This document shows, in pieces, positions 1 through 64,000 of a stretch of 64,000 nucleotides of DNA. Under the pieces are notes generated by a model. The model was not told the origin of the DNA and made no database searches. It was given only the letters and a program-made list of their open reading frames with translations. The position numbers were made by a program, and so were the translations under genes. The stretch covers positions 4,280,001-4,344,000 of the forward strand of contig OZ076409.1 of NCBI GenBank assembly GCA_964187785.1, written 5' to 3'. Position 1 is the stretch's first letter; every line of letters begins with the position of its first letter. Origin of the DNA: Amphiscolops sp. MND2022 (Eukaryota).

Positions 1-1292
1 TAGATGATAAAAAAACAGATAGCAGAGTTATTGTTACGACAAACAGATAGCATAATTAGGCAAAAACAGCTCATTAAGGCACTGGAAATGCAAAAATTCT
101 AGTGTCAACCTCAGATACCCGAACTGTTTCTGGCTATTTCTTGGTAACCACTGGTCAGAATCACTCGCGGTTTTCTGCGTTTGCAACTTTATACTCTATA
201 CTAACAGAAAAAAGGGCAAGCGAAACCTGGTAGGATCCAAATAAAGCTCTCAAATAATTTCTAAGCTATGCTTTTCACACTCTCGGAACAATACTGAAAA
301 TACGTACTTTCACCAAGAAGTTTTTATCTCTCAGTTCTCAGACGTTCCAAATGGTTTTAACAGTAGTGTAAGAAGGTGTAATAACCTTGTTCAGGGGTTG
401 GGGTTCTTTTAATTTTTAGTTTCGTTTTAATACAGCTCAGGTCTAGGGAGGTCCTTCACTCAGGTCTACTTAGAACAAAAGGCTTGAGAATTAACACCCA
501 GGGCTTCCCCTTGCCAAATTTGGTCACAAAGGCCAAATTTGACGATTTTTAACCAAAATTTGGTAAACCTTTCGCAATTTCCAAAATTCAACCCAGCAAA
601 AGGTTTTGTTCCTGACCTAGTAGGTCTGTTGGAACGTTTTTTTTCATTCTTCAATTGTTCCCACTGGCCGTTTTCTATTCTACAAAAAAATGGCTTACAA
701 AATCGGTAAAATTGAAATTTGAGCTTTATATGGTGTTATTTTCAAGGTTTTCGCGCTCAAACCTTTTGACAATCGGTCCGAACACCCACAGAGTATTTTT
801 CCCAGTTAGTTTTTGTGTGAATAGGCCTGGGAATACGATTTTTGAGCTAATAAATAAGGAAAGTTGGGAATGTAACCCGATTGACGTGGGGGTGCTGCAA
901 TCACAGGCGTGTGGGAGATGTGGTCGTGTAGGACGTCACGTCTTCGTGTCAGCTAGCGTGAACCTTTACTGCTCGTCCTCTCGGTGGCCATATATTGCCG
1001 ATTTGCTTAAATGCAGCTACAGAACCCTTTGAAACCACTTGCGGATAACCCGGATTAACTTTTTCAACCGATAGAATAAAAGCAAAAGGGAAATACTGTC
1101 TGAAACCGTCTATTTCTTGTTCCAGACCTCGGAAATGTGCGGGAAACGCAAGTAAAACACTGCTACAAAGCCTAAAAGGCTAGGAAAAGCCATTAAAAAA
1201 ATTTGGGACCCTCTTAGAAAAATTTCCCAGGTCCGGAGCTAGCAGGGCCGGAAAGCAGGAAAAACTCCTAGTTTGACGCTAAAGTGAAAAAT

Positions 1293-1310
1293 ATCCCTCT
1301 GTGGTCGTCA
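1293..1310 (-). promoter_or_regulatory. Primer-binding site (tRNA-Arg-like)
   Basis: Minus strand reads TGACGACCACAGAGGGAT, 17/18 identical to element B PBS TGGCGACCACAGAGGGAT; 16 nt from the LTR end. Confidence 0.75.
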
Positions 1311-1326
1311 TAATAACTATTCCACA

Positions 1327-2056
1327 TGTAACGTCCGGCTAGCGGCGCACATCTAGGAAGTGGGATAATGCCTGATGTGCTTAAACAGGAGACCGTTGTC
1401 TTACTACAACCTTGAACATCAGTTTTTCTTCCAAAATGGTCTCCTAGGGGAACTTTTCATGCGTCTAAGGAGACTCCTCAGATTAGTGCTCCGAGGCGAC
1501 GCGCCGGCACTCTCAAATCCGATCACGTTCCACAAGCCTGTAAAAACATTCCTAAAACTTCCTGCGAGTTCCTACGTATTTCCGAGGTCCAAAAACAGAG
1601 GTTTAGCTAGAAAACATCATTTCGGGGAAAAGTATTTAAAATGTTCCAAACATCGACCTACTAGGTCTAACATTAATAAAACCCTGAAAATGTGCAAGAA
1701 CACTACAGAACAGCGCTGAAAAGGCATTCAAAACAGTTCTCAGCGAGTTTTGAGTCTTGGGTACAATTCATACAAAAATTGCAATTTCTTCTTCATTCTT
1801 CTGTTCTGCTGTTTTTGGGTCAGATGGCACAACACTGGGATATTGTCTCCTCTCAGCTTCTGGAGGTCTTCGGGTGTCTGATTATACAGGTTTCTCGGTG
1901 ATCGGGGTGGGGGTTGGGGTGGTTTTTGCACTCTTTTTTTCCTCCTTTTCAATTTCCAGTACCTGCCGGGTCGGCCGTCTTGATTTTGTGCCTTTTTCGA
2001 TATCGAACATTTCGAATTTTTGATCGAAGTTTTGCTATCGGGTCCTGGACGTTACA
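1327..2056 (-). mobile_element. 5' LTR (730 bp) of a minus-strand Gypsy-type element related to element B; internal leader continues leftwards
   Basis: Termini TGTAACGTCC...GGACGTTACA form a 10-bp inverted repeat. Flanks do not match (CCACA / GGTAT). A PBS nearly identical to element B's lies on the left side. Confidence 0.75.
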
Positions 2057-2268
2057 GGTATAGGAGATTTAGTATATTTTCAGGATGAATATAGGATAAT
2101 ATACGTGGAGGATAGATAAATCTATATATCAATCCATCGAGTTCGAGATGAAGAAGCTTTATGAGGACTATCAATTGATTGTAGAGGAAATCCTTAACCG
2201 AATTTCCAGATGAACGGGGGAGCCATGTCGTAGTGGATAGTGTATTCAGCCTGTTCTGGGGCGGTATA

Positions 2269-2662
2269 GGGGAGCGATGGTGTAGTGGTTAGAGCATTTG
2301 TCCTGCACTGGGGATGTATCGGGTTCGAATCTCTCTCAACTCACCATTGTTGGTCCTTAAGCAAATCCTTCATCCCTAGTTTAGTGATATGGTTTATGAC
2401 AGAAAATACCGCATTTGGCGTAGAAAAGCACAACAAAAAGAGCAACGGTGAGCCGTCAGACTTTTGTGACATTGAGCATGTCACTTTGAAACCACAGCTT
2501 CAAGTCCACCATTGCTTGACCACTTGGCTGCAAATATGGTACAACCCTTCCTATGGGGGCATAGTATCCGAAAGGCCGCCGACTTAGAAACGCAGAACTG
2601 ATTATTCGGCGTCCACCCCGCGGTACGGTAATGGGGAAAATATCTACTCACTCACTCAGTCA
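2269..2662 (+). mobile_element. tRNA-derived SINE
   Basis: Pol III A box TGGTGTAGTGG (2278-2288), B box GGTTCGAATC (~2322), unique body, (ACTC)n tail at 2646-2662. A second degenerate copy of the head precedes it at ~2216-2268. Confidence 0.7.
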
Positions 2663-2963
2663 TCTCCTTTCTTCCTACTTCTCAACAGACGTCCAAGAAG
2701 TATTAAAAACTTCAAAGAAAACACTTATACAACAAATATGTACATTTCTATTACTATAATTTACAAGTTTTTCTCCATCAATTTTCCTGAAAAACATACT
2801 CCTAACACAGCATGTTTTCAACCCTGCTATTCAAGCGCTAATTCGAAAAGAAACTCGTTTTGACCTTCCTAATCTTGCAAAAGTCTGAACTAAACAACGT
2901 TGGTGGTTGCAAACTGATATAATCGAGCTTCTCAATTTTAATTCCAAAATTTTCAAAACTGTA

Positions 2964-3737
2964 TGTAACGGCAAGCTCTGGTACAGCAATATCAACCGAT
3001 TTTGCAACTTTGACATGTTCAGAAATTTTGTCAAAAATTCTAATCCGATGTGTGACGTGGCACTGAGCATGTGATTGCTCTTTTCGCTGTTTCCACGAAA
3101 TTGGCAGGTACTTCGACAACAAAGAGCAAGAACGAGCAAAAACACGGGCGCGCCGCCATGACAGAAGCCAGAGACGGCAAGAACATCCAAAAATAGACTC
3201 TTTTTGAGGTGCTAACCCCGGTTTTTATCGATTTTCAGCATTATGCTACCCTATGTAGCAGAAACCGGTAAAATGAGTCTTTTTGCTTAATTGTCATTGT
3301 TTGGTGCTTGGAGCCCCTGCGCCCCAGCTTTTTAGCTGTGTGGTTTGCCATATTCGTGCCTGTTTTCATGTATTTTCAGTGATTTTGGATGTATTCAGTA
3401 GCGCTAGCGCTAGTTTAGATCTTATTCCCCAATTTTAGATCTTATTCACATGTCACCCTGGAACTGGAAATTTACCTTATTCTTGGCATTGTTTTTATAT
3501 GCTAGTTAAGCGGTGGTCTTTAGAGAGTCAGAAAGATGCCCGTTACTACTAGCAATCAAAGACTAGGACCGGTTGGACAGTATTCGTCGAAGCACCCGCG
3601 GCCCCGGGATGTATTTCACCCCTGGAGGCAAAATGGATTTGTGGCGATGGGCGCCTGTCCCGAGCGATTCACCCATTCCTGCAGGTTCCTCCACCTCTGT
3701 TAACGTGTTAAGCGACCGATAACAGCTTGCCGTTACA
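2964..3737 (+). mobile_element. Solo LTR of a diverged subfamily of element B
   Basis: Starts TGTAACGGCAAGCTCTGGTACAGCAATATCAACC exactly as the B LTRs, with patchy similarity further in. Ends AGCTTGCCGTTACA (14-bp perfect terminal inverted repeat). Only GTA matches on both flanks. Confidence 0.8.
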
Positions 3738-3890
3738 GTAACTTCAAATTCTCGAATTTATGCTCAAGTATAATCTTTAGATTTTACTCACTCGTTTTCA
3801 GAAAAACTCAGCTTTTAACTCTCAACCAGTATTGGATACTAGAAATCAAGATGCAATTCCTAACCCCCACACTTTTGTAGCACAGTATCA

Positions 3891-3959
3891 TGGCATCATA
3901 CTTCTCAACCTCAAAGTGACTATTATTTTGACAGTTAGAGGTTGAGAAGTATGATGCCA
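3891..3959. repeat. Perfect 22-bp inverted repeat with 25-nt spacer (hairpin)
   Basis: TGGCATCATACTTCTCAACCTC (3891-3912) is the reverse complement of GAGGTTGAGAAGTATGATGCCA (3938-3959). Confidence 0.9.
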
Positions 3960-4806
3960 CGATGCGAGTACACTCCTTCGAAACAGTACATCCTACTTTG
4001 AAACTCTATGAAGCAAAACTCCACTCCCAACTATGCAGATACAATATTTTTAAAATTTTAAAATTGTATACTAGTTTCATTTTACAATCAACACATCAAC
4101 ATATTACTCGATACAATTACTGATTGATTGTACTCCATTACTTATAAAGTATCTCTTTGAAAAAAGAGATTTCTAATCGCGGCGTGGAAAAAAAGTTTCA
4201 TCAGTGTTTTTCAGAGTTGTTCATTTTGGGGGTGTTCCATTTCTCTCTACAAAATTGAGAGTTGAGTGTAGTGTCTTCATTTCATGTGAAGATTTGACTT
4301 TGTGAATGTGGTTTGAACTCTAAATTAGGAGGAAAAGGTTCAAATAGAAGTAAAGCTTGAAATGTATTTAGTATTTTGTTAGAAAAGAAATTGAATCTAA
4401 TTACGAACTATTTAAGTGGCTATGTTTCAGGATAATTATCTGGAGTTCGAAAAAAAATTGACAGAAGAGGTTTGTTTTCAAATCGTTTGAGAGTATCCTT
4501 AATTTCAATATTTTTTGAGGGATGGTTTTTATCGGTTGAAAACATCAATTATCTAATCGAAGATGTGGCTTTTGATATTAAATGGGCCATTCTCAGAGGT
4601 AACTTCAATATGTCCTATAGTTAATACGATAGCTAACTAAGGAGACAAAGTATGAGTTTTTGATTGAAAAGGAAGAAATCGCAAGTTGTCCTTGAACAAA
4701 CAGAGGACGAACACTGCATTTTTGTTTGAAGTAATTGAAAACTTGCTCGGTAACTCTAATTACATCTTATACAAAATACAATAAACCACCAAGTACTTTA
4801 CATTTA

Positions 4807-5152
4807 CAGTAGCGTCTAGTTTACAAAAATGTTCGTTTGAAGTTTCTACAATCCTTACTGATAAAGTTAGAGAATGCAAAACTTGGGGGCAAATGTTTGA
4901 CTGGAAATTTTTCAAAACTACTCTTTCAACTTGGTCAAAATCAAGAAAAAGTGCAAGTTTGATGAAATTTACAATTTCTAACTTTTGTCATTTTTGTCGC
5001 AGAAATTTCAAACAAACATTTCTGTATACTGGATAAAATTCGAAAAACATTCCAAGATGGCAACTTTTTGTATTCGTGACAGTTCACTAGATATTTAGGT
5101 TTGAATTTTGCCATTTTAAGCAATGAGGTTGCGATATTTTAGAACGCTACTG
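4807..5152. mobile_element. Tc1/mariner-type MITE
   Basis: TA|CAGTAGCGTCTA ... TAGAACGCTACTG|TA: terminal inverted repeats with TA target duplication; non-coding interior. Confidence 0.7.
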
Positions 5153-5225
5153 TAGTTGACAGTTGTTTGAAGATTGCTACCTCAACTGTTTTCTTGCGGG
5201 TTACCTAGTGATCAGCGTGACTAAC

Positions 5226-5474
5226 CTCCGAAGCGACGGATAGACATCGCGTTCTGGCCATAATAAAGTCTTATTGCATGAACGAGAGCAGTAGCAATTG
5301 TTATTCGCAAAGTATATTTTCCGCTAGGAATTTGAGAAGGGCTAAACGGAGCTGCAACAAACACAGCCGGTAACTGATTGTTTTGACCGTCGTACAGCTC
5401 CACTAGATCAGACACAGAAACAGGGTGGTCGTCAATTGCTATCCGTTTTACATGCACTTCTTGAATCGCATCGA
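5226..5474 (-). CDS. Candidate internal exon of a host gene (249 bp, phase 1-1)
   Basis: Minus strand: TTTTGTTTCAG acceptor, open frame DAIQEVHVKRIAIDDHPV...AMSIRRFG, then G|GTTAGT donor; length is a multiple of 3. No neighbouring exons identified. Confidence 0.35.
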
Positions 5475-6888
5475 CTGAAACAAAATTTTTATGATACTTT
5501 CAATGGAATAATCTCTCGATATCACGTTTTTATTAGGCAATATGACGACTGAGCTTTTGGAACGCTTATAAAAATTTATTAATTTTGTCCAGACTCAAGT
5601 CTGCAAAGACGTTTGACTTTTAAAAATATAGTTTCTTCCGCAAAACCGATTCTTTTTCGACAAAAACCGAGCTTAGTCGGATCTGTAACCCCCCCCCCCC
5701 CCCGAAAAGGAAAAAAGGAAGGCATGAGATTTTTAGGTTTTATATTAGATGTCAACCTTTCTATAATGTAAATGGGTAAAAGAAGCTGTTACCTGCCCAA
5801 GTCGGCGCCCCGCTTCCGATAAGAGCAAAGAGATACATATCCATAATATATGAATATCGCTCCTCCTTTTATTCGAAACATCAAAAACACCAATTTTGAA
5901 ACAAAATCCATTTTTGGAAAAAGTCGCATTGTGCAAAAAAGGAGACCATTTAGGTTTGCCAAACGTTTTTCCCAGCCGAAAACTTTTTGAAAAGTAAAGG
6001 GGGTACCATTTGACCAAACGAATTTTTTGCAAAAAAAGTAACACAGTGATAAAAAACAATTAATGACAAAACTCTCATGAGTTCTACAGGATCAAAGCTA
6101 GCCAAAGAGGTCACCCTTAAAACTGAGAAAACGGTTTCCCTTGACAGAAAACAGAAAAACAAGGAATTTTCCCAAAATTCTTAAAATATTCAGTAAGTCG
6201 CACCAAATCAAAAACCTTCCGGTTAAAAGTCGCATACTGCCAGAAATACCCAAAGAGACCCTTTGAACTCCCCTCTACTTTTCCCAGCACAAACAATTTT
6301 GTGATTCAGTGCGAGACTCAAAACCACGTACTATTTCTGCTTTTCAGACCGAGTCAACATCTAGACGGAGCGATAGCATAGAAGTTTAGAGCAATCTGTC
6401 AGTTCGCTGAATTTTAAAAAAGCCACTATTAAAGCCGGATCTTTCTTGGAAAAGCACCAATTTTCGTTCGATTTTACAACAACAATTAGTCTTGATCTTC
6501 TGGTCAAAATTTGAGAGAAACATGCGCTTGAGAGATGTTGTCAGAGGCAAGTACAAAGAATTAAAAGTTTTCGTCTGTGATATGGTCTTTTTGGTTTCAT
6601 TTTTCTACACTGCCCATTAAACATTATTCCAATTCAAGTTCAAAACTGAATTTGACGTTCAAAAGAAGCATGCAACCAGAGGCGCAGTGACTCTCTGTTA
6701 GTTTTGGTCAACTGCTCAAGACGCCGCTAGACAAAACCGAACGACTTCAGACATCGATTGTTCGAAACGTAGAAACGGGATAGTGACAAATTGAGATCTG
6801 AAAGCAAACTCTAGCGTATAGTAATCTGAAATGGCAATTATATTGTGCGGTGCTTTGCCAGAACCGTCATTAATTCAGTGGAATACTA

Positions 6889-7557
6889 CAGTAGTGATAT
6901 TTCTAAAAGCAACAAAAGGCAAATCTCAAAATCGAATATCTCTAAAGCAGCAGCGATTTTTGAAAAAATCATAAAAATGAAAGTTTCTGAGATTTTTATC
7001 TAGTTTACAAATATGTTTATTCGAAGATTATGCGATAAAAATTGTAGAAGTTACGATAGGCCATTTTTAGCCAAATTTAGGTCAAAATGGAGGTTTTTCT
7101 CACTTTTGGTCTACTTTTGCTCAAAATTTTTGAAATATTTTTTGTTCAATTGACCCCCTTGATTTAACTGAAGCCCCTGATATATTTTGATTTAGAAATC
7201 ATCTTAAAATCGTAGAAAAAATGCTCTGTAAAACTAGACTTTTTGGGAAATACATGTATTAAGATATGATTTTCATGTTTATCAACTTCAAAGAAGCTCA
7301 TACTAATGCAATTTAGAATACTTTCGAGGAAAAATTATGTTGTCAGATTCGAAATGTTTGGGAGGATTTTTCGTCGGAATTATTTTGAAATCAAAAAATT
7401 GTAAGTGGGTCAAAAATCCAAAAAACTTTTAAAAAAATGAAGTTTTGGAAATCGCTCTCGCCCAATAAATGAGCGTGTGAGACCTTGATCGGCCGATGAG
7501 ATTTGTTTATTTGCTTTCGTTCCGCGTGCTATGTTGCTTCTTCTAGAATCACTACTG
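6889..7557. mobile_element. Tc1/mariner-type MITE
   Basis: TA|CAGTAGTGAT...ATCACTACTG|TA with an imperfect extension (TTCTA..AAGCAACA); non-coding interior. Confidence 0.65.
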
Positions 7558-8614
7558 TAGTTCTGGGTGACAAATATTTTCAAACATGCTCGGGAACAGT
7601 TATTTAAAAGACACCCGCTGACCAACAGGACACATTCCGTTCAAACTGTTTTAGCAACGAAATAATTGTGAGGATCAAAAGCAGCATGTACACTATGAAA
7701 CTGCATAAACGTTTGAAGGGAAAAAAGTTTTGACGGATTTTGATTCATGTTGCCATCCCAACTTTGAAGGAAACACTCGGTTCAAGAACCACTAAACACA
7801 GGTTTGATTATTTTCTTGTCACACTATGTGGATTCCTAACAGTACCCAACCAACGAAATTTTCATAGGTCTGCAAGGAAACTCACTAACAAGTTCAATAA
7901 AATGTCAAACACTTTCATATTTGGTGTCATTTCGCAGTTTTTTTTTCTACAACGAAAACTTCACACTGTTCCTTCACACAGTACTGCATAGCTAGTTATT
8001 TTGCCCGGAGCCTAATGAATAAAACATGACAATAAGTGTCAAAAAGTATTTCAACGTTTTTAATGACAATTTCGTGCGATTTTCATATGAAAAACTACCC
8101 GATTGCTACATTATTCAGTTCCGCATATTTTATAAAAGCAAAACCTTAGAATACTGTGATAAAGTGGGGATAATTCGTCAGTCGAACGTTCTAAAGTTTT
8201 AGACACTTTTAACAATTTTCTGAAAGAAGTTGCCGGTATCCCTTTTTCAATTATTTTGCCTTCAAAGGGTCCCACCTTCAAGTTTTTCTGATACTTTGCA
8301 GCAAACTAAAGTGCCAAAAAGCCCAAAGGGTCTTCCCTTGTAAGTATTTAGGCACTATGAGAGTGTTCAAAATTCTCATTTTTCACTTCTTTTCGAATTT
8401 TTTTTAATTTTCGAAAAAAAATGTCTCCAAATGGTAGTAGGTGTTGAACATTTTCATCATTATAACCTTCGAAACGCATCAAAAATTTCATACAAATCGC
8501 ATAAAACATTGAAAAAATGGGTTTCTACTGCTTTACGTCTCATTCGGCATTCGGGTCAATCTGGAGAGGTTTTGAAGCGAACCACTGCGTTTTGCCTTCA
8601 AAAGACAATACTAT

Positions 8615-9036
8615 TGTGATGCCATGATGCATGTCCTCAAAGATTCCATGAATCTGAAATAGTCTGAACTCCTAACCAAAGTGATTAGTAAATGTAATTT
8701 CATTTGAAAGCTAATTATCTTAGAAGAAACTTCACTTAACATATCCTGTAACAAGCTTCTCAGATGTATCCTGTTACTGTCACTTTCTTATTGATGTAAA
8801 TGAATTGAATCTACCCTAGTTGATAAGATATATCTACTTGGAGAAATTCAGATTCTAATTCACCAAACAGTCGTGTTTTCGACTTAGAACTTAACTGAGA
8901 TCTCAGAAAGACAACACCTAGAAATAGCTAGCCAAACAGACTTGAAATAAGATGACCTCGCTGTTAAAATCTTAGACTTCTTATGTCTGTAATGAAACAT
9001 CTTAAAGAAACAACCACCACACTTTTTAACAGCTCA
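8615..9036 (+). repeat. Element A 5' LTR (422 bp)
   Basis: Direct repeat of 35107-35529; about 16 substitutions plus 1 indel by hand count (~4%). Confidence 0.95.
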
Positions 9037-9038
9037 AT

Positions 9039-9056
9039 TGGTGCGACCAAGAAAAC
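9039..9056 (+). promoter_or_regulatory. Element A primer-binding site (tRNA identity not assigned)
   Basis: TGGTGCGACC... begins 2 nt after the LTR-terminal CA. Confidence 0.65.
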
Positions 9057-9193
9057 TCTTCTTTCTCTCCCACTCATTTCACAACTCTACAATTTTTGTA
9101 CACCTTTTCTCGACTTTCTCATCAGATATCTCTTTGTTCGACACACAGTTTCTCCACCTCTCAACATCGCCTATCGCTATTAACTTCAATGTT

Positions 9194-9485
9194 GCAACCA
9201 ATTTCTACAAGAAAATGATTCGTGTTGCTATGGTTCTGACTACGTCCTTCCACGTAATTCCTGTCAGTTACAATTCTTGGTTCTGACTGCGTTTCTCCAG
9301 GTAATTCCTGTCAGTCATTTTTCTTGGTTCTGACTACGTTTCTTAGCGTAATTCCTGTCACTAAATTTTTCGTTCCAACTACCTCTGAGTGAATTCGTGT
9401 TGGCTTTCTCTTGTTCTTCCGTTCCAACTGCAGCCGAGCGATACGTGTTGGCCTTTCTACAGTGCTATCCAGCGATTCCTGCTAG
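9194..9485 (+). ncRNA. Array of at least 6 bulged stem-loops in the element A leader (candidate packaging/cis RNA element)
   Basis: Outer stems GCAAC/GTTGC, CTGAC/GTCAG (x2), TGAC/GTCA, CCAAC/GTTGG (x2), each with a conserved ATTC(C/G)T-like 3' bulge; spacing ~45 nt. Confidence 0.6.
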
Positions 9486-9773
9486 TAAAATTTGTTTGGT
9501 TCTAGCCACTTGGATCAACTTTGAAGTTGGCACACCTATATAACATATATCTTTTACATAATACCATTCAAACACTTCTTTTCCTCTCTCTCCTGTAGTA
9601 CAAATCCCATACAAAACTCTTTCAAAACTACTTCACGGATCCAAATACAAAACAATTAAAAATATATAACAAATCAATCAAATAATTCTTTATATAACTT
9701 TCATTTTTTACACATTTATATAACAGATTTTATACAAACTTCTTGACATACTCCTATTAGAACTTCATTGTAC

Positions 9774-12700
9774 ATGCCGTCTTCAGTAGACATTGTAGTT
9801 AAGCTCATTGTCTGCTTTTGGTTCTTTGTTGCTATCGTTGCCGGTCTTGCACTTTTTCTTGACAGATTTTTAATATCTTTTATACCAAAATTTTTAGGTA
9901 TAACTTTTCCTTTCTATGTTAACAAGTATAGTACTACCTCTTTTTGGACTGCTTAGTATTTACTACACCTTTTATACGCTTATACAACATATACAAAACC
10001 CATTTCTTCTTTTCCTGAGTACAGTACGTACAATTTTCTTACAAGTTGTATTCATAGACCAAATCTTACCATATAACTCACAATTCAATACAAAATATCT
10101 TCTTTTGCAATACATCTATCCTTTATGGCAATCTTATTATACTAACTAAATTTTGCAACAAATAATGCTTCCTCCTCCATTTACACTAACTACAGAAAAA
10201 AGACAAAATCGGTCTCTCATGCAAGATGTAACACCTTTTCTAAATAACATCATCATTCAGTACACAAATCCACTTCCATTTGAAACAGAACCACATACAT
10301 TACATACCATTCCATTGGCACGAGAACATTGTGACTCTTATCTTTATTACATTTGATATCAAAAACTTAAAATAACATCATCACAAACCCCTTTTCAAGT
10401 TATTTTTAATCCAGTTAAAGGAATAAGTCCTGGAACATACTATAGAACCATCCATCCACAAAATTTTACACTTTCTATACAAGATAATTTCAGCACATAC
10501 ATGCAAAAACCTATTGAGTTCAATGAGAACCAAGATACACCACTTTACCGTTCTTCTCACCTAGAAGATCTAAAACAAATCTGAATATTTCGAGGTCCCT
10601 GATCTTGACACAAGAATTCAAAGACATGATAACCCTCATTACTGGCTACACCAAGATATCTTACAGATAAAAAATTTCCAATACAAGTTCTTTAACAACA
10701 TTATTCTTACGGATGACACTATTCCTCAAGTCAAAGATTTTACTCATTTTATATTAAAGTTTTTCCAATTTAACTATCAACTACTCTGGGAACAACAAGA
10801 TCAACAAGCTTACATTAACTTTCCTCAAATACTAACACAAACAGGACTCTTACCATACATTATAAAAAAATGAAAATAAACATTTACAATACAGAGATCT
10901 TACCTCTTTTAATATTACATATTTTCAACAAATAAATTCAGACCACACCTTTTTAGTTGAACATTCTGAAACTCAGATAATCGACATTTTATTACATCTG
11001 ATATTTCTCCAGAAACAACTCCTGAAGAACAAATCTCCAATGTTGAACTTCCATATACTAGACAACATTCAGTACAATCAGAACAAGAAGACCTTGATAC
11101 CCTTTTCCTAAATCCAGAACCTCACCAAGAACACCCACTTTAACCACCATTACCACAAGTTTCCGATATACAACAAGCGAATCCTTCTGAAACTGCTACA
11201 ATCCAGAATACATCAGAATTTTCTGAAGAAACTATGCAAAATACACAAAGTTCTACAATAACTGACGACTCAAATCTTATACAAATTCCTACAATACAAT
11301 TCCACAATATCACCCAAAATGAAATTAATTACCAAAACCATGACAATACTTTAAGTACAACTCAAGACAATATCTCTGTTTTATCTACATCACATACTAA
11401 TATTACACAACCATCTCAGACACAAGCATCGCCTCGTCCAAATTATGACCCACCTTCTATTCCACCCCAATTCCCAACTCAGATTCAAACTCGTAAATCT
11501 CCTCAACAAAGCTTTTCAAATACACAACATACTACACAAAACACCAATACAGTACATTTTCAAACACCAACCCCACCATTACCTACTGAAATACAAACTT
11601 CAACCTATACTCCAGCTCAAACTAATCCAAACTGTACAAAATGCACAACCTAGTTTAAATATAAACACCATTCATTCGAATCCACCCTTTAAGTACACCA
11701 CTTCCAGACATCTTTCTCGACCTCCATTACAAACTATATTAGGTAATCCATTATCGTACAATCTTACAAGTACAAATCCAAGTCATACACAACAATCTCA
11801 GACAAATAATAACAGACCCATTCATTAAATACTTTCCCTTCTCAACACACGTCTAATACAATCACACCTACATTACAAACTTCCCAATTTCGAATACAAA
11901 ATCCTCCTTCAACAACAATTAGAACTAACCCTCACTTTCACAACACTTCTACCACTTCTTTTACTAACTTTTCAAATAACCCTACATACAACACAGTACC
12001 ACCACCTACCATATCTCACAATTCTATTTCACACCCAACGTATATCAACTCTCTACTTCAATATCAGAACCTATTAAACCTTTTGATGGACTAGATCATA
12101 ATTATACACCTGAAGAATACTTACAACATATTGAGGCACGTGTTACATTTTCTTTTGGTTTACAACCTACATCAGAACATGAATATAAATTTTGGCACGC
12201 TCGTTGCATGGCTTTCATACAATGCTTTTTACCAGGTACAGCACTCAGTTGGTACATCCGTTTAAATGACTCCATGAACACGATTGGCACGCTTTTGTAC
12301 AAGTTTTCAAAAAACAATTCTCTTCACAAACGAACGTTTACTATGCTCAAGTTGAAGCCCTTAACTTATCCAAGAAAGATAATGAAACAGTACGCCATTT
12401 TGCACTCAAAGTTCAACAGCTAGACGAAAAAGGCTGGTGTAATGAGAACGCATCCACTATTTACCTCAAATGTAATGAAATTTTTACAAAATGACTTCCT
12501 AAAAACCTTAAAGACTTTGCAAACAAAAGACAAGTAAAACACACTTCTACTGATTTAGAACCTTCAATTCCCTTTCATACAATAGTAAAACTTGTTGATG
12601 CTGAAGATATTGCAAACGACAAAATTAGAACACATGATCTTGCACTTGAAACTAACAATATTACAAAATAGTTGAACACTCAAAGCCTTGAACCTTCATC

Positions 12701-13394
12701 TCAAGAACAACTTATGTTTACTCAACCCAGAGACCCAAATAACAAGAATAAACCTGCATATAAAAAATATTGTTCATACTGGCATAAACCAAATCATTCC
12801 ATCTCTGCTTGTTTCAAAAAACAACGAGACGATGAAGACAAACGAGATGAATATGCTCGATCAAAATCTCCTCAAAAATCATTTGTACAGTACATTCGTT
12901 CTCCTTCCAATGATAGAACGAAACACTATGATAATCGATACCGAAGTCGACGTACCTCACGAGACAATTCTTACAATAAAAACTATTCACAAAATCAATA
13001 CCGTTCTACATCTAGAGATAGATTTAGTTATGACAAAAGTACTACTGCTCCACAATACTCTAGATCACGATATGATACTTACAAACGTGACTCCCGGTCT
13101 TACCGCTCTCCATACAGATCCTCGTACAGATCTCCTTACCGACACAACTCTCGCCCTAGATACAGATCACGCTCCTATTCCAGAGACAACAAATTCACAA
13201 AATATACAAATTCATACAGACCACCTTCAAGACCAAAAAAATCTAGATTTTCTAGATCTCGCTCACACTCCAATTCTAGAAACAAAATTAATTTGAAACA
13301 ACAACAAAACCAATCTGACCCTATAAAATTTGAAGTACACATGTATCACCCAACAGCAATGGCAAACGCTGTGACGCCTACAAGTTGGTTTTGA
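9774..13394 (+). pseudogene. gag: Element A gag, copy 1 (fragmented; 5' boundary uncertain)
   Basis: S/T/P/Q-rich linker; capsid-like IKPFDGLDHNYTPEEYLQHIEARV...GTALSWY; degenerate knuckle CSYWHKPNHSISAC; RS/RY-rich tail; multiple stops and frameshifts. Confidence 0.75.
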
Positions 13395-16300
13395 ACTCTA
13401 TATGTTCATACACCATCAAGTATAACACAAAGAGACAACCCATCTAGATTAGAAATTGCATTCCTTCTAGATAGCTTCCATCTCTGTATTAAATTACCCA
13501 AAATACATAACTCTTAGAAAACTCTTAGATATAAGACCAAATCACTCTTCTGACGTAGGACCAACTCAAAATTCAAAAACGTTAACCGTTGCAAATCAAA
13601 CCGATGTTCCTATATTACATTTTGCCAATATAATTTTGAACACCACTATTGATGAAAATTCTCGTTACTTTTCAGTACCTTTTGCAGTAGCTGATATCAA
13701 ATACAATATTCTTCGTACACACTTCTTTGAAGACAATATACAAAACATAAACATACAAGACTTTACACTCGAATTCAAATACCAATCAAAAACACACCCA
13801 AACTAAGCAAAATTCACAACACTCCTATCTAAAGACTACCCATATTTCTCATACAATTATAGAATTAATTCAAAAACTCAAATACGTCTAAAACCCAAGT
13901 CTTCTAAAATTGCACACTTTCCAATAAAAAATTATCATCATCTTCATTTTACAACTACACCACAAAATCACTTCTTCCCTTCAGTACCACATACCTATTT
14001 TCCTACTAAATTTCGTACAAATTTCAATTTTATTGAAGTATTCACAGATGACAACCCAGACATTTGTGCAACTATTATCCAGAACACCTCAAAACATGTT
14101 GCAACACTACCTACAGGACACATTGGATTTATCGAAGTTCCAATCACGAATGAAAAACCGAAATTCTTCCAAGTTATCGATATTAACACCTTAATACATA
14201 ATGTTACTCATACATACCATCCTGAAATCACTGAACCAGGTCCACCAACTAACTATATTGTACACTACGACAATCCTACAACTCCTTCTCCTCAATTTTC
14301 AATACATCAAATTTATATGACAAATTCTGACATACCAAATCAAACTTCTCCTTTATACAACGTTCAACCTACTTCTCACACTTCTGGAAAACGCATTTTT
14401 CCTTCTTTACCATACACTTCTGAAAATCTGAAAGTTATCAACAAATTTAACTTCCAATTTTCTGACTTTACAGACACTGAATACATTGCCCTTTGCAATA
14501 TGTTACTCAAATACAAAACATGTTATGCAACTCATAAAAACGATGTTGGAAAAATTTCAACTCCCTTTCATATTAGACTTAAACCCAATGCTCAACTTAT
14601 GACACAACGTCCTTCTAAAGTCCCTATTCACTACAGAGACAAACTTAATGTACTTCTCAGAGAACTAGAAAAATATAACAATATAAAACAAAATGGTTCC
14701 TCTCCACAAGATAAACCTGTTTATGGTACAACTTATTTAAACCCTTTCATTATAATCCCCGAGGAAGATACTTTAAAATGTGTATTAGACGCTCGACATC
14801 TTAACTCCAATACAGAACAATCTGATGAATCTTGGCCTATTGAATCTCTCGCTCCAGCACGCGCAAACAAAAACTTTTTTATCATAATTGTTCCGGAATG
14901 TAGGTGTACGAATTACTCTACTGAATAAAACTCTGGAATCTGAGACACGTTGCACTATTTGCTTTCTACATAATTGGCCCTAATGAGGCCTGGCATAAGT
15001 GGCAATTATTTGGCCCCATTAACTTGCCAAGACACAAAAATGCGGAAAGTAAGATTTCAACATCAAAGGAAGCTAAGGCAGTCGACATCAAAGGGGAATG
15101 AATTCAGTGCACGTGTCTCGGTTTCCGAGATTTCGTGTCCTGATTTCCGCAAAACGCTCAGAAAAAGCTTGCAGATGCACTGTAATGAAGTACAAATCTG
15201 CAATTGACCTTTTGTATGCCTATGCACATACACCTCTTGATGAAGACACTATTAAACTTACCAGTTTCTCCTCAGGAGATAAACTCTTCGCTTTCATCCG
15301 TGGCTTTTATGGTCTCAAAGGACTTCCAAACTTCTTTACAAAACAAATGTCTACCTTCTTTAAAACTCTTATAGAACAAGGTTTTGCCCTTGTCTACATT
15401 GATGATATATTACTTTTATCCGACTCTGAAGAACACATGTTCCAACTCATAGAACAATTATACATTATCAGTACAAAAAACAATCTTACACTAGCCCCTG
15501 AAAAATCATTTTTCATGCTCCTTAAAATCAAATTTCTTGCACATGAAATTGGTTTCAATACATTTAAACCAATTCATTCGAAAATTGCAGCTATTCATGA
15601 AATCCCTTCTCCAACTGTCAAAGGTGCTCTAATGATTTTCATTGGCGCACTCAACTTTTACACCAAATTCATCGAAAAACTACATATTAACCTTAAACCG
15701 TTTTACGATCTTTTACATGAGAACACTCCTTGGAAATGGACAGATGAACACGAAAGTCTTCTTCAAAAACTCAAAATGTCTCTCACTTCTGAAACAGAAC
15801 TTACAATACCAAATACAAAACATCCATTTTTTATTACAGTTGATGCTTCACTTATTGGACTAGGCGCTGTCTTATTCTAATTAAATGAACAAAACAAAAT
15901 GAAAGATTTATCGTACAACTCTCGTATACTCAATCCACAAGAACAAAAACTTTCAACACTCGACCGAGAACTTCTTGGTATAGTACATGCTCTCCAAATC
16001 TATGAGTTTCTTGTCATCGGTTCTCCTCATCCAATACATATTTTTACTGATCACAAACCTTTATTACATTGTTTTACAAAAAAAGTAACCTTAGTCCTCG
16101 TTTTTACAGAGCTCAAATGCAATTAACGAAATTTTCTAAACTCAAAATAATTCACACTCCTGGAAAAAACCTCTTTGTTGCCGATATGTTAAGTCGCTCT
16201 TTTACAAAAGCTGAACTACAATTGAATTAACTAACACACAAACTACTTCCACCACAAATTGATTTTGCACTTTCACAAAATGGCACTCTTAAACCTGTAC

Positions 16301-18687
16301 ATTACTTAATTAAACACGAAGAAATCTTACCTCATCAAAAACATGACTCCCACCCAATTCTCGCTGATTATGGTTCAGATCAATTCTCTATTCGTATCAA
16401 TGACAAAGGAAATGACATTGTTGTCAAACTATTACAATCCTTCTCATTCAAATCCATGATTCCTGTTCAAACAAAGTTCAAAACACCTATAAAAAAGAGG
16501 AATAAAACCCTTCATCAACAATCTCTCTTACTCAATGATACTGATATTACAAGTGATGACGAAGATTATATATATACAAGAATTCCAAAACCTGACTCTT
16601 CCTTCTTACATGACACAACATTACAAACAGAAAACTATTCTACTCTCAACAAGTCGATATCTAACACCCCACAAAAATCTGTTTTTGCAACAAATGTACA
16701 AACAATTTTACCATCTGTTACACATTGTCCACAGATTATACCTTTCTATGATACATCATTTTTCAAGTACAAAAATTGTTTTCAAGATTTCTTTCTTCCA
16801 GATGACTACTCATTAGACATAACAACACTTCAACAACAACAATCCCAAGACCCGGTTCTTAGAACTGTTTATCCTTGGATCGTTAAAAATGAAACACCTG
16901 AAACTCTAACACCACTCATCACTGATACTCCTTTTCTACATGCTTATTACGAACGATTTTCACAACTTTTTGTAGATAACTCTACAAATCCTATTAGCCT
17001 CTATAATAAACACCCTGCTGTTCAAAATCAATCTTCTACTCCAGATTTTGTACGCGTTACTATTCGAATATGTCTTCCTTTCAGACTATTCAAAACTGTT
17101 TTTTAACAAACTTCATGAACACTCTCATACAGGTATCAAAATTACAAATAATACATTCGCACAATATTACTATATTCCATTTGTTGAAAAATGGCTTTCC
17201 AATTCCATACATGACTGTGTTGAATGTCAACGCAATAAACACTTCAACATGAAAATCCAAACTGCACCTACACAATCATTTTCAGAACATGCTCCATCTT
17301 TCAACGAACGCACTTCAATGGACACTACAGGACCTATTGTTCCTCCTTCACACAACAAATCTTATATACATGTCATCATTGACGCTTTCAGCCACTTTGT
17401 TGTTACAGTACCCATCAAAGCAAACAACGCAAAAACTGCAATCAAAACTCTCCTACACCATTGGATTATTAAATTTGGACCACCCATATATCATGTTACT
17501 GATCGAGGATCTGAAAATGGAAACAAAGAAATGGCACAACTTTGTACACTTATGGGAATTCGTCATTCTCCCGGAACAGCCTACTCTCCTTGGACAAATG
17601 GCCTTGTCGAAGTACAGAACAGAAATCTTGGTACACATTTACGATTGTTCTTACATGATATACCTAAAGATTGGGCATTCCAAGTACATAAGTACGCTTA
17701 TGCACATAGTCCACAACCACTTTCAGAACTCAATAATTCTCCTCATGAAATTGTTTTTCACACAAGACCCAGAATACCCCTTACTTTCGATTTAAATCTT
17801 AATAGAGACAACTCTAAAACATGTATTTCACGCTATTGCTCTCAACTCCCAGAACACTCACATTATGACAAACCCGATCTTAATCCATTTTTTATAGAAC
17901 ACTTTCAAAATCCATTCCACAATGGTTTCTCGCTGTAGAAACTGCTATGTTACAAAGATATTCTACAGTATATGAAAACACTCTACGAAAAATCAATTCA
18001 CACGCATACATTACAAAAACCTATCACGAAGGTAAACCACTTCCTATTGGCACCTTTGTTTTAAAACGAAATTTCACACACGTACATTTTTCTGACAAAC
18101 TAAAACCCCTTCGGTCTGGACCATACAAAATTTTTGATAGACTGTCAGACGATACATATGAACTACTTGCACAAGATAGCTCTACAATACATGTTCATCA
18201 AAATCATTTGATTCCGTACTATCCAAAAGAACCAATTTTATACCCACATTTGCGTAGTTTCATGCGCTTTTCAGACACAACCCAATTCCAAATTCCACAA
18301 CCTACCAAATACGCAAACAGTGCTTCTTCCCCTTTTAATTCAGCCGAATCCTTATCAGACGAAGACTCAAAAACATTTATGACACCATCCACTACAGAAG
18401 ATTCTTCTCAAACATTTACGACACCATTCAGTACTTCCAATCAAAATACACCATCTATAACATCCAATCACAAGTCTTTAACTCTCCCAACCAATGACAA
18501 CTCTTTATTCAAGGATATAATTAATACCCCTCACACTAAATTCCCTAGTGACAGATCAAGACACCCTTCGCATAATCAAACAGATTCACTTCTTCCTCTA
18601 ATTGACAGAACTACGAAAACTACTTATAAACTACGACAACAACCCAAATTAGATTATAGACTTTTTATAACACCCTCGAAACTGTAA
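13395..18687 (+). pseudogene. pol: Element A pol, copy 1 (PR, RT, RNase H, integrase)
   Basis: Protease remnant FLLDS..SISVL; RT GFYGL and YIDD; RNase H TVDAS, ELLGIVHAL, FTDHKPL; integrase HEHSH..CVEC, IIDAFS, TDRG, VEVQNR and a GPY motif. Stops, frameshifts and a 314-bp insertion. Confidence 0.92.
14874..15187. mobile_element. 314-bp foreign insertion in RT of pol copy 1
   Basis: Absent from copy 2 (GCAAACAAAAAGTAC at ~23247); apparent AA duplication; internal inverted repeat GAGACACG(T)TGCACT / AGTGCACGTGTCTC. Confidence 0.8.
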
Positions 18688-18759
18688 CAACATCATTCTT
18701 TCTACTGGCTCCCTCAAAACTAGTCACTACAGCTGAATGAAATATAATCACTAACAAGT

Positions 18760-20012
18760 TATCTCAACGATAACCTGTTGAAAACCCATTTCAAGAATCC
18801 TGGATTCTTCTTCTGATATATCTCCATCAGCTCCAAGTATTCTTTCTACTCCTGAATCATCAATATCAAACACTACAATTTCTCGTAATGTATCTCCTAC
18901 TACTCCTTCTAAAAGACCAAGATCATACGTTTCTGAAACATCTTCTTCATCTCTCTTTCATAAACCACCTATAACTGAAATCCCTATTACCACTCGTACT
19001 CAACAAACTCCTATTAATACTCCTATAGTACACATACCAAACCCTGACTGTTGAACAATACGTAAATTACAAACATCCTACAGCTATCAAAACTGTTAGA
19101 CTTCAACATCAGTTTAATCTTGTACACAATCCTGACACTGAATATACACGACTACCTCCACTGAAATTACCATCAGAACTCAGCAATACTTCTTCAAAAC
19201 TCTATCCTACTCTAAAACCTCTTCGAAAACCTTCTATATCACTATCAAATCTCTTAGACAGTACATCAGAATATACTTCATCAAAAGACACTACAAGCTC
19301 ACTTTTGTACCACAACATAGATATAATCTTCGAGACCTTCCTTCACGCAGAGTTGGTACAGATACTTCCAACCTTAATCTATCTGCTCTTTCTAGCATTT
19401 CTGCTTTACGACTTGTACGACAACACGCACAACCGTTGTCTTCTGAAACAAATTCCTCCGAATTTACACCTTCTTCGTATTTTACATCTGGTTTTGAAAT
19501 CGCCTCTCTACTTTCTTCAGACGCTCAGACTGCATTCCTTTCTGGAAATCTTTTCTCCGAAGTTATAATACCTACTCCTGTTCCAGCACATAGTAGACTG
19601 CCTGAATATTATACTGCAGATCAATCTAGACCTCCAACTCCAAATTTTGCTGACTATCCACTTCGAGTCGATGGAGTAACCATCAACGACCCACAGAACG
19701 ACCCTCGATTTCCTATCCTTGCAGAACGGTTTATCACAAATAACGATCTTTCATCTCAAAAAAAAAGAAACAGACCTAAACCGCCTTCAGACACTTAATC
19801 TAGAACTTAAATTTGAAGTCAAAGGTAAATTCCAAGGTTTAAACCGCCATCCAAAATTTCACGTCTCAAAAATAGAACGTAAAACCTCTCCTGCTCCTTT
19901 TGAAGTAGTACACATTGAATTTGAACGAGACCTCAATATACCTACTATTACATATGGCAAAATCACATTCTGTCCCCCATACTCAGGTCTTAAATATACT
20001 ACCTCCTTTTAA
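18760..20012 (+). pseudogene. Element A accessory ORF X between pol and env, copy 1 (unknown function; start approximate)
   Basis: Frameshift-linked ORF pieces: S/T/P-rich N-part, then PTPNFADYPLRVDG...ELKFEVKGKFQG...FCPPYSGLKYTTSF; overlaps the env start. Confidence 0.5.
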
Positions 20013-20371
20013 ACTCTACACAACCTTTTATATAACAACTCTCATACTACATTTACACTTATTCAACTTCACCTCTTCTATACCCATAACACCCTCTGAT
20101 ACAAAAAACTATCTCCCATCGGATGATCCAAAAATTACAAACCTTATGGTTTCTCATTATGACTGTGCAAAACAACATAATTTGAGACAATTTAACTTAC
20201 TTAATGTGAAACAATGCACTGAAGCTCCTTCCGACATTAAACACGCAACTGTTAAAGCCCATGTATATGTCCGAGCAAAGGCTAAACGCATTAAAGCTTT
20301 TAAATGTGTTGCTTATGCAAAAAAAGAAAGAAAGATTTGCTTTCAAGGTTCCGTAAAATACCGTCGTGTTG
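19954..20371 (+). pseudogene. env: Element A env 5' fragment, truncated at the duplication junction
   Basis: Near-identical to 28051-28468 (signal-like segment, HYDC...KQC...FKC...KIC); switches to gag sequence at ~20372. Confidence 0.85.
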
Positions 20372-20372
20372 T

Positions 20373-21776
20373 ACAGTACCACCATCTACAATATCTCTAA
20401 ATATCATTTCTCAACCGACATATATCAACTCTTCTACTTCAATATCTGATCCGATAAAACCTTTTGATAGGTTAGATCATAATTATACACCTGAAGAATA
20501 CTTACAACATATTGAGGCACGTGTTACATTTTCTTTAGGTTTACAACCTACAACAGAACAAGAAAATAAATTTTGGCACGCCCGTCGCATGGCTTTTATA
20601 CAGTGTTCTTTAACAGGCACAGCTCTCAGTTGGTACCTTCGTTTAAATGACACTTATAAACAAGATTGGCACGCTTTTGTACAAGTTTTCAAAAAATAAT
20701 TCTCTTCACAAAAGAACGCTTACTATGCTCAAGTTGAAGCCCTTAACTTATCCAAGAAAGATAATGAAACAGTACGCCATTTTGCACTCAAAGTTCAACA
20801 GCTAGACCAAAAAGGCTGGTGTAATGAGAATGCATCCGCTACTAACCTCAAATATAATGAAATTTTTACAAAATGACTTCCTAAAAACCTTAAAGACTTT
20901 GCTAACAAAAGACAAGTAAAACACACTTCTACTGATTTAGAACCTTCAATTCCCTTTCATACGTTAGTAAAACTTGTTGACGCTGAAGATATTGCAAACG
21001 ACAAAATTAGAACACATGATCTTGCACTTGAAACTAACAATATTACAAAATAGTTGAACACTCAAAGCCTTGAACCTTCATCTCAAGAACAACTTATGTT
21101 TACTCAACCCAGAGACCCAAATAACAAGAATAAACCTGCATATAAAAAATATTGTTCATACTGGCATAAACCAAATCATTCCATCTCTGCTTGTTTCAAA
21201 AAACAACGAGACGATGAAGACAAACGAGATGAATATGCTCGATCAAAATCTCCTCAAAAATCATTTGTACAGTACATTCGTTCTCCTTCCAATGATAGAA
21301 CGAAACACTATGATAATCGATACCGAAGTCGACGTACCTCACTAGACAATTCTTCCAATAAAAACTATTCACAAAATCAATACCGTTCTACATCTAGAGA
21401 TAGATTTAGTTATGACAAAAGTACTACTGCTCCACAATACTCTAGATCACGATATGATACTTACAAACGTGACTCCCGGTCTTACCGCTCTCCATACAGA
21501 TCCTCGTACAGATCTCCTTACCGACACAACTCTCGCCCTAGATACAGATCACGCTCCTATTCCAGAGACAACAAATTCACAAAATATACAAATTCATACA
21601 GACCACCTTGAAGACCAAAAAAATCTAGATTTTCTAGATCTCGCTCACACTCCAATTCTAGAAACAAAATTAATTTGAAACAACAACAAAACCAATCTGA
21701 CCCTATAAAATTTGAAGTACACATGTATCACCCAACAGCAATGGCAAACGCTGTGACGCCTACAAGTTGGTTTTGA
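20373..21776 (+). pseudogene. gag: Element A gag, copy 2 (3' part)
   Basis: Same capsid-like, knuckle and RS-rich segments as copy 1. Confidence 0.85.
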
Positions 21777-24700
21777 ACTCTATATGTTCATACACCATCA
21801 AGTATAACACAAAGAGACAACCCATCTAGATTAGAAATTGCATTCCTTCTAGATAGCTTCCATCTCTGTATTAAATTACCCAAAATACATAACTCTTAGA
21901 AAACTCTTAGATATAAGACCAAATCACTCTTCTGACGTAGGACCAACTCAAAATTCAAAAACGTTAACCGTTGCAAATCAAACCGATGTTCCTATATTAC
22001 ATTTTGCCAATATAATTTTGAACACCACTATTGATGAAAATTCTCGTTACTTTTCAGTACCTTTTGCAGTAGCTGATATCAAATACAATATTCTTGGTAC
22101 ACACTTCTTTGAAGACAATATACAAAACATAAACATACAAGACTTTACACTCGAATTCAAATACCAATCAAAAACACACCCAAACTATGCAAAATTCAAA
22201 ACACTCCTATCTAAAGACTACCCATATTTCTCATACAATTATAGAATTAATTCAAAAACTCAATTACGTCTAAAACCCAAGTCTTCTAAAATTGCACACT
22301 TTCCAATAAAAAATTATCATCTTAATTTTACAACTACACCACAAAATAACTTCTTCCCTTCAGTACCACATACCTATTTTGCTACTAAAATTCGTACAAA
22401 TTTCAATTTTATTGAAGTATTCACAGATGACAAACCAGACATTTGTGCAACTATTATCCAGAACACCTCAAAACATGTTGCAACACTACCTACAGGACAT
22501 ATTGGATATATCGAAGTTCCAATCACAAATGAAAAACCAAAATTCTTCCAAGTTATCGATATTAAAACCTTAATACATAATGTTACTCATACATACCATC
22601 CTGAAATCACTGAACCATGTCCACCAACTAACTATATTGTACACTACGACAATCCTACAACTCCTTCTCCTCAATTTTCATTACATCAAATTTATATGAC
22701 AAACTCTGACATACCAAATCAAACTTCTCCTTTATACAACGTTCAACCTACTTCTCACACTTCTGAAAAACGCATTTTTCCTTCTTTACCATACACTTCG
22801 GAAAATCTGAAAGTTATCAACAAATTTAACTTCCAATTTTCTGACCTTACAGACACTGAATACATTACCCTTTGCAATATTTTCTCAAAAACAAAACATG
22901 TTATGCAACTCATAAAAACGATGTTGGAAAAATTTCAACTCCCTTTCGTATTAGACTTAAACCCAATGCTCAACTTATGACACAACGTCCTTCTAAAGTC
23001 CCTATTCACTACAGAGACAAACTTAATGCACTTCTCAAAGAACTAGAAAATTATAACATTATAAAACAAATTGGTTCCTCTCCACAAGAAACACCTGTTT
23101 ATTGTACAACTTATTTGAACCCTCCTATTATAATCCACAAGGGAGACACTATAAAATGTGTATTAGATGCTCGACATCTTAACTCAAATACAGAACAATC
23201 CGATCAATCTTGGCCTATCGAAGCTCTCGCTCCACAATTAGCACGCGCAAACAAAAAGTACAAATCTGCAATTGACCATTTGTATGCCTATGCACATACA
23301 CCTCTTGATGAAGACACTATTAAACTTACCAGTTTCTCCTCAGGAAATAAACTCTTCGCTTTCATCCGTGGCTTTTATGGTCTCAATGGACTTCCAAACT
23401 TCTTTACAAAACAAATGTCTACCTTCTTTAAAAGTCTTATAGAACAAGGTTTTGCCCTTGTCTACATTGATGATATATTATTTTTATTCGACTCTGAAGA
23501 ACACATGTTCCAACTCATAGAACAATTACACATTATCAGTACAAAAAACAATCTTGCACTAGCCCCTGAAAAATCATTTTTCATGCTCCTTAAAATCAAA
23601 TTTCTTGCACATGAAATTGGTTACAATACATTTAAACCAATTCATTCGAAAATTGCAGCTCTTCATAAAATCCCTTCTCCAACTGTCAAAGTTGCTCTAA
23701 TGATTTTCATTGGCGCACTCAACTTTTACACCAAATTCATCGAAAAACTACATATTAACCTTAAACCGTTTTACGATCTTTTACATGAGAACACTCCTTG
23801 GAAATGGACAGATGAACACGAAAGTCTTCTTCAAAAACTCAAAATGTCTCCCACTTCTGGAACAGAACTTACAATACCAAATACAAAACATCAATTTTTT
23901 ATTACAGTTGATGCTTCACTTATTGGACTAGGCGCTGTCTTATTCTAATTAAATGATCAAAACAAAATGAAAGATTTATCGTACAACTCTCGTATACTCA
24001 ATCCACAAGAACAAAAACTTTCAACACTCGACCGAGAACTTCTTGGTATAGTACATGCTCTCCAAATCTATGAATTTCTTGTCATCGGTTCTCCTCATCC
24101 AATACATATTTTTACTGATCACAAACCTTTATTACATTGTTTTACAAAAAAAGTAACCTTAGTCCTAGTTTTTACAGAACTCAAATGCAATTAACGAAAT
24201 TTTCTAAACTCAAAATAAATCACACTCCTGGAAAAAACCTCTCTGTTGCCGATATGTTAAGTCGCTCTTTTACAAAAGCTGAACTACAATTGAATTAACT
24301 AACACACAAACTACTTCCACCACAAATTGATTTTGCACTTCTACAAAATGGCACTCCTAAACCTGTACATTACTTAATTAAACACGAAGAAATCTTACCT
24401 TACCAAAAACATGACTCCCACCTAATTCTCGCTGATTATGGTTCAGATCATTTCTCTATTCGTATCAATGACAAAGGAAATGACATTGTTGTCAAACCTT
24501 TACAATCCTTCTCATTCAAATCCATGACTCCTGTTCAAACAAAGTTCAAAACACCTATAAAAAAGAACAATAAAACCCTTTATCAACAATCTCTCTTACT
24601 CAATGATACTGATATTACAAGTGATGACGAAGATTATATATATACAAGAATTCGAAAACCTGACTCTTCCTTCTTACATGACACCACATTACAAACAGAA

Positions 24701-26788
24701 AACTATTCTACTCTCAAAAAGTCGATATCTAACACCCCATAAAAATCTGTTTCTGCAATAAATGTGCAAACAATTTTACCATCTCTTACACATTGTCCAC
24801 AGATTATACCTTTCTATGATACATCATTTTTCAAGTACAAAAACTATTTTCAAGATTCCTTTCTCCCAGATGACTACTCATTAGACATAACAACACTTCA
24901 ACAACAACAATCCCAAGACCCGGTTCTTAGAACTGTTTATCCTTGGATCGTTAAAAATGAAAAACCTGAAACTCTAACACCACTCATCACTGATACTCCT
25001 TTTCTACATGCTTATTACGAAAGATTTTCACAACTTTTTGTAGATGACTCTACAAATCTTATTAGCCTCTATAATAAACACCCTACTGGTCAAAATCAAT
25101 CTTCTACTCCAGATTTTGTACGCGGTACTATTCGAATATGTTTTCCTTTCAGACTATTCAAAACTGTTTTTACAAACTTCATGAACACTCTCATACAGGT
25201 ATCAAAATTACATATAATACATTCGCACAATATTACTATATTCCATTTGTTGAAAAATGGCTTTCCATTTTCATACATGACGGTGTTGAATGTCAACGCA
25301 ATAAACACTTCAACATGAAAATCCAAACTGTACCTACACAATCATTTTCAGAACATGCTCCATGTTTCAACTATCGAACTTCAGTGGACACTAAAGGACC
25401 TATTATTCCTCCTTCACACAACAAATCTTATATACATGTCATCATTGACGCTTTCAGTCACTTTGTTGTTACAGTACCCATCGAAGCAAACAACGCAAAA
25501 ACTGCAATCAAAACTCTCCTACACCATTGGATTATTAAATTTGGACCACCCATATATCATGTTACTGATCGAGGATCAGAATATGTAAACAAAAAATGGC
25601 ACAACTTTGTACACTTATGGGAATTCGTCATTCTCCCGGAACAGCCTACTCTCCTTGGACAAATGGCCTCGTCGAAGTACAGAACAGAACTCTTGGTACA
25701 CATTTACGAATGTTTGATACACCGTATGATACACCTACGTAGATACATTTACGTATGATACACCTAAAGATTGGGCATTCCAAGTCCATAAGTACGCTTA
25801 TGCACATAGTTCACAACCACTTTCAGAACTCAATATTTCTCCTCATGAAATTGTTTTTCACACAAGACCCAGAATACCTCTTACTTTCGCTTTAAATCTT
25901 GATAGAGACAACTCTAAAACATGTATTTCACGCTATTGCTCTCAACTTCCAGAACACTCACGTTATGACGAACCCGATCTTAATCCATTTTTTAATAGAA
26001 CACTTTCAAAACCCATTCCACAATGGTTTCTCGCTGTAGAAACTGCTATGTTACAAATATATTCTACAGTATATGAAAACACTCTACGAAAAATCAATTC
26101 ACACGCATACATTACAAAAACCTATCACGAAGGTAAACCACTTCCTCTTGGCACCTTTGTTTTAAAACGAAATTTCACACACGTACATTTTTCTGACAAA
26201 CTAAAACCCCTTCGGATTGGACCATACAAAATTTTTGATAGACTGTCAGACGTTACATATGAACTACTTGCACAAGATAGCTCTACAATACATGTCCATC
26301 AAAATCATTTGATTCCGTACTATCCAAAAGAACCACTTTTATACCCACATTTGCGTAGTTTCATGCGTTTTTCAGACATAACACAATTCCAAATTCCACA
26401 ACCTACCAAATACGCAAACAGTGCTTCTTCCCCTTTTAATTCAGCCGAATCCTTATCAGACGAAGACTCAAAAACATTTATGACACCATCCACTACATAA
26501 GATTCTTCTCAAACATTTACGACACCATTCAGTACTTCCAATCAAAATACACCATCTATAACATCCAATCACAAGTCTTTAACTCCCCCAACCAATGACA
26601 ACTCTTTATACAAGGATATAATTAATACCCCTCACACTAATATCCCTAGTGACAGATCAAGACACCCTTCGCATCATCAAACAGATTCACTTCCTCCTCT
26701 AATTGACAGAACTACGAAAACTACTTATAAACTACGACAACAACCCAAATTGGATTATAGACTTTTTATAACACCCTCGAAACTGTAA
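21777..26788 (+). pseudogene. pol: Element A pol, copy 2
   Basis: RT ORF 22872-23948 (GFYGL, YIDD), RNase H, integrase core and GPY; several stops and frameshifts. Confidence 0.92.
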
Positions 26789-26859
26789 CCTCATCATTCT
26801 TTCTACTGGCTCCCTCAAAACTAGTCACTACAGCTGAATGAAAGATAATCACTAACAAG

Positions 26860-28109
26860 TTATCTCAACGATAACCTGTTGAAAACCCATTTCAAGAATC
26901 CTGGATTCTTCTTTTGATATATCTCCATCAGCTCCAAGTATTCCTTCTACTCCTGAATCATCAATATCAAACACTACAATTTCTCGTAATGTAACTCCTA
27001 CTACTCCTTCTAAAAGACCAAGATCATACGTTTCTGAAACATCTTCTTCATCTCTTTCATAAACCACCTATAACTGAAATCCCTATTACCACTCGTACTC
27101 AACAAACTCCTATTAATACTCCTATAGTACACATACCAAACCCTGACTGTTGAACAATACGTAAATTACAAACATCCTACAGCTATCAAAACTGTTAGAC
27201 TTCAACATCAGTTTAATCTTGTACACATTCCTGACACTGAATATACACGACTACCTCCACTGAAATTACCATCAGAACTCAGCAATACTTCTTCAAAACT
27301 CTATCCTACTCTAAAACCTCTTCGAAAACCTTCTATATCACTATCAAATCTCTTAGACAGTACATCAGAATATACTCCATCAAAAGACACTACAAGCTCA
27401 CTTTTGTACCACAACATAGATATAATCTTCGAGACCTTCCTTCACGCAGACTTAGTACAGATACTTCCAACCTTAATCTATCTGCTCATTCTAGCATTTC
27501 TGCTTTACGACTTGTACGACAACACGCACAACCGTTGTCTTCTGAAACAAATTCCTCCGAATTTATACCTTCTTCGTATGTTACATCTGGTTTTGAAACC
27601 GCCTCTCTACTTTCTTCAGACGCTCAGACTGCATTCCTTTCTGGAAATCTTTTCTCCAAAGTTATAATACCTACTCCTGTTCCTGCACATATAAGACTAC
27701 CTGAATATTATTTTGCAGATCAATCTAGACCTCCAACTCCAAATTTTGCTGACTATCCGCTTCGAGTCGATGGAATAACCATTAACGACCCACAGAACGA
27801 CCCTCGATTTCCTATCCTTGCAGAACGCTTTATCACAAATAACGATCTTTTATCTCAAAAAAAGAAACAGACCTAAACCGCCTTCAGACACCTAATCTAG
27901 AACTTAAACTTGATGTCAAAGTTAAATTCCAAGGTTTAAATCCCCATCCAATATTTCACGTCTCAAAAATAGAACGTAAAACCTCTCCTGCTCCTTTTGA
28001 AGTAGTACACATTGAATTTGAACGAGACCTCAATATGCCTACTATTACATATGGTAAAATCACATTCTGTAACCCATACTCAGGTCTTAAATATACTACC
28101 TCCTTTTAA
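26860..28109 (+). pseudogene. Element A accessory ORF X, copy 2 (start approximate)
   Basis: Duplicate of 18760-20012. Confidence 0.5.
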
Positions 28110-30762
28110 ACTCTACACAACCTTTTATATAACAACTCTCATACTACATTTACACTTATTCAACTTCACCTCTTCTATACCCATAACACCCTCTGATACA
28201 GAAAACTATCTCCCATCGGAAGATCCAAAAATTACAAACCTTATGGTTTTTCATTATGACTGTGCAAAACAACATAATTTGAGACAATTTTACTTACTTA
28301 ATGTGAAACAATGCACTGAAGCTCCTTCCGACATTAAACACGCAAGTGTTAAAGCCCGTGTATATGTCCGCGCAAATGCTAAACGCATTAAAGCTTTTAA
28401 ATGTGTTGCTTATGCAAAAAAAGAAAGAAAGATTTGCTTTCAAGGTTCCGTAAAATACGGTCGTGTTGATAGAACAGTATGGAATCATAATACATTACCA
28501 CTTCCTGTTACTCTTGATCCATTAGAATGTAAAAACATTATAAAATATCTAATGGTACAAATGATAAAATATTTAACAACCTTCAATACAATGAAACTTT
28601 TACACTCTTAGAAGATCATTACTTTCAAGAACGATTAGAACAATATCAAACTCCTTTCACTGTATACCAATTGAACAAAATGTCTACAGGTACCTTTACC
28701 TTTATGCCTGCAGACAAAAACTGGATATACCACCCTACTCGAAACCCTTACTATAACTGTCCCGCTCATCATCAATTCGAAGTCAATTTAGTTAGTCGGC
28801 GATTAGAAATTTCTGGTGTAGAACTTACGTATGATGATACATCTAATGATATGATAATAGATGGACATACATTACCCTGCTATTTTTCAGATGGTTTTTG
28901 CAAACCCACAACGAAAACTCCTTTTACCCTTGTTTGGTTCCATGATGATTACTGCTTAGTACTTACACTACAAGACTTTATTGGACGTATGACTAAAATC
29001 GAAGATAGATATTGGATTGAAACTTATTCCTTTGTACATTCTCCACACTCAATAAAACCCAAAACAACTTCTGGTATTAAAGGTACAGAACACCCATATG
29101 TTTATGCTCCTCATACACAACATCTTAATAATCCAAGTCTTTCACGTTTTGAAGTTTTTCCTGCAGCACAAACTTTTGTGGTAAACCAGACCCACTTCAT
29201 TCTACACAATATTCAGACCTTTTTGTTACATACACTGATGGTTTCAATATGCATACACAACCCAATCCTCACTCTAGGTATGATGAATATATTTCTGGCA
29301 AAATAGTATTGGACACATCAAATAACAAATTCATATTCCCTGCATTAAATGTTCCAAAAAACTTCGCTACCATTGACTATGATGCACATGTAAATACAAA
29401 AATTGACTACACTATTAATCACGTTTTCGTTCAATGAGAGTACAAGAACTTAATACTCTTCATACAATATGTGAACTAGAACGAAATCAACTTCTTACAA
29501 TACTCGCAATGTCAGTACAAAACCCTCATTTTGCTGGTTTCCTTTTAACAGGTAATCGAAGCAACTTTTTGTACGTCGAAGGCTCCACCGCCTGGCTCTA
29601 TGACTGTCCTCATTTCTTATCTCCTTTATACAAAGCCGATCGATGCTTTGACCGTATACCTATACACTTTAAAGATACTCTAATGTACGTTGATCCTATT
29701 ACAAGACAAACCTATGACAATGCTACTCCAATTACATGTGATAATAATCCACGAAATATGATTGAACTAGATCCTGACTCAGATGATCAAGATTTTTATA
29801 TTCTTGCACCTGAACCTATTAAACGCAAACCTCCACTAATGTTTACACCTTCTCAAATTAAAACTACAATACGCCCTACCACTTTTACAGCCCAAGATGC
29901 TGGTAAATATTCCAATGCTGAACTTGATGAATTCTGGAACCGCATCTTTTTTTCTAAACATTCTGACTCTACACTTCAATTACTTGAAAAAGCCCTTAGT
30001 TATTCTTTCATTTCATCTAATACTCCTGATTATGGTGCAGATTCCCCTCATGGTACTGGTAATCCCCACAATACATTACGTATTGGACTACATGATAAAC
30101 TTTTAAACTCAACTCCTCTTTTTACACCTACATGGTTTTCAAATGCTTTTATTGCACTTTTTGGATACCCTTGTTATATTCTCACACAATGTGGTATTTA
30201 TTTTTCTACATTCCTTTTTGTACAAGCTACTCTTACACTCATCGTCAAACTTTACAAAACAAAATCTATTAAATATCATCTAAAAAATAATATTACTTGG
30301 TTTAGTTCTATAGCACATGGTTTCTTTAACATTCTTACAGCACAAATGGTCAACGACCTTCATGATACTCAAAATTAAAAACACAAAAATCCCTTTTTTA
30401 AATCCAAATTTCTCGACCATCTCTCTGACACTTCAACAATTCTAATTAACCATTCTACCGGTATTACTTCCCGTCCACCTTTCTATACTAAACGTCCTAA
30501 TAAACTCCAGATACCAAAATTTGAATTTTTTCCGAAAAGACATCACTTTTCTCATCCGAAAATTACCTTTCAACCATCTACGCTTCCTTCTTCTGAACAA
30601 CATCCCTCACTTCCTAATTATTCCTCTACAAACTCACATCCGAATGACAATATAGCCACTCAACATGACACCTTAATTAACACTTCTGTCACGTCTAATA
30701 CGGATACACCTATTAAAATCTATTCACGGGTAAATTATCAATTTCCTCCGCCATTTTCTTGA
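28051..30762 (+). pseudogene. env: Element A envelope glycoprotein, class III fusogen-like (chuvirus G / herpesvirus gB-like), ~900 codons, frameshifted
   Basis: Hydrophobic signal-like N-terminus; HYDC..LLNVKQC..FKC..KIC..LEC; ICELERNQLLTILAMSVQNP..AGFLL..VEGSTAWLYDC..DRCFDRIPI..YVDPITR..TPITC; C-terminal TM region (FIALFG..GIYFSTFLFVQATLTLIV). After a TAA at 30376 a 127-codon in-frame tail runs to 30762. Confidence 0.8.
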
Positions 30763-30775
30763 ACTCCCTCTCAGC

Positions 30776-32453
30776 TTGCTTGACAACTCTCTTCTAGAAT
30801 ACTTCACTCCTCTTCATCAGTTTCAGCTCTTGAAATTTTCACTACTTCGCACCTCTTCTCTCCAAAACGAAAATTCTTTCAAAATTGCTACTCCTGCAAC
30901 TCTAGAAACTCTTGTAGAAATTCACGTACCGCAAATAAACAGCACACCCATCATCCTCGCAGTTCTCAAAAGCTCTCCTTCAAAAGTTGACAAATCAACT
31001 CGTAAGTGTATTTTATAGTACTTGTATTTTACAGTACTTTAAAGTGATAGGCCTCTTGGAATAGATATCACTGTGATTGTTGATGTTTTTAACACAATGA
31101 CACAAGCACAAGTCAATATACAAAATCAACTTGAACAAGCTACAGCAGATCTCACAACGAGACGTCTTCTAAATGATTCTCCTGTTCTATATACTGACAC
31201 TTCTGAACCAATACCTACCACTTCTCTCGAACAAAAGGAACAAGAAAAAATTGAACATTAGACATCGAAAGTTTCAACTCCACTCAATAATTATGATCAT
31301 ACACACGCATCACCACCTCCTCCGAAAAAAACAATATGAAATAATGAAAGATCTTGTCTTTCTTTCGTCACCAATCTATCCTCCTTTCATATCTGCAAAT
31401 ACTTCTCCTTCTACAAATCGTGATGATCATTTGATTTCACTTCTTTCTCACGATGATTTCACCTTTAAAGCACAACTAACTTCTCTCTACATGCATCCTA
31501 CAGACTATTCATTTCGCTTTTATGACGAAAATCAAGACTTCTTTACATCTATTGCTTCAAAAATCATGGGTCCATACCAAAACTGGCTTGACAATGGAGT
31601 CAAAATCTTTCCTCTACAATTTAATTTTCTTCGCCCATCCATATACGATTCAAAAACAGACAAATCTGATCCATCCTTTCTCTCTGTATCGCAAAAAGCT
31701 ACTCATCATCAAACATACACTAATTTTCTACAGCACACAAAACCAAAGAATTACATTTTCGTTAAATACAAATTTACATCACCCTTCACAATGACAAACA
31801 TCTACACTCTTGATCACTCCTGTAGAACAGGATATCTTAGAAACTATGATCCTATAAAACAGTACTACTGTTTACTGCCATACAATAACACTTCACGCCC
31901 ACTTATTGTACCTCAAGAATACCTTATACATTTTGATGATTTTTTGTTGCCTTGCAACGTTCCTACACAAATAGTAAAACCTCTCGCTGTTATCAAACAT
32001 CTTGTCTCTTCTCCACTAGGTGACAAAGATAAAACATATTATACAGCTCTCTACAAACAGACATACTCATATAACGAACTTCTATTTATTGCAACCAAAA
32101 CCATTTCGTTTATGGTACAAGCTGAACAGAAATCAGAACACAAAGTATCTTCATCACCAATCAAAAATACCTCTGACAAACTTTCCTCTGTCTTGAACAA
32201 TCGAACACTTCGCGATATAACAAACCTCTTAGACCCATATAAACAAACACCTTCTGAAACACCCATCATCACACTCACACATATACTACACTGCTACGAC
32301 AGAACACACAAACTCTTACAGACACTTGATCTAGACTCTCAACGCATTACTCAATCATCCCAAGCATTTCAATCTGCTTTGGAATCCATAACTACTCTTT
32401 TTAATTCAACTAATCTTCATTATATTCTTCTACAGGTAATACAAAATTCTTAA
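30776..32453 (+). pseudogene. Element A accessory ORF Y downstream of env (unknown function)
   Basis: 426-codon open frame 31173-32453 plus upstream frame pieces 30776-31261; codon style matches the element's other ORFs. Confidence 0.6.
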
Positions 32454-32591
32454 TTTTTCTCCTCTGGTACACTATATGGCACACCTTTGAACTACATTAA
32501 AGGTACTACCTAAAGGTAACACATTCTGAATGATTCCTCAGGAATTTTTTACTTTTACAGTACATGAAAATGTTTTCGATTCTTTGCCTAT

Positions 32592-33010
32592 ACTGGTCTT
32601 CTCACTCTGTTGAACTGAACTGGACTCAATTCACTTGCAATGAACTGAACTGGACTCAATTCACTTGCCAATTTCAAACTATTCACTTGCCGCAAATGTC
32701 AAATTTTACTCTAATCCAATAACTTTAATATAATTTTAATCTAACGTATACTCTTATTTATTGCTAATTCATAATGTAACCTTAATAGTGCATAATCTTA
32801 CCTAATCTCAATCTTGTATAATCATATTATAGTTACCCACCTCACAAACTCACCTCACATAGTTGCTAAACCCTCACAAAATTTCGTTTATCATTATCTT
32901 TGTAACCGCAAAATAGTTTCCCAAATTATATCCCCATTGTTATGTTTATAATACATCTATTTAACAATTCTATAATCCACATCTTTTACAGCACACAAGT
33001 CCTACGTATA
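32592..33010 (+). repeat. Internal 419-bp direct repeat, copy 1
   Basis: Near-identical to 33972-34390; contains a tandem 30-mer TGAACTGAACTGGACTCAATTCACTTGC. Confidence 0.9.
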
Positions 33011-33250
33011 AATATTACGCGTATACATATAAATACATATAAATATTACGCTATAAGACACCTTAAAAAAATATATTAGCACCAAGATAAAATACATTCT
33101 AGCACCAAATTTTGTTGTACACCTTTGACTTGTCATTGTCAAACTTCTCAAACGTTCTTTGTTTTAGAAACATCTATTCTTCTTCCTCCTCCTTCCGCAT
33201 TCTTCCAAAACATTCCCACTTCTTTCTCACATCTTCAGAACTTCGTCACC

Positions 33251-33699
33251 ATGGCTCCCAATGCTGAAACAGAAGACGTTATTACCATGCCTCAGATTTC
33301 TCAAAGGTGCACAGCCTCAAAGCCGCCATTTTTCACACAATGGCCTAAACACTTTCTCTGGATCAACTAGAACAAAATTACACCAAAAACTCTTATCGCT
33401 TTTCTCAAAGTTTTATATAACGTTGCCCAGATAAAGAAGAAAAAATCACTTTTGAACAGTACTCTCGATTTCATGTAGCTGGCCCAAAAATCGCAATATG
33501 CAAAACTGCTTCAAATGCTGTTTTTGTTTTAAATTCCTCATTCACATCAAAGGATCAATATTTCCACACTGCCATACAAGAAGCAACGACTGCTCTCAAC
33601 AACATCCTCCAAGATTTTGGGTACACTCAAACTCTTGAGTACTACGACCCTAATGTTCATCAAGCACATCCTCCGCCGCAACATCCTCTGTTTCAATGA
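33251..33699 (+). pseudogene. Element A small accessory ORF Z (~150 codons, disrupted)
   Basis: ACCATGG start (MAPNAETEDV) and an open 3' portion KITFEQYSRFHVAGPKIAIC...HPPPQHPLFQ*. Confidence 0.35.
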
Positions 33700-33971
33700 T
33701 TAACTAACACTTTCACTCACCTTCATTTACTCTTCAACTACATCTCATCTTCACTCCTTCATCTTTCTTCGATGATATCCCGAGATGTGGTTGCTGATCA
33801 CTCCTCCAAAGAACTTCGCTGACACTTCTCACTGCTTCATGCACACCCTCCAGATGGTCAACATCATCCATCGCCACTGGGCCACTGGGTTCTTCAACCT
33901 TGACAACCTGCTTCTGCCTCTGTCAACTGGTCTTCACAACCGTCACTGCAACGCTGACTTCTTTCTACTTG

Positions 33972-34390
33972 ACTGGTCTTCTCACTCTGCTGAACTGAAC
34001 TGGACTCAATTCACTTGCATGGAACTGAACTGGACTCAATTCACTTGCCAATTTCAAACTTTTCACTTGCCGCAAATGTCAAATTTTACTCTAATCCAAT
34101 AACTTTAATAGAACTTTAATCTAACGTATACTCTTATTTATTGCTAATTCATAATGTAATCTTAATAGTGCATAATCTTACTTAGTCTCAATCTCGTATA
34201 ATCATATTATAGTTACCCACCTCACAAACTCACCTCACAAAGTTGCTAAACCCTCACAAAATTTCGTCTATCATTATCTTTGTAACCGCAAAAAATTTTC
34301 TCAAACTATATCCCCATTGTTATGTGTAAAATACATCTATTTAACAATTCTATAATCCACATCTTTTACAGCACACAAGTCCTACGTATA
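33972..34390 (+). repeat. Internal 419-bp direct repeat, copy 2
   Basis: Near-identical to 32592-33010. Confidence 0.9.
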
Positions 34391-35106
34391 GTACAAAAAT
34401 TTCCTAAGATTTTGACAAAAATTGTTTTTACATAACATGCTTCCTACATCTTTATTTTACTTCCCCAAAAACTTTCCCCAAAGTTTTCAAAATTTTTCTT
34501 CTGAACCTTTCAAAACTTCAACTTCTCATTTTTCGATGTTTGAAACTTGCAATTGTCAAAGTTTTTTTAATTTCAGAACTTCTTGCTTCTGCTTTACTCG
34601 TCACTTTCGTTGAAAATGAACTCTCACTAGAACCTTGACTTTTGGAAACTTCTTCACTTTTGGTTCACATACCCGCCAATGTTGGTTCACAACTCATTGA
34701 CAACTTCACGCTTTAATTCTTCAACTTGAAAAGTTTTCAATGCTGACTAACTCATGTTGATAAAATTTTTTCAAACAAGCTGATGGCTGATACGAAAAAG
34801 AAACATGAAATAGTTAATAGTTGTCAAACATAACTTGAACAAAACTGTCAGTCAAAGAAACTGGAAGAAACTGAACCTTTTTGCACCAATTGAATCGTCT
34901 ATGACGTAAGAAGTCAAATTGTCTAAGGTTGTTCTCACTCCTTAAGTATAGTACTTTTCAGAACAAAACTCACGCATAACTCATATGAAACAAACCCATG
35001 CATAAAAAATCTGAAACAGAAATTTTAACATTTGAGACAGAAACTTTAGAACTCCTCAAACCCAAAATGCAAGTATGTAATTTTATTTTTCAAATTCCCG
35101 GTTGAT

Positions 35107-35529
35107 TGTGATGCCATGATGCATGTCCTCAAAGATTCTATAAATCTGAAATAGTCTGAACTCCTAACCAAAGTGATTAGTAAATGTAATTTCATTTGAT
35201 AGCTAATTATCTTAGAAGAAACTTCATTTAATATATCTTGTAACAAGCTTCTCAGCTGTATCCTGTTACTGTCACTTTCTTCTTGATGTAAATGAATTGA
35301 ATCTACCCTAGTTGATAAGATATATCTACTTGGAGAAATTGAGATTCTAATCCACCAAACAGTCGTGTTTTCGACTTAGAACTTAACTGAGATCTCAGAA
35401 AGACTAGACCTTAGAAATAGCTAGCCAAACAGACTTGAAATAAGACGACCTCGCTGTTAAATTCTTAGACTTCTCATGTCTGTAATAAAACATCTTAAAG
35501 AAACAACCACCACACTTTTTAACAGCTCA
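35107..35529 (+). repeat. Element A 3' LTR (423 bp)
   Basis: Direct repeat of 8615-9036; AATAAA at 35484; followed by TSD CTAT. Confidence 0.95.
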
Positions 35530-35899
35530 CTATATAGCTAGTTTGTTCGCATGTGAAAGTTTTGAACCTCTTGTCTCACGAAAAACTGCAAAAAGAGCAA
35601 TGAATTGCTGAAAAAAACTACATAACCTGAAAAACTTCGACTTAAGGGGTGAATTCAAGTGATATTTCTGAGTAAAAATTGCAATCATCTTTTGTTGAAT
35701 ATGTATAAAGTTCTAATCTACGCACTCTACTCATAATACAAACAAATAACCAGAACAAGGTTTCCTTGGTTCTACGAAACACGTTTTCCGGACTGAAAAC
35801 ATCAAAAAACGCAAAGTCACAAAACTGAAACATTTGTGAAGGAGCATATTGCACTTCTTAGTTTCGGTATTTGAGAAATTGGTTCGAAAATCGCAGCTG

Positions 35900-36303
35900 T
35901 GTGACGTCATGATGCATGACATCAAGAATCTTAAATTTGTAAAAGTATAATTAAACCTTGTGACCTAATAGCATGACAGATGTCTTTCTACTCAGAAGTT
36001 AATACTTCATCATTGAGATGCTGATATTTCATTATAAATGTAATCTCTTGAACTTCATCGTATAATTATTTGAAGTCTATTTAATCTCATTATTGATTGA
36101 TATACTAACTCGAATGTTGTAATCAACCAGTACTCTCATCCTCGAAGAGAAAGAATTCTGAGATCTCAGTCTGAATAGTCCTACTCATTTCATTGAAATA
36201 AGTATAGCTAGCTAGACGGTACTCTGTTAAGACTTAGTAAGAACTTCTTATGTATTCACTAAATGAAATAAAGTCAAACATCCAACAAGTCTTTAACAGC
36301 TCA
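35900..36303 (+). mobile_element. Solo LTR (404 bp) of a sister family of element A
   Basis: TGTGACGTCATGATGCATG...TTTAACAGCTCA termini resemble the A LTRs; 4-bp TSD GCTG; interior diverged (shares CTGAGATCTCAG, ATAGCTAGC, CTGTTAA). Confidence 0.88.
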
Positions 36304-36715
36304 GCTGCAAAAAGATTGAAACACGAAAACAGATATCCAGTGGGAGGCATTCCAGGCTTGCTCATCAGCAACTGAAAAATTGAAGACTTAGTAGTTCAGA
36401 ACTATTGTCTTCTAGTAATTTTTCTGTCGAAAAAATTGCACAATGCCAAAAAACTCACAGAGTCAAATATTCAGAACCGCTAAATTTTTGTCATTACCAA
36501 ATGTATCTAACAAATTAAAGGGCAACCATTTAGTTAAATTGAAGGTTTTCGTAAACCAAACATTGCACAGTGCCGAAAGAAAAACAAAAAAAAAGAGTTT
36601 CTTGATCTTCCTCCATCTTGTCGAGCCTTACCTAAATTGCTCTACCGCTTCACTCGAAGCTTCATACTCCGCCTTTGGAGGCCCCGCCACGACAAGCCAG
36701 GAGCCTGGGGAGTGA

Positions 36716-37458
36716 TGTAACGGCAAGCTCTGGTACAGCAATATCAACCAACTTTGCAACTTCGACATGTTCAGAAAATTTTGTCAAAAATTCGTTCAAA
36801 TTTGACGTGGCACTCAAACATGCTCAAGACGAAGTACCTGCCAGAAAAGCACCCCAGAAAAGCAGAAATCGCCGCTCGCGACGAACAAGCACCGGAGACG
36901 ACTAAAAAGACGTCCCCAACGCAGACAGAACACGGTATTGTGTCAATCTCTAGGAGATATCCATTACTACAGTAAAGGAAACCAGTGTTCCAGATGTTCG
37001 CCTGAGTATCCCTGCGGTATCCTGTGTGGCAACTAGCGCTAGCGCTGGGAACCTGAGGTCAATTTTCATCAAATGACTCTGAACTCTTGATTTCTTGTTG
37101 TATTTTTCGATGTGGTAAATTAATATGCTCGAGAGCTGTTGTTTAACATCTGTTTATCCAATTTGGCGATTTTATCAGATTCTCCAATATTACGGTTCAA
37201 CCTTCATCGATTTTCAGCCCAATTTTTAAAGGCTAGTTGAGCAGTGGTCTTGAGTCTTGCAAGATGCCTGTTACTTTTAGCAGTTACAGACTAGGACCAG
37301 GCCAGAGAGCGTCCTACAAGACGGTTCCCCCACCTTGGGACTGGCTCCTTCGGAGGGAAAATGAGCTAGGGCCGCGGAGATCAAGGTCCCAGATTACATT
37401 CGCTGTTCTAGTTCCTCCACTCTACGTTGCGGTTCAAGCGCCAGCGCTTATCGTTACA
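36716..37458 (+). repeat. Element B 5' LTR
   Basis: Direct repeat of 54878-55620. Confidence 0.95.
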
Positions 37459-37473
37459 TAGAAACTCATTTCT

Positions 37474-37491
37474 TGGCGACCACAGAGGGAT
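37474..37491 (+). promoter_or_regulatory. Element B PBS (tRNA-Arg-like)
   Basis: TGGCGACCACAGAGGGAT resembles the complement of animal tRNA-Arg(UCG) 3' ends; 15 nt downstream of the LTR. Confidence 0.75.
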
Positions 37492-38649
37492 CGTCTTGGG
37501 AAGCTTTCCCTAGCGGTTTTTAAAAGATCTGGCCCCCTGGTGTTCAGCGCCAAGCCCGTTTTCGACTCTGGACAGGAGAGAAGAGCAGAGTTTTACCTCT
37601 TTTTAGTCGTATTACGTCTTACTGGAACTGGGAGAGGCGTTGAACCAGAGAAAATGCCGAAGAAAACGTGTTTTCAGGTGCGAAAATGGTATTTTTGGGC
37701 ATTTTAGAAGAAAATCGCTCTTTATGTGTGATGTGTTGTATACCCATCAGCGGGTACCTTTTTGCAGGTGTAGAGGACCGTAGCACGTGGCTACGGGTGT
37801 CTAACAGGTTTTTTGAGCTATTTTCAGCCATTTTATGCCATGCAAGAGGGTAACGGATGGATGGTTGACCATACTCCAGCGAGGCGAAGGAGGGGACAAA
37901 TCTTGTGTTGCCTACTTCCTATTCCCATTTCTCGTGGAGACGTCCTAGAGGCATGGTTTTTGGTGGACAGCAAGTGCAACGACAGACGGTGCCAATGGTC
38001 CCACCCGCGTGTTTCTATCTGGTCTAGAAGTGGAGAAATAACGTGGTGAAGATGCACCCCCTAGGACCAGATGAGTCCCTCAGATGGAGTATGGTTGGCG
38101 AAAATTTTGAAAATACACCTCTTTCGATGGAGAATCGTTGGTGCAGGTCAGTGACGTTCTACCATAAATGTAACGACCCCCAACGAAGTGCTTTTCTGCG
38201 AAAAATATAGCACTTGGAGAAAAAAACCTCATTTTTGCGTTTTTTTGGTGTTTTTCTTGGTTTCGAGCACTAGTGCTCACAGAAGCCAGGAAAGCGTGGT
38301 GGAAAGTTTTGAAAAAGCAGCTGCAAGGCTCGAGAAAACCGGCACGAGGCACGAAAGGCGAAGTTGGAGCCTTTGATTGTGATAAAAGTGCCAATTTGAT
38401 GCCGAAAAATGTGAAAAAAGTGGAAATTTGGCCAAAAAGGCACCCAAAATGTGAACGTACACGAGTGTGGAAGTGTAAAACGACAGTGTACGGCACTATC
38501 CCAAGTGTAGTTGACTCTCAGGATACTAATTGTAACTTTTGTAGCGGACTCAGGCAGCCTGGGGCTGATACAGTGCGAAAAACTTGTGATTTTTGGCATT
38601 TCCGAGTAGAGAAAGTGCATTAACCAAAAACACCCAGAGCAAAGCTTAT

Positions 38650-38965
38650 TCGAAGAGAGCGGGTTCGAGCGCTCTCATTTTCGATTGTAGCAGCAAAAAC
38701 GACGCATTGTGGTGAAAACCGCATGCGAAAATTCCTTTTCTGCGTTGAGAAAAGTTGAAAAACCTTGATTTTTGGCCAGTTTCAGGAGTGCCAGAGTGCA
38801 TCATTAAAACCTCTAGGGCACTCAGTGTTTTCGAGACCGGGGAGCCCGCGCGCTCCTATCTTCTGTTTTTATAATACAAACAACGCATTGTGGTGAAAAC
38901 CGCATGCAAAAATTCCTGTTCAGTGCTGAGAAAAGTGGAAAAACGCACTGAATTTGGTCAATTTT
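38650..38965 (+). repeat. Two imperfect direct repeats (period ~180 bp) in the element B leader
   Basis: ACGCATTGTGGTGAAAACCGCATGC.AAAATTCCT at ~38702 and ~38883, each preceded by a GAGC..GCTC hairpin. Confidence 0.75.
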
Positions 38966-40178
38966 CCACAAAACCGGACTGTCTCTGAGCTAGGGTCGGG
39001 TCATCGATTCCTGAACCCTAGCCAAAAAGTGGTTACATTTTCGTAACCACCACAAAAATTAACGTTAGTGCCGAAAATTTGGCGAGCGTGTCGCTCACCA
39101 AAGTCGAGAAAAGCTCTCTGACGTTTCGACTTCAGAAAAGCACATAAAAGCTGAAAAATTCCAAAATTACAGGACTGTCAGTGCCTTATACCTAACGGGC
39201 ACGACCAATTGAGGGTTTATCCCAGTGCTTCGGATAGTGGGGCAACACGTTGGTCCCATTTTGCCCGCCGTATCACTTTCTGAGGTGATCCTCTTGGTCA
39301 ATTTGTGAAAAAAGTAGTCAAAAACAGTATTTTTTCGTGTACAACGTACGTAGTGGGTCGAAACCTCAAATAAGCGCTCGCGCTTCAGTTCGACCATATC
39401 AGTAGCATTGTAGGTGCCCACAGGCATAAACTACCAAGTGTGGTGCCGATCTGTGTGATACTTGTTGAGAAAATAGGAAAAACGTGGCACCCAAAAAGGC
39501 GTGCAAAAAGGCAGTTTTTTCTTAATTTTTCCGAGTAACCCGGGCACCTTAGCCGACGGGTGGGGCTAAATTGCAGCCCACCATCGTATCCTGTGCTAGT
39601 TCCTACGTTGCTGCAGAGAATTTGAGCTTGCTAGCTCTTTCCAGTGGACCGCAATCTAGAAAAAGACGTGAAAAACAGTGTATTTCGGTACATAGTGGTA
39701 CCGCACGTCTGTACCTAGGTGAAACTGTGTAGAAGGGGCGCAACTCAAAACTGTGTTCATTTTCGTAAACCTACGTGTACCTAAGATCTGCTGGCCAATT
39801 TTGGGCTGGATACGGCGCTCCCCGCGCATACCCGAGCCTGTGGAGAGTTATCGTGCGAATTTTGAAAAATCCGAAAATTCCTTGAAATCCTTCCTGTGGG
39901 TGACTGGAAACTTTTTGCCTCAAACGAAGTTGATTTTCTAGCCCAGTGTGCTTGTGGAAAAACGCTGTGCAAATTTGAACAGCCTACGAGCTCTAGAACG
40001 TGTTTCGAAAAATCTAGAACGTTGAATACCACCAAAATTCTTAAGTGCTCACCGGGACGACCAAGGGATCAGCTTCGAATTGAAGACCCTGGTGCGTTCG
40101 GCGACCCAATTTGAGTCTTCCGAGTAACCGTGAGCGGTAACTCGATCGCTATTGATAAACGCGTTGGCCACCGAACCG

Positions 40179-43100
40179 ATGGCGGTGTCCCATACTGGTT
40201 CACAATCATGGGTCACGATAGAGGGTTCGTGTTTTTCAGACGACATGTCTGACGAAGTCACTATCGAACAACAGCGAAAGGAGGAATTGGCCGCTATGGT
40301 TCCTCCCTCAGAGAACTCCAGTATTTCGGCAAATTCGTGTCGAACTGAGCAGTGGGTCGACGAAACCTGCCGCGATAGAGCTAATGAGGTGGAAGAGGGC
40401 TGGCCTAATTCGAACATGACCGATGAACTGGCGGCCGAGGAAGGGTGCTCGCGCGCACCCCCGGCTGGAGAAAGACAACTTGGCTCACAAACTGACATGG
40501 AGCAGGACCTCACTTATGTGGGAGGCATGGGTTACGCGCGATAGCGGGGACTCGGGACCACTCGAGGACCTACCCGGGTCTGTGCCTACGGGAAGCACAA
40601 GAAGGTACGACCACCTCTACTACAGGTAGGCGAGCCACGTCAAGAGGCATCCCGTGTCAGGAGTATGACAGGCTCATTGGCCTCATCGGAACGGTCTTCA
40701 GTATACAAGGCAGCACTATTGGATGCCCAAGCCGAAACCCAACGGGCCCTAGCGGGTCTGGCCAGCACTCGTGCTGAATGCAATGAGCAACACCTTGCTA
40801 TCGTAGAGAACATTAAAGTGATGCAGACGACGATGCGTGAAGGCCTGCAGGTCAGTGATCAATTGCGCACCGCGCAGAATGTGCAAAATGCTCGAGTGGA
40901 CACATTGGGTCACCGGATAGGAGAGATGAATGACACGTTGATGTCTCGTGAGCTGCGCGTGGAAACGCAGATCAACGACTTAAGCAATCAGATGTACACG
41001 GTACTCAATGCCATTGATGTCATGAGACGTGAGAGGTCGCTCCCGCGGCAGCCCAGTACAAGTGGAGGCGTGCGGAATGGAGGCCCAGTCCGTATCTCGG
41101 AGCCGACGTGCCCGAGCCAGGTAGTGAAGTCGGAACTGCCGAGCGCGCTAAAGCCTAGCACTTCCAGGCCGGCGGTGCCTGCGCCCCGGAAAGATGAAGG
41201 AGTAGCCGGAAATTTGGTGATGGCCACGCCTGAAGCAGAGCGCAAGCCTGCACGAGTACAGATGAGGGGACATCACGACTCAGCAGAATCATCGATGCCT
41301 TCTGCAACCCAGAGTACCACTCGAGATCAAGGCGTGGACCCGATGTCGACCATCTATCTCGATTCCTCGGTTGAAGTCGACCTATCTAACACCAAAGCAA
41401 CCCTAGGCTCTCAAACCGAGGGAGCAACGTTTGCAACTGCCCCTACTTCGATGTCAGGACCAGATTCTTTATACTGGACCGCAGACTTGTCAGCCGAACA
41501 TGGACTGCCCTCGGGCACTCCCTGTGCTAGCAGCACTCGTAAAAAGGACGAAATCGCTGACCTGTCGATACAAGCCACTCTTGGTAGTCATGACAGGACA
41601 CGCGAAGGGGAGGCCAAGGCCGATGAAGGAGAAGCCATATCCCCCGAGCAGCTGAGATTCACGGCCGGCTTATCAAAGGCGATGTCCAAAGAGTTAGCGC
41701 CCTTACTCGCCGGCAGAGACTTGGCTCAGGCGAGGCCCAATGTATATCGCGGGTCCAAAGAAGGATCCATTGATGGGTGAATCCTTATTATGCAGAGATA
41801 CCTGAAGAGAACACAAACCAAGGTCTCAGCCGAGGACCAGGCTTGGAGCATCATCGGTCACCTTGAAGGTGAAGCCCGCAACTACATAATCAACAAAGCG
41901 GAATCCGAACGTGACACCCCCGAAAAGGTGTTCGAATTGTTATCCAGCCGCTTTGGCGCTGGAGGAAACCGTATGCAAGTGCGACAAGCTTTCCAGAGCC
42001 GCATTCAACAAGAGAAAGAAGACTGGATGCAGTACTTAGACGCTCTAGAGGGTCTTCGGAGTCAAGGATTCCCACAAGAGGCAATCACCACCAAGCGCTA
42101 TGAAATCCTCCAGCGCTTCATGGAAGGTGTACGAGACCCAGCGCTGAGGCGGGAGCTGGCCATAGTGTATGCCTCGGAAGTCTTCCTGACCGAGCCACCT
42201 ACGGTGGAATCCCTCCGCTTCACCACCCGCCAATTGCAGCGCAACCGTCCAAAACCTAACCAATTCCCTCAGCCCTATGACCCCAGACTAGCAATGAGGT
42301 CTCGACCTCAACCCTTCGCGCCATCACCCCCCAACAAAATGGTGTTACCACAAGGAGTAATGCCTCCCCCACCTGCGAGTAACGCTCCCCCCAATCAAGT
42401 AGCAGTGCAGCCTGCGGCACGCCTACCCGTTGGCGCGTGCTATAATTGCGGTCAAGCTGGGCATTTTGCCCGGGACTGTCCCGCACGCGATCAAGCTCGC
42501 AAACCAGTGGCAGCTCCTGAACCAGAAGGCGTGAAAGTCACTGCTGAAGACGTAACTGATGGCGTGTTGGAGAGCTATCCAAGCATTCATCAGTGTGCGC
42601 ACTGTGGAGTCTATGACCATGTGGATGTCCCCTGTGGTGAGCATTCTCAAGCTCCGAGGCCTAATGATGAATTGGCCTACAATCGATGGGCTGAAGTGGA
42701 ATCCGCTGGTGTGGCCGCCCACACGGTACCCCTGGAAGATGATCGCGTATTAATGCTACACCCAGCGGAGCCCCCAGCGTTTCACCCCCCACTGATAGTT
42801 ACATGTGGGACAAAGCAGATTCAGACGTGCTTGGAGCCCACAACGTTCGATCCACAAGGGAGGACGTTGATCTCGATTCATCTTATGCTGGCAGCTGAGC
42901 AGGTGCGCAGACCAACGTTAACCTTGGCGAAACTCTGGGTTGAGCTATCTGTCCTCTATAACCGGATGGAATTGCCCCGCCCAAAACAGTGGCACGTCCC
43001 CGGAGAGTCGGAGACCCTGACTACGTACTCGCCAGTACCAGTCTGTGCAACGATGGACGGCGTGGACGTGAAGTTCGAGGCCTGTGTGGTGGTAGATGTA

Positions 43101-46100
43101 TTCCCACCCGGCTTATGCTTGGGACCTCAAGAGCTGAAATGCTATAATATCAACCACCAAGAACCCACCGGGGAAGCGCGAATAGATGAGCGTGCGTCGC
43201 TCGTTGTCTCCTTTGTGGTGCCACATGCGGCACCCATCCCACTGCGAGGCCTGGTGGACACTGGTTCTGGAGTATCCATACTATCCTTCTCCGCCTTCAA
43301 CCGGGTAGCTGCACGGACCGGAGCGGTCCCGAAACCCTATCAAATTGATTTGTACGTTGCCAATGGGAAGACAATAAAGACTTTCGGGCTGGCTGAGCAG
43401 ATACGCTTCCAGTTGGGAGGTTATGAACTCGAAACCAATTTCGTCGTGGTAGATGACGCAATGGGCGTGGAGGACTTTCTGTTGGGTCGAAACTTCCTCC
43501 GTTCCTACCAAGTCTTGGTAGATCTAACCTCCATGAAGATAGTGGTGCGAGCACCCGTGAAGCCCGTCTGGCATCATGCACACACCCAGCTAGGTGATGC
43601 TTCGCTAACTACTCCCATTGCTCTGGACAGTGACTTAGTCCTACAGCCCTTCGAGCGTACAGTGGCAAAGGCCAAACTTGTCACCAACGCGCTTGAACCA
43701 CTAATCTTCCAGACCGTGGCGCTTAACGCCTCGTTGTCTGATCCCTTATTGCAAAATACCATCTTTTTAGAGGACAGCGTGGCCACTGTCAGTGAGACAG
43801 GAACACTGTATGTGAGTCTGGTAAACCTCACCAGCAACCAGCAGCGTGTACGATGTGGTGCCCACCTAGGCACGGTAGTGCCTGTGTCTCTAGTATACCA
43901 GGCTGTGCCCCAAAAGCTGGATGCTACTGCGGAAACTGACCACAAAACTGAAGCCGACAACAGTCGAGCAAATTTTGTTTATAAAGTGTACAGTGAAATG
44001 AATCTATCTACTGCTTCTGAGTTAACCTCTTCATCTGAATTTGAGTTTTTGTCTTCTACGGATCCAAGTGAAGCGGGGCTTTCGGAGCGCGAGATTCGCA
44101 AGCGCACCGATCCCGACCTATTGGCCCCGATCCCTGGGCCCGATTCTCAACTGCAAGAAGTCAAGAAACTCTGGGGCGCTAGCGCCTGCGAGTCCTTAGA
44201 CAACATTCTTAACGAGTTTGATGACCTATTCATGAAACGCAAGGCGGATATTGGCCGCTGTACCATTGCTAAACACACCATAGAGGTAGAGCCTGAGGCT
44301 GTACCGCACCGTGAAGGTGCTCGGAGAATGTCCCCCGAAAAGGCTGAACGAGCCAACCAGGAGGTTCGGAGCTTATTGGCCTTAGGAATGATACAACCTT
44401 CACTGTCCCAATGGGCAAGTGGTATCGTAATGGTAAAAAAGAAAAGCGGGGAGTTACGCTTTTGCTGTGACTTCCGACCGCTGAATGAAGTAACCATTAA
44501 GGATGCCTATCCCCTGCCCCGTATCGATGAAAGCCTGGCGCGACTGGGCAATGCAAAGATCTACACCAGCATAGACCTTGCCTGGGCTTTCTGGCAAATT
44601 CCCTTGCGAAAGGCGGACCGCCACAAAACAGCCTTTGCCTGTGAGTTGGGACTCTTTGAATGGCGAAGAATGCCATTTGGCTTGTGCAATGCATCAGCCA
44701 CCTTCCAGCGAGCAATAGCGCGAGCGCTGCAAAAAATAGTCAATCGCAAAGGCAGCATGGTCATGGCATACATCGACGACATAGTTATAGCAACTGAGAC
44801 TGTGGAAGATCACATGGCACGTTTGCGCGAGGTTTTTGAATGCCTCCGCGAAGCTGGCTTCAAGATGCGCGTAGCCAAATGCGATTTCATGAAACCAGAA
44901 ATCAAATATCTGGGACGCGTGGTCTCAGCAGAAGGTGTCAAACCGGACCCGAAAGCTGTTGCCAAACTGCGCGATTGGGACATCCCCCGCAACACAACTG
45001 AAATGCAAAGCTTCCTGGGATCCGCTAATTATTATCGTGAATTCATCCCGTGGCATGCCAAGCTGGTGGCGCCCCTCCACGACGTTACGGGACTGAATGC
45101 CACGTTCGCATGGGGTCCTGGCCAACAAAAAGCATTCAACGAAATCAAGACAGCATTGATCGAGGCGACTGCGCTCGCGCAGCCTGATTCCGAAGGAGAG
45201 TTTGTGCTGGACACCGATGCCAGCGCTGTTGCCATTTCCGGTATCCTACACCAATGGCAAGGAGCTCCCGGAGAGCGACGCCTACGACCGATCATATACG
45301 GCAGCAAGAAACTGACCACCACCCAACCCAAATATGGGGCACCCAAGCTGGAGATGTTTGCTGCCTACTACTTCATCCTCAAGTACCACAGCTACCTTTG
45401 TGCCCGCAAGTTCACTCTGAGAGTCGACAACCAAGCCCTATCCTGGTTGAAAACCTACTCCACGGACCAAGCATTGATTGGACGTTGGATTATGACACTG
45501 GACAGGTATCACTTTCGCGTGGAACATAGACCGCGAACGCAACACCGCAATGCTGATGGCTTGAGCAAACGAACCAACGAGTATCGATGCCGAGAACAGC
45601 AGCTTGCGCAGCTGCCAGGTACTGGAGAGCGTTGGAACTTCCTCTCGGCCGAGGAATTCGACAACCTCCCCATAGCCCCATGGTTCGACCTGCAAGGTCG
45701 AATCATTGCAAATCATCCTGACCTACCACCGCATCTGCAGAACTTGGAGCCTAAGGCTCCTGACCAGGCACTCCGTGTGCTTCGCCGTGTGCAACGAGCG
45801 AACAAGCGAGAACGACAGGCAAAGGCGCTAGCCGCGCCTTTACCGCCTCAGCCTCCACCCGTAATGCAAAAACACGAAGACTTCTACCCAGACTATCCTG
45901 AAGACTGGATAGATGTCACCACTGAGGCCAGCGAGGATTACCTGCTGCCAACACATGCAGTAAATGTCCCCTCGCGCACCATCTATTCTGTGACGGGAAC
46001 GAGTAACGCCATGCTACAGAACTCACCTGGTGGCGTGCGCGAGTCGATCATGGCCCTCAAGGACATCGACACCGAGCTCCATGAACACACACATACCGTG

Positions 46101-47942
46101 CATGGGATCAAGGACTTGGTTTTAGCCCAAAACCGCGATGTCCACGTGCTAGCACTGAAAAAGCTCGTGCAGTGTGAATCCCTAGATAACGACGTGTTTC
46201 CCGAGAACGTGCGTGAGTTCGCACGTAATTACTTCCGCCAGAAAAAGGATCTCTTGTTCATAAACAAGAATCATGTCCTTTGCGTGCAGTACTCCCCCAC
46301 CCAACGCCCACTGCACGAACGTCTGTGCATGATCATAATGCCTCAACTGTACCAGCACGAGATTCTGTTCCGCGCGCACGACGCAATGGGACACCAAGGT
46401 ATCTCAAAAGTGGTAGCTCGAATTCAAGAGCGCCACACTTGGCCCGGCATAAGGCGCAGTGTCGGTCGATACGTCGGCCAATGCCTCACCTGCCAACAAG
46501 TACGTGACAAGCCTGGTGACGTACGATTCCAATTGAAAAATATTCAGAGTGGCTACTTCAACGAGTTGGTCCAATATGACCACTTAAAAATCTGCCCCTC
46601 TGATAACAACAACACTGGCATTTTGGTCATCATCGACCATTTCTCTAAATTTGCAAAAGTAGTCCCTTGTAGTCATCATGACTATGACGCAGTGACTACC
46701 TCACGATTGCTGCTGCAGAAATGGTTTGCCCGCCACGGCACCCCCACCCGCATGCAATCAGACAATGCCCCCAACCTTACTGCTGAAGTCTCTAATGAGT
46801 TTCTAAAGGCAGCTCACGTCACTAAGGTGACCTCCACTGCCGGACATCCACGAACTCAAGGCTTGGTGGAACGGCAAAACCGCACCCTCTTAACCTTGTT
46901 GCGAGTCTTTTGCTCACGTTGCATGCGCGACTGGGACCAGTGCTTAGATGAAGTGATCGGTGCCTATAATTCCACCAGGCACGCCACAACAGGCTTCTCG
47001 CCCTATATGTTGACAAGGGGTGTTGAGAAAGCAATTCCCCTCACCTTTTTATACCCTGAATTTGCAGCCAAGTCCGTCGATACGCATGAAGCATACGTGG
47101 ATCATGTGTTGGCTCGCCAACAAGAAATTCACGACTTGGTCCGGCGCAACAGGCACCAAGCCCAATTGCGCCAAAAACTGAAATATGATCGTGCTATCCG
47201 AGCACGAGCTTACCAGCCGGGAGAGCTCGTCTGGGTTTTTTGCCGCTACGTGCCGCAAAAAGGCTCGCCAAAATTGATGCGCGCCTGGCGTGGCCCGCAC
47301 AAAATAGTGCAAGTTTTTCAAGAAGGACGTGTCTACGTATTGGACACAGGCCAAAAGGTTCATTTTGAGCGCCTGAAACCTCATAATAGTGGGCCCCTTG
47401 AGCTTGCCACCGCGCACGCGGACAGCGGCGAAATAGTGGTACTCATGGACCCTGACCCTGAACGTTCTGTTGAAGCAGTTGACGACGATAAGTCCCAGCC
47501 TTCATATAAAACTGAACAACTACTTTCAGAAGCATCTGACGTATCCTTGCCTTCGCGCAAGCAACATTGGATGGATACCCGTCTGCGCACAAAGTTACGT
47601 GCTGGAGGTTCCCGCATGCACTACCAGCAATTCGACTACTCAACTTCGGGCACTGACGACGAGTTGTCCGAAGTCATGCTACCGGTACCTCCTGATCCCG
47701 TTGATGCCGATCGCAGGGAGCCCGAACCCCAACTCCCTTCAGACCAATCAATATCACCTGCCCATCATCTGCCTCAACTATTCTCCGACCATGAGCGCGC
47801 GCGCTCTCCGTCACCACGGATATCCTCTCCCGAAAGACAGCCCTCCTTACTGGGCACATCGGCCCCACTACTGACAAATCCATCACTGACGAGTTTCCTC
47901 AACAACTATCCCATTTGGCCGGCCGCTCCTTCCCTTCTCTGA
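40179..47942 (+). CDS. gag-pol: Element B gag-pol polyprotein (one frame, two premature stops at 40542 and 41778)
   Basis: ORFs 40152, 40665 and 41790 share a frame. CCHC knuckle CYNCGQAGHFARDC (42438), protease LVDTGS (43257), RT MPFGL/YIDD (44769), RNase H DTDAS, integrase HHCC + D,D,E, RGPH motif. Confidence 0.95.
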
Positions 47943-49534
47943 AATCCGCCACTGAGGATGACGACGCTCAGTCCAATGTCCCTACTCTTCCCACAACATT
48001 GCCCGGAGCGGAGACCGCTCCTTCTTTCAAAAGGGGGAGGGGGAGACCACCCAAAACGCGAAAAAGGCTGGTCAGAGCGAAGGCAAGAACGAGGAAGAAA
48101 GAAACTACAACAACAATGCCGTCGGAAACAGCAATACCGACCGAGGCTTCCGAGGTCCCCCGATATCAACTGAGAAGCAGAGCGCAGCCACGCTATAAGT
48201 GCGGGACCTGTGGGCTGCGAGACTGTGTTTGCTTGCTAGCCGTCAATGAGAACCGGAGGGTTCCCACTGGAGCCCGGGGAGTCCCTCCAGAGCGGGGAGA
48301 AAATCTAGTACATCGCCTTACGGTGAGAGCTGAAAAGACTTATTCCTCCCTGGAACGACACGGAGACCATCCCGTGGATACTATCCTGGAGAAGTTATCA
48401 CTACCTGGAGTAGCGAAGGCCCCATGTCCTCGATTCAAGGAGTGGACTAGCGATGGAAAAGGGTTAGAGTTCACCCTCGCAACGGTGATGCCCCCAGTAC
48501 CCAGCAATATTGCTTTTGGCCCCTTCAACTTCGAGCGGGAGCCTGTGCAAATGGTCCGATGCATCACCGCTGATCTTCTCTGTGACAAATACGGAATTCA
48601 CGTGGATCCGGGCGGAGTATACAGCCCAGCGCCGCACTGGTGGTTGCTGGTCACTGCTCCACGAGTGGAGACAATAGTGGAACCATTGCACCTGCTGTCC
48701 TGCTTGGAAGGTCTGAGGACCCTCACTACCGCGGACTTGATACTTTGCTTCCACATCATAGACTGGTATCGTGGCAAAGTAAAATTTGCGTGGTGGTTGG
48801 AGCTGATCATCACTTGTTTCCCCAATTATCCTCGCATTAGATTGCTGGATGAGTGGACTCATACTTTCGAGATTCCGCTTCCTCCGAAAGCCGTTTTGAG
48901 CACCCTAGACACATGGGTTAGGGCGAGCAGCGATAATCGAGCGATGCCACGCTCGGTATGGCAAGACCTGGCCGCAATCCAGGGGCGTACGCCCCGCGTA
49001 TGCTTGCCTGCCGACAATGGGCCGGGGAGAGAGATCGTCTACCCGGGAATCCTGCATCCAGCCCCAACAGAACACCTCTCATATGATGTGACTGATTTTC
49101 TTCAAGTAAAAGGTGACATAGTGTTGGCGTGTCCCGCTGACCTAGAGACCAACTCAGCTGCCCTACGGTACGTGCTACGAGAATGTGGCAAGGAGAATGT
49201 ATTCTCCTTACGTCCTAAGGTGGGGGAGATTCTCACCATTCCTCCCGATATCAACCCAAACCCCAATCAGAGTATTCACTTGTTAATAATCAGAGCAAAC
49301 CAGCGTGCGCCGCTGCTCGCAGACGACTACCTACGTTGTATGACGCACTTGATATAGCGTTTGATGGATAAGGGATCCACGAGGGTCCACCTACCTATAC
49401 TGGATCCAGAGCGACCCGCCCTCTCACTGGTAAACTTATACCATACCCTAACGAATTTGCTGGAGGGTAGTGGTATTCACGTGGTGCTGCATAACCGCGT
49501 GTATGTGTCCATTCTGAACATAGGGCTGGAGTAG
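47915..49534 (+). CDS. Element B post-integrase ORF: AT-hook, Cys cluster, two TARG1/Poa1-like macrodomains (internal TAG at 49355)
   Basis: KRGRGRPPK; CGTCGLRDCVC; two segments with the macrodomain motif order; the frame continues 58 codons past the TAG to 49534. Confidence 0.6.
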
Positions 49535-49811
49535 CCCACCCAAAACATTTTTGTTGCCCCCTTATTCAATTTACCCACCCGATAATCGTCATGCCTGGGA
49601 GGAAGTCTTAAACTATCCCATGAAATAATTACATTGTAACGTAGCGTTAGATAACTTCTATCTTTGTGTTCTAATTAGTCAGTTGAACTACAATTTAAAC
49701 TTGTTGCGGTTCCCCTATGGAACCATCTTTGCTGCTGAGTGATGAGCCTTAAGCTCTCCCCACAATGCACTTGGTAAGCCTAACAGTAATCCTTTTTAGA
49801 CCTATGATATT

Positions 49812-52800
49812 ATGGCTTATTACCCCAACAACACGGTACCTATTTCCACGACGGGACCTCACGCCAATAGGACCCAAGAATTGCCTGCGCGAGCGCAGAG
49901 GACTAACCAAGTCCAATACGTTGAAGAGAGATTGAGGAACGGCCTCTCACCGTTAGCGGTAGCGGGCGTGGCCGCCCTACTCACCCAACTAGACACAATG
50001 CAGACGCTGCCTGGCGTATCCGTGTCTCTGGTGACGGAAGTAGCCGGTTACCGTCGCACCCTAACCTGCCAAAACAATGCGTGGGATGGCCACGATCTGA
50101 CGCACCAGTTCCTGGATGAACGGTCCACCACAATGCTCGGACCCAGCCAAGGCACGATATTCGAGCAAGAAGCCTCACTGTGTATGGTGCCTGCCAGTGT
50201 AGCAACATTGCCTCCTCCTCAGATGGTCGCACTGCCCCCACCAGCGCCAAATCCAGTACCAATGACGCCAACTTATTCCGGTTCGCCTGCCTTTGGGACC
50301 TCATATCCAGCGCCACACATGGTACTGCAAACCACTACTAATGCACCAGTCTCTGATCGGGAGCCCTCGGGGTCCCGGTTGCCACCCATACCCAACCCAG
50401 AGCTGATGGGAAGGAGTACCAGCGAACAGGCCGTAATTGTGGCTTTGCAAGCGGTGGCGAACTGTCCCAACTCCACCGATTTCGTCCGTGCCGTGGAGCA
50501 GAGAATCCCTGGATTAGCCACGTATGTGCAAGCTGCTGCTCAGTCCGCGGGCTGTGACCCTCCTGCTCCCCTAGTCGAAACGGCATCTATGGATATGGAA
50601 ATTGTCGCTGGACCGAGTAACAGCGCAAGCGCTGCCTCTGGCACACGAGAAGAAGCGGGGAGAAAGCGGCTGACTGAAGAAACTGTCTCAGTTACCCCAG
50701 CTGGCTCGGTAACCGAGAGCCCAACTAGTCGTCCCCCTCCCGACAAGCGCGCTGATGTACCTCGGTCCCAGCTGAAGAGTGTGGTTATCCCTAGGCCCCC
50801 GTACCGGGTTGGTCATCTAGGCCGAAGCGCTCCTCAAATGTCTTTAGCAGACGCGATCGAACAGTATGGAGATCCGGATGCAGGCTCGGAAGTGAGCTCT
50901 GTGCCCTCGGGCACCAATCCATTCGATATGTCCCTGGAGATACCTGAGACGGTGGAGGAAGCCCATCCTCCAGCCTTTCTCCCTCCATCTGACGACGTAT
51001 CCGGCTCAGTAGTCACCAATGATAGCAAACGCATTTGGATGGCGGCTGAGCATCTCTACCCCAGTCAATGCGCTATCAAGAAAAGGACCCCTCCAACTGA
51101 AACGGAGCAAAAGGAGATCAACCGGACCACGATACCGGCGCAAGTCACACGTTCGCTCCGCCCCCGTGACGCAGACATGTCGGAGCAGGCTTGGGAACAG
51201 CGTGCTCGAGAGCAGCTGCCTATGACAACCAACGATTACATGGCGCCCCTGCAACACAATGTCACTGAGCAATTCCCCGCACGGTATGTGTTGCGAGAAG
51301 GTGAGACATGGGAGGCGAACGCTCGTTACGCTCGCAACCTGAGATCCTTGAAACCCCTATTGAAAGCAGCTCTGCAGTGTGCGCGCTACTGCATGGCAGT
51401 TGATTCCACTTGCCGAAGTGACCTCCCTATTGACAATTTAATGCCTGACGTGCTGGTGCTAACTATGCCCCTGTCTCGCTTCGCTGAGGTCGCTGAGATG
51501 GTCGGAGCCATATACGATCCAAACTTAAGAGGATCACAAAAGGAACCACCCCCACAGCGAGTGATCTTCGCCAATCTCCTGGATCACATGGCTTGCGAAG
51601 GATTGCTGCATGACCTGGACGCCATAATGTCCAATGTCCGACGACTTGGAGACATTGCTGCCCTGGTAAATGAGGTGGTCGGTGCAATGGAACGTGTCGC
51701 AGAGATCCTTCGGGGTCGTCTGGGAGCGCTCGCGCTCTTTGTATCCCCACCGGGATTCATGTATTGGCCACGAAGTCTGCAGCAGTTCGTCTACATTCTG
51801 CTGGAGGTGTGCAAGGCGCGCAGAGTCGAATTCGCCATCTGTGCACCGAACTTGCGCGTGGACCGAGAGGACCTGCGCCCAGATACCATATCGTATCCAG
51901 CCTTCTTTGCCGCCGTATCTAGAGCGCTTGTGGCTATAGAACGCTCGGGAAACGCCCAGCTAACCATTGACGATGCCATCCTCTATGATTATGGAATGCG
52001 GATGGGCAGACTGGCCTTTGACCTTGACGGCAACCGCACTGCCCGAGAATCTAATGTAACCGAACGAGAGGCTGTTCGCCGGTACAATTGGCTAGTGCGA
52101 AAAGATAAAGAAATCCCAGTGCGCGCAGAATTAGCCGATCTGACAAAACAAATTGGTGCATGGCCTGCAGCGCGCACCGTCGAGAGAACAATTCCTCAGA
52201 TCCACTTCGCCTCGGGAATCGAGCCCGTGAAGCTGCCTGTAGGGCTGCGATGTATCGTAGCAATAGAAGCAACAAATCTGAAAGCAGAAGTCGACGCCGC
52301 AGCCACAACTTATGCTTATTGGTACCAGACTAGGTTTGCCACTAGAACTCTGGCAGAAGTAGCTCGAGAGCTCAATTGTCCATTGGAAGCCTTCTGTACC
52401 AGTCTTGGTCTAGGATGGAACCTAGAGGTACTAACTTCTGAGTTCTCGCTGACCTCTACGCAAACGGACAAGCTGTTAGAAACAATTGGAGAGGCAACCG
52501 TCGGAGAAATACTAGCGCTCGCGCTAGCGATGGGCCCAACCAAGTTCGTAGTCGGACCACTGGCCTTGTTAGCCGACATGGTAATTGCCTGCGACCTCAC
52601 CGTGTTCTACAGCTACTTGGTCCTTGCACAAGGACAACTACGCAGTCTGACCCGTTGGGGACACTTGATGACTTCCAAAGACCAGCAAGACTATTCCGCA
52701 CAACTGGAGCGCATGCGTGCGTCAATCCAGCACTGGCTATACTCCACCCTGGTGTTCGCCTCCGGCCTATTCGTGGGCGTAGACCAATCCCAACCACTAC

Positions 52801-54119
52801 ATAACTCCGACCAGCAGATCTCCCGGGAAACGGCAGGATTCCCCATGCCGCAGCAGATTGCAGATCTCACCCTGGCTGAAGTAGAAGACTTTGTGGCAGC
52901 AATGGCTCCTGTCTTTGCCCCTATCTTTGGCGCAGTGGGCGTGTGCCGATACCCAACAAAACCATTGGCAACAGCCGTCCAAGTGCACATGGTCTCCTTC
53001 AGTACCTATCTGCGAGGCCGTCCTTCACTGGCGTATCCAAGGGTAATACATGCAGTGCTGAGTGGTGAGGTGCCGCATGGGTACACGACCATAAAATCCG
53101 AAAGAGAGTTGGAGGAGAACTTGATGGGCTTGCTGCGCGCGCGCACCAGGAAAGCATGTCCCCTACCCCGAGAGCATGGACCTGTGAACTGGTATTCCGC
53201 ACCTCTCAGTTTGGAAGGGGTTCCCTTTAGGTTCCCCTGGAATCAAGAGTTCGTGAGGAAGGCGATTCGCGCCAGCACTAGTGCTGGTCCACCCGTGGAT
53301 CCTTTATACTGCTTCAAATGCATTGCCTTCCCAAACCGCTATTGGAAGGAGCCGTTAGGTTGGCCCAGGGCAAAACCCGTTGGACGCGCCCCAGAGGTGT
53401 TCAACCGCCAAATCCAACACTTGGAGTCAGCCCAGATCCCAGGATGGATTGAAGGCGCTGCTCAGATTAGGCAGAGGAATCTCCAATCCCGCGTCATTCC
53501 ATTCCCCAGGAAGTCGGCATGGAAGCCTACGGGAAAGATGACCATGTCTGGAGATATGTCCATCGTCCAGCATGATGAGATAAATTCCGTGTTGGGCTCA
53601 ACAGAACGAGCGCGATGGGAAGAATACTGTCTGGAGTTGGAGATTGCAAGCTTCCCCAAATGGAAGAGAGCTTGCGAGCTCTGGAGCCAATCTGGATGGA
53701 TCTCACGCCGTGTAGCACTAGCGGTAGAAGGTAGAGCAGAGATAGCGAGACAACAGGCGTTCGCGCCTACCATGCTCGCACCAACGATGGCGATGTCCTT
53801 GGATCGGCCCATCTCCCAACCGATCACCATTAACCTTCCAACCCATAACTTGGAGCCAGACCCAGTTGGCCCGTCTTCGTCGCGAACGAGGCCTCAGTCC
53901 TCGCAGCAGCAGTCCGGAGAGCACACTGCCGAATTGACTCCCAATGCAGCACTAGTGCAGCCTATTGCCGAGTTGTCGCTCCCCGAAAGTCCGTCGGACT
54001 CTGAAACAGTTGCCACAGAAGTTTCTCCCCGACGTCGAGCGTCAGTGTCGACTGATAACCCAGAACAGAACCTAGATGATGCCACTAAAGAGCGGACCCG
54101 ACGCAGTTCAGCTCAATAA
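49812..54119 (+). CDS. Element B ORF3, intact 1435-aa protein with an SGNH-hydrolase-like domain
   Basis: Uninterrupted 4.3-kb ORF with ATG; low-complexity ends; globular core ~51380-51935 with SGNH-like blocks; no signal peptide. Confidence 0.85.
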   Translation: MAYYPNNTVPISTTGPHANRTQELPARAQRTNQVQYVEERLRNGLSPLAVAGVAALLTQLDTMQTLPGVSVSLVTEVAGYRRTLTCQNNAWDGHDLTHQFLDERSTTMLGPSQGTIFEQEASLCMVPASVATLPPPQMVALPPPAPNPVPMTPTYSGSPAFGTSYPAPHMVLQTTTNAPVSDREPSGSRLPPIPNPELMGRSTSEQAVIVALQAVANCPNSTDFVRAVEQRIPGLATYVQAAAQSAGCDPPAPLVETASMDMEIVAGPSNSASAASGTREEAGRKRLTEETVSVTPAGSVTESPTSRPPPDKRADVPRSQLKSVVIPRPPYRVGHLGRSAPQMSLADAIEQYGDPDAGSEVSSVPSGTNPFDMSLEIPETVEEAHPPAFLPPSDDVSGSVVTNDSKRIWMAAEHLYPSQCAIKKRTPPTETEQKEINRTTIPAQVTRSLRPRDADMSEQAWEQRAREQLPMTTNDYMAPLQHNVTEQFPARYVLREGETWEANARYARNLRSLKPLLKAALQCARYCMAVDSTCRSDLPIDNLMPDVLVLTMPLSRFAEVAEMVGAIYDPNLRGSQKEPPPQRVIFANLLDHMACEGLLHDLDAIMSNVRRLGDIAALVNEVVGAMERVAEILRGRLGALALFVSPPGFMYWPRSLQQFVYILLEVCKARRVEFAICAPNLRVDREDLRPDTISYPAFFAAVSRALVAIERSGNAQLTIDDAILYDYGMRMGRLAFDLDGNRTARESNVTEREAVRRYNWLVRKDKEIPVRAELADLTKQIGAWPAARTVERTIPQIHFASGIEPVKLPVGLRCIVAIEATNLKAEVDAAATTYAYWYQTRFATRTLAEVARELNCPLEAFCTSLGLGWNLEVLTSEFSLTSTQTDKLLETIGEATVGEILALALAMGPTKFVVGPLALLADMVIACDLTVFYSYLVLAQGQLRSLTRWGHLMTSKDQQDYSAQLERMRASIQHWLYSTLVFASGLFVGVDQSQPLHNSDQQISRETAGFPMPQQIADLTLAEVEDFVAAMAPVFAPIFGAVGVCRYPTKPLATAVQVHMVSFSTYLRGRPSLAYPRVIHAVLSGEVPHGYTTIKSERELEENLMGLLRARTRKACPLPREHGPVNWYSAPLSLEGVPFRFPWNQEFVRKAIRASTSAGPPVDPLYCFKCIAFPNRYWKEPLGWPRAKPVGRAPEVFNRQIQHLESAQIPGWIEGAAQIRQRNLQSRVIPFPRKSAWKPTGKMTMSGDMSIVQHDEINSVLGSTERARWEEYCLELEIASFPKWKRACELWSQSGWISRRVALAVEGRAEIARQQAFAPTMLAPTMAMSLDRPISQPITINLPTHNLEPDPVGPSSSRTRPQSSQQQSGEHTAELTPNAALVQPIAELSLPESPSDSETVATEVSPRRRASVSTDNPEQNLDDATKERTRRSSAQ

Positions 54120-54860
54120 ACCCAGCCGCTAATGGGAGCGTTCGCGCTCCCTATACCCTCATAAACTGCCAACAAACAGTGCCTCAAAACTTCTCATCCA
54201 AAACGGTGCTACAGTATAAAGTGCAATTTTTGTTCTTAGTTATGGTTATATAGTTAGTGTACCATTAGTGTTGCACTGGGTGTACGGCCAATAGAGTACG
54301 CCTGCCCCAGTGGCTTGAGTGACCAAGCAGAAAGAAAAGAAAACTATTGTTCAAAAAAATATCATTTTTGTTGCGCACCGTTCGCGGTGTTTTTGAGTTG
54401 TCACAATCAAAAGAAGTCTTATCCCTCTTGATTGCGTTTCTTTCTAGTCTAGTGTTCTACATCAATCTGGTTGTTCACCGTAAGAGCCCCCAAGCTCTAA
54501 AAAAGTTTTTAATCGCCTAAAATGAAATGAAGACTTGTAGTCTCAAATGGTAAGGAAAAGAAATTTTAGCTGACTTTGGTCGCAAAAAGGTTTTTACACG
54601 AGTTGACTGCCCAAACGAATTTTAAACCGGCTGAAAACTGTAGCTCTCGAGCTGGTGCTAAAGCCTCGTTCATGTTTTGTACGAATAGCTAGGCAGTAAG
54701 TTCTTTTTTCTTCTCATGAAAAAACTGCAAAGTCGACCAAAATTGTTGCCGAAAAACAAGGACTCGTCCTTGTTCTCCGATGTGTGGATGATGGTTCCCA
54801 GCAGTCACTGTGATGCAGTTCCCAGACGATCCAGACGCCGCTTGCCAGGGACGACAAGCC

Positions 54861-54877
54861 AGGAGCCTGGGGAGTGA
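54861..54877 (+). promoter_or_regulatory. Element B polypurine tract
   Basis: AGGAGCCTGGGGAGTGA abuts the 3' LTR. Confidence 0.65.
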
Positions 54878-55620
54878 TGTAACGGCAAGCTCTGGTACAG
54901 CAATATCAACCAACTTTGCAACTTCGACATGTTCAGAAAATTTTGTCAAAAATTCGTTCAAATTTGACGTGGCACTCAAACATGCTCAAGACGAAGTACC
55001 TGCCAGAAAAGCACCCCAGAAAAGCAGAAATCGCCGCTCGCGACGAACAAGCACCGGAGACGACTAAAAAGACGTCCCCAACGCAGACAGAACACGGTAT
55101 TGTGTCAATCTCTAGGAGATATCCATTACTACAGTAAAGGAAACCAGTGTTCCAGATGTTCGCCTGAGTATCCCTGCGGTATCCTGTGTGGCAACTAGCG
55201 CTAGCGCTGGGAACCTGAGGTCAATTTTCATCAAATGACTCTGAACTCTTGATTTCTTGTTGTATTTTTCGATGTGGTAAATTAATATGCTCGAGAGCTG
55301 TTGTTTAACATCTGTTTATCCAATTTGGCGATTTTATCAGATTCTCCAATATTACGGTTCAACCTTCATCGATTTTCAGCCCAATTTTTAAAGGCTAGTT
55401 GAGCAGTGGTCTTGAGTCTTGCAAGATGCCTGTTACTTTTAGCAGTTACAGACTAGGACCAGGCCAGAGAGCGTCCTACAAGACGGTTCCCCCACCTTGG
55501 GACTGGCTCCTTCGGAGGGAAAATGAGCTAGGGCCGCGGAGATCTAGGTCCCAGATAACATTCGCTGTTCTAGTTCCTCCACTCTACGTTGCGGTTGAAG
55601 CGCCAGCGCTTATCGTTACA
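54878..55620 (+). repeat. Element B 3' LTR
   Basis: Direct repeat of 36716-37458. Confidence 0.95.
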
Positions 55621-56480
55621 ACTATAAGTGAGGTCGATGAAGAAACTGGGAAGAGATTTGGTAGAATATGGAAAAAAAACGCAATACAGATTATGATTTT
55701 CCTCCCCAATTATATGTGGGCGGAAAATAACAAAACACAAATTTGTTCCAAAAGTACAGATTGCCGCAACAAAACAGTTACTATTACGAAAATGAGTTAC
55801 TTGTCAGTTATCATCCGTTATTTTCTGTAACTGAAGAGTTTTATTCCAAGCAGGAATTTTCTTGCATTGACCTTTTTAAACTTTTGAACACAAACGCCGA
55901 GAATGGTTGAATCAATGGTTCTACCTCAGGATGAAGGCTTCATCGAATGGTTGAATCTTCACTTCAAAAGCAGATGACAATTAAGGGACCTTTAAAAGTT
56001 GCATTTCAAGAGAACCCTGTCAATTAATTTCTTTGAACGGTTCTTAGAATGAGCCACAATGTTTGAGATTGCAGGCTAACCTTAGTGCGATCCATAAGAG
56101 ATTCCAGTTTGATCGGCTGAGCAAGTGTGTCTGCATAACTTGCATTGTGCCATATACGCCAAACCCAACTGCTAAAGCGTGTTTCTCAACTTACACTGCA
56201 GGGTTGTAGAACAGTGCTTACAAACCCAGGAATACAATCAAACAACATCGAAGGATCTTGGGAAGCGAGATGAATTTTGGAAGGAAGGCTCTGGGAAGAG
56301 TTGGATGGAAATGGAAAGTTTTGCCCTTGGAATTTTGACACAACTTGATTATTTTTCTTACCTTCGGAAGCACTATTTGATCTTTGCCCAGTCTACACAA
56401 AAACAGCTGAAGAAAGTGACCATACTAAAGTGAAGGTTTTAAAAGGGGGGTTAGATTAGTAAAAGTTATAACAGTGAAGA

Positions 56481-56670
56481 TGAAGTAGACTGTTGACAAA
56501 CAACTTTATATCAATTACCGTTGCTATTTTTAGTTTGAACTTATTATCATTATTGTTTACTAACAACTACATAACCCTTAATCAAGAGCTGATATCATTA
56601 CAGTAAACTTTCAGCTAGAGTAAACGTTGATCTTAACTTCTTTTCTCAAGCCTATCTTAGAATTACTTCA
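56481..56670 (+). repeat. Element C 5' LTR
   Basis: Direct repeat of 62240-62429. Confidence 0.95.
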
Positions 56671-56699
56671 TGGCGCAGTCAACAATTTAAAGAATTGCA

Positions 56700-57728
56700 A
56701 TGGAAGACGAAGAAGGCAACATAACGGGACAGAGCAATAGCCAATCACTCCCAAACAACACAACGACGAGATTGGTAGATCGGACAGCTACACAAAAGCT
56801 ACCCATTCCGATCCTTGAGAAGAATGATCACACCAGTGAAAAACTATGGTGGAGAAAATTTGTCCAATACAACAAGATGACCCGTGAAATCGACTTATCA
56901 AAAATGACAAACTTTAAAGAGATACTGCCACAAATCAGAGAGCAGTTGGAGGAAGAAATCAAAGATGTATTCATATGGGCAATTGGCCAATCAGCGATCA
57001 CGGAAATGACAAAGACGGTAAGAGAAAGGGAACCAAATTCCCTACCATTATACCGACTATACACACTCTTCAGACTCCATTTCATCCCCGAGAGGAAAAA
57101 ACACAACAGTAGAGCAGATTTTTTCAATCTAAAACGAGAACCAGGAGAATCAGCTGCGGAAACGTGGAAACGCATTCTAGTAGAGAAGAATTGCGAATTC
57201 GAAGAAATAACGGCAGCCGAAATGCTCGCATCAAAATTCTTATCCGTAATTGGAAAAACGACAGGCGACAAGGACCTGAAAAAGAAGATAAAAAAAGGGG
57301 ACATGTCGGTGGAAGCAATTACCGACACAATCCTCGAATACATGTACGAAAAAATGAACGAATCGAAAGATTCCGAAGAAGAAACAAAAATCAAGCACGT
57401 GGATAGAAAAAGAACCTACCAAAAACCAGAAAAAGAATGACAAAACAAATTCTGAAAAGTACACTGTATCAGATGCGGGGCACCGAATTGGAACAAACCA
57501 CACTATTGCCCGGCAAAGACAAAAAAGTGCCTAAACTGCGGAAAAATTGGTCACTTCGCAAGATTATGCCAATCAAAGCAAAATACGGACCGAAGAATAA
57601 AACATATTCAACAAGACTCCGAAGCCACCAGTGTAGAAGAAGACAACTGGACACCAAACAAAATACACTCAATAAACAACACGGTCCATTCAACAAGACA
57701 ATTATCCAAAGATGGACAACCATTCTTC
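56700..57728 (+). pseudogene. gag: Element C gag
   Basis: 246-aa ORF, then a frameshifted double knuckle CIRCGAPNWNKPHYCPAKTKKCLNCGKIGHFARLC. Confidence 0.85.
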
Positions 57729-60700
57729 ATGGTGACGGTATTGGTTGACAACCGTCCAATCAAGTTTATAATAGACAGAAGATCACCGGTCACTCTGATA
57801 CCAAAACAAAACTTCAACGGTATTACAACAATATACCCGTTGAACGAAGAATACCGAGACGTAAACAACAACAAAATTAAATTCGAAGGCAAAACAATGG
57901 CAAACATCGAAATAGAGGGAGAAAAGAAAAAATTGGAACTACTGATTACCACAAAAAGAACAAACCCACTACATCTGGGAATAAACATAAACATCGAGAA
58001 ACCAAATCCAAAAATACAAAACATCCAAGAAGATCCAGACATCACGGACCTGGAGAAAAAATTCAAAAAACTATTCCATGAGAACAAAACCGTGAAAGGA
58101 ATAGAAGTAGATATTCAACTTAAACCATACGCAAAGTTGTTGCCGCAAAAAGGCCGACCGATACCGATTCACCTACAACCGGGAGTCGCTGAAGAAATCG
58201 AAAAGTTAACGAAGAACGGCCATATCGAAAAAGCTACCCATATAGACGAAAACTGCTTCGTCAGCCCAGCCGTTATCACGGTCAAAAAAAATAAAACGAT
58301 AAAAATCGCTCTAGACTCACGAAACTCAACTAAATCACCGTGAAAAGAAAAGCGCAAATGCCGAACATGGAGGAATTAATATCTAGAATATCCAGAAAAA
58401 TCGCCGACGGAGAAGAACACGATATATGGATATCAAAATTCGACCTGGACTACGCATACTGTCAACTACCGTTATCAAAAAACACAAGGGACTTATGCAT
58501 ATTTGCGGTAACCGGAGGTAACTTTACCGGCTACTATAGATTCCTCAAAGGCTTCTACGGCTTGGCGGACATCCCGACCATATTTCAAGAAAAGATTGAC
58601 CAAACACTGGAGAACAAACACCCGGCGTGGTTAGACGACATATTAGTAGTAACCAAAGGGACGAAAGAACAACACAAGCGCGAGTTAATTGACGTATTAA
58701 CAAAACTAGAAAACGCAGGATATAGACTGAGCGAAAACAAAACCGAATTTTTTAAATCGGGAGTAGCATGGGTGGGACACAAAATTGACGAAAACGGTAT
58801 CAGACCGTTGCAAGATAAACTCAAAGCCATACAAGAATTTAGGGAAACAAAGAACGAAAAAGAACTGAAATCTTTTCTGGGGGCAATTCAATACTTGTCA
58901 AAGTATATTGAAAAATTGTCAGCCCAAACGGACTTACTGAGACAATACTGAAAAAAAATATAGAATGGATCTGGACACCAGAACATTCCGAAGCATTTAC
59001 ACAATTAAAAAATAAAATCACGGAGATACCGTGTCTAGCACACTATAACTCCAATCTACCGAACACAATAACAACAGACGCCAGTATAAAAGGCCTGGGC
59101 GCAACACTCTGGCACGAACAACAATGGCGAACTAAAACAGATAGCATTTGCAAGCAGATTTCTATCGGATACCAAAAAGAAATACGCCATCAACGAACTT
59201 GAATTATTGGCGGTCGTATGGGGCGAAGAACACTTCCGTTTATACATATACGGTAAACCGATAAAATTGCTGACCGATCATCAGGCTCTCGAACCATTAA
59301 TTAAACGCAACCGCTCAAATAAAACATACAGCGCCCGTTTAACTAGATGGCAGGACCGATTAGCACATTTCACAATTAACGTGAACCACATCGCGGGAAA
59401 ACATTTAGCTTTAACGGATTACTTGAGTAGAAATCCAAACGCACCGCCACAACAAGACGAAGCATACGACGAAGAGTACGTAATTAACAGCATAGTACCG
59501 CACTACGAATTTGTTTCAGAAGTTGGTTGCCTTAGCAACCACTTCGTCCAATCACATACACACAGCGAAACGTCGAAAGGAACGGAAACAAACAAACAGC
59601 TGTCAACGGAACGCACACGTGAACAAAACGCCAATAATAAAATTGATCGCATCGAAACAAGCAGCACAAATTGTCAAAATCAGACAGATTTTAAAACAAT
59701 GGACGCCAAAACAATAGACAATTTGGAACGAATCGACAATTCAAAGAAACAATAGACCTGATAGAGCGGTGGCGAAATATAGTAAAGCCAGGGATATACC
59801 GACTCTCAAAAGGTAAATGGAAAAAATACCATGAACCGAAATTCTTACGCGGAGAAAGACGAGACATAGAAGAAAAACTTTCCGAAATAATCAGGAGACT
59901 AGAAAGCCCGTCCAGGGAAATTCGAAACCGGCCACATCAATCAGATGAATACACCGCTAACTGGCAATTTACTGTACCTGCCCCACAAAATTTCCGAGGA
60001 GGGTTCATTCAGCGAACCAATATTGAACAACCGGGGACATCAAAATCACCAACGACCACCCAAGAGGATATCCCCATGGAAGAAGGAGAGATTTCAAGCG
60101 ACTCCGAACTAGCACCGTCGGTACTGGAGGTGCCTACCATTAACTGGACAAACTACGTCGGAAAAAGAACGTACAATACATAAAGATGGGACACGCCCCA
60201 AGAGTTAGGGGACTTGAACAAAACAGCTGGGACCTGGAACAAACCGTCCGTGAAACGGAAAAAGAATTTTCCACAGATCTGCAGTTACTGATGACGGAAA
60301 CAACAAATGATCCCAAGCTACTAAAAACACTTGTATGCCTGGAGCGTCAACAGTACGACAACATTCCGGACGAGTACAACCTCTACAAAAAGAAACTGTC
60401 AACACGCAATGGTCTAGTATTCTTCGAAGACAAACTCATAGTACCAATCAACCTGAGAACAACGGTCATAAGCCTGCTGCACAAAGGACATGCGGCCATC
60501 AACAAGATGACCCTTTCCGCAAAGCATTTCTGGTGGCCCAAATTGACAAAAGCCATACAACGAATATGCGACAGCTGCATACCGTGCAAACTTTCCGGTA
60601 AGAATTTAAAACCTAACATACCAAAAACGGAACAAAATAGTTTACCTCCATTAAGCGCACCGAAAGAAGAAATCCAATTGGACTTCATCGGACCAACCAC

Positions 60701-61954
60701 GGACCAGAACCGTAGATTTTTTATTTTACTCTCCATAGCAAATGGCCATCGGCCAGTCTATGTAAAACTACTGACGGTGAAACGGCGACAAAATTTTTGG
60801 AACAATACTGTAACTTAAACGGTATACCGAAAACGAAAAGAACGGACAAGGCAATAGCCTTTACCGGACGACAATTTACAGAACTCTGCAAAAACAAATT
60901 CACAAAACTAATATACGGGACACCGTATATACACACCCCTACCGGCCTAGTAGAACGAGGAGTACGCACTTTGAAAGAAAACCTTCTAACTAACATTAAA
61001 GACCGAAAACCATTCGGAAAAGCATTGGACTTAGCACTATATGTGATGCGAACTACACCACACACTAGGCTAAGAAAATCCGCTTTCGAATTACAATTTG
61101 GCAAACACGGAATGGAGTAATATGTTGAAACTAGACAAAACCAAACCGATAACCAATAATTTCATTTCAGCAAGGCCAGATAACCTACAGGTATACACAT
61201 TCAGTGGAGAAAGCGGTAGCTCCGACCATCTACCAATGAAACAAAAGAGAAAAGGAGCAAAAACGGTAAGTAAATACCCGTTTCATTTCTTCGAACGAAA
61301 AAATCAAAAGAGAAAATTTGAAAGCCCATATTTAGAAAACCTATAAACAGCAGTCACTGGAACGAAACACACCGTGACTACTTCAGATAATAAAATAATT
61401 CACCGTAAACTGATTAGCAACTTATTATTACATTTGAACAGGAACCAACAAACAGAGGGACAGGCCCAAGAGGACCAGACGGGAGATTTGCCAGGAAACA
61501 ATACAAATCAAAACACTCCGTCGAAAAATCCCCATCAGAAGAAGATCTGGACACCAGCCCAGAATCGCCCACCACTAAACGGACAAGCACAATCGCCAGG
61601 GGACGGCCACGGACAACGCAAGAAAGCACATCGCCAGATAATACACCGGGCCAACAAGACAATACAGGAACTGGAACGCTCACAATTAATACAGACCAAA
61701 TGTTGGAGTTCGACATTGAGCAAACAATAAAAGATTCCACACAATCAGGACAAGAAATCCAAATCAGAGACAACTCCGGTAAGGTAACATTTTATAACAA
61801 CGAAAAAAAAACAGAAAACAAGCCAGACACATCAGAACTAGAATTAGTAAGTAACTTAAGCTCTTGCACCGAAATAGAAAAGGACTTAGAACAACTAGAA
61901 AATACTAACCTACGCCGGTCAAAGAGGCTAACAAAAACAAACCCAATTGACTAA
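57729..61954 (+). pseudogene. pol: Element C pol (PR, RT, RNase H, integrase), fragmented
   Basis: Protease remnant FIIDRRSPVTLIP; RT GFYGL/WLDD; RNase H TTDAS, LLTDHQAL; integrase HKGH..CIPC, LDFIGP, GLVERGVR. Confidence 0.9.
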
Positions 61955-62239
61955 ATAACCCAGTTAACCAATCTGATTACAGGAAACACTGCAAAATGAC
62001 TCAATCTGCCAACACTAAAGGAATGCTCAGAGGAGATGCCGGAGCAAAACGAAGAGGACAACTAGTAAAACGCCAAAAAGACCCACCCAACCCACAAACG
62101 GAAAAACAAAAAGCCTCTCACGGAACACCGGAGAAAACACTACCAGACAATGGACGGATAACCGGACACAACGACATAATGGACAGCAACGGACAAGCAT
62201 ACCCATTGGATGATTCTCATCCAATCAAAGAAGGAGGAA

Positions 62240-62429
62240 TGAAGTAGACTGTTGACAAACAACTTTATATCAATTACCGTTGCTATTTTTAGTTTGCACT
62301 TATTATCATTATTGTTTACTAACAACTACAGAGCCCTTAATCAAGAGCTGATATCATTACAGTAAACTTTCAGCTAGAGTAAACGTTGATCTTAATTTCT
62401 TTTCTCAAGCCTATCTTAGAATTACTTCA
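62240..62429 (+). repeat. Element C 3' LTR
   Basis: Direct repeat of 56481-56670, followed by TSD GAAGA. Confidence 0.95.
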
Positions 62430-63909
62430 GAAGACTAAAATTGATACTTTTAGTACACAAAAGGAAATAAGCATCTGACAGAGTCTTCTAAGACGACCAG
62501 TTGTAAAGAAAAACAGCTGCTTTTATCATCGGAATCATCTGACTTACTTCGAAGACATGATAGAAGTATGCTAGAGTTCCCACAATCATGACCATCGCAC
62601 ATGAAGCTAGTAACAGAACGAAAGCACGTTGAATGGAGTCCCGCATCACCGAAAGTGAACTCTGAGTGATTGGTAAGTGAAGGGTTCGTTTAACGTCCTA
62701 GTTAAGAATAATTTAGAATTTTTAAACAGTAAAAAAGATTGATTGTGGTGAATATTACCTACTGGAAAGTATTCCGAGCTTTTGTCGAGTCTCGAATCTA
62801 TCCAACTGCAGATGAAAATTTCCACATTGTTTCATTGAATCGTCTTCGATAGAGCTGTTTTCTACACTTTCAAGTCTGTCAGTGTATCATTCGTAACAGG
62901 GGACCCTATCGATTTGACCCTGTACCCAGACAAAACATAAAATCTTGAGAGGTGATATGAAATTATTCGTGTATCTTTCTAAGTGTTATGCAGCATTGAC
63001 GTAATCACATAGTTGTTGTATTGAAAGCCTACTCAACTATGAAGCTTGTGAAACGTGAAGCAAGTGCCTTAGTTGAGCTTTTTAGCAAAAAAAAAACAAA
63101 AAGGTTGCCAGCTTTACAGGGAATGAACTTGTTAACCATAGAAATCACATATTTACTATGCAATTTTCAAAAGACTATTGCATTCGATATTTGTAACATA
63201 TCATTCACGCAGAACCACGGTTAAACAACAATTTGAGTCAAAATACTTCAGGGCTGAAAAACGTTGAACAACCTTGAGGCACACAAGAAATAGTATCTTT
63301 GGAGACTTTTCGGAGACTTGTATTCTACGGTCTGTAAGTGCTGATAGTAACCCGGAAAAAGCTAACAATTCCAACTTTGTTTAAGTAACCTGATTGTTTC
63401 GTTCCTGGTACTTGCTCGTTTTCAAAACCAATCTGCGAAAAATACATGGAAATAAATTAGGTCATAACATCAAAAACGCATAAATCCATGGGGCATAGAT
63501 GAACACATACCAAAACCAGTTAAAAAACATTTCTTGGAGAACCTAAATTTGTTTTGGCAGCAAAAAAATTACGCGGAAAGCACCATTTTGAACTATATCG
63601 ACGACTATAGACAAATCGAAAATGCACAATTTGGGAACATTCCGAGAATTTAAGAACAAATTTCTGGAAACTTTTCAATTAAAACATAAAACGCATTTCT
63701 CTTTTTTCTAGCTTCTTCCAAACTTTTCCATAGTCGGTCACGCCTTCTGCTCTCGATTCGCGAACTTGCTCATCTTTTGAACCAGGGTTTCCAATGTCAG
63801 GAGAAACTCGATAACGGTTGCGTATTCACATGTGCGTCAGGTTCTGTTCCCACTAGATGAAAGGACTCAAAACAAGCGATATCTGTAGCATCCCGGGTCG
63901 ACCCTCCAT

Positions 63910-64000
63910 GGATATCTTAGTAAGATCTTGGCAAGATCTTGGAAAAATTTTAGCTAAGATCTTGCCAAGATATTGGCAAGAATTGCAAGATGTCATGGTA
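63910..64000. repeat. Cluster of short palindromic AAGATCTT-based repeats, possibly a DNA-transposon subterminal region; runs off the window
   Basis: TAAGATCTTGGCAAGATCTTGG...TAAGATCTTGCCAAGATATTGGCAAG. Confidence 0.45.

Follow-up and report, generated by a model that had tools for sequence, protein, structure and literature searches.

Evidence for an abundant 17.5-18-kb Ty3/gypsy-type endogenous retrovirus family in Amphiscolops sp. with three constrained genes besides gag, pol and env

The element at the locus

The window, that is, the whole stretch of 64,000 nucleotides analysed from Amphiscolops sp. MND2022 (assembly GCA_964187785.1, contig OZ076409.1, positions 4,280,001 to 4,344,000 of the forward strand), carries an LTR element with TG..CA ends at 8615-35529 (26,915 bp). 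Its LTRs, leader, genes and duplication units all lie on the plus strand. The 5' LTR (8615-9036, 422 bp, TGTGATG...CAGCTCA) was delimited by LTR alignment and direct reading. The 3' LTR (35107-35529, 423 bp) was placed by alignment to it, and the two are 96.0% alike, with 16 mismatches and one gap over 425 aligned positions. As an earlier, sequence-only reading of this DNA had claimed, the LTRs are flanked by a target-site duplication (TSD): CTAT is read directly on the plus strand at 8611-8614 and again, 3' of the 3' LTR, at 35530-35533. Two nucleotides past the 5' LTR, direct reading also finds a primer-binding-site-like sequence, TGGTGCGACCAAG (9039-9051, plus strand), which is retained in the W, M and young copies (see below). 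The tRNA scan of the 64-kb window returned 0 genes, and Rfam returned 0 matches for the window and two young-copy stretches.

The 5' LTR is followed by a long, ATG-poor leader (9037-10164), in which two small hydrophobic ORFs are found (9774-9956 and 9916-10149). Further downstream lies the gag-pol of the first duplication unit (10165-18687), which is broken; its domains were located with Pfam, its start with tblastn, and its pol stop is common to the copies. It is interrupted by a 314-bp insertion (14874-15187) that is absent from other copies. The order within this gag-pol is a low-complexity gag N-terminus, Retrotrans_gag, a CCHC-like knuckle, RT, RNase H, integrase and SH3.

For comparison, DNA was read from seven W copies (the window copy and six others), two young copies, one M copy and part of one T copy, while the candidates in the genome run to thousands; young, M and T denote other sublineages or lineages. 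Among the 40 scored of 3023 first-look genome candidates, the 5' LTR had 42 matches. A solo LTR of a sister sublineage lies just beyond the element (35900-36303, plus strand), with its own TSD (GCTG/GCTG) and 81% identity over the full-length LTR of that sublineage. This is in agreement with the initial proposal that the lineage has diversified in this genome.

The internal tandem duplication

An internal tandem duplication accounts for the large size of the window copy. Unit 1 (11980-20371) extends from the gag core to about codon 139 of env, and unit 2 (20372 to ~28470) holds a second gag core, pol and X and continues into the complete env. The units are 96.1-96.8% alike, and mismatches amount to 3.2% (255/8048). 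As they have diverged about as much as the LTRs, the duplication dates from around the time of insertion. Removal of one ~8.4-kb unit leaves 18,523 bp, very close to the ~18.5 kb that had been estimated beforehand. None of the six other full copies carries the duplication; all six are colinear monomers, which measure 17,516-17,979 bp by their LTR coordinates. The 8.4-kb duplication is, therefore, private to the window copy, and the large element size claimed at the outset holds in unduplicated copies of 17.5-18.0 kb. Another private feature is a duplicate of 33972 to ~34400 (440 bp), which lies at 32592-33034 on the plus strand and is not present in other copies.

Every gene is disrupted in the window copy, and frame changes break X, Y and Z. 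It is an old, dead copy of a very abundant 17.5-18-kb family. APOBEC-like hypermutation was considered as the source of the G-poor strand and was ruled out, since open young copies likewise have 9-11% G.

Classification and the young sublineage

Members of the family begin with an LTR and a leader of 1.1-1.3 kb. gag-pol follows as a single long frame, then come X, env, Y and Z, and a 3' non-coding part of about 1.5 kb leads to the second LTR. Pfam places Retrotrans_gag, RVT_1, RT_RNaseH_2/RT_RNaseH, Integrase_H2C2, rve and SH3_Tf2-1 in this order. The Retrotrans_gag match (PF03732, E about 1e-8) passes its cut-off, and the CCHC-like knuckle is read in the gag ORF. For the protease, there was no Pfam match at E 0.01. 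On the ORFs of the element, Pfam reported no retroviral Gag or RT-thumb family and no BEL/Pao-type domain. The gag and pol domains are of Ty3/gypsy type, so the assignment to Gypsy made from the sequence alone stands. The TG...CA ends of the LTRs and the 4-bp TSD are likewise features of Ty3/gypsy elements; the TSD is perfect in four of the six W copies in which it could be assessed. By these LTR and TSD features and the types of Pfam domain, the element is classed as a Ty3/gypsy-type endogenous retrovirus, and the same domain types would place it outside Retroviridae.

In the young copies, X has 420 codons, env 912, Y 473 amino acids and Z 159 amino acids, and gag-pol in one of them measures 2677 codons from stop to stop. 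The LTRs of this sublineage are 99-100% identical; one young copy has identical LTRs, yet its TSD does not match. The near identity of the LTRs, along with the mostly open X, Y and Z described below, indicates that the sublineage moved very recently. First-look searches of the genome gave ~7,600-8,650 candidates for X and Y and ~3,800 for Z, which are candidates and not copy numbers; so many matches suggest that the clade makes up a sizeable share of the 1.07-Gb genome. A neighbouring giant element with four ORFs was also compared by BLASTP with X, env, Y, Z and the gag N-terminus, and nothing below E 0.03 was obtained.

The envelope gene

By tblastn coordinates, env occupies 28051-30753 in the window copy, with about 900 codons and four frame changes. 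A truncated first copy (19954-20370, codons 1-139, tblastn) stops at the duplication junction. The env product matches the family Monjiviricetes_fusion (PF24664), with E 4.9e-15 for the window fragment and 2.7e-21 for the open 912-codon copy; the Pfam entry names a virus class only, Monjiviricetes, which are negative-strand RNA viruses. In the 912-codon protein, an N-terminal hydrophobic, signal-like segment lies at about residues 16-42 and a hydrophobic anchor at about residues 700-735 (KD>1.5 at 717-735). Thus, the position of env 3' of pol, the signal-like segment, the anchor and the homology to a viral fusion glycoprotein are all those of an env-bearing gypsy element. A PDB sequence search with env at E<=1 gave no match, and no relative of it was found in IMG/VR viral contigs.

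Three further open reading frames

The sequence-only reading had proposed at least three same-strand ORFs of unrecognised kind besides gag-pol-env. Three were seen, and none of them has a Pfam family. That reading gave them no coordinates; X is taken here to be the ORF between pol and env, Y an ORF of 426 codons, and Z the small one at about 33.3 kb. From the ORF map and a tblastn query with the 420-codon X that is open in a young copy, the first copy of X was placed at 18800-20009, with three frame changes, and the second, broken copy at 26901-28106. By tblastn, Y lies at 31097-32420 with one frame change near 31326, and Z, broken, at 33301-33693; in open copies, Z has 159 amino acids from its ATG. 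The sole open remnant of the three in the window copy is the 426-codon part of Y (31173-32453). Across the family, X has 420 codons and lies between pol and env, Y has 460-473 amino acids and lies after env, and Z has 159-165 amino acids.

Such short and broken ORFs could also be chance ORFs, nested insertions or private cargo, in an ordinary Gypsy element swollen by junk. The private extras of this copy, namely the 8.4-kb duplication, the 314-bp insertion and the 440-bp duplicate, are in favour of such a reading. However, X, Y and Z occur in the same order in all six other W copies, the M copy and both young copies, and no copy or sublineage examined lacks them; they are not private to this copy. 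They are also open beyond it. Among the best-scoring candidates, a choice that leans toward intact copies, internal stops are lacking from X in 100 of 100 young copies, from Z in 148 of 150 young copies, and from Y in 88 of 90 young, 76 of 92 P0015-type and 78 of 98 P0502-type copies.

A fourth deep lineage has Y adjoining env as well as an X-like ORF. The T lineage yielded no Z-like ORF; a 200-codon ORF after its Y is unrelated. Database searches gave 313 relatives of Y down to 58% identity, with deeper ones at 31-44%, and 484 relatives of X. The protein relatives all come from one source, and the three that were tested (P0047, P0015 and P0502) belong to this genome; X, Y and Z are thus known from this species alone.

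Selection on X, Y and Z

A comparison of dN/dS type between subfamilies had been recommended as a check, with neutral evolution as the outcome that would tell against X, Y and Z. A young copy was compared with eight W/M copies in DNA-based alignments. The in-frame pN/pS was 0.29-0.35 for X, 0.29-0.43 for Y and 0.29-0.36 for Z, while the shifted frames of the same ORFs gave 0.84-2.3. For reference, the in-frame values were 0.22-0.26 for env and 0.12-0.14 for integrase, and all three frames of the non-coding leader gave 0.67-0.89. By the protein-guided NG86 method, omega was 0.13-0.30 for X and 0.08-0.12 for Y, values that are rough because synonymous sites are saturated (pS 0.6-0.9). The constraint on X extends across its entire length.

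The selection is frame-specific and purifying, and by this comparison X, Y and Z are shown to behave as genuine protein-coding genes of the element across sublineages. Together with the other copies and the openness counts, it refutes the reading as chance or private ORFs, to which we assign next to no probability. The two leader ORFs behave differently from this. They are present in three sublineages, but their in-frame pN/pS (0.52-0.81) is about that of one shifted frame, and frame-specific constraint was not found among the three sublineages compared. That they are genes is held with low confidence.

A model for the expression of X and env

X has no methionine in its 420 codons, as against 1.4-2.3% methionine in the C-terminal part of pol, in env and in Y. 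Similarly, the 1268 nt that separate the pol stop from the env ATG contain only three ATGs (2.4 per kb), whereas pol, env and Y have 17-26 per kb at equal G content. Shuffling gave a mean of 11.3 ATGs (P 0.0035) and codon shuffling a mean of 8.1 (P 0.02). Part of this depletion follows from X being without methionine, and a disordered protein rich in Ser, Pro and Thr could lack methionine for other reasons. The three ATGs open ORFs of 1, 17 and 11 codons, and all of these close before the env ATG. The M copy and eight W units retain the ATG-poor stretch, with 0.8-5.2 ATGs per kb in it and 10-26 per kb on either side. The corresponding T-lineage stretch has 4 ATGs in 1500 nt, so that an ATG-poor stretch before the env ATG is common to four sublineages. 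Just past an in-frame TGA, at the point where conservation begins, there is a CTG that has A in position -3 and G in position +4, and it is present in 11 of 11 aligned sequences.

The absence of an ATG in X, the ATG-poor stretch and the conserved CTG suggest that X and env are read from one mRNA by non-AUG initiation and leaky scanning. It is proposed that a single subgenomic mRNA would serve both genes. X may initiate at the conserved CUG, which is in a good context, while most ribosomes would pass the nearly AUG-free stretch and reach the env AUG. Y and Z would need transcripts of their own.

The lack of an ATG could also mean that there is a longer envelope precursor of which X is the N-terminal portion, joined to env by a programmed frameshift in the 59-nt overlap or by splicing, which would leave Y and Z as the only extra genes. 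The env frame, which is +1 relative to X, overlaps the last 59 nt of X, and in two database proteins (P0194 and P0198) X runs on in frame into the env N-terminus. Yet these are two of the 12 aligned and resemble frame-shifted, decayed copies. In addition, env keeps its own ATG and its hydrophobic, signal-like segment in all lineages, and the ATG-poor stretch indicates ribosomes that scan to that ATG. A joint precursor is thus regarded as quite improbable, and leaky scanning on one X/env mRNA is preferred. On the whole, we consider it likely that the locus holds an old, dead copy of a 17.5-18-kb Ty3/gypsy endogenous retrovirus family in which X, Y and Z are constrained genes and X and env are expressed in the manner proposed.

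Possible functions of X, Y and Z

As in complex retroviruses, conserved genes are present in addition to gag, pol and env. X, Y and Z may be accessory proteins for particle formation, spread or countering host control, though any such function is a guess, and their functional likeness to the accessory genes of complex retroviruses is drawn by analogy only. From modelling, X is predicted to be mostly disordered with a small C-terminal domain. Y may have its conserved core at about residues 110-350 and end in a long helix.

The phosphoproteins of negative-strand RNA viruses also combine disorder with a small folded C-terminal domain, and the predicted form of X recalls them by analogy. A single negative-strand RNA virus might, then, have been the source from which X, Y and/or Z were captured together with the glycoprotein; they could be its nucleoprotein, phosphoprotein or matrix protein, for instance, and would be viral structural rather than retroviral-style accessory proteins. 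The match of env to a family named for Monjiviricetes fits such an origin, as does the position of Y directly after env in two deeply diverged lineages with a Y identity of 42%. The searches argue against it. No Pfam family passed its curated cut-off on X, Y and Z, for the window and the ORFs of the copies, and sequence searches of PDB chains with the Y profile, the X profile and Z gave only noise at E>0.7 or nothing. A relative of Y was sought with its profile in IMG/VR viral contigs and was not found. The AlphaFold2 models of X and Y (mean pLDDT 39.2 from a 21-sequence alignment and 38.4 from a 22-sequence alignment, respectively) are too poor for a fold search. A common viral origin is, therefore, held to be unlikely, and accessory proteins remain the preferred reading. 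In the ESM Atlas, Y had no usable match and Z only leads below 0.8. One candidate domain, NYAP_N on the X ORF of a W copy, was dropped, as its match (E 0.0065) reached 16.2 bits against a cut-off of 38.6.

Comparison with known systems

Env-bearing gypsy elements are known across animals, but three genes are what they are taken to have. The present element has seven parts in 18 kb, three more constrained genes among them, and very recent copies; it shows a gene-rich ('complex') organisation outside the vertebrate Retroviridae. According to the accessible text of Chary & Hayashi (eLife 2026, PMC13524379), the largest survey consulted, metazoan env-bearing Ty3/gypsy 'errantiviruses' include gypsy elements with a Chuviridae-like, gB-like glycoprotein, and 114 gypsy elements with chuvirus-like glycoprotein genes are reported there for Coleoptera, Hymenoptera and Polyneoptera as well as Hexanauplia. 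Like these, the present element places the gene of a viral fusion glycoprotein after a gag and a pol of gypsy type, and it exists in many near-identical copies within an invertebrate-type genome. By the description given there, it is set apart by its 17.5-18 kb, by X before env and Y and Z after it, and possibly by two leader ORFs. As described in that text, the pipeline discarded any two LTRs separated by over 14,000 nt and left other ORF arrangements unsearched, so elements like this one would be missing from that collection. None of the papers cited here that came from full-text searches for extra ORFs in env-bearing gypsy elements gives an account of the present layout.

Glycoproteins of this type occur in other elements as well. 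In the available part of Dezordi et al. (2020, PMC7642597), mosquito BEL/Pao elements carry a captured Chuviridae glycoprotein, and thus also use, as env, a glycoprotein like those of negative-strand RNA viruses. They belong to another superfamily, whereas the present element has Retrotrans_gag and no BEL/Pao-type Pfam domain. We know of no extra conserved ORFs in the mosquito elements. In bdelloid rotifers, as far as the text at hand of Rodriguez, Kenefick & Arkhipova (2017, PMC5408684) goes, LTR retrotransposons have a single ORF3 beyond gag/pol, which is an env-like glycoprotein, a GDSL esterase/lipase or a DEDDy exonuclease. These are likewise animal LTR elements with ORFs beyond gag/pol, some of them env-like and from negative-strand RNA viruses, but the present element has env and three domain-less ORFs together. 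Similarly, the vertebrate lokiretroviruses, sister to Retroviridae, have an Env that matches PF00523 (paramyxovirus F) and so resembles a Mononegavirales fusion protein, and some have an extra captured SMC-like gene, in the portion available of Wang & Han (2020, PMC7947760). Unlike in these, env of the present element matches PF24664, and its gag and pol are of Ty3/gypsy type. The host genome gave 21 matches to zf-C4 nuclear receptors, which mark it as that of an animal and are few for a vertebrate.

There is also a likeness in organisation to the complex retroviruses. These comprise lentiviruses, deltaretroviruses and spumaviruses, and their genes beyond gag-pol-env lie between pol and env and after env, as do X, Y and Z. 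The upstream ORF and AUG-poor stretch before env find a parallel in the bicistronic vpu-env mRNA of HIV-1, on which env is reached by leaky scanning, and the conserved CUG at the onset of X in the CUG-initiated glyco-Gag of murine leukaemia virus. The pol domains of the present element are, in contrast, of Ty3/gypsy type, and X, Y and Z are without sequence similarity to known accessory proteins. It is put forward tentatively, as a possibility that we rate below even, that the family is an invertebrate counterpart of the complex retroviruses. A Ty3/gypsy lineage would have acquired its envelope from a negative-strand RNA virus, and at least three accessory proteins would later have evolved in it or been captured. 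Translation of the gene upstream of env would start at a CUG, and env would be reached by leaky scanning, both of them devices known from vertebrate retroviruses; the lineage would still be spreading in the germline in hundreds to thousands of copies. If this is true, X, Y and Z would be new protein families that help to export particles, to spread between cells or to evade silencing by the host. They are, in any case, three new and abundant protein families for experiment, and the scarcity of ATGs in the X region, together with the conserved CTG, offers a concrete, testable case of a translational strategy convergent with that of complex retroviruses.

The window copy and its tandem duplication

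Within its family, the LTR element at window 8615-35529 is an old and dead copy with a private duplication. Direct repeats of about 424 bp were returned by a repeat search at 8613-9036 and 35105-35529, and a base-by-base reading placed the LTRs at 8615-9036 (5') and 35107-35529 (3'), each starting with TGTGATG and ending with CAGCTCA. The tetranucleotide CTAT, read directly, flanks the element on both sides. Alignment of the two LTRs over 425 positions gives 96.0% identity, with 16 mismatches and one gap. Two bases 3' of the 5' LTR stands TGGTGCGACCAAG, which resembles a primer-binding site and is kept in other copies; no tRNA genes were found in the 64-kb window.

Inside the element, repeat pairs 8.07-8.38 kb apart mark a tandem duplication, with unit 1 at 11980-20371 and unit 2 from 20372 to about 28470. 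At the junction, env codon ~139 is joined to the gag core. Between the units, 255 of 8048 aligned positions are mismatched (3.2%), which is close to the distance between the LTRs, and the duplication is therefore about as old as the insertion. Removal of one unit leaves 18,523 bp, in agreement with the monomer of ~18.5 kb proposed by the sequence-only reading. The hexamer ACAGTA is present at the gag-side breakpoint and, in the intact env copy, a few bases past the env-side breakpoint (window 20360-20385). As it sits beyond the latter, the microhomology is near the join and not at it; such an arrangement would fit a switch of template in the course of reverse transcription.

Other changes are also private to this copy. 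A G-richer insert of 314 bp at 14874-15187 occurs in unit 1 but neither in unit 2 nor in any other copy, and six other copies of the same sublineage (W) lack the 440-bp duplicate found at 32592-33034. When open proteins of the family were compared with the window copy by tblastn, every gene was found to be broken: the N-terminus of gag lies in three frames, X in four pieces, env in four and Y in two.

The W sublineage in the genome

The genome searched was the 1.07-Gb assembly of 1929 contigs that contains the window. The nuclear-receptor zinc finger PF00105 has 21 matches in it and none in prokaryote controls, so the genome is that of an animal. A search with the window LTR returned 3023 first-look candidates, of which the 40 best-scoring contained 42 matches. 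Six LTR pairs lying 17.1-17.5 kb apart represent full copies of 17,516-17,979 bp (A-F), which were read as overlapping 10-kb stretches. Each of the six aligns colinearly with the window element (88-93% identity) and has LTRs that are 95.5-97.9% identical to each other; none carries the tandem duplication. The 4-bp target site duplication is perfect in four of the seven W copies (window, B, E and F); it matches at three of four bases in C, does not match in D and is not assessable in A.

The coding strand is extremely G-poor, with 9-11% G in the open copies of the young sister sublineage (stretches L029-L034), and the GC skew of the window copy's interior (10000-34000) is -0.29 to -0.56. This G-poverty is a standing property of the family and not the decay of one copy.

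Neighbouring LTR elements

An unrelated second giant gypsy element adjoins at window 36689-55150, its terminal repeats being 100% identical over at least 300 bp. Its GC content is 52-56%, as against 33-37% in the element studied. The open frames comprise 411, 2053, 520 and 1439 codons, out of which the 2053-codon frame is gag-pol (zf-CCHC, protease, RT, RNase H and integrase). No Pfam family was matched by the other three; hydrophobic segments lie near residues 904-942 and 1030-1050 of the 1439-codon frame. The neighbour, too, may be a retrovirus-like element with multiple genes. A third LTR element, at 56480-62429, has 191-nt repeats 5759 bp apart, broken ORFs for gypsy RT, RNase H and integrase, and a strong AT skew (0.29-0.38).

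Gag, pol, env and the leader

The Pfam domains follow the gypsy order, namely Retrotrans_gag, RVT_1, RT_RNaseH_2/RT_RNaseH, Integrase_H2C2, rve, SH3_Tf2-1 and Integrase_p58_C, and at E 0.01 no family of proteases was matched. For the env ORF, the match is to PF24664 (Monjiviricetes_fusion), with E 4.9e-15 for a window fragment and 2.7e-21 for an open 912-codon copy; according to a database look-up, the class Monjiviricetes includes Mononegavirales and Jingchuvirales. In the open env, codon 2 is an ATG; the N-terminus includes a hydrophobic segment, and a hydrophobic anchor at about residues 700-735 is followed by a tail of about 170 residues.

Two small hydrophobic ORFs immediately precede the gag ATG, at window 9774-9956 and 9916-10149 and, in stretch L031, at 5240-5359 and 5468-5704 (reverse strand). 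Starts and stops, as well as hydropathy, are conserved across three sublineages, at lengths of 39-40 and 77-79 codons and with one to two membrane-span-like segments, and frame-specific constraint was not measurable for them. They may encode small membrane proteins, or may merely be upstream ORFs regulating gag.

Related sublineages whose genes are open

The 426-codon window ORF that follows env (Y), when used in a protein search, gave 313 relatives of 440-475 aa, down to 58% identity and all from one source, three of which were searched back in this genome. Among the best-scoring candidates only, a sample biased towards intact copies, no stop was found in 88 of 90 scored matches for the P0047 type (young sublineage; identity 98-99%), in 76 of 92 for the P0015 type (M; 95-100%) and in 78 of 98 for the P0502 type (T; 93-100%). 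First-look candidates number 7,637-8,651, which are not copy numbers. P0502, of sublineage T, is 42% identical to P0047 in Y.

Two young copies, read as separate overlapping stretches, share 72-78% DNA identity with the window element. One has identical LTRs (100% over 417 bp); in the other, the LTR identity is 99.05%, with 4 mismatches in 419. The copy with identical LTRs (L032/L034, contig C6) has flanking tetranucleotides that do not match, TCAT and CAAA, and may be a recombination product between copies rather than a simple insertion. In one young copy, gag-pol is a single frame of 2677 codons from stop to stop. X, between pol and env, has 420 codons, and env, of 912 codons, overlaps its end by 59 nt; Y has 473 aa and Z, the small ORF after Y, 159 aa from its ATG. 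Of the best-scoring young copies, 100 of 100 have X open at exactly 420 codons, and 148 of 150 have an open Z.

One M copy, 84-88% identical to the window element, keeps the gene order, with all genes except Y broken. In the T lineage, Y lies 3' of env and an X-like region 5' of it (44% identity over X residues 244-420). A 200-codon ORF after the T-lineage Y (L037 499-1101, reverse strand) shows no similarity to Z, and going by these sequences, the lineages appear to differ by an exchange of the gene in the last position.

Coding status of X, Y and Z

For the selection test, a young copy was compared with eight W and M sequences, and differences were counted in all three frames. DNA-level MAFFT alignments were chosen as they avoid the bias of protein-guided alignment. 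In the annotated frame, pN/pS was 0.29-0.35 for X, 0.29-0.43 for Y and 0.29-0.36 for Z, as compared with 0.98-2.30, 0.84-1.75 and 1.04-1.77, respectively, in the other frames. The annotated frames of the standard genes gave 0.22-0.26 (env), 0.12-0.14 (integrase), 0.07-0.21 (RT-RNase H) and 0.17-0.21 (gag core), and the non-coding leader gave 0.67-0.89, alike in all three frames. These values are rough and the true omega is lower, since synonymous sites are saturated (pS 0.6-0.9). Protein-guided Nei-Gojobori estimates were 0.13-0.30 for X and 0.08-0.12 for Y. In X, constraint sets in with the first 70 codons, with 0.37-0.54 over the first 140 codons and 0.10-0.36 beyond.

The frame-specific constraint, together with the open copies, thus marks X, Y and Z as protein-coding, family-wide genes under selection. 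The sequence-only reading was right that the three extra genes are real: they are open in most scored young copies, constrained in frame and family-wide. Closed frames, neutral evolution and insertions private to this copy were each considered for X, Y and Z, and none of the three holds. The element is a Ty3/gypsy endogenous retrovirus that bears env and, in addition, three conserved genes. Its proposed likeness to complex retroviruses is supported as regards the architecture and the reality of the extra genes, whose accessory function is putative.

Nature of the encoded proteins

For X, Y and Z, the searches gave no Pfam family, no PDB sequence match and no usable Atlas hit, and no relative of Y or env was found among viral contigs. 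AlphaFold2 with shallow alignments gave a mean pLDDT of 39.2 for X and 38.4 for Y. X is rich in Ser, Pro and Thr (13.8% S, 13.1% P) and is predicted to be unstructured except in the last ~100 residues, where the model shows two helices and five strands (pLDDT 50-60). In Y, the N-terminus is acidic and variable and the core is strongly conserved; a C-terminal helix is predicted at residues 421-471 (pLDDT about 70).

The database proteins related to X (P0129, P0130, P0177 and others) start with M; for at least one of them, P0130, the DNA of the M copy (L036) reads TTG at that point. The source of these relatives apparently used a prokaryote-style gene caller, and their N-terminal Met may therefore not reflect real ATG starts.

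Known relatives

According to one survey, env-carrying gypsy elements are widespread in animals, and 114 gypsy elements with a chuvirus-like glycoprotein are reported from four arthropod groups (PMC13524379). In that survey, LTR pairs more than 14,000 nt apart were dropped and other ORF arrangements were not sought (PMC13524379). Other sources describe a chuvirus glycoprotein in mosquito BEL/Pao elements, which belong to another superfamily than the element studied (PMC7642597), a lokiretrovirus Env matching PF00523, with an SMC-like gene in some lokiretroviruses (PMC7947760), and a single, varied ORF3 beyond gag and pol in rotifer LTR elements (PMC5408684). The papers returned by full-text literature searches contain no description of the gag-pol-X-env-Y-Z layout.

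Proposed expression of X and env

There is not a single ATG in the 420 codons of X; Met makes up 1.4-2.3% of env, of Y and of the C-terminal part of pol. The X frame opens 62 nt past the pol stop, in a different frame and just 3' of an in-frame TGA, which excludes readthrough or frameshifting from pol. Where conservation begins (LDSSS), a CTG with A at -3 and G at +4 is present in 11 of 11 aligned sequences from three sublineages.

Between the pol stop and the env ATG, a stretch of 1268 nt, there are three ATG (2.4 per kb); pol, env and Y have 17-26 per kb at equal G content (0.095). Shuffling gave a mean of 11.3 ATG, with 0.35% of shuffles as low as the observed 3, and codon shuffling a mean of 8.1, with 2% as low. 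None of the three observed ATG is in frame, and the ORFs that they open, of 1, 17 and 11 codons, close 5' of the env ATG. The M copy and eight W units share the ATG-poor stretch (0.8-5.2 per kb versus 10-26 per kb in the flanks), as does the T lineage (4 ATG in 1500 nt).

In the simplest reading, which we infer from these features, one mRNA would carry both X and env; weak initiation at the conserved CUG would yield X, and ribosomes would scan past the X region to the env AUG. Y holds 26 ATG, so that Z would not be reachable by scanning and would be read from its own RNA. Known examples of the kind of translation proposed for X and env are the HIV-1 vpu-env mRNA and glyco-Gag of murine leukaemia virus, which starts at CUG.

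Follow-up and report, generated by a model that had tools for sequence, protein, structure and literature searches.

The window analysed here, a 64,000-nt stretch of contig OZ076409.1 from Amphiscolops sp. MND2022, contains an env-bearing LTR retroelement of 26.9 kb (element A, 8615-35529; ~18 kb minus an internal duplication), whose leader of ~1.1 kb carries an array of small bulged hairpins (Table 1). The element shows the features of Ty3/Gypsy elements, i.e., TG...CA LTRs, a 4-bp TSD and gag followed by RT-RNase H-IN, and the assignment to this group is by features and domain order. Pfam matches were obtained for RT, RNase H, integrase and a Monjiviricetes-type fusion protein, and the identity between the LTRs was calculated over 425 columns. 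A tandem duplication of ~8.1-8.4 kb (11993-20371 and 20373-28468; 96-97% identical) spans most of gag-pol and the start of env. In its relatives, Gag-Pol is a single ORF of 2624-2691 aa, the start of which maps to position 10165 of the window. The corresponding protein clusters have 1183, 493 and 285 members, all of the listed members being from ENA, and judged by these sizes the family seems to comprise many hundreds of copies. The relatives include a subfamily with ~55% Gag-Pol identity. Outside the clade of element A, the nearest distinct full-length proteins are 35-39% identical.

Element A resembles the env-bearing Ty3/Gypsy elements (errantiviruses, and Anakin with a chuvirus-type env) in its LTRs, 4-bp TSD, RT-RNase H-IN order and Monjiviricetes-type fusion protein, but it is far larger, with a 2,600-aa Gag-Pol and extra ORFs. 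Its PBS string, searched as written, was not found in the seven supplementary files of an errantivirus survey (PMC13524379). Identity with Troyka was ruled out, since Troyka is described as having CG ends and 3-bp duplications (PMC12440569), in contrast to the TG...CA ends and 4-bp TSD of element A. The accessory ORF has no known family and no atlas match, and its predicted model (pLDDT 34) is unusable. The 77-aa hydrophobic ORF before Gag (9916-10149) is 75-80 aa long in most of 120 relatives among the matches listed, with 77-95% identity, and possibly encodes a small membrane protein.

Table 1. Features of element A and of the hairpin array in its leader (positions in the window)
Feature	Position	Strand	Evidence
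Target-site duplication CTAT	8611-8614; second copy 35530-35533	.	sequence
5' LTR, TG...CA	8615-9036	+	blastn; 96% identity with 3' LTR
PBS-like sequence, begins TGG, 2 nt past LTR	9039-9051	+	sequence
Unit 1: UGUU flank, stem GCAAC/GUUGC, bulge AUUCGU, longer upper hairpin, one A.A mismatch	9190-9228	+	
Unit 2: GGUU flank, stem CUGAC/GUCAG, bulge AUUCCU	9232-9267	+	
Unit 3: like unit 2, with a G.U pair in the inner stem; contains the leader's best splice-donor-like site (GT at 9301)	9279-9314	+	
Unit 4: like unit 2, but the basal pair of the outer stem is a C.C mismatch	9326-9361	+	
Unit 5: CGUU flank, stem CCAAC/GUUGG, bulge AUUCGU preceded by one extra A	9371-9403	+	
Unit 6: CGUU flank, stem CCAAC/GUUGG, bulge AUACGU	9420-9451	+	
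Degenerate unit 7: 5' flank and outer-stem register lost, inner hairpin and bulge (9475-9480) kept	9457-9485	+	covariance model, 11.1 bits, E 6.2
Lone 5' half-unit: GGUU flank and a 5-mer that complements the 3' arm of unit 7	9498-9506	+	sequence
Hydrophobic upstream ORFs, one of 60 aa (at 9774) and one of 77 aa (at 9916)	9774-10149	+	
Broken Gag-Pol region: CA, PR-like, RT, RNase H, IN; internal duplication inside	10165-28468	+	
Truncated env-like copy	19909-20400	+	
Broken env-like gene	28006-30378	+	Pfam Monjiviricetes_fusion, E 4.9e-15
Accessory ORF	31173-32453	+	many relatives within the element family
3' LTR	35107-35529	+	

Several other features of the window may be recorded here. The sense strand of element A is markedly poor in G over 9001-35000 (GC skew -0.25 to -0.65; G ~7-10%), and the flanks and a second element, element B, differ in this respect. 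The stretch before the 3' LTR (35086-35106) has no polypurine tract and is pyrimidine-rich, with an AT end that mirrors the AT between the 5' LTR and the PBS; either plus-strand priming of the element is unusual or the polypurine tract has decayed. The 3' region also contains a 419-bp direct repeat (32592-33010 and 33972-34390; 96% identity), each copy of which opens with a 30-nt tandem pair, and the copies flank a short ORF region. Element B is young, with long open frames (40545-54119), a long leader and LTRs (36689-37458 and 54851-55620) that are 99.6% identical; the 520- and 1439-aa ORFs after its pol have no Pfam match, and its leader has a GAAA-tetraloop hairpin with a bulged U in two copies, at 38703-38731 and 38884-38907. 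At 2760-2975 there is a fragment like the N-terminal Gag of a related subfamily (38-42% identity), cut by a piece resembling the element B LTR, and the covariance model gave no array copy in its vicinity.

The array comprises six units (9190-9451) and a decayed seventh, which extends it to 9485. It is located ~140 nt 3' of the PBS, starting 154 nt beyond the LTR end and ending ~680 nt before the Gag ATG (10165). Each unit consists of an SGUU flank (UGUU in unit 1), a 5-nt arm with an AC end, a 12-19 nt hairpin, an AUWCSU bulge on the 3' side and the complementary arm. The preliminary description had proposed six bulged-hairpin units and a degenerate seventh, and this is borne out by scanning the window on both strands with a descriptor. 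Five units are perfect (outer stems starting at 9194, 9236, 9283, 9375 and 9424); the sixth, at 9330, has a single mismatch (CTGAC/GTCAC, giving a C.C pair). The stems GCAAC/GTTGC, CTGAC/GTCAG and CCAAC/GTTGG and the lone ATACGT bulge are also as described there. To these the present analysis adds the C.C pair of unit 4, the conserved SGUU flank, covariation between flank and bulge, and covariation in the first three pairs of the inner stem. The half-unit that follows unit 7 represents either the remnant of an eighth unit or a permuted pairing; its pairing with unit 7 is absent from the MFE fold. Units 2-4 form a 47-nt tandem repeat with 84% identity, and the best trees separate them from units 1, 5 and 6. 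The G content of the array is 18.3%, compared with 8.5% and 8.8% in the leader to either side.

Elsewhere in the window, the same loose descriptor produced five matches with perfect stems and one with a single mismatch, all scattered and none with the GTT flank. Thus, a single unit is not rare, although the cluster is. A two-unit pattern, derived from the same data, matched five times in the array and in none of 100 shuffles. A covariance model based on the seven units gave no convincing further copy in the window; its best match outside the array (34713-34768, in the 3' region of element A; 18 bits, E 0.11) is a hairpin with a long 3'-side bulge that differs in layout and bulge sequence and is probably due to chance. 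In viral contigs the one-unit DNA pattern had at least 120 matches, which were taken as chance because all of them were single. The two-unit pattern was found in no viral contig, one genome contig and three metagenome contigs, and these four showed no similarity to the window or to Gag-Pol. Protein queries identified no related loci in viral and metagenome contigs, while those against genome contigs gave none in one search and a single contig with 26% identity in another. None of ten frames over or near the array, looked up as a proxy for other copies, was present in the protein collection. Rfam returned no match at E<=10 in 9150-9560 and two chance-level matches in 8500-11000, both outside the array, and no published description of the motif or of element A was found in the literature searched, which was chiefly open-access.

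The pairing in the array has been maintained through change. In the core, i.e., the five outer and three inner pairs of the six units, 46 of 48 cells are paired and five of the eight pairs have changed on both sides, with a minimum of 14 substitutions; this count covers units 1-6 and takes the inner-stem register as set by hand from the bulge, unit 5 being shifted by 1 nt. A tree-aware neutral simulation, which models single substitutions only and not conversion, failed to reach both observed values in any of 20,000 runs under each of eight settings. With 14 random substitutions on the tree, the runs had on average 35-40 paired cells and less than one double change, and 46 paired cells alone were reached in 0.03-0.6% of them. 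A plain MAFFT alignment that includes unit 7 gave comparable results, with 91.5% of 59 cells paired versus 78.2 +/- 3.4 in shuffles (0/500) and double-sided change in six of nine pairs (9/500 shuffles), while slid registers were 24-42% paired and had no double change. RNAalifold recovered the outer stem unaided, with three of its five pairs compensated. The covariation is drawn from six related units of one decayed copy and amounts to about five independent double changes. The two core mismatches equal the ~2 that would be expected from decay after insertion, an estimate obtained from 96 stem bases at 2% each, based on the 96% LTR identity.

The unpaired core changes less often than the stems. 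The number of changes per column is 0.17 in the unpaired core, 0.88 in the stems and 2.08 in the flanks, i.e., one change in six columns of the unpaired core versus 25 in 12 ungapped flank columns, the flank rate being somewhat overstated. Together with the neutral simulation and the pair counts, this low rate of change supports the selection on RNA structure put forward in the preliminary description, which within this one copy appears well supported. The ten modelled pairs, read on the + strand, include four G.U cells and no A.C cells, which stem from about three events and may favour the sense (genomic) strand as the one on which the array would act.

The predicted stability of the array is weak. 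The folding energy of the whole array is ordinary (z = 0.37), neither strand is better than shuffles, and the energies of the + and - strands are alike; the z values of single units lie between -2.0 and +0.8. For units 1, 2, 4 and 6 the MFE structure is the two-stem fold, which is partially recovered for unit 5 and not recovered for unit 3, and in context the pairing probability of the outer stem is close to 0 for units 3, 5 and 6 and 0.0-0.74 for the others. Therefore the fold, if real, would probably need tertiary contacts or a protein, both of which are omitted from nearest-neighbour models.

One candidate for such a contact lies between the flank and the bulge. Flank position -4 and bulge base 5 read U-G, G-C, G-C, G-C, C-G and C-G in units 1-6, and the neighbouring pair is G-C in all six units, so that all 12 cells of this 2-bp helix pair. 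Among 780 column pairs, no other 2-bp helix outside both stems is stacked, is paired in all cells and shows a double change. The covariation amounts to about one swap and one wobble, with post hoc P values of 0.07, 0.03 and 0.20 under three nulls. Based on these data we infer, at slightly better than even confidence, that the SG of the flank pairs with the CS of the bulge as a 2-bp pseudoknot, in which two U would cross the 5-bp helix, which we take to be the geometry of an H-type pseudoknot.

This arrangement is reminiscent of the flaviviral class 1 xrRNAs, which are described as having a 5-bp P1 and a 2-bp PK1 with a G-C second pair, followed by a flipped U (PMC7527734); xrRNAs are also reported to occur often in tandem (PMC8374639). 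The array units share with them a 5-bp P1 (in five of the six units; 4 bp in unit 4), a 5' flank that could pair over 2 bp with the strand before the 3' arm of P1, with G-C as the second pair and one U after it, as well as a P2 of variable length and tandem copies (PMC7527734, PMC8374639). In contrast to class 1 xrRNAs, they are without a three-way junction and P3/L3, a single hairpin and a 6-nt bulge being placed on the outer stem, and they have no PK2, the complementarity between loop and downstream sequence being at most 3-4 bp at varying offsets (1-12) in all six units. No ring is evident either, and the array is in a 5' leader while xrRNAs are in the 3' UTR. Since both the three-way junction and PK2 are missing, the array is not a member of class 1. 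A composite proposal would be that the ~35-nt unit is a new minimal tertiary fold, a bulged hairpin that its own 5' flank locks through a 2-bp pseudoknot, sharing the P1/PK1 core of xrRNAs, that the array blocks 5'-to-3' decay or nucleates capsid assembly, and that element A belongs to an undescribed clade of giant env-bearing Gypsy elements. Taken as a whole this is quite unlikely; if true, the leader of an LTR retroelement would have yielded an xrRNA-like module for the first time. A narrower proposal, in which the units would form a stack of 5'-to-3' exonuclease blocks whose minimal xrRNA-like fold shields the coding RNA downstream once the transcript is decapped or sliced, is highly improbable. 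The 5-bp P1, the putative 2-bp flank pairing with its invariant G-C second pair and the single U match the class 1 P1/PK1 (PMC7527734), and tandem copies are frequent among xrRNAs (PMC8374639). However, the units have neither a three-way junction with P3 nor a consistent loop-downstream pairing, the loop length varies, and an RNA product starting past the PBS could not be reverse-transcribed.

Other known RNA elements were compared with the array. The hepadnaviral epsilon is described as having, like an array unit, a lower stem, a bulge in the middle and an upper stem with a loop, and as being the packaging signal of a reverse-transcribing element. Epsilon, however, templates protein priming in an element that lacks tRNA priming, while element A has LTRs, an integrase and a PBS-like site; moreover, the 6-nt bulge of epsilon is on the 5' arm and that of the array on the 3' arm. 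HIV RRE and TAR and the CERV of Cer1 are comparable in that element A, too, has env and accessory ORFs and a possible multivalent protein-binding RNA. TAR is at the 5' end of the RNA, inside the R region of the LTR, and RRE is within env. The preliminary description had considered the position of the array to match either a packaging signal or a multivalent, TAR/RRE-like binding site for Gag or an accessory protein; the placement between PBS and Gag fits the former, while it does not fit a TAR-like element, since the array is outside the LTR.

A number of further identities were rejected. There is no Rfam match to a ribozyme, and cleavage past the PBS would presumably destroy the genome. The bases that resemble a Pol III B-box or T-loop covary with the 3' arm. 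A UNCG tetraloop in the bulge fits three of the seven units, and the splice-donor-like site is present in one unit and thus is not a conserved feature. The loops vary and by eye have no common palindrome, as opposed to what a kissing-loop dimer signal would have. A permuted register between neighbouring units gives at most four of five pairs for the outer arms of units 1 and 2, and the stem classes are only partly orthogonal.

The function that we tentatively favour, at somewhat less than even probability, is that of a multivalent protein-docking site on the genomic RNA, putatively bound by Gag for packaging. Six modules would have arisen by tandem duplication and then diverged. In each of them, the sense (genomic) RNA would form a 5-bp helix that stacks on a variable hairpin, and the AUWCSU bulge would probably pair back with the 5' SG flank. 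The combination of freely varying stems, a fixed bulge and flank, and six-fold repetition points to a repeated recognition surface, to which the kept bulge, flank and AC/GU pairs would contribute in each of the six modules. The nucleocapsid region of Gag, with a CCHC knuckle and an RS-rich tract, might bind this surface multivalently and thereby pick out the full-length RNA around which capsids assemble. Of nine proteins examined, six have a CCHC knuckle with an RS-rich tract after it. No retroviral psi element is known to be a six-fold array of one motif, and compared with psi of RSV or the HIV-1 leader the array differs in its one motif repeated six times, its diverged stems and its probable local pseudoknot. 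Retroviral psi is reported to map to the stretch that runs from the PBS to the gag start (PMC5035971), and the array sits in the corresponding interval, between 9039-9051 and 10165. Counted against packaging are that the Gag of the window copy itself has no intact CCHC motif and that no donor-like site lies in the stretch from PBS to array, leaving exclusion of the array from a spliced env RNA hypothetical.

Several alternatives to this docking of Gag must be weighed. The modules might serve the export or stabilisation of unspliced RNA by recruiting an accessory or host protein, by analogy with RRE/CTE and with Cer1, in which CERV is reported to be required for export of the genomic RNA (PMC10309623). 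With env and accessory ORFs, the element probably needs both spliced and unspliced RNA, and because the best donor-like site is inside unit 3, most of the array could be intronic. That donor-like site is, however, restricted to a single unit, and the accessory ORF, having no family match and a model at pLDDT 34, shows no recognisable RNA-binding fold; we regard an export role as unlikely. Control of translation, by modules that recruit initiation factors or steer scanning for a Gag-Pol ORF behind a 1.1-kb leader with uORFs, is very doubtful. The family-recurrent 77-aa uORF ending 15 nt before Gag would suit such a role, but the array ends ~680 nt upstream of the Gag start, its hairpins are weak, and none of the Rfam IRES or enhancer families matches it.

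It is also conceivable that the array is no RNA signal at all. The 84% identity of the 47-nt repeat in units 2-4 and the ordinary folding energy are consistent with a tandem repeat that has diverged and in which template switching homogenised the arms, or with sites for a DNA-level factor, for which the gypsy insulator is a model. Yet template switching would erase the bulge and would not preserve G.U pairs, the arms have remained complementary although their sequences differ among the units, a relation that a DNA-binding site would not require, and neutral simulation, albeit with single substitutions only and no conversion, fails to reproduce the array. This explanation is highly unlikely.

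Packaging and export signals have been mapped in few LTR retrotransposons. A small motif of which six copies with compensatory differences occur naturally lends itself to direct testing as a 35-nt RNA. If the flank-bulge pseudoknot fails, the array would be a further case of hairpins arrayed in the leader of a retrotransposon, of interest to specialists; if it holds, the unit would represent a small RNA fold that is new and that has a link to the xrRNA core. As judged from its sequence, the array appears to be an undescribed docking signal shaped by selection, the most likely partner being the capsid protein of the element itself.
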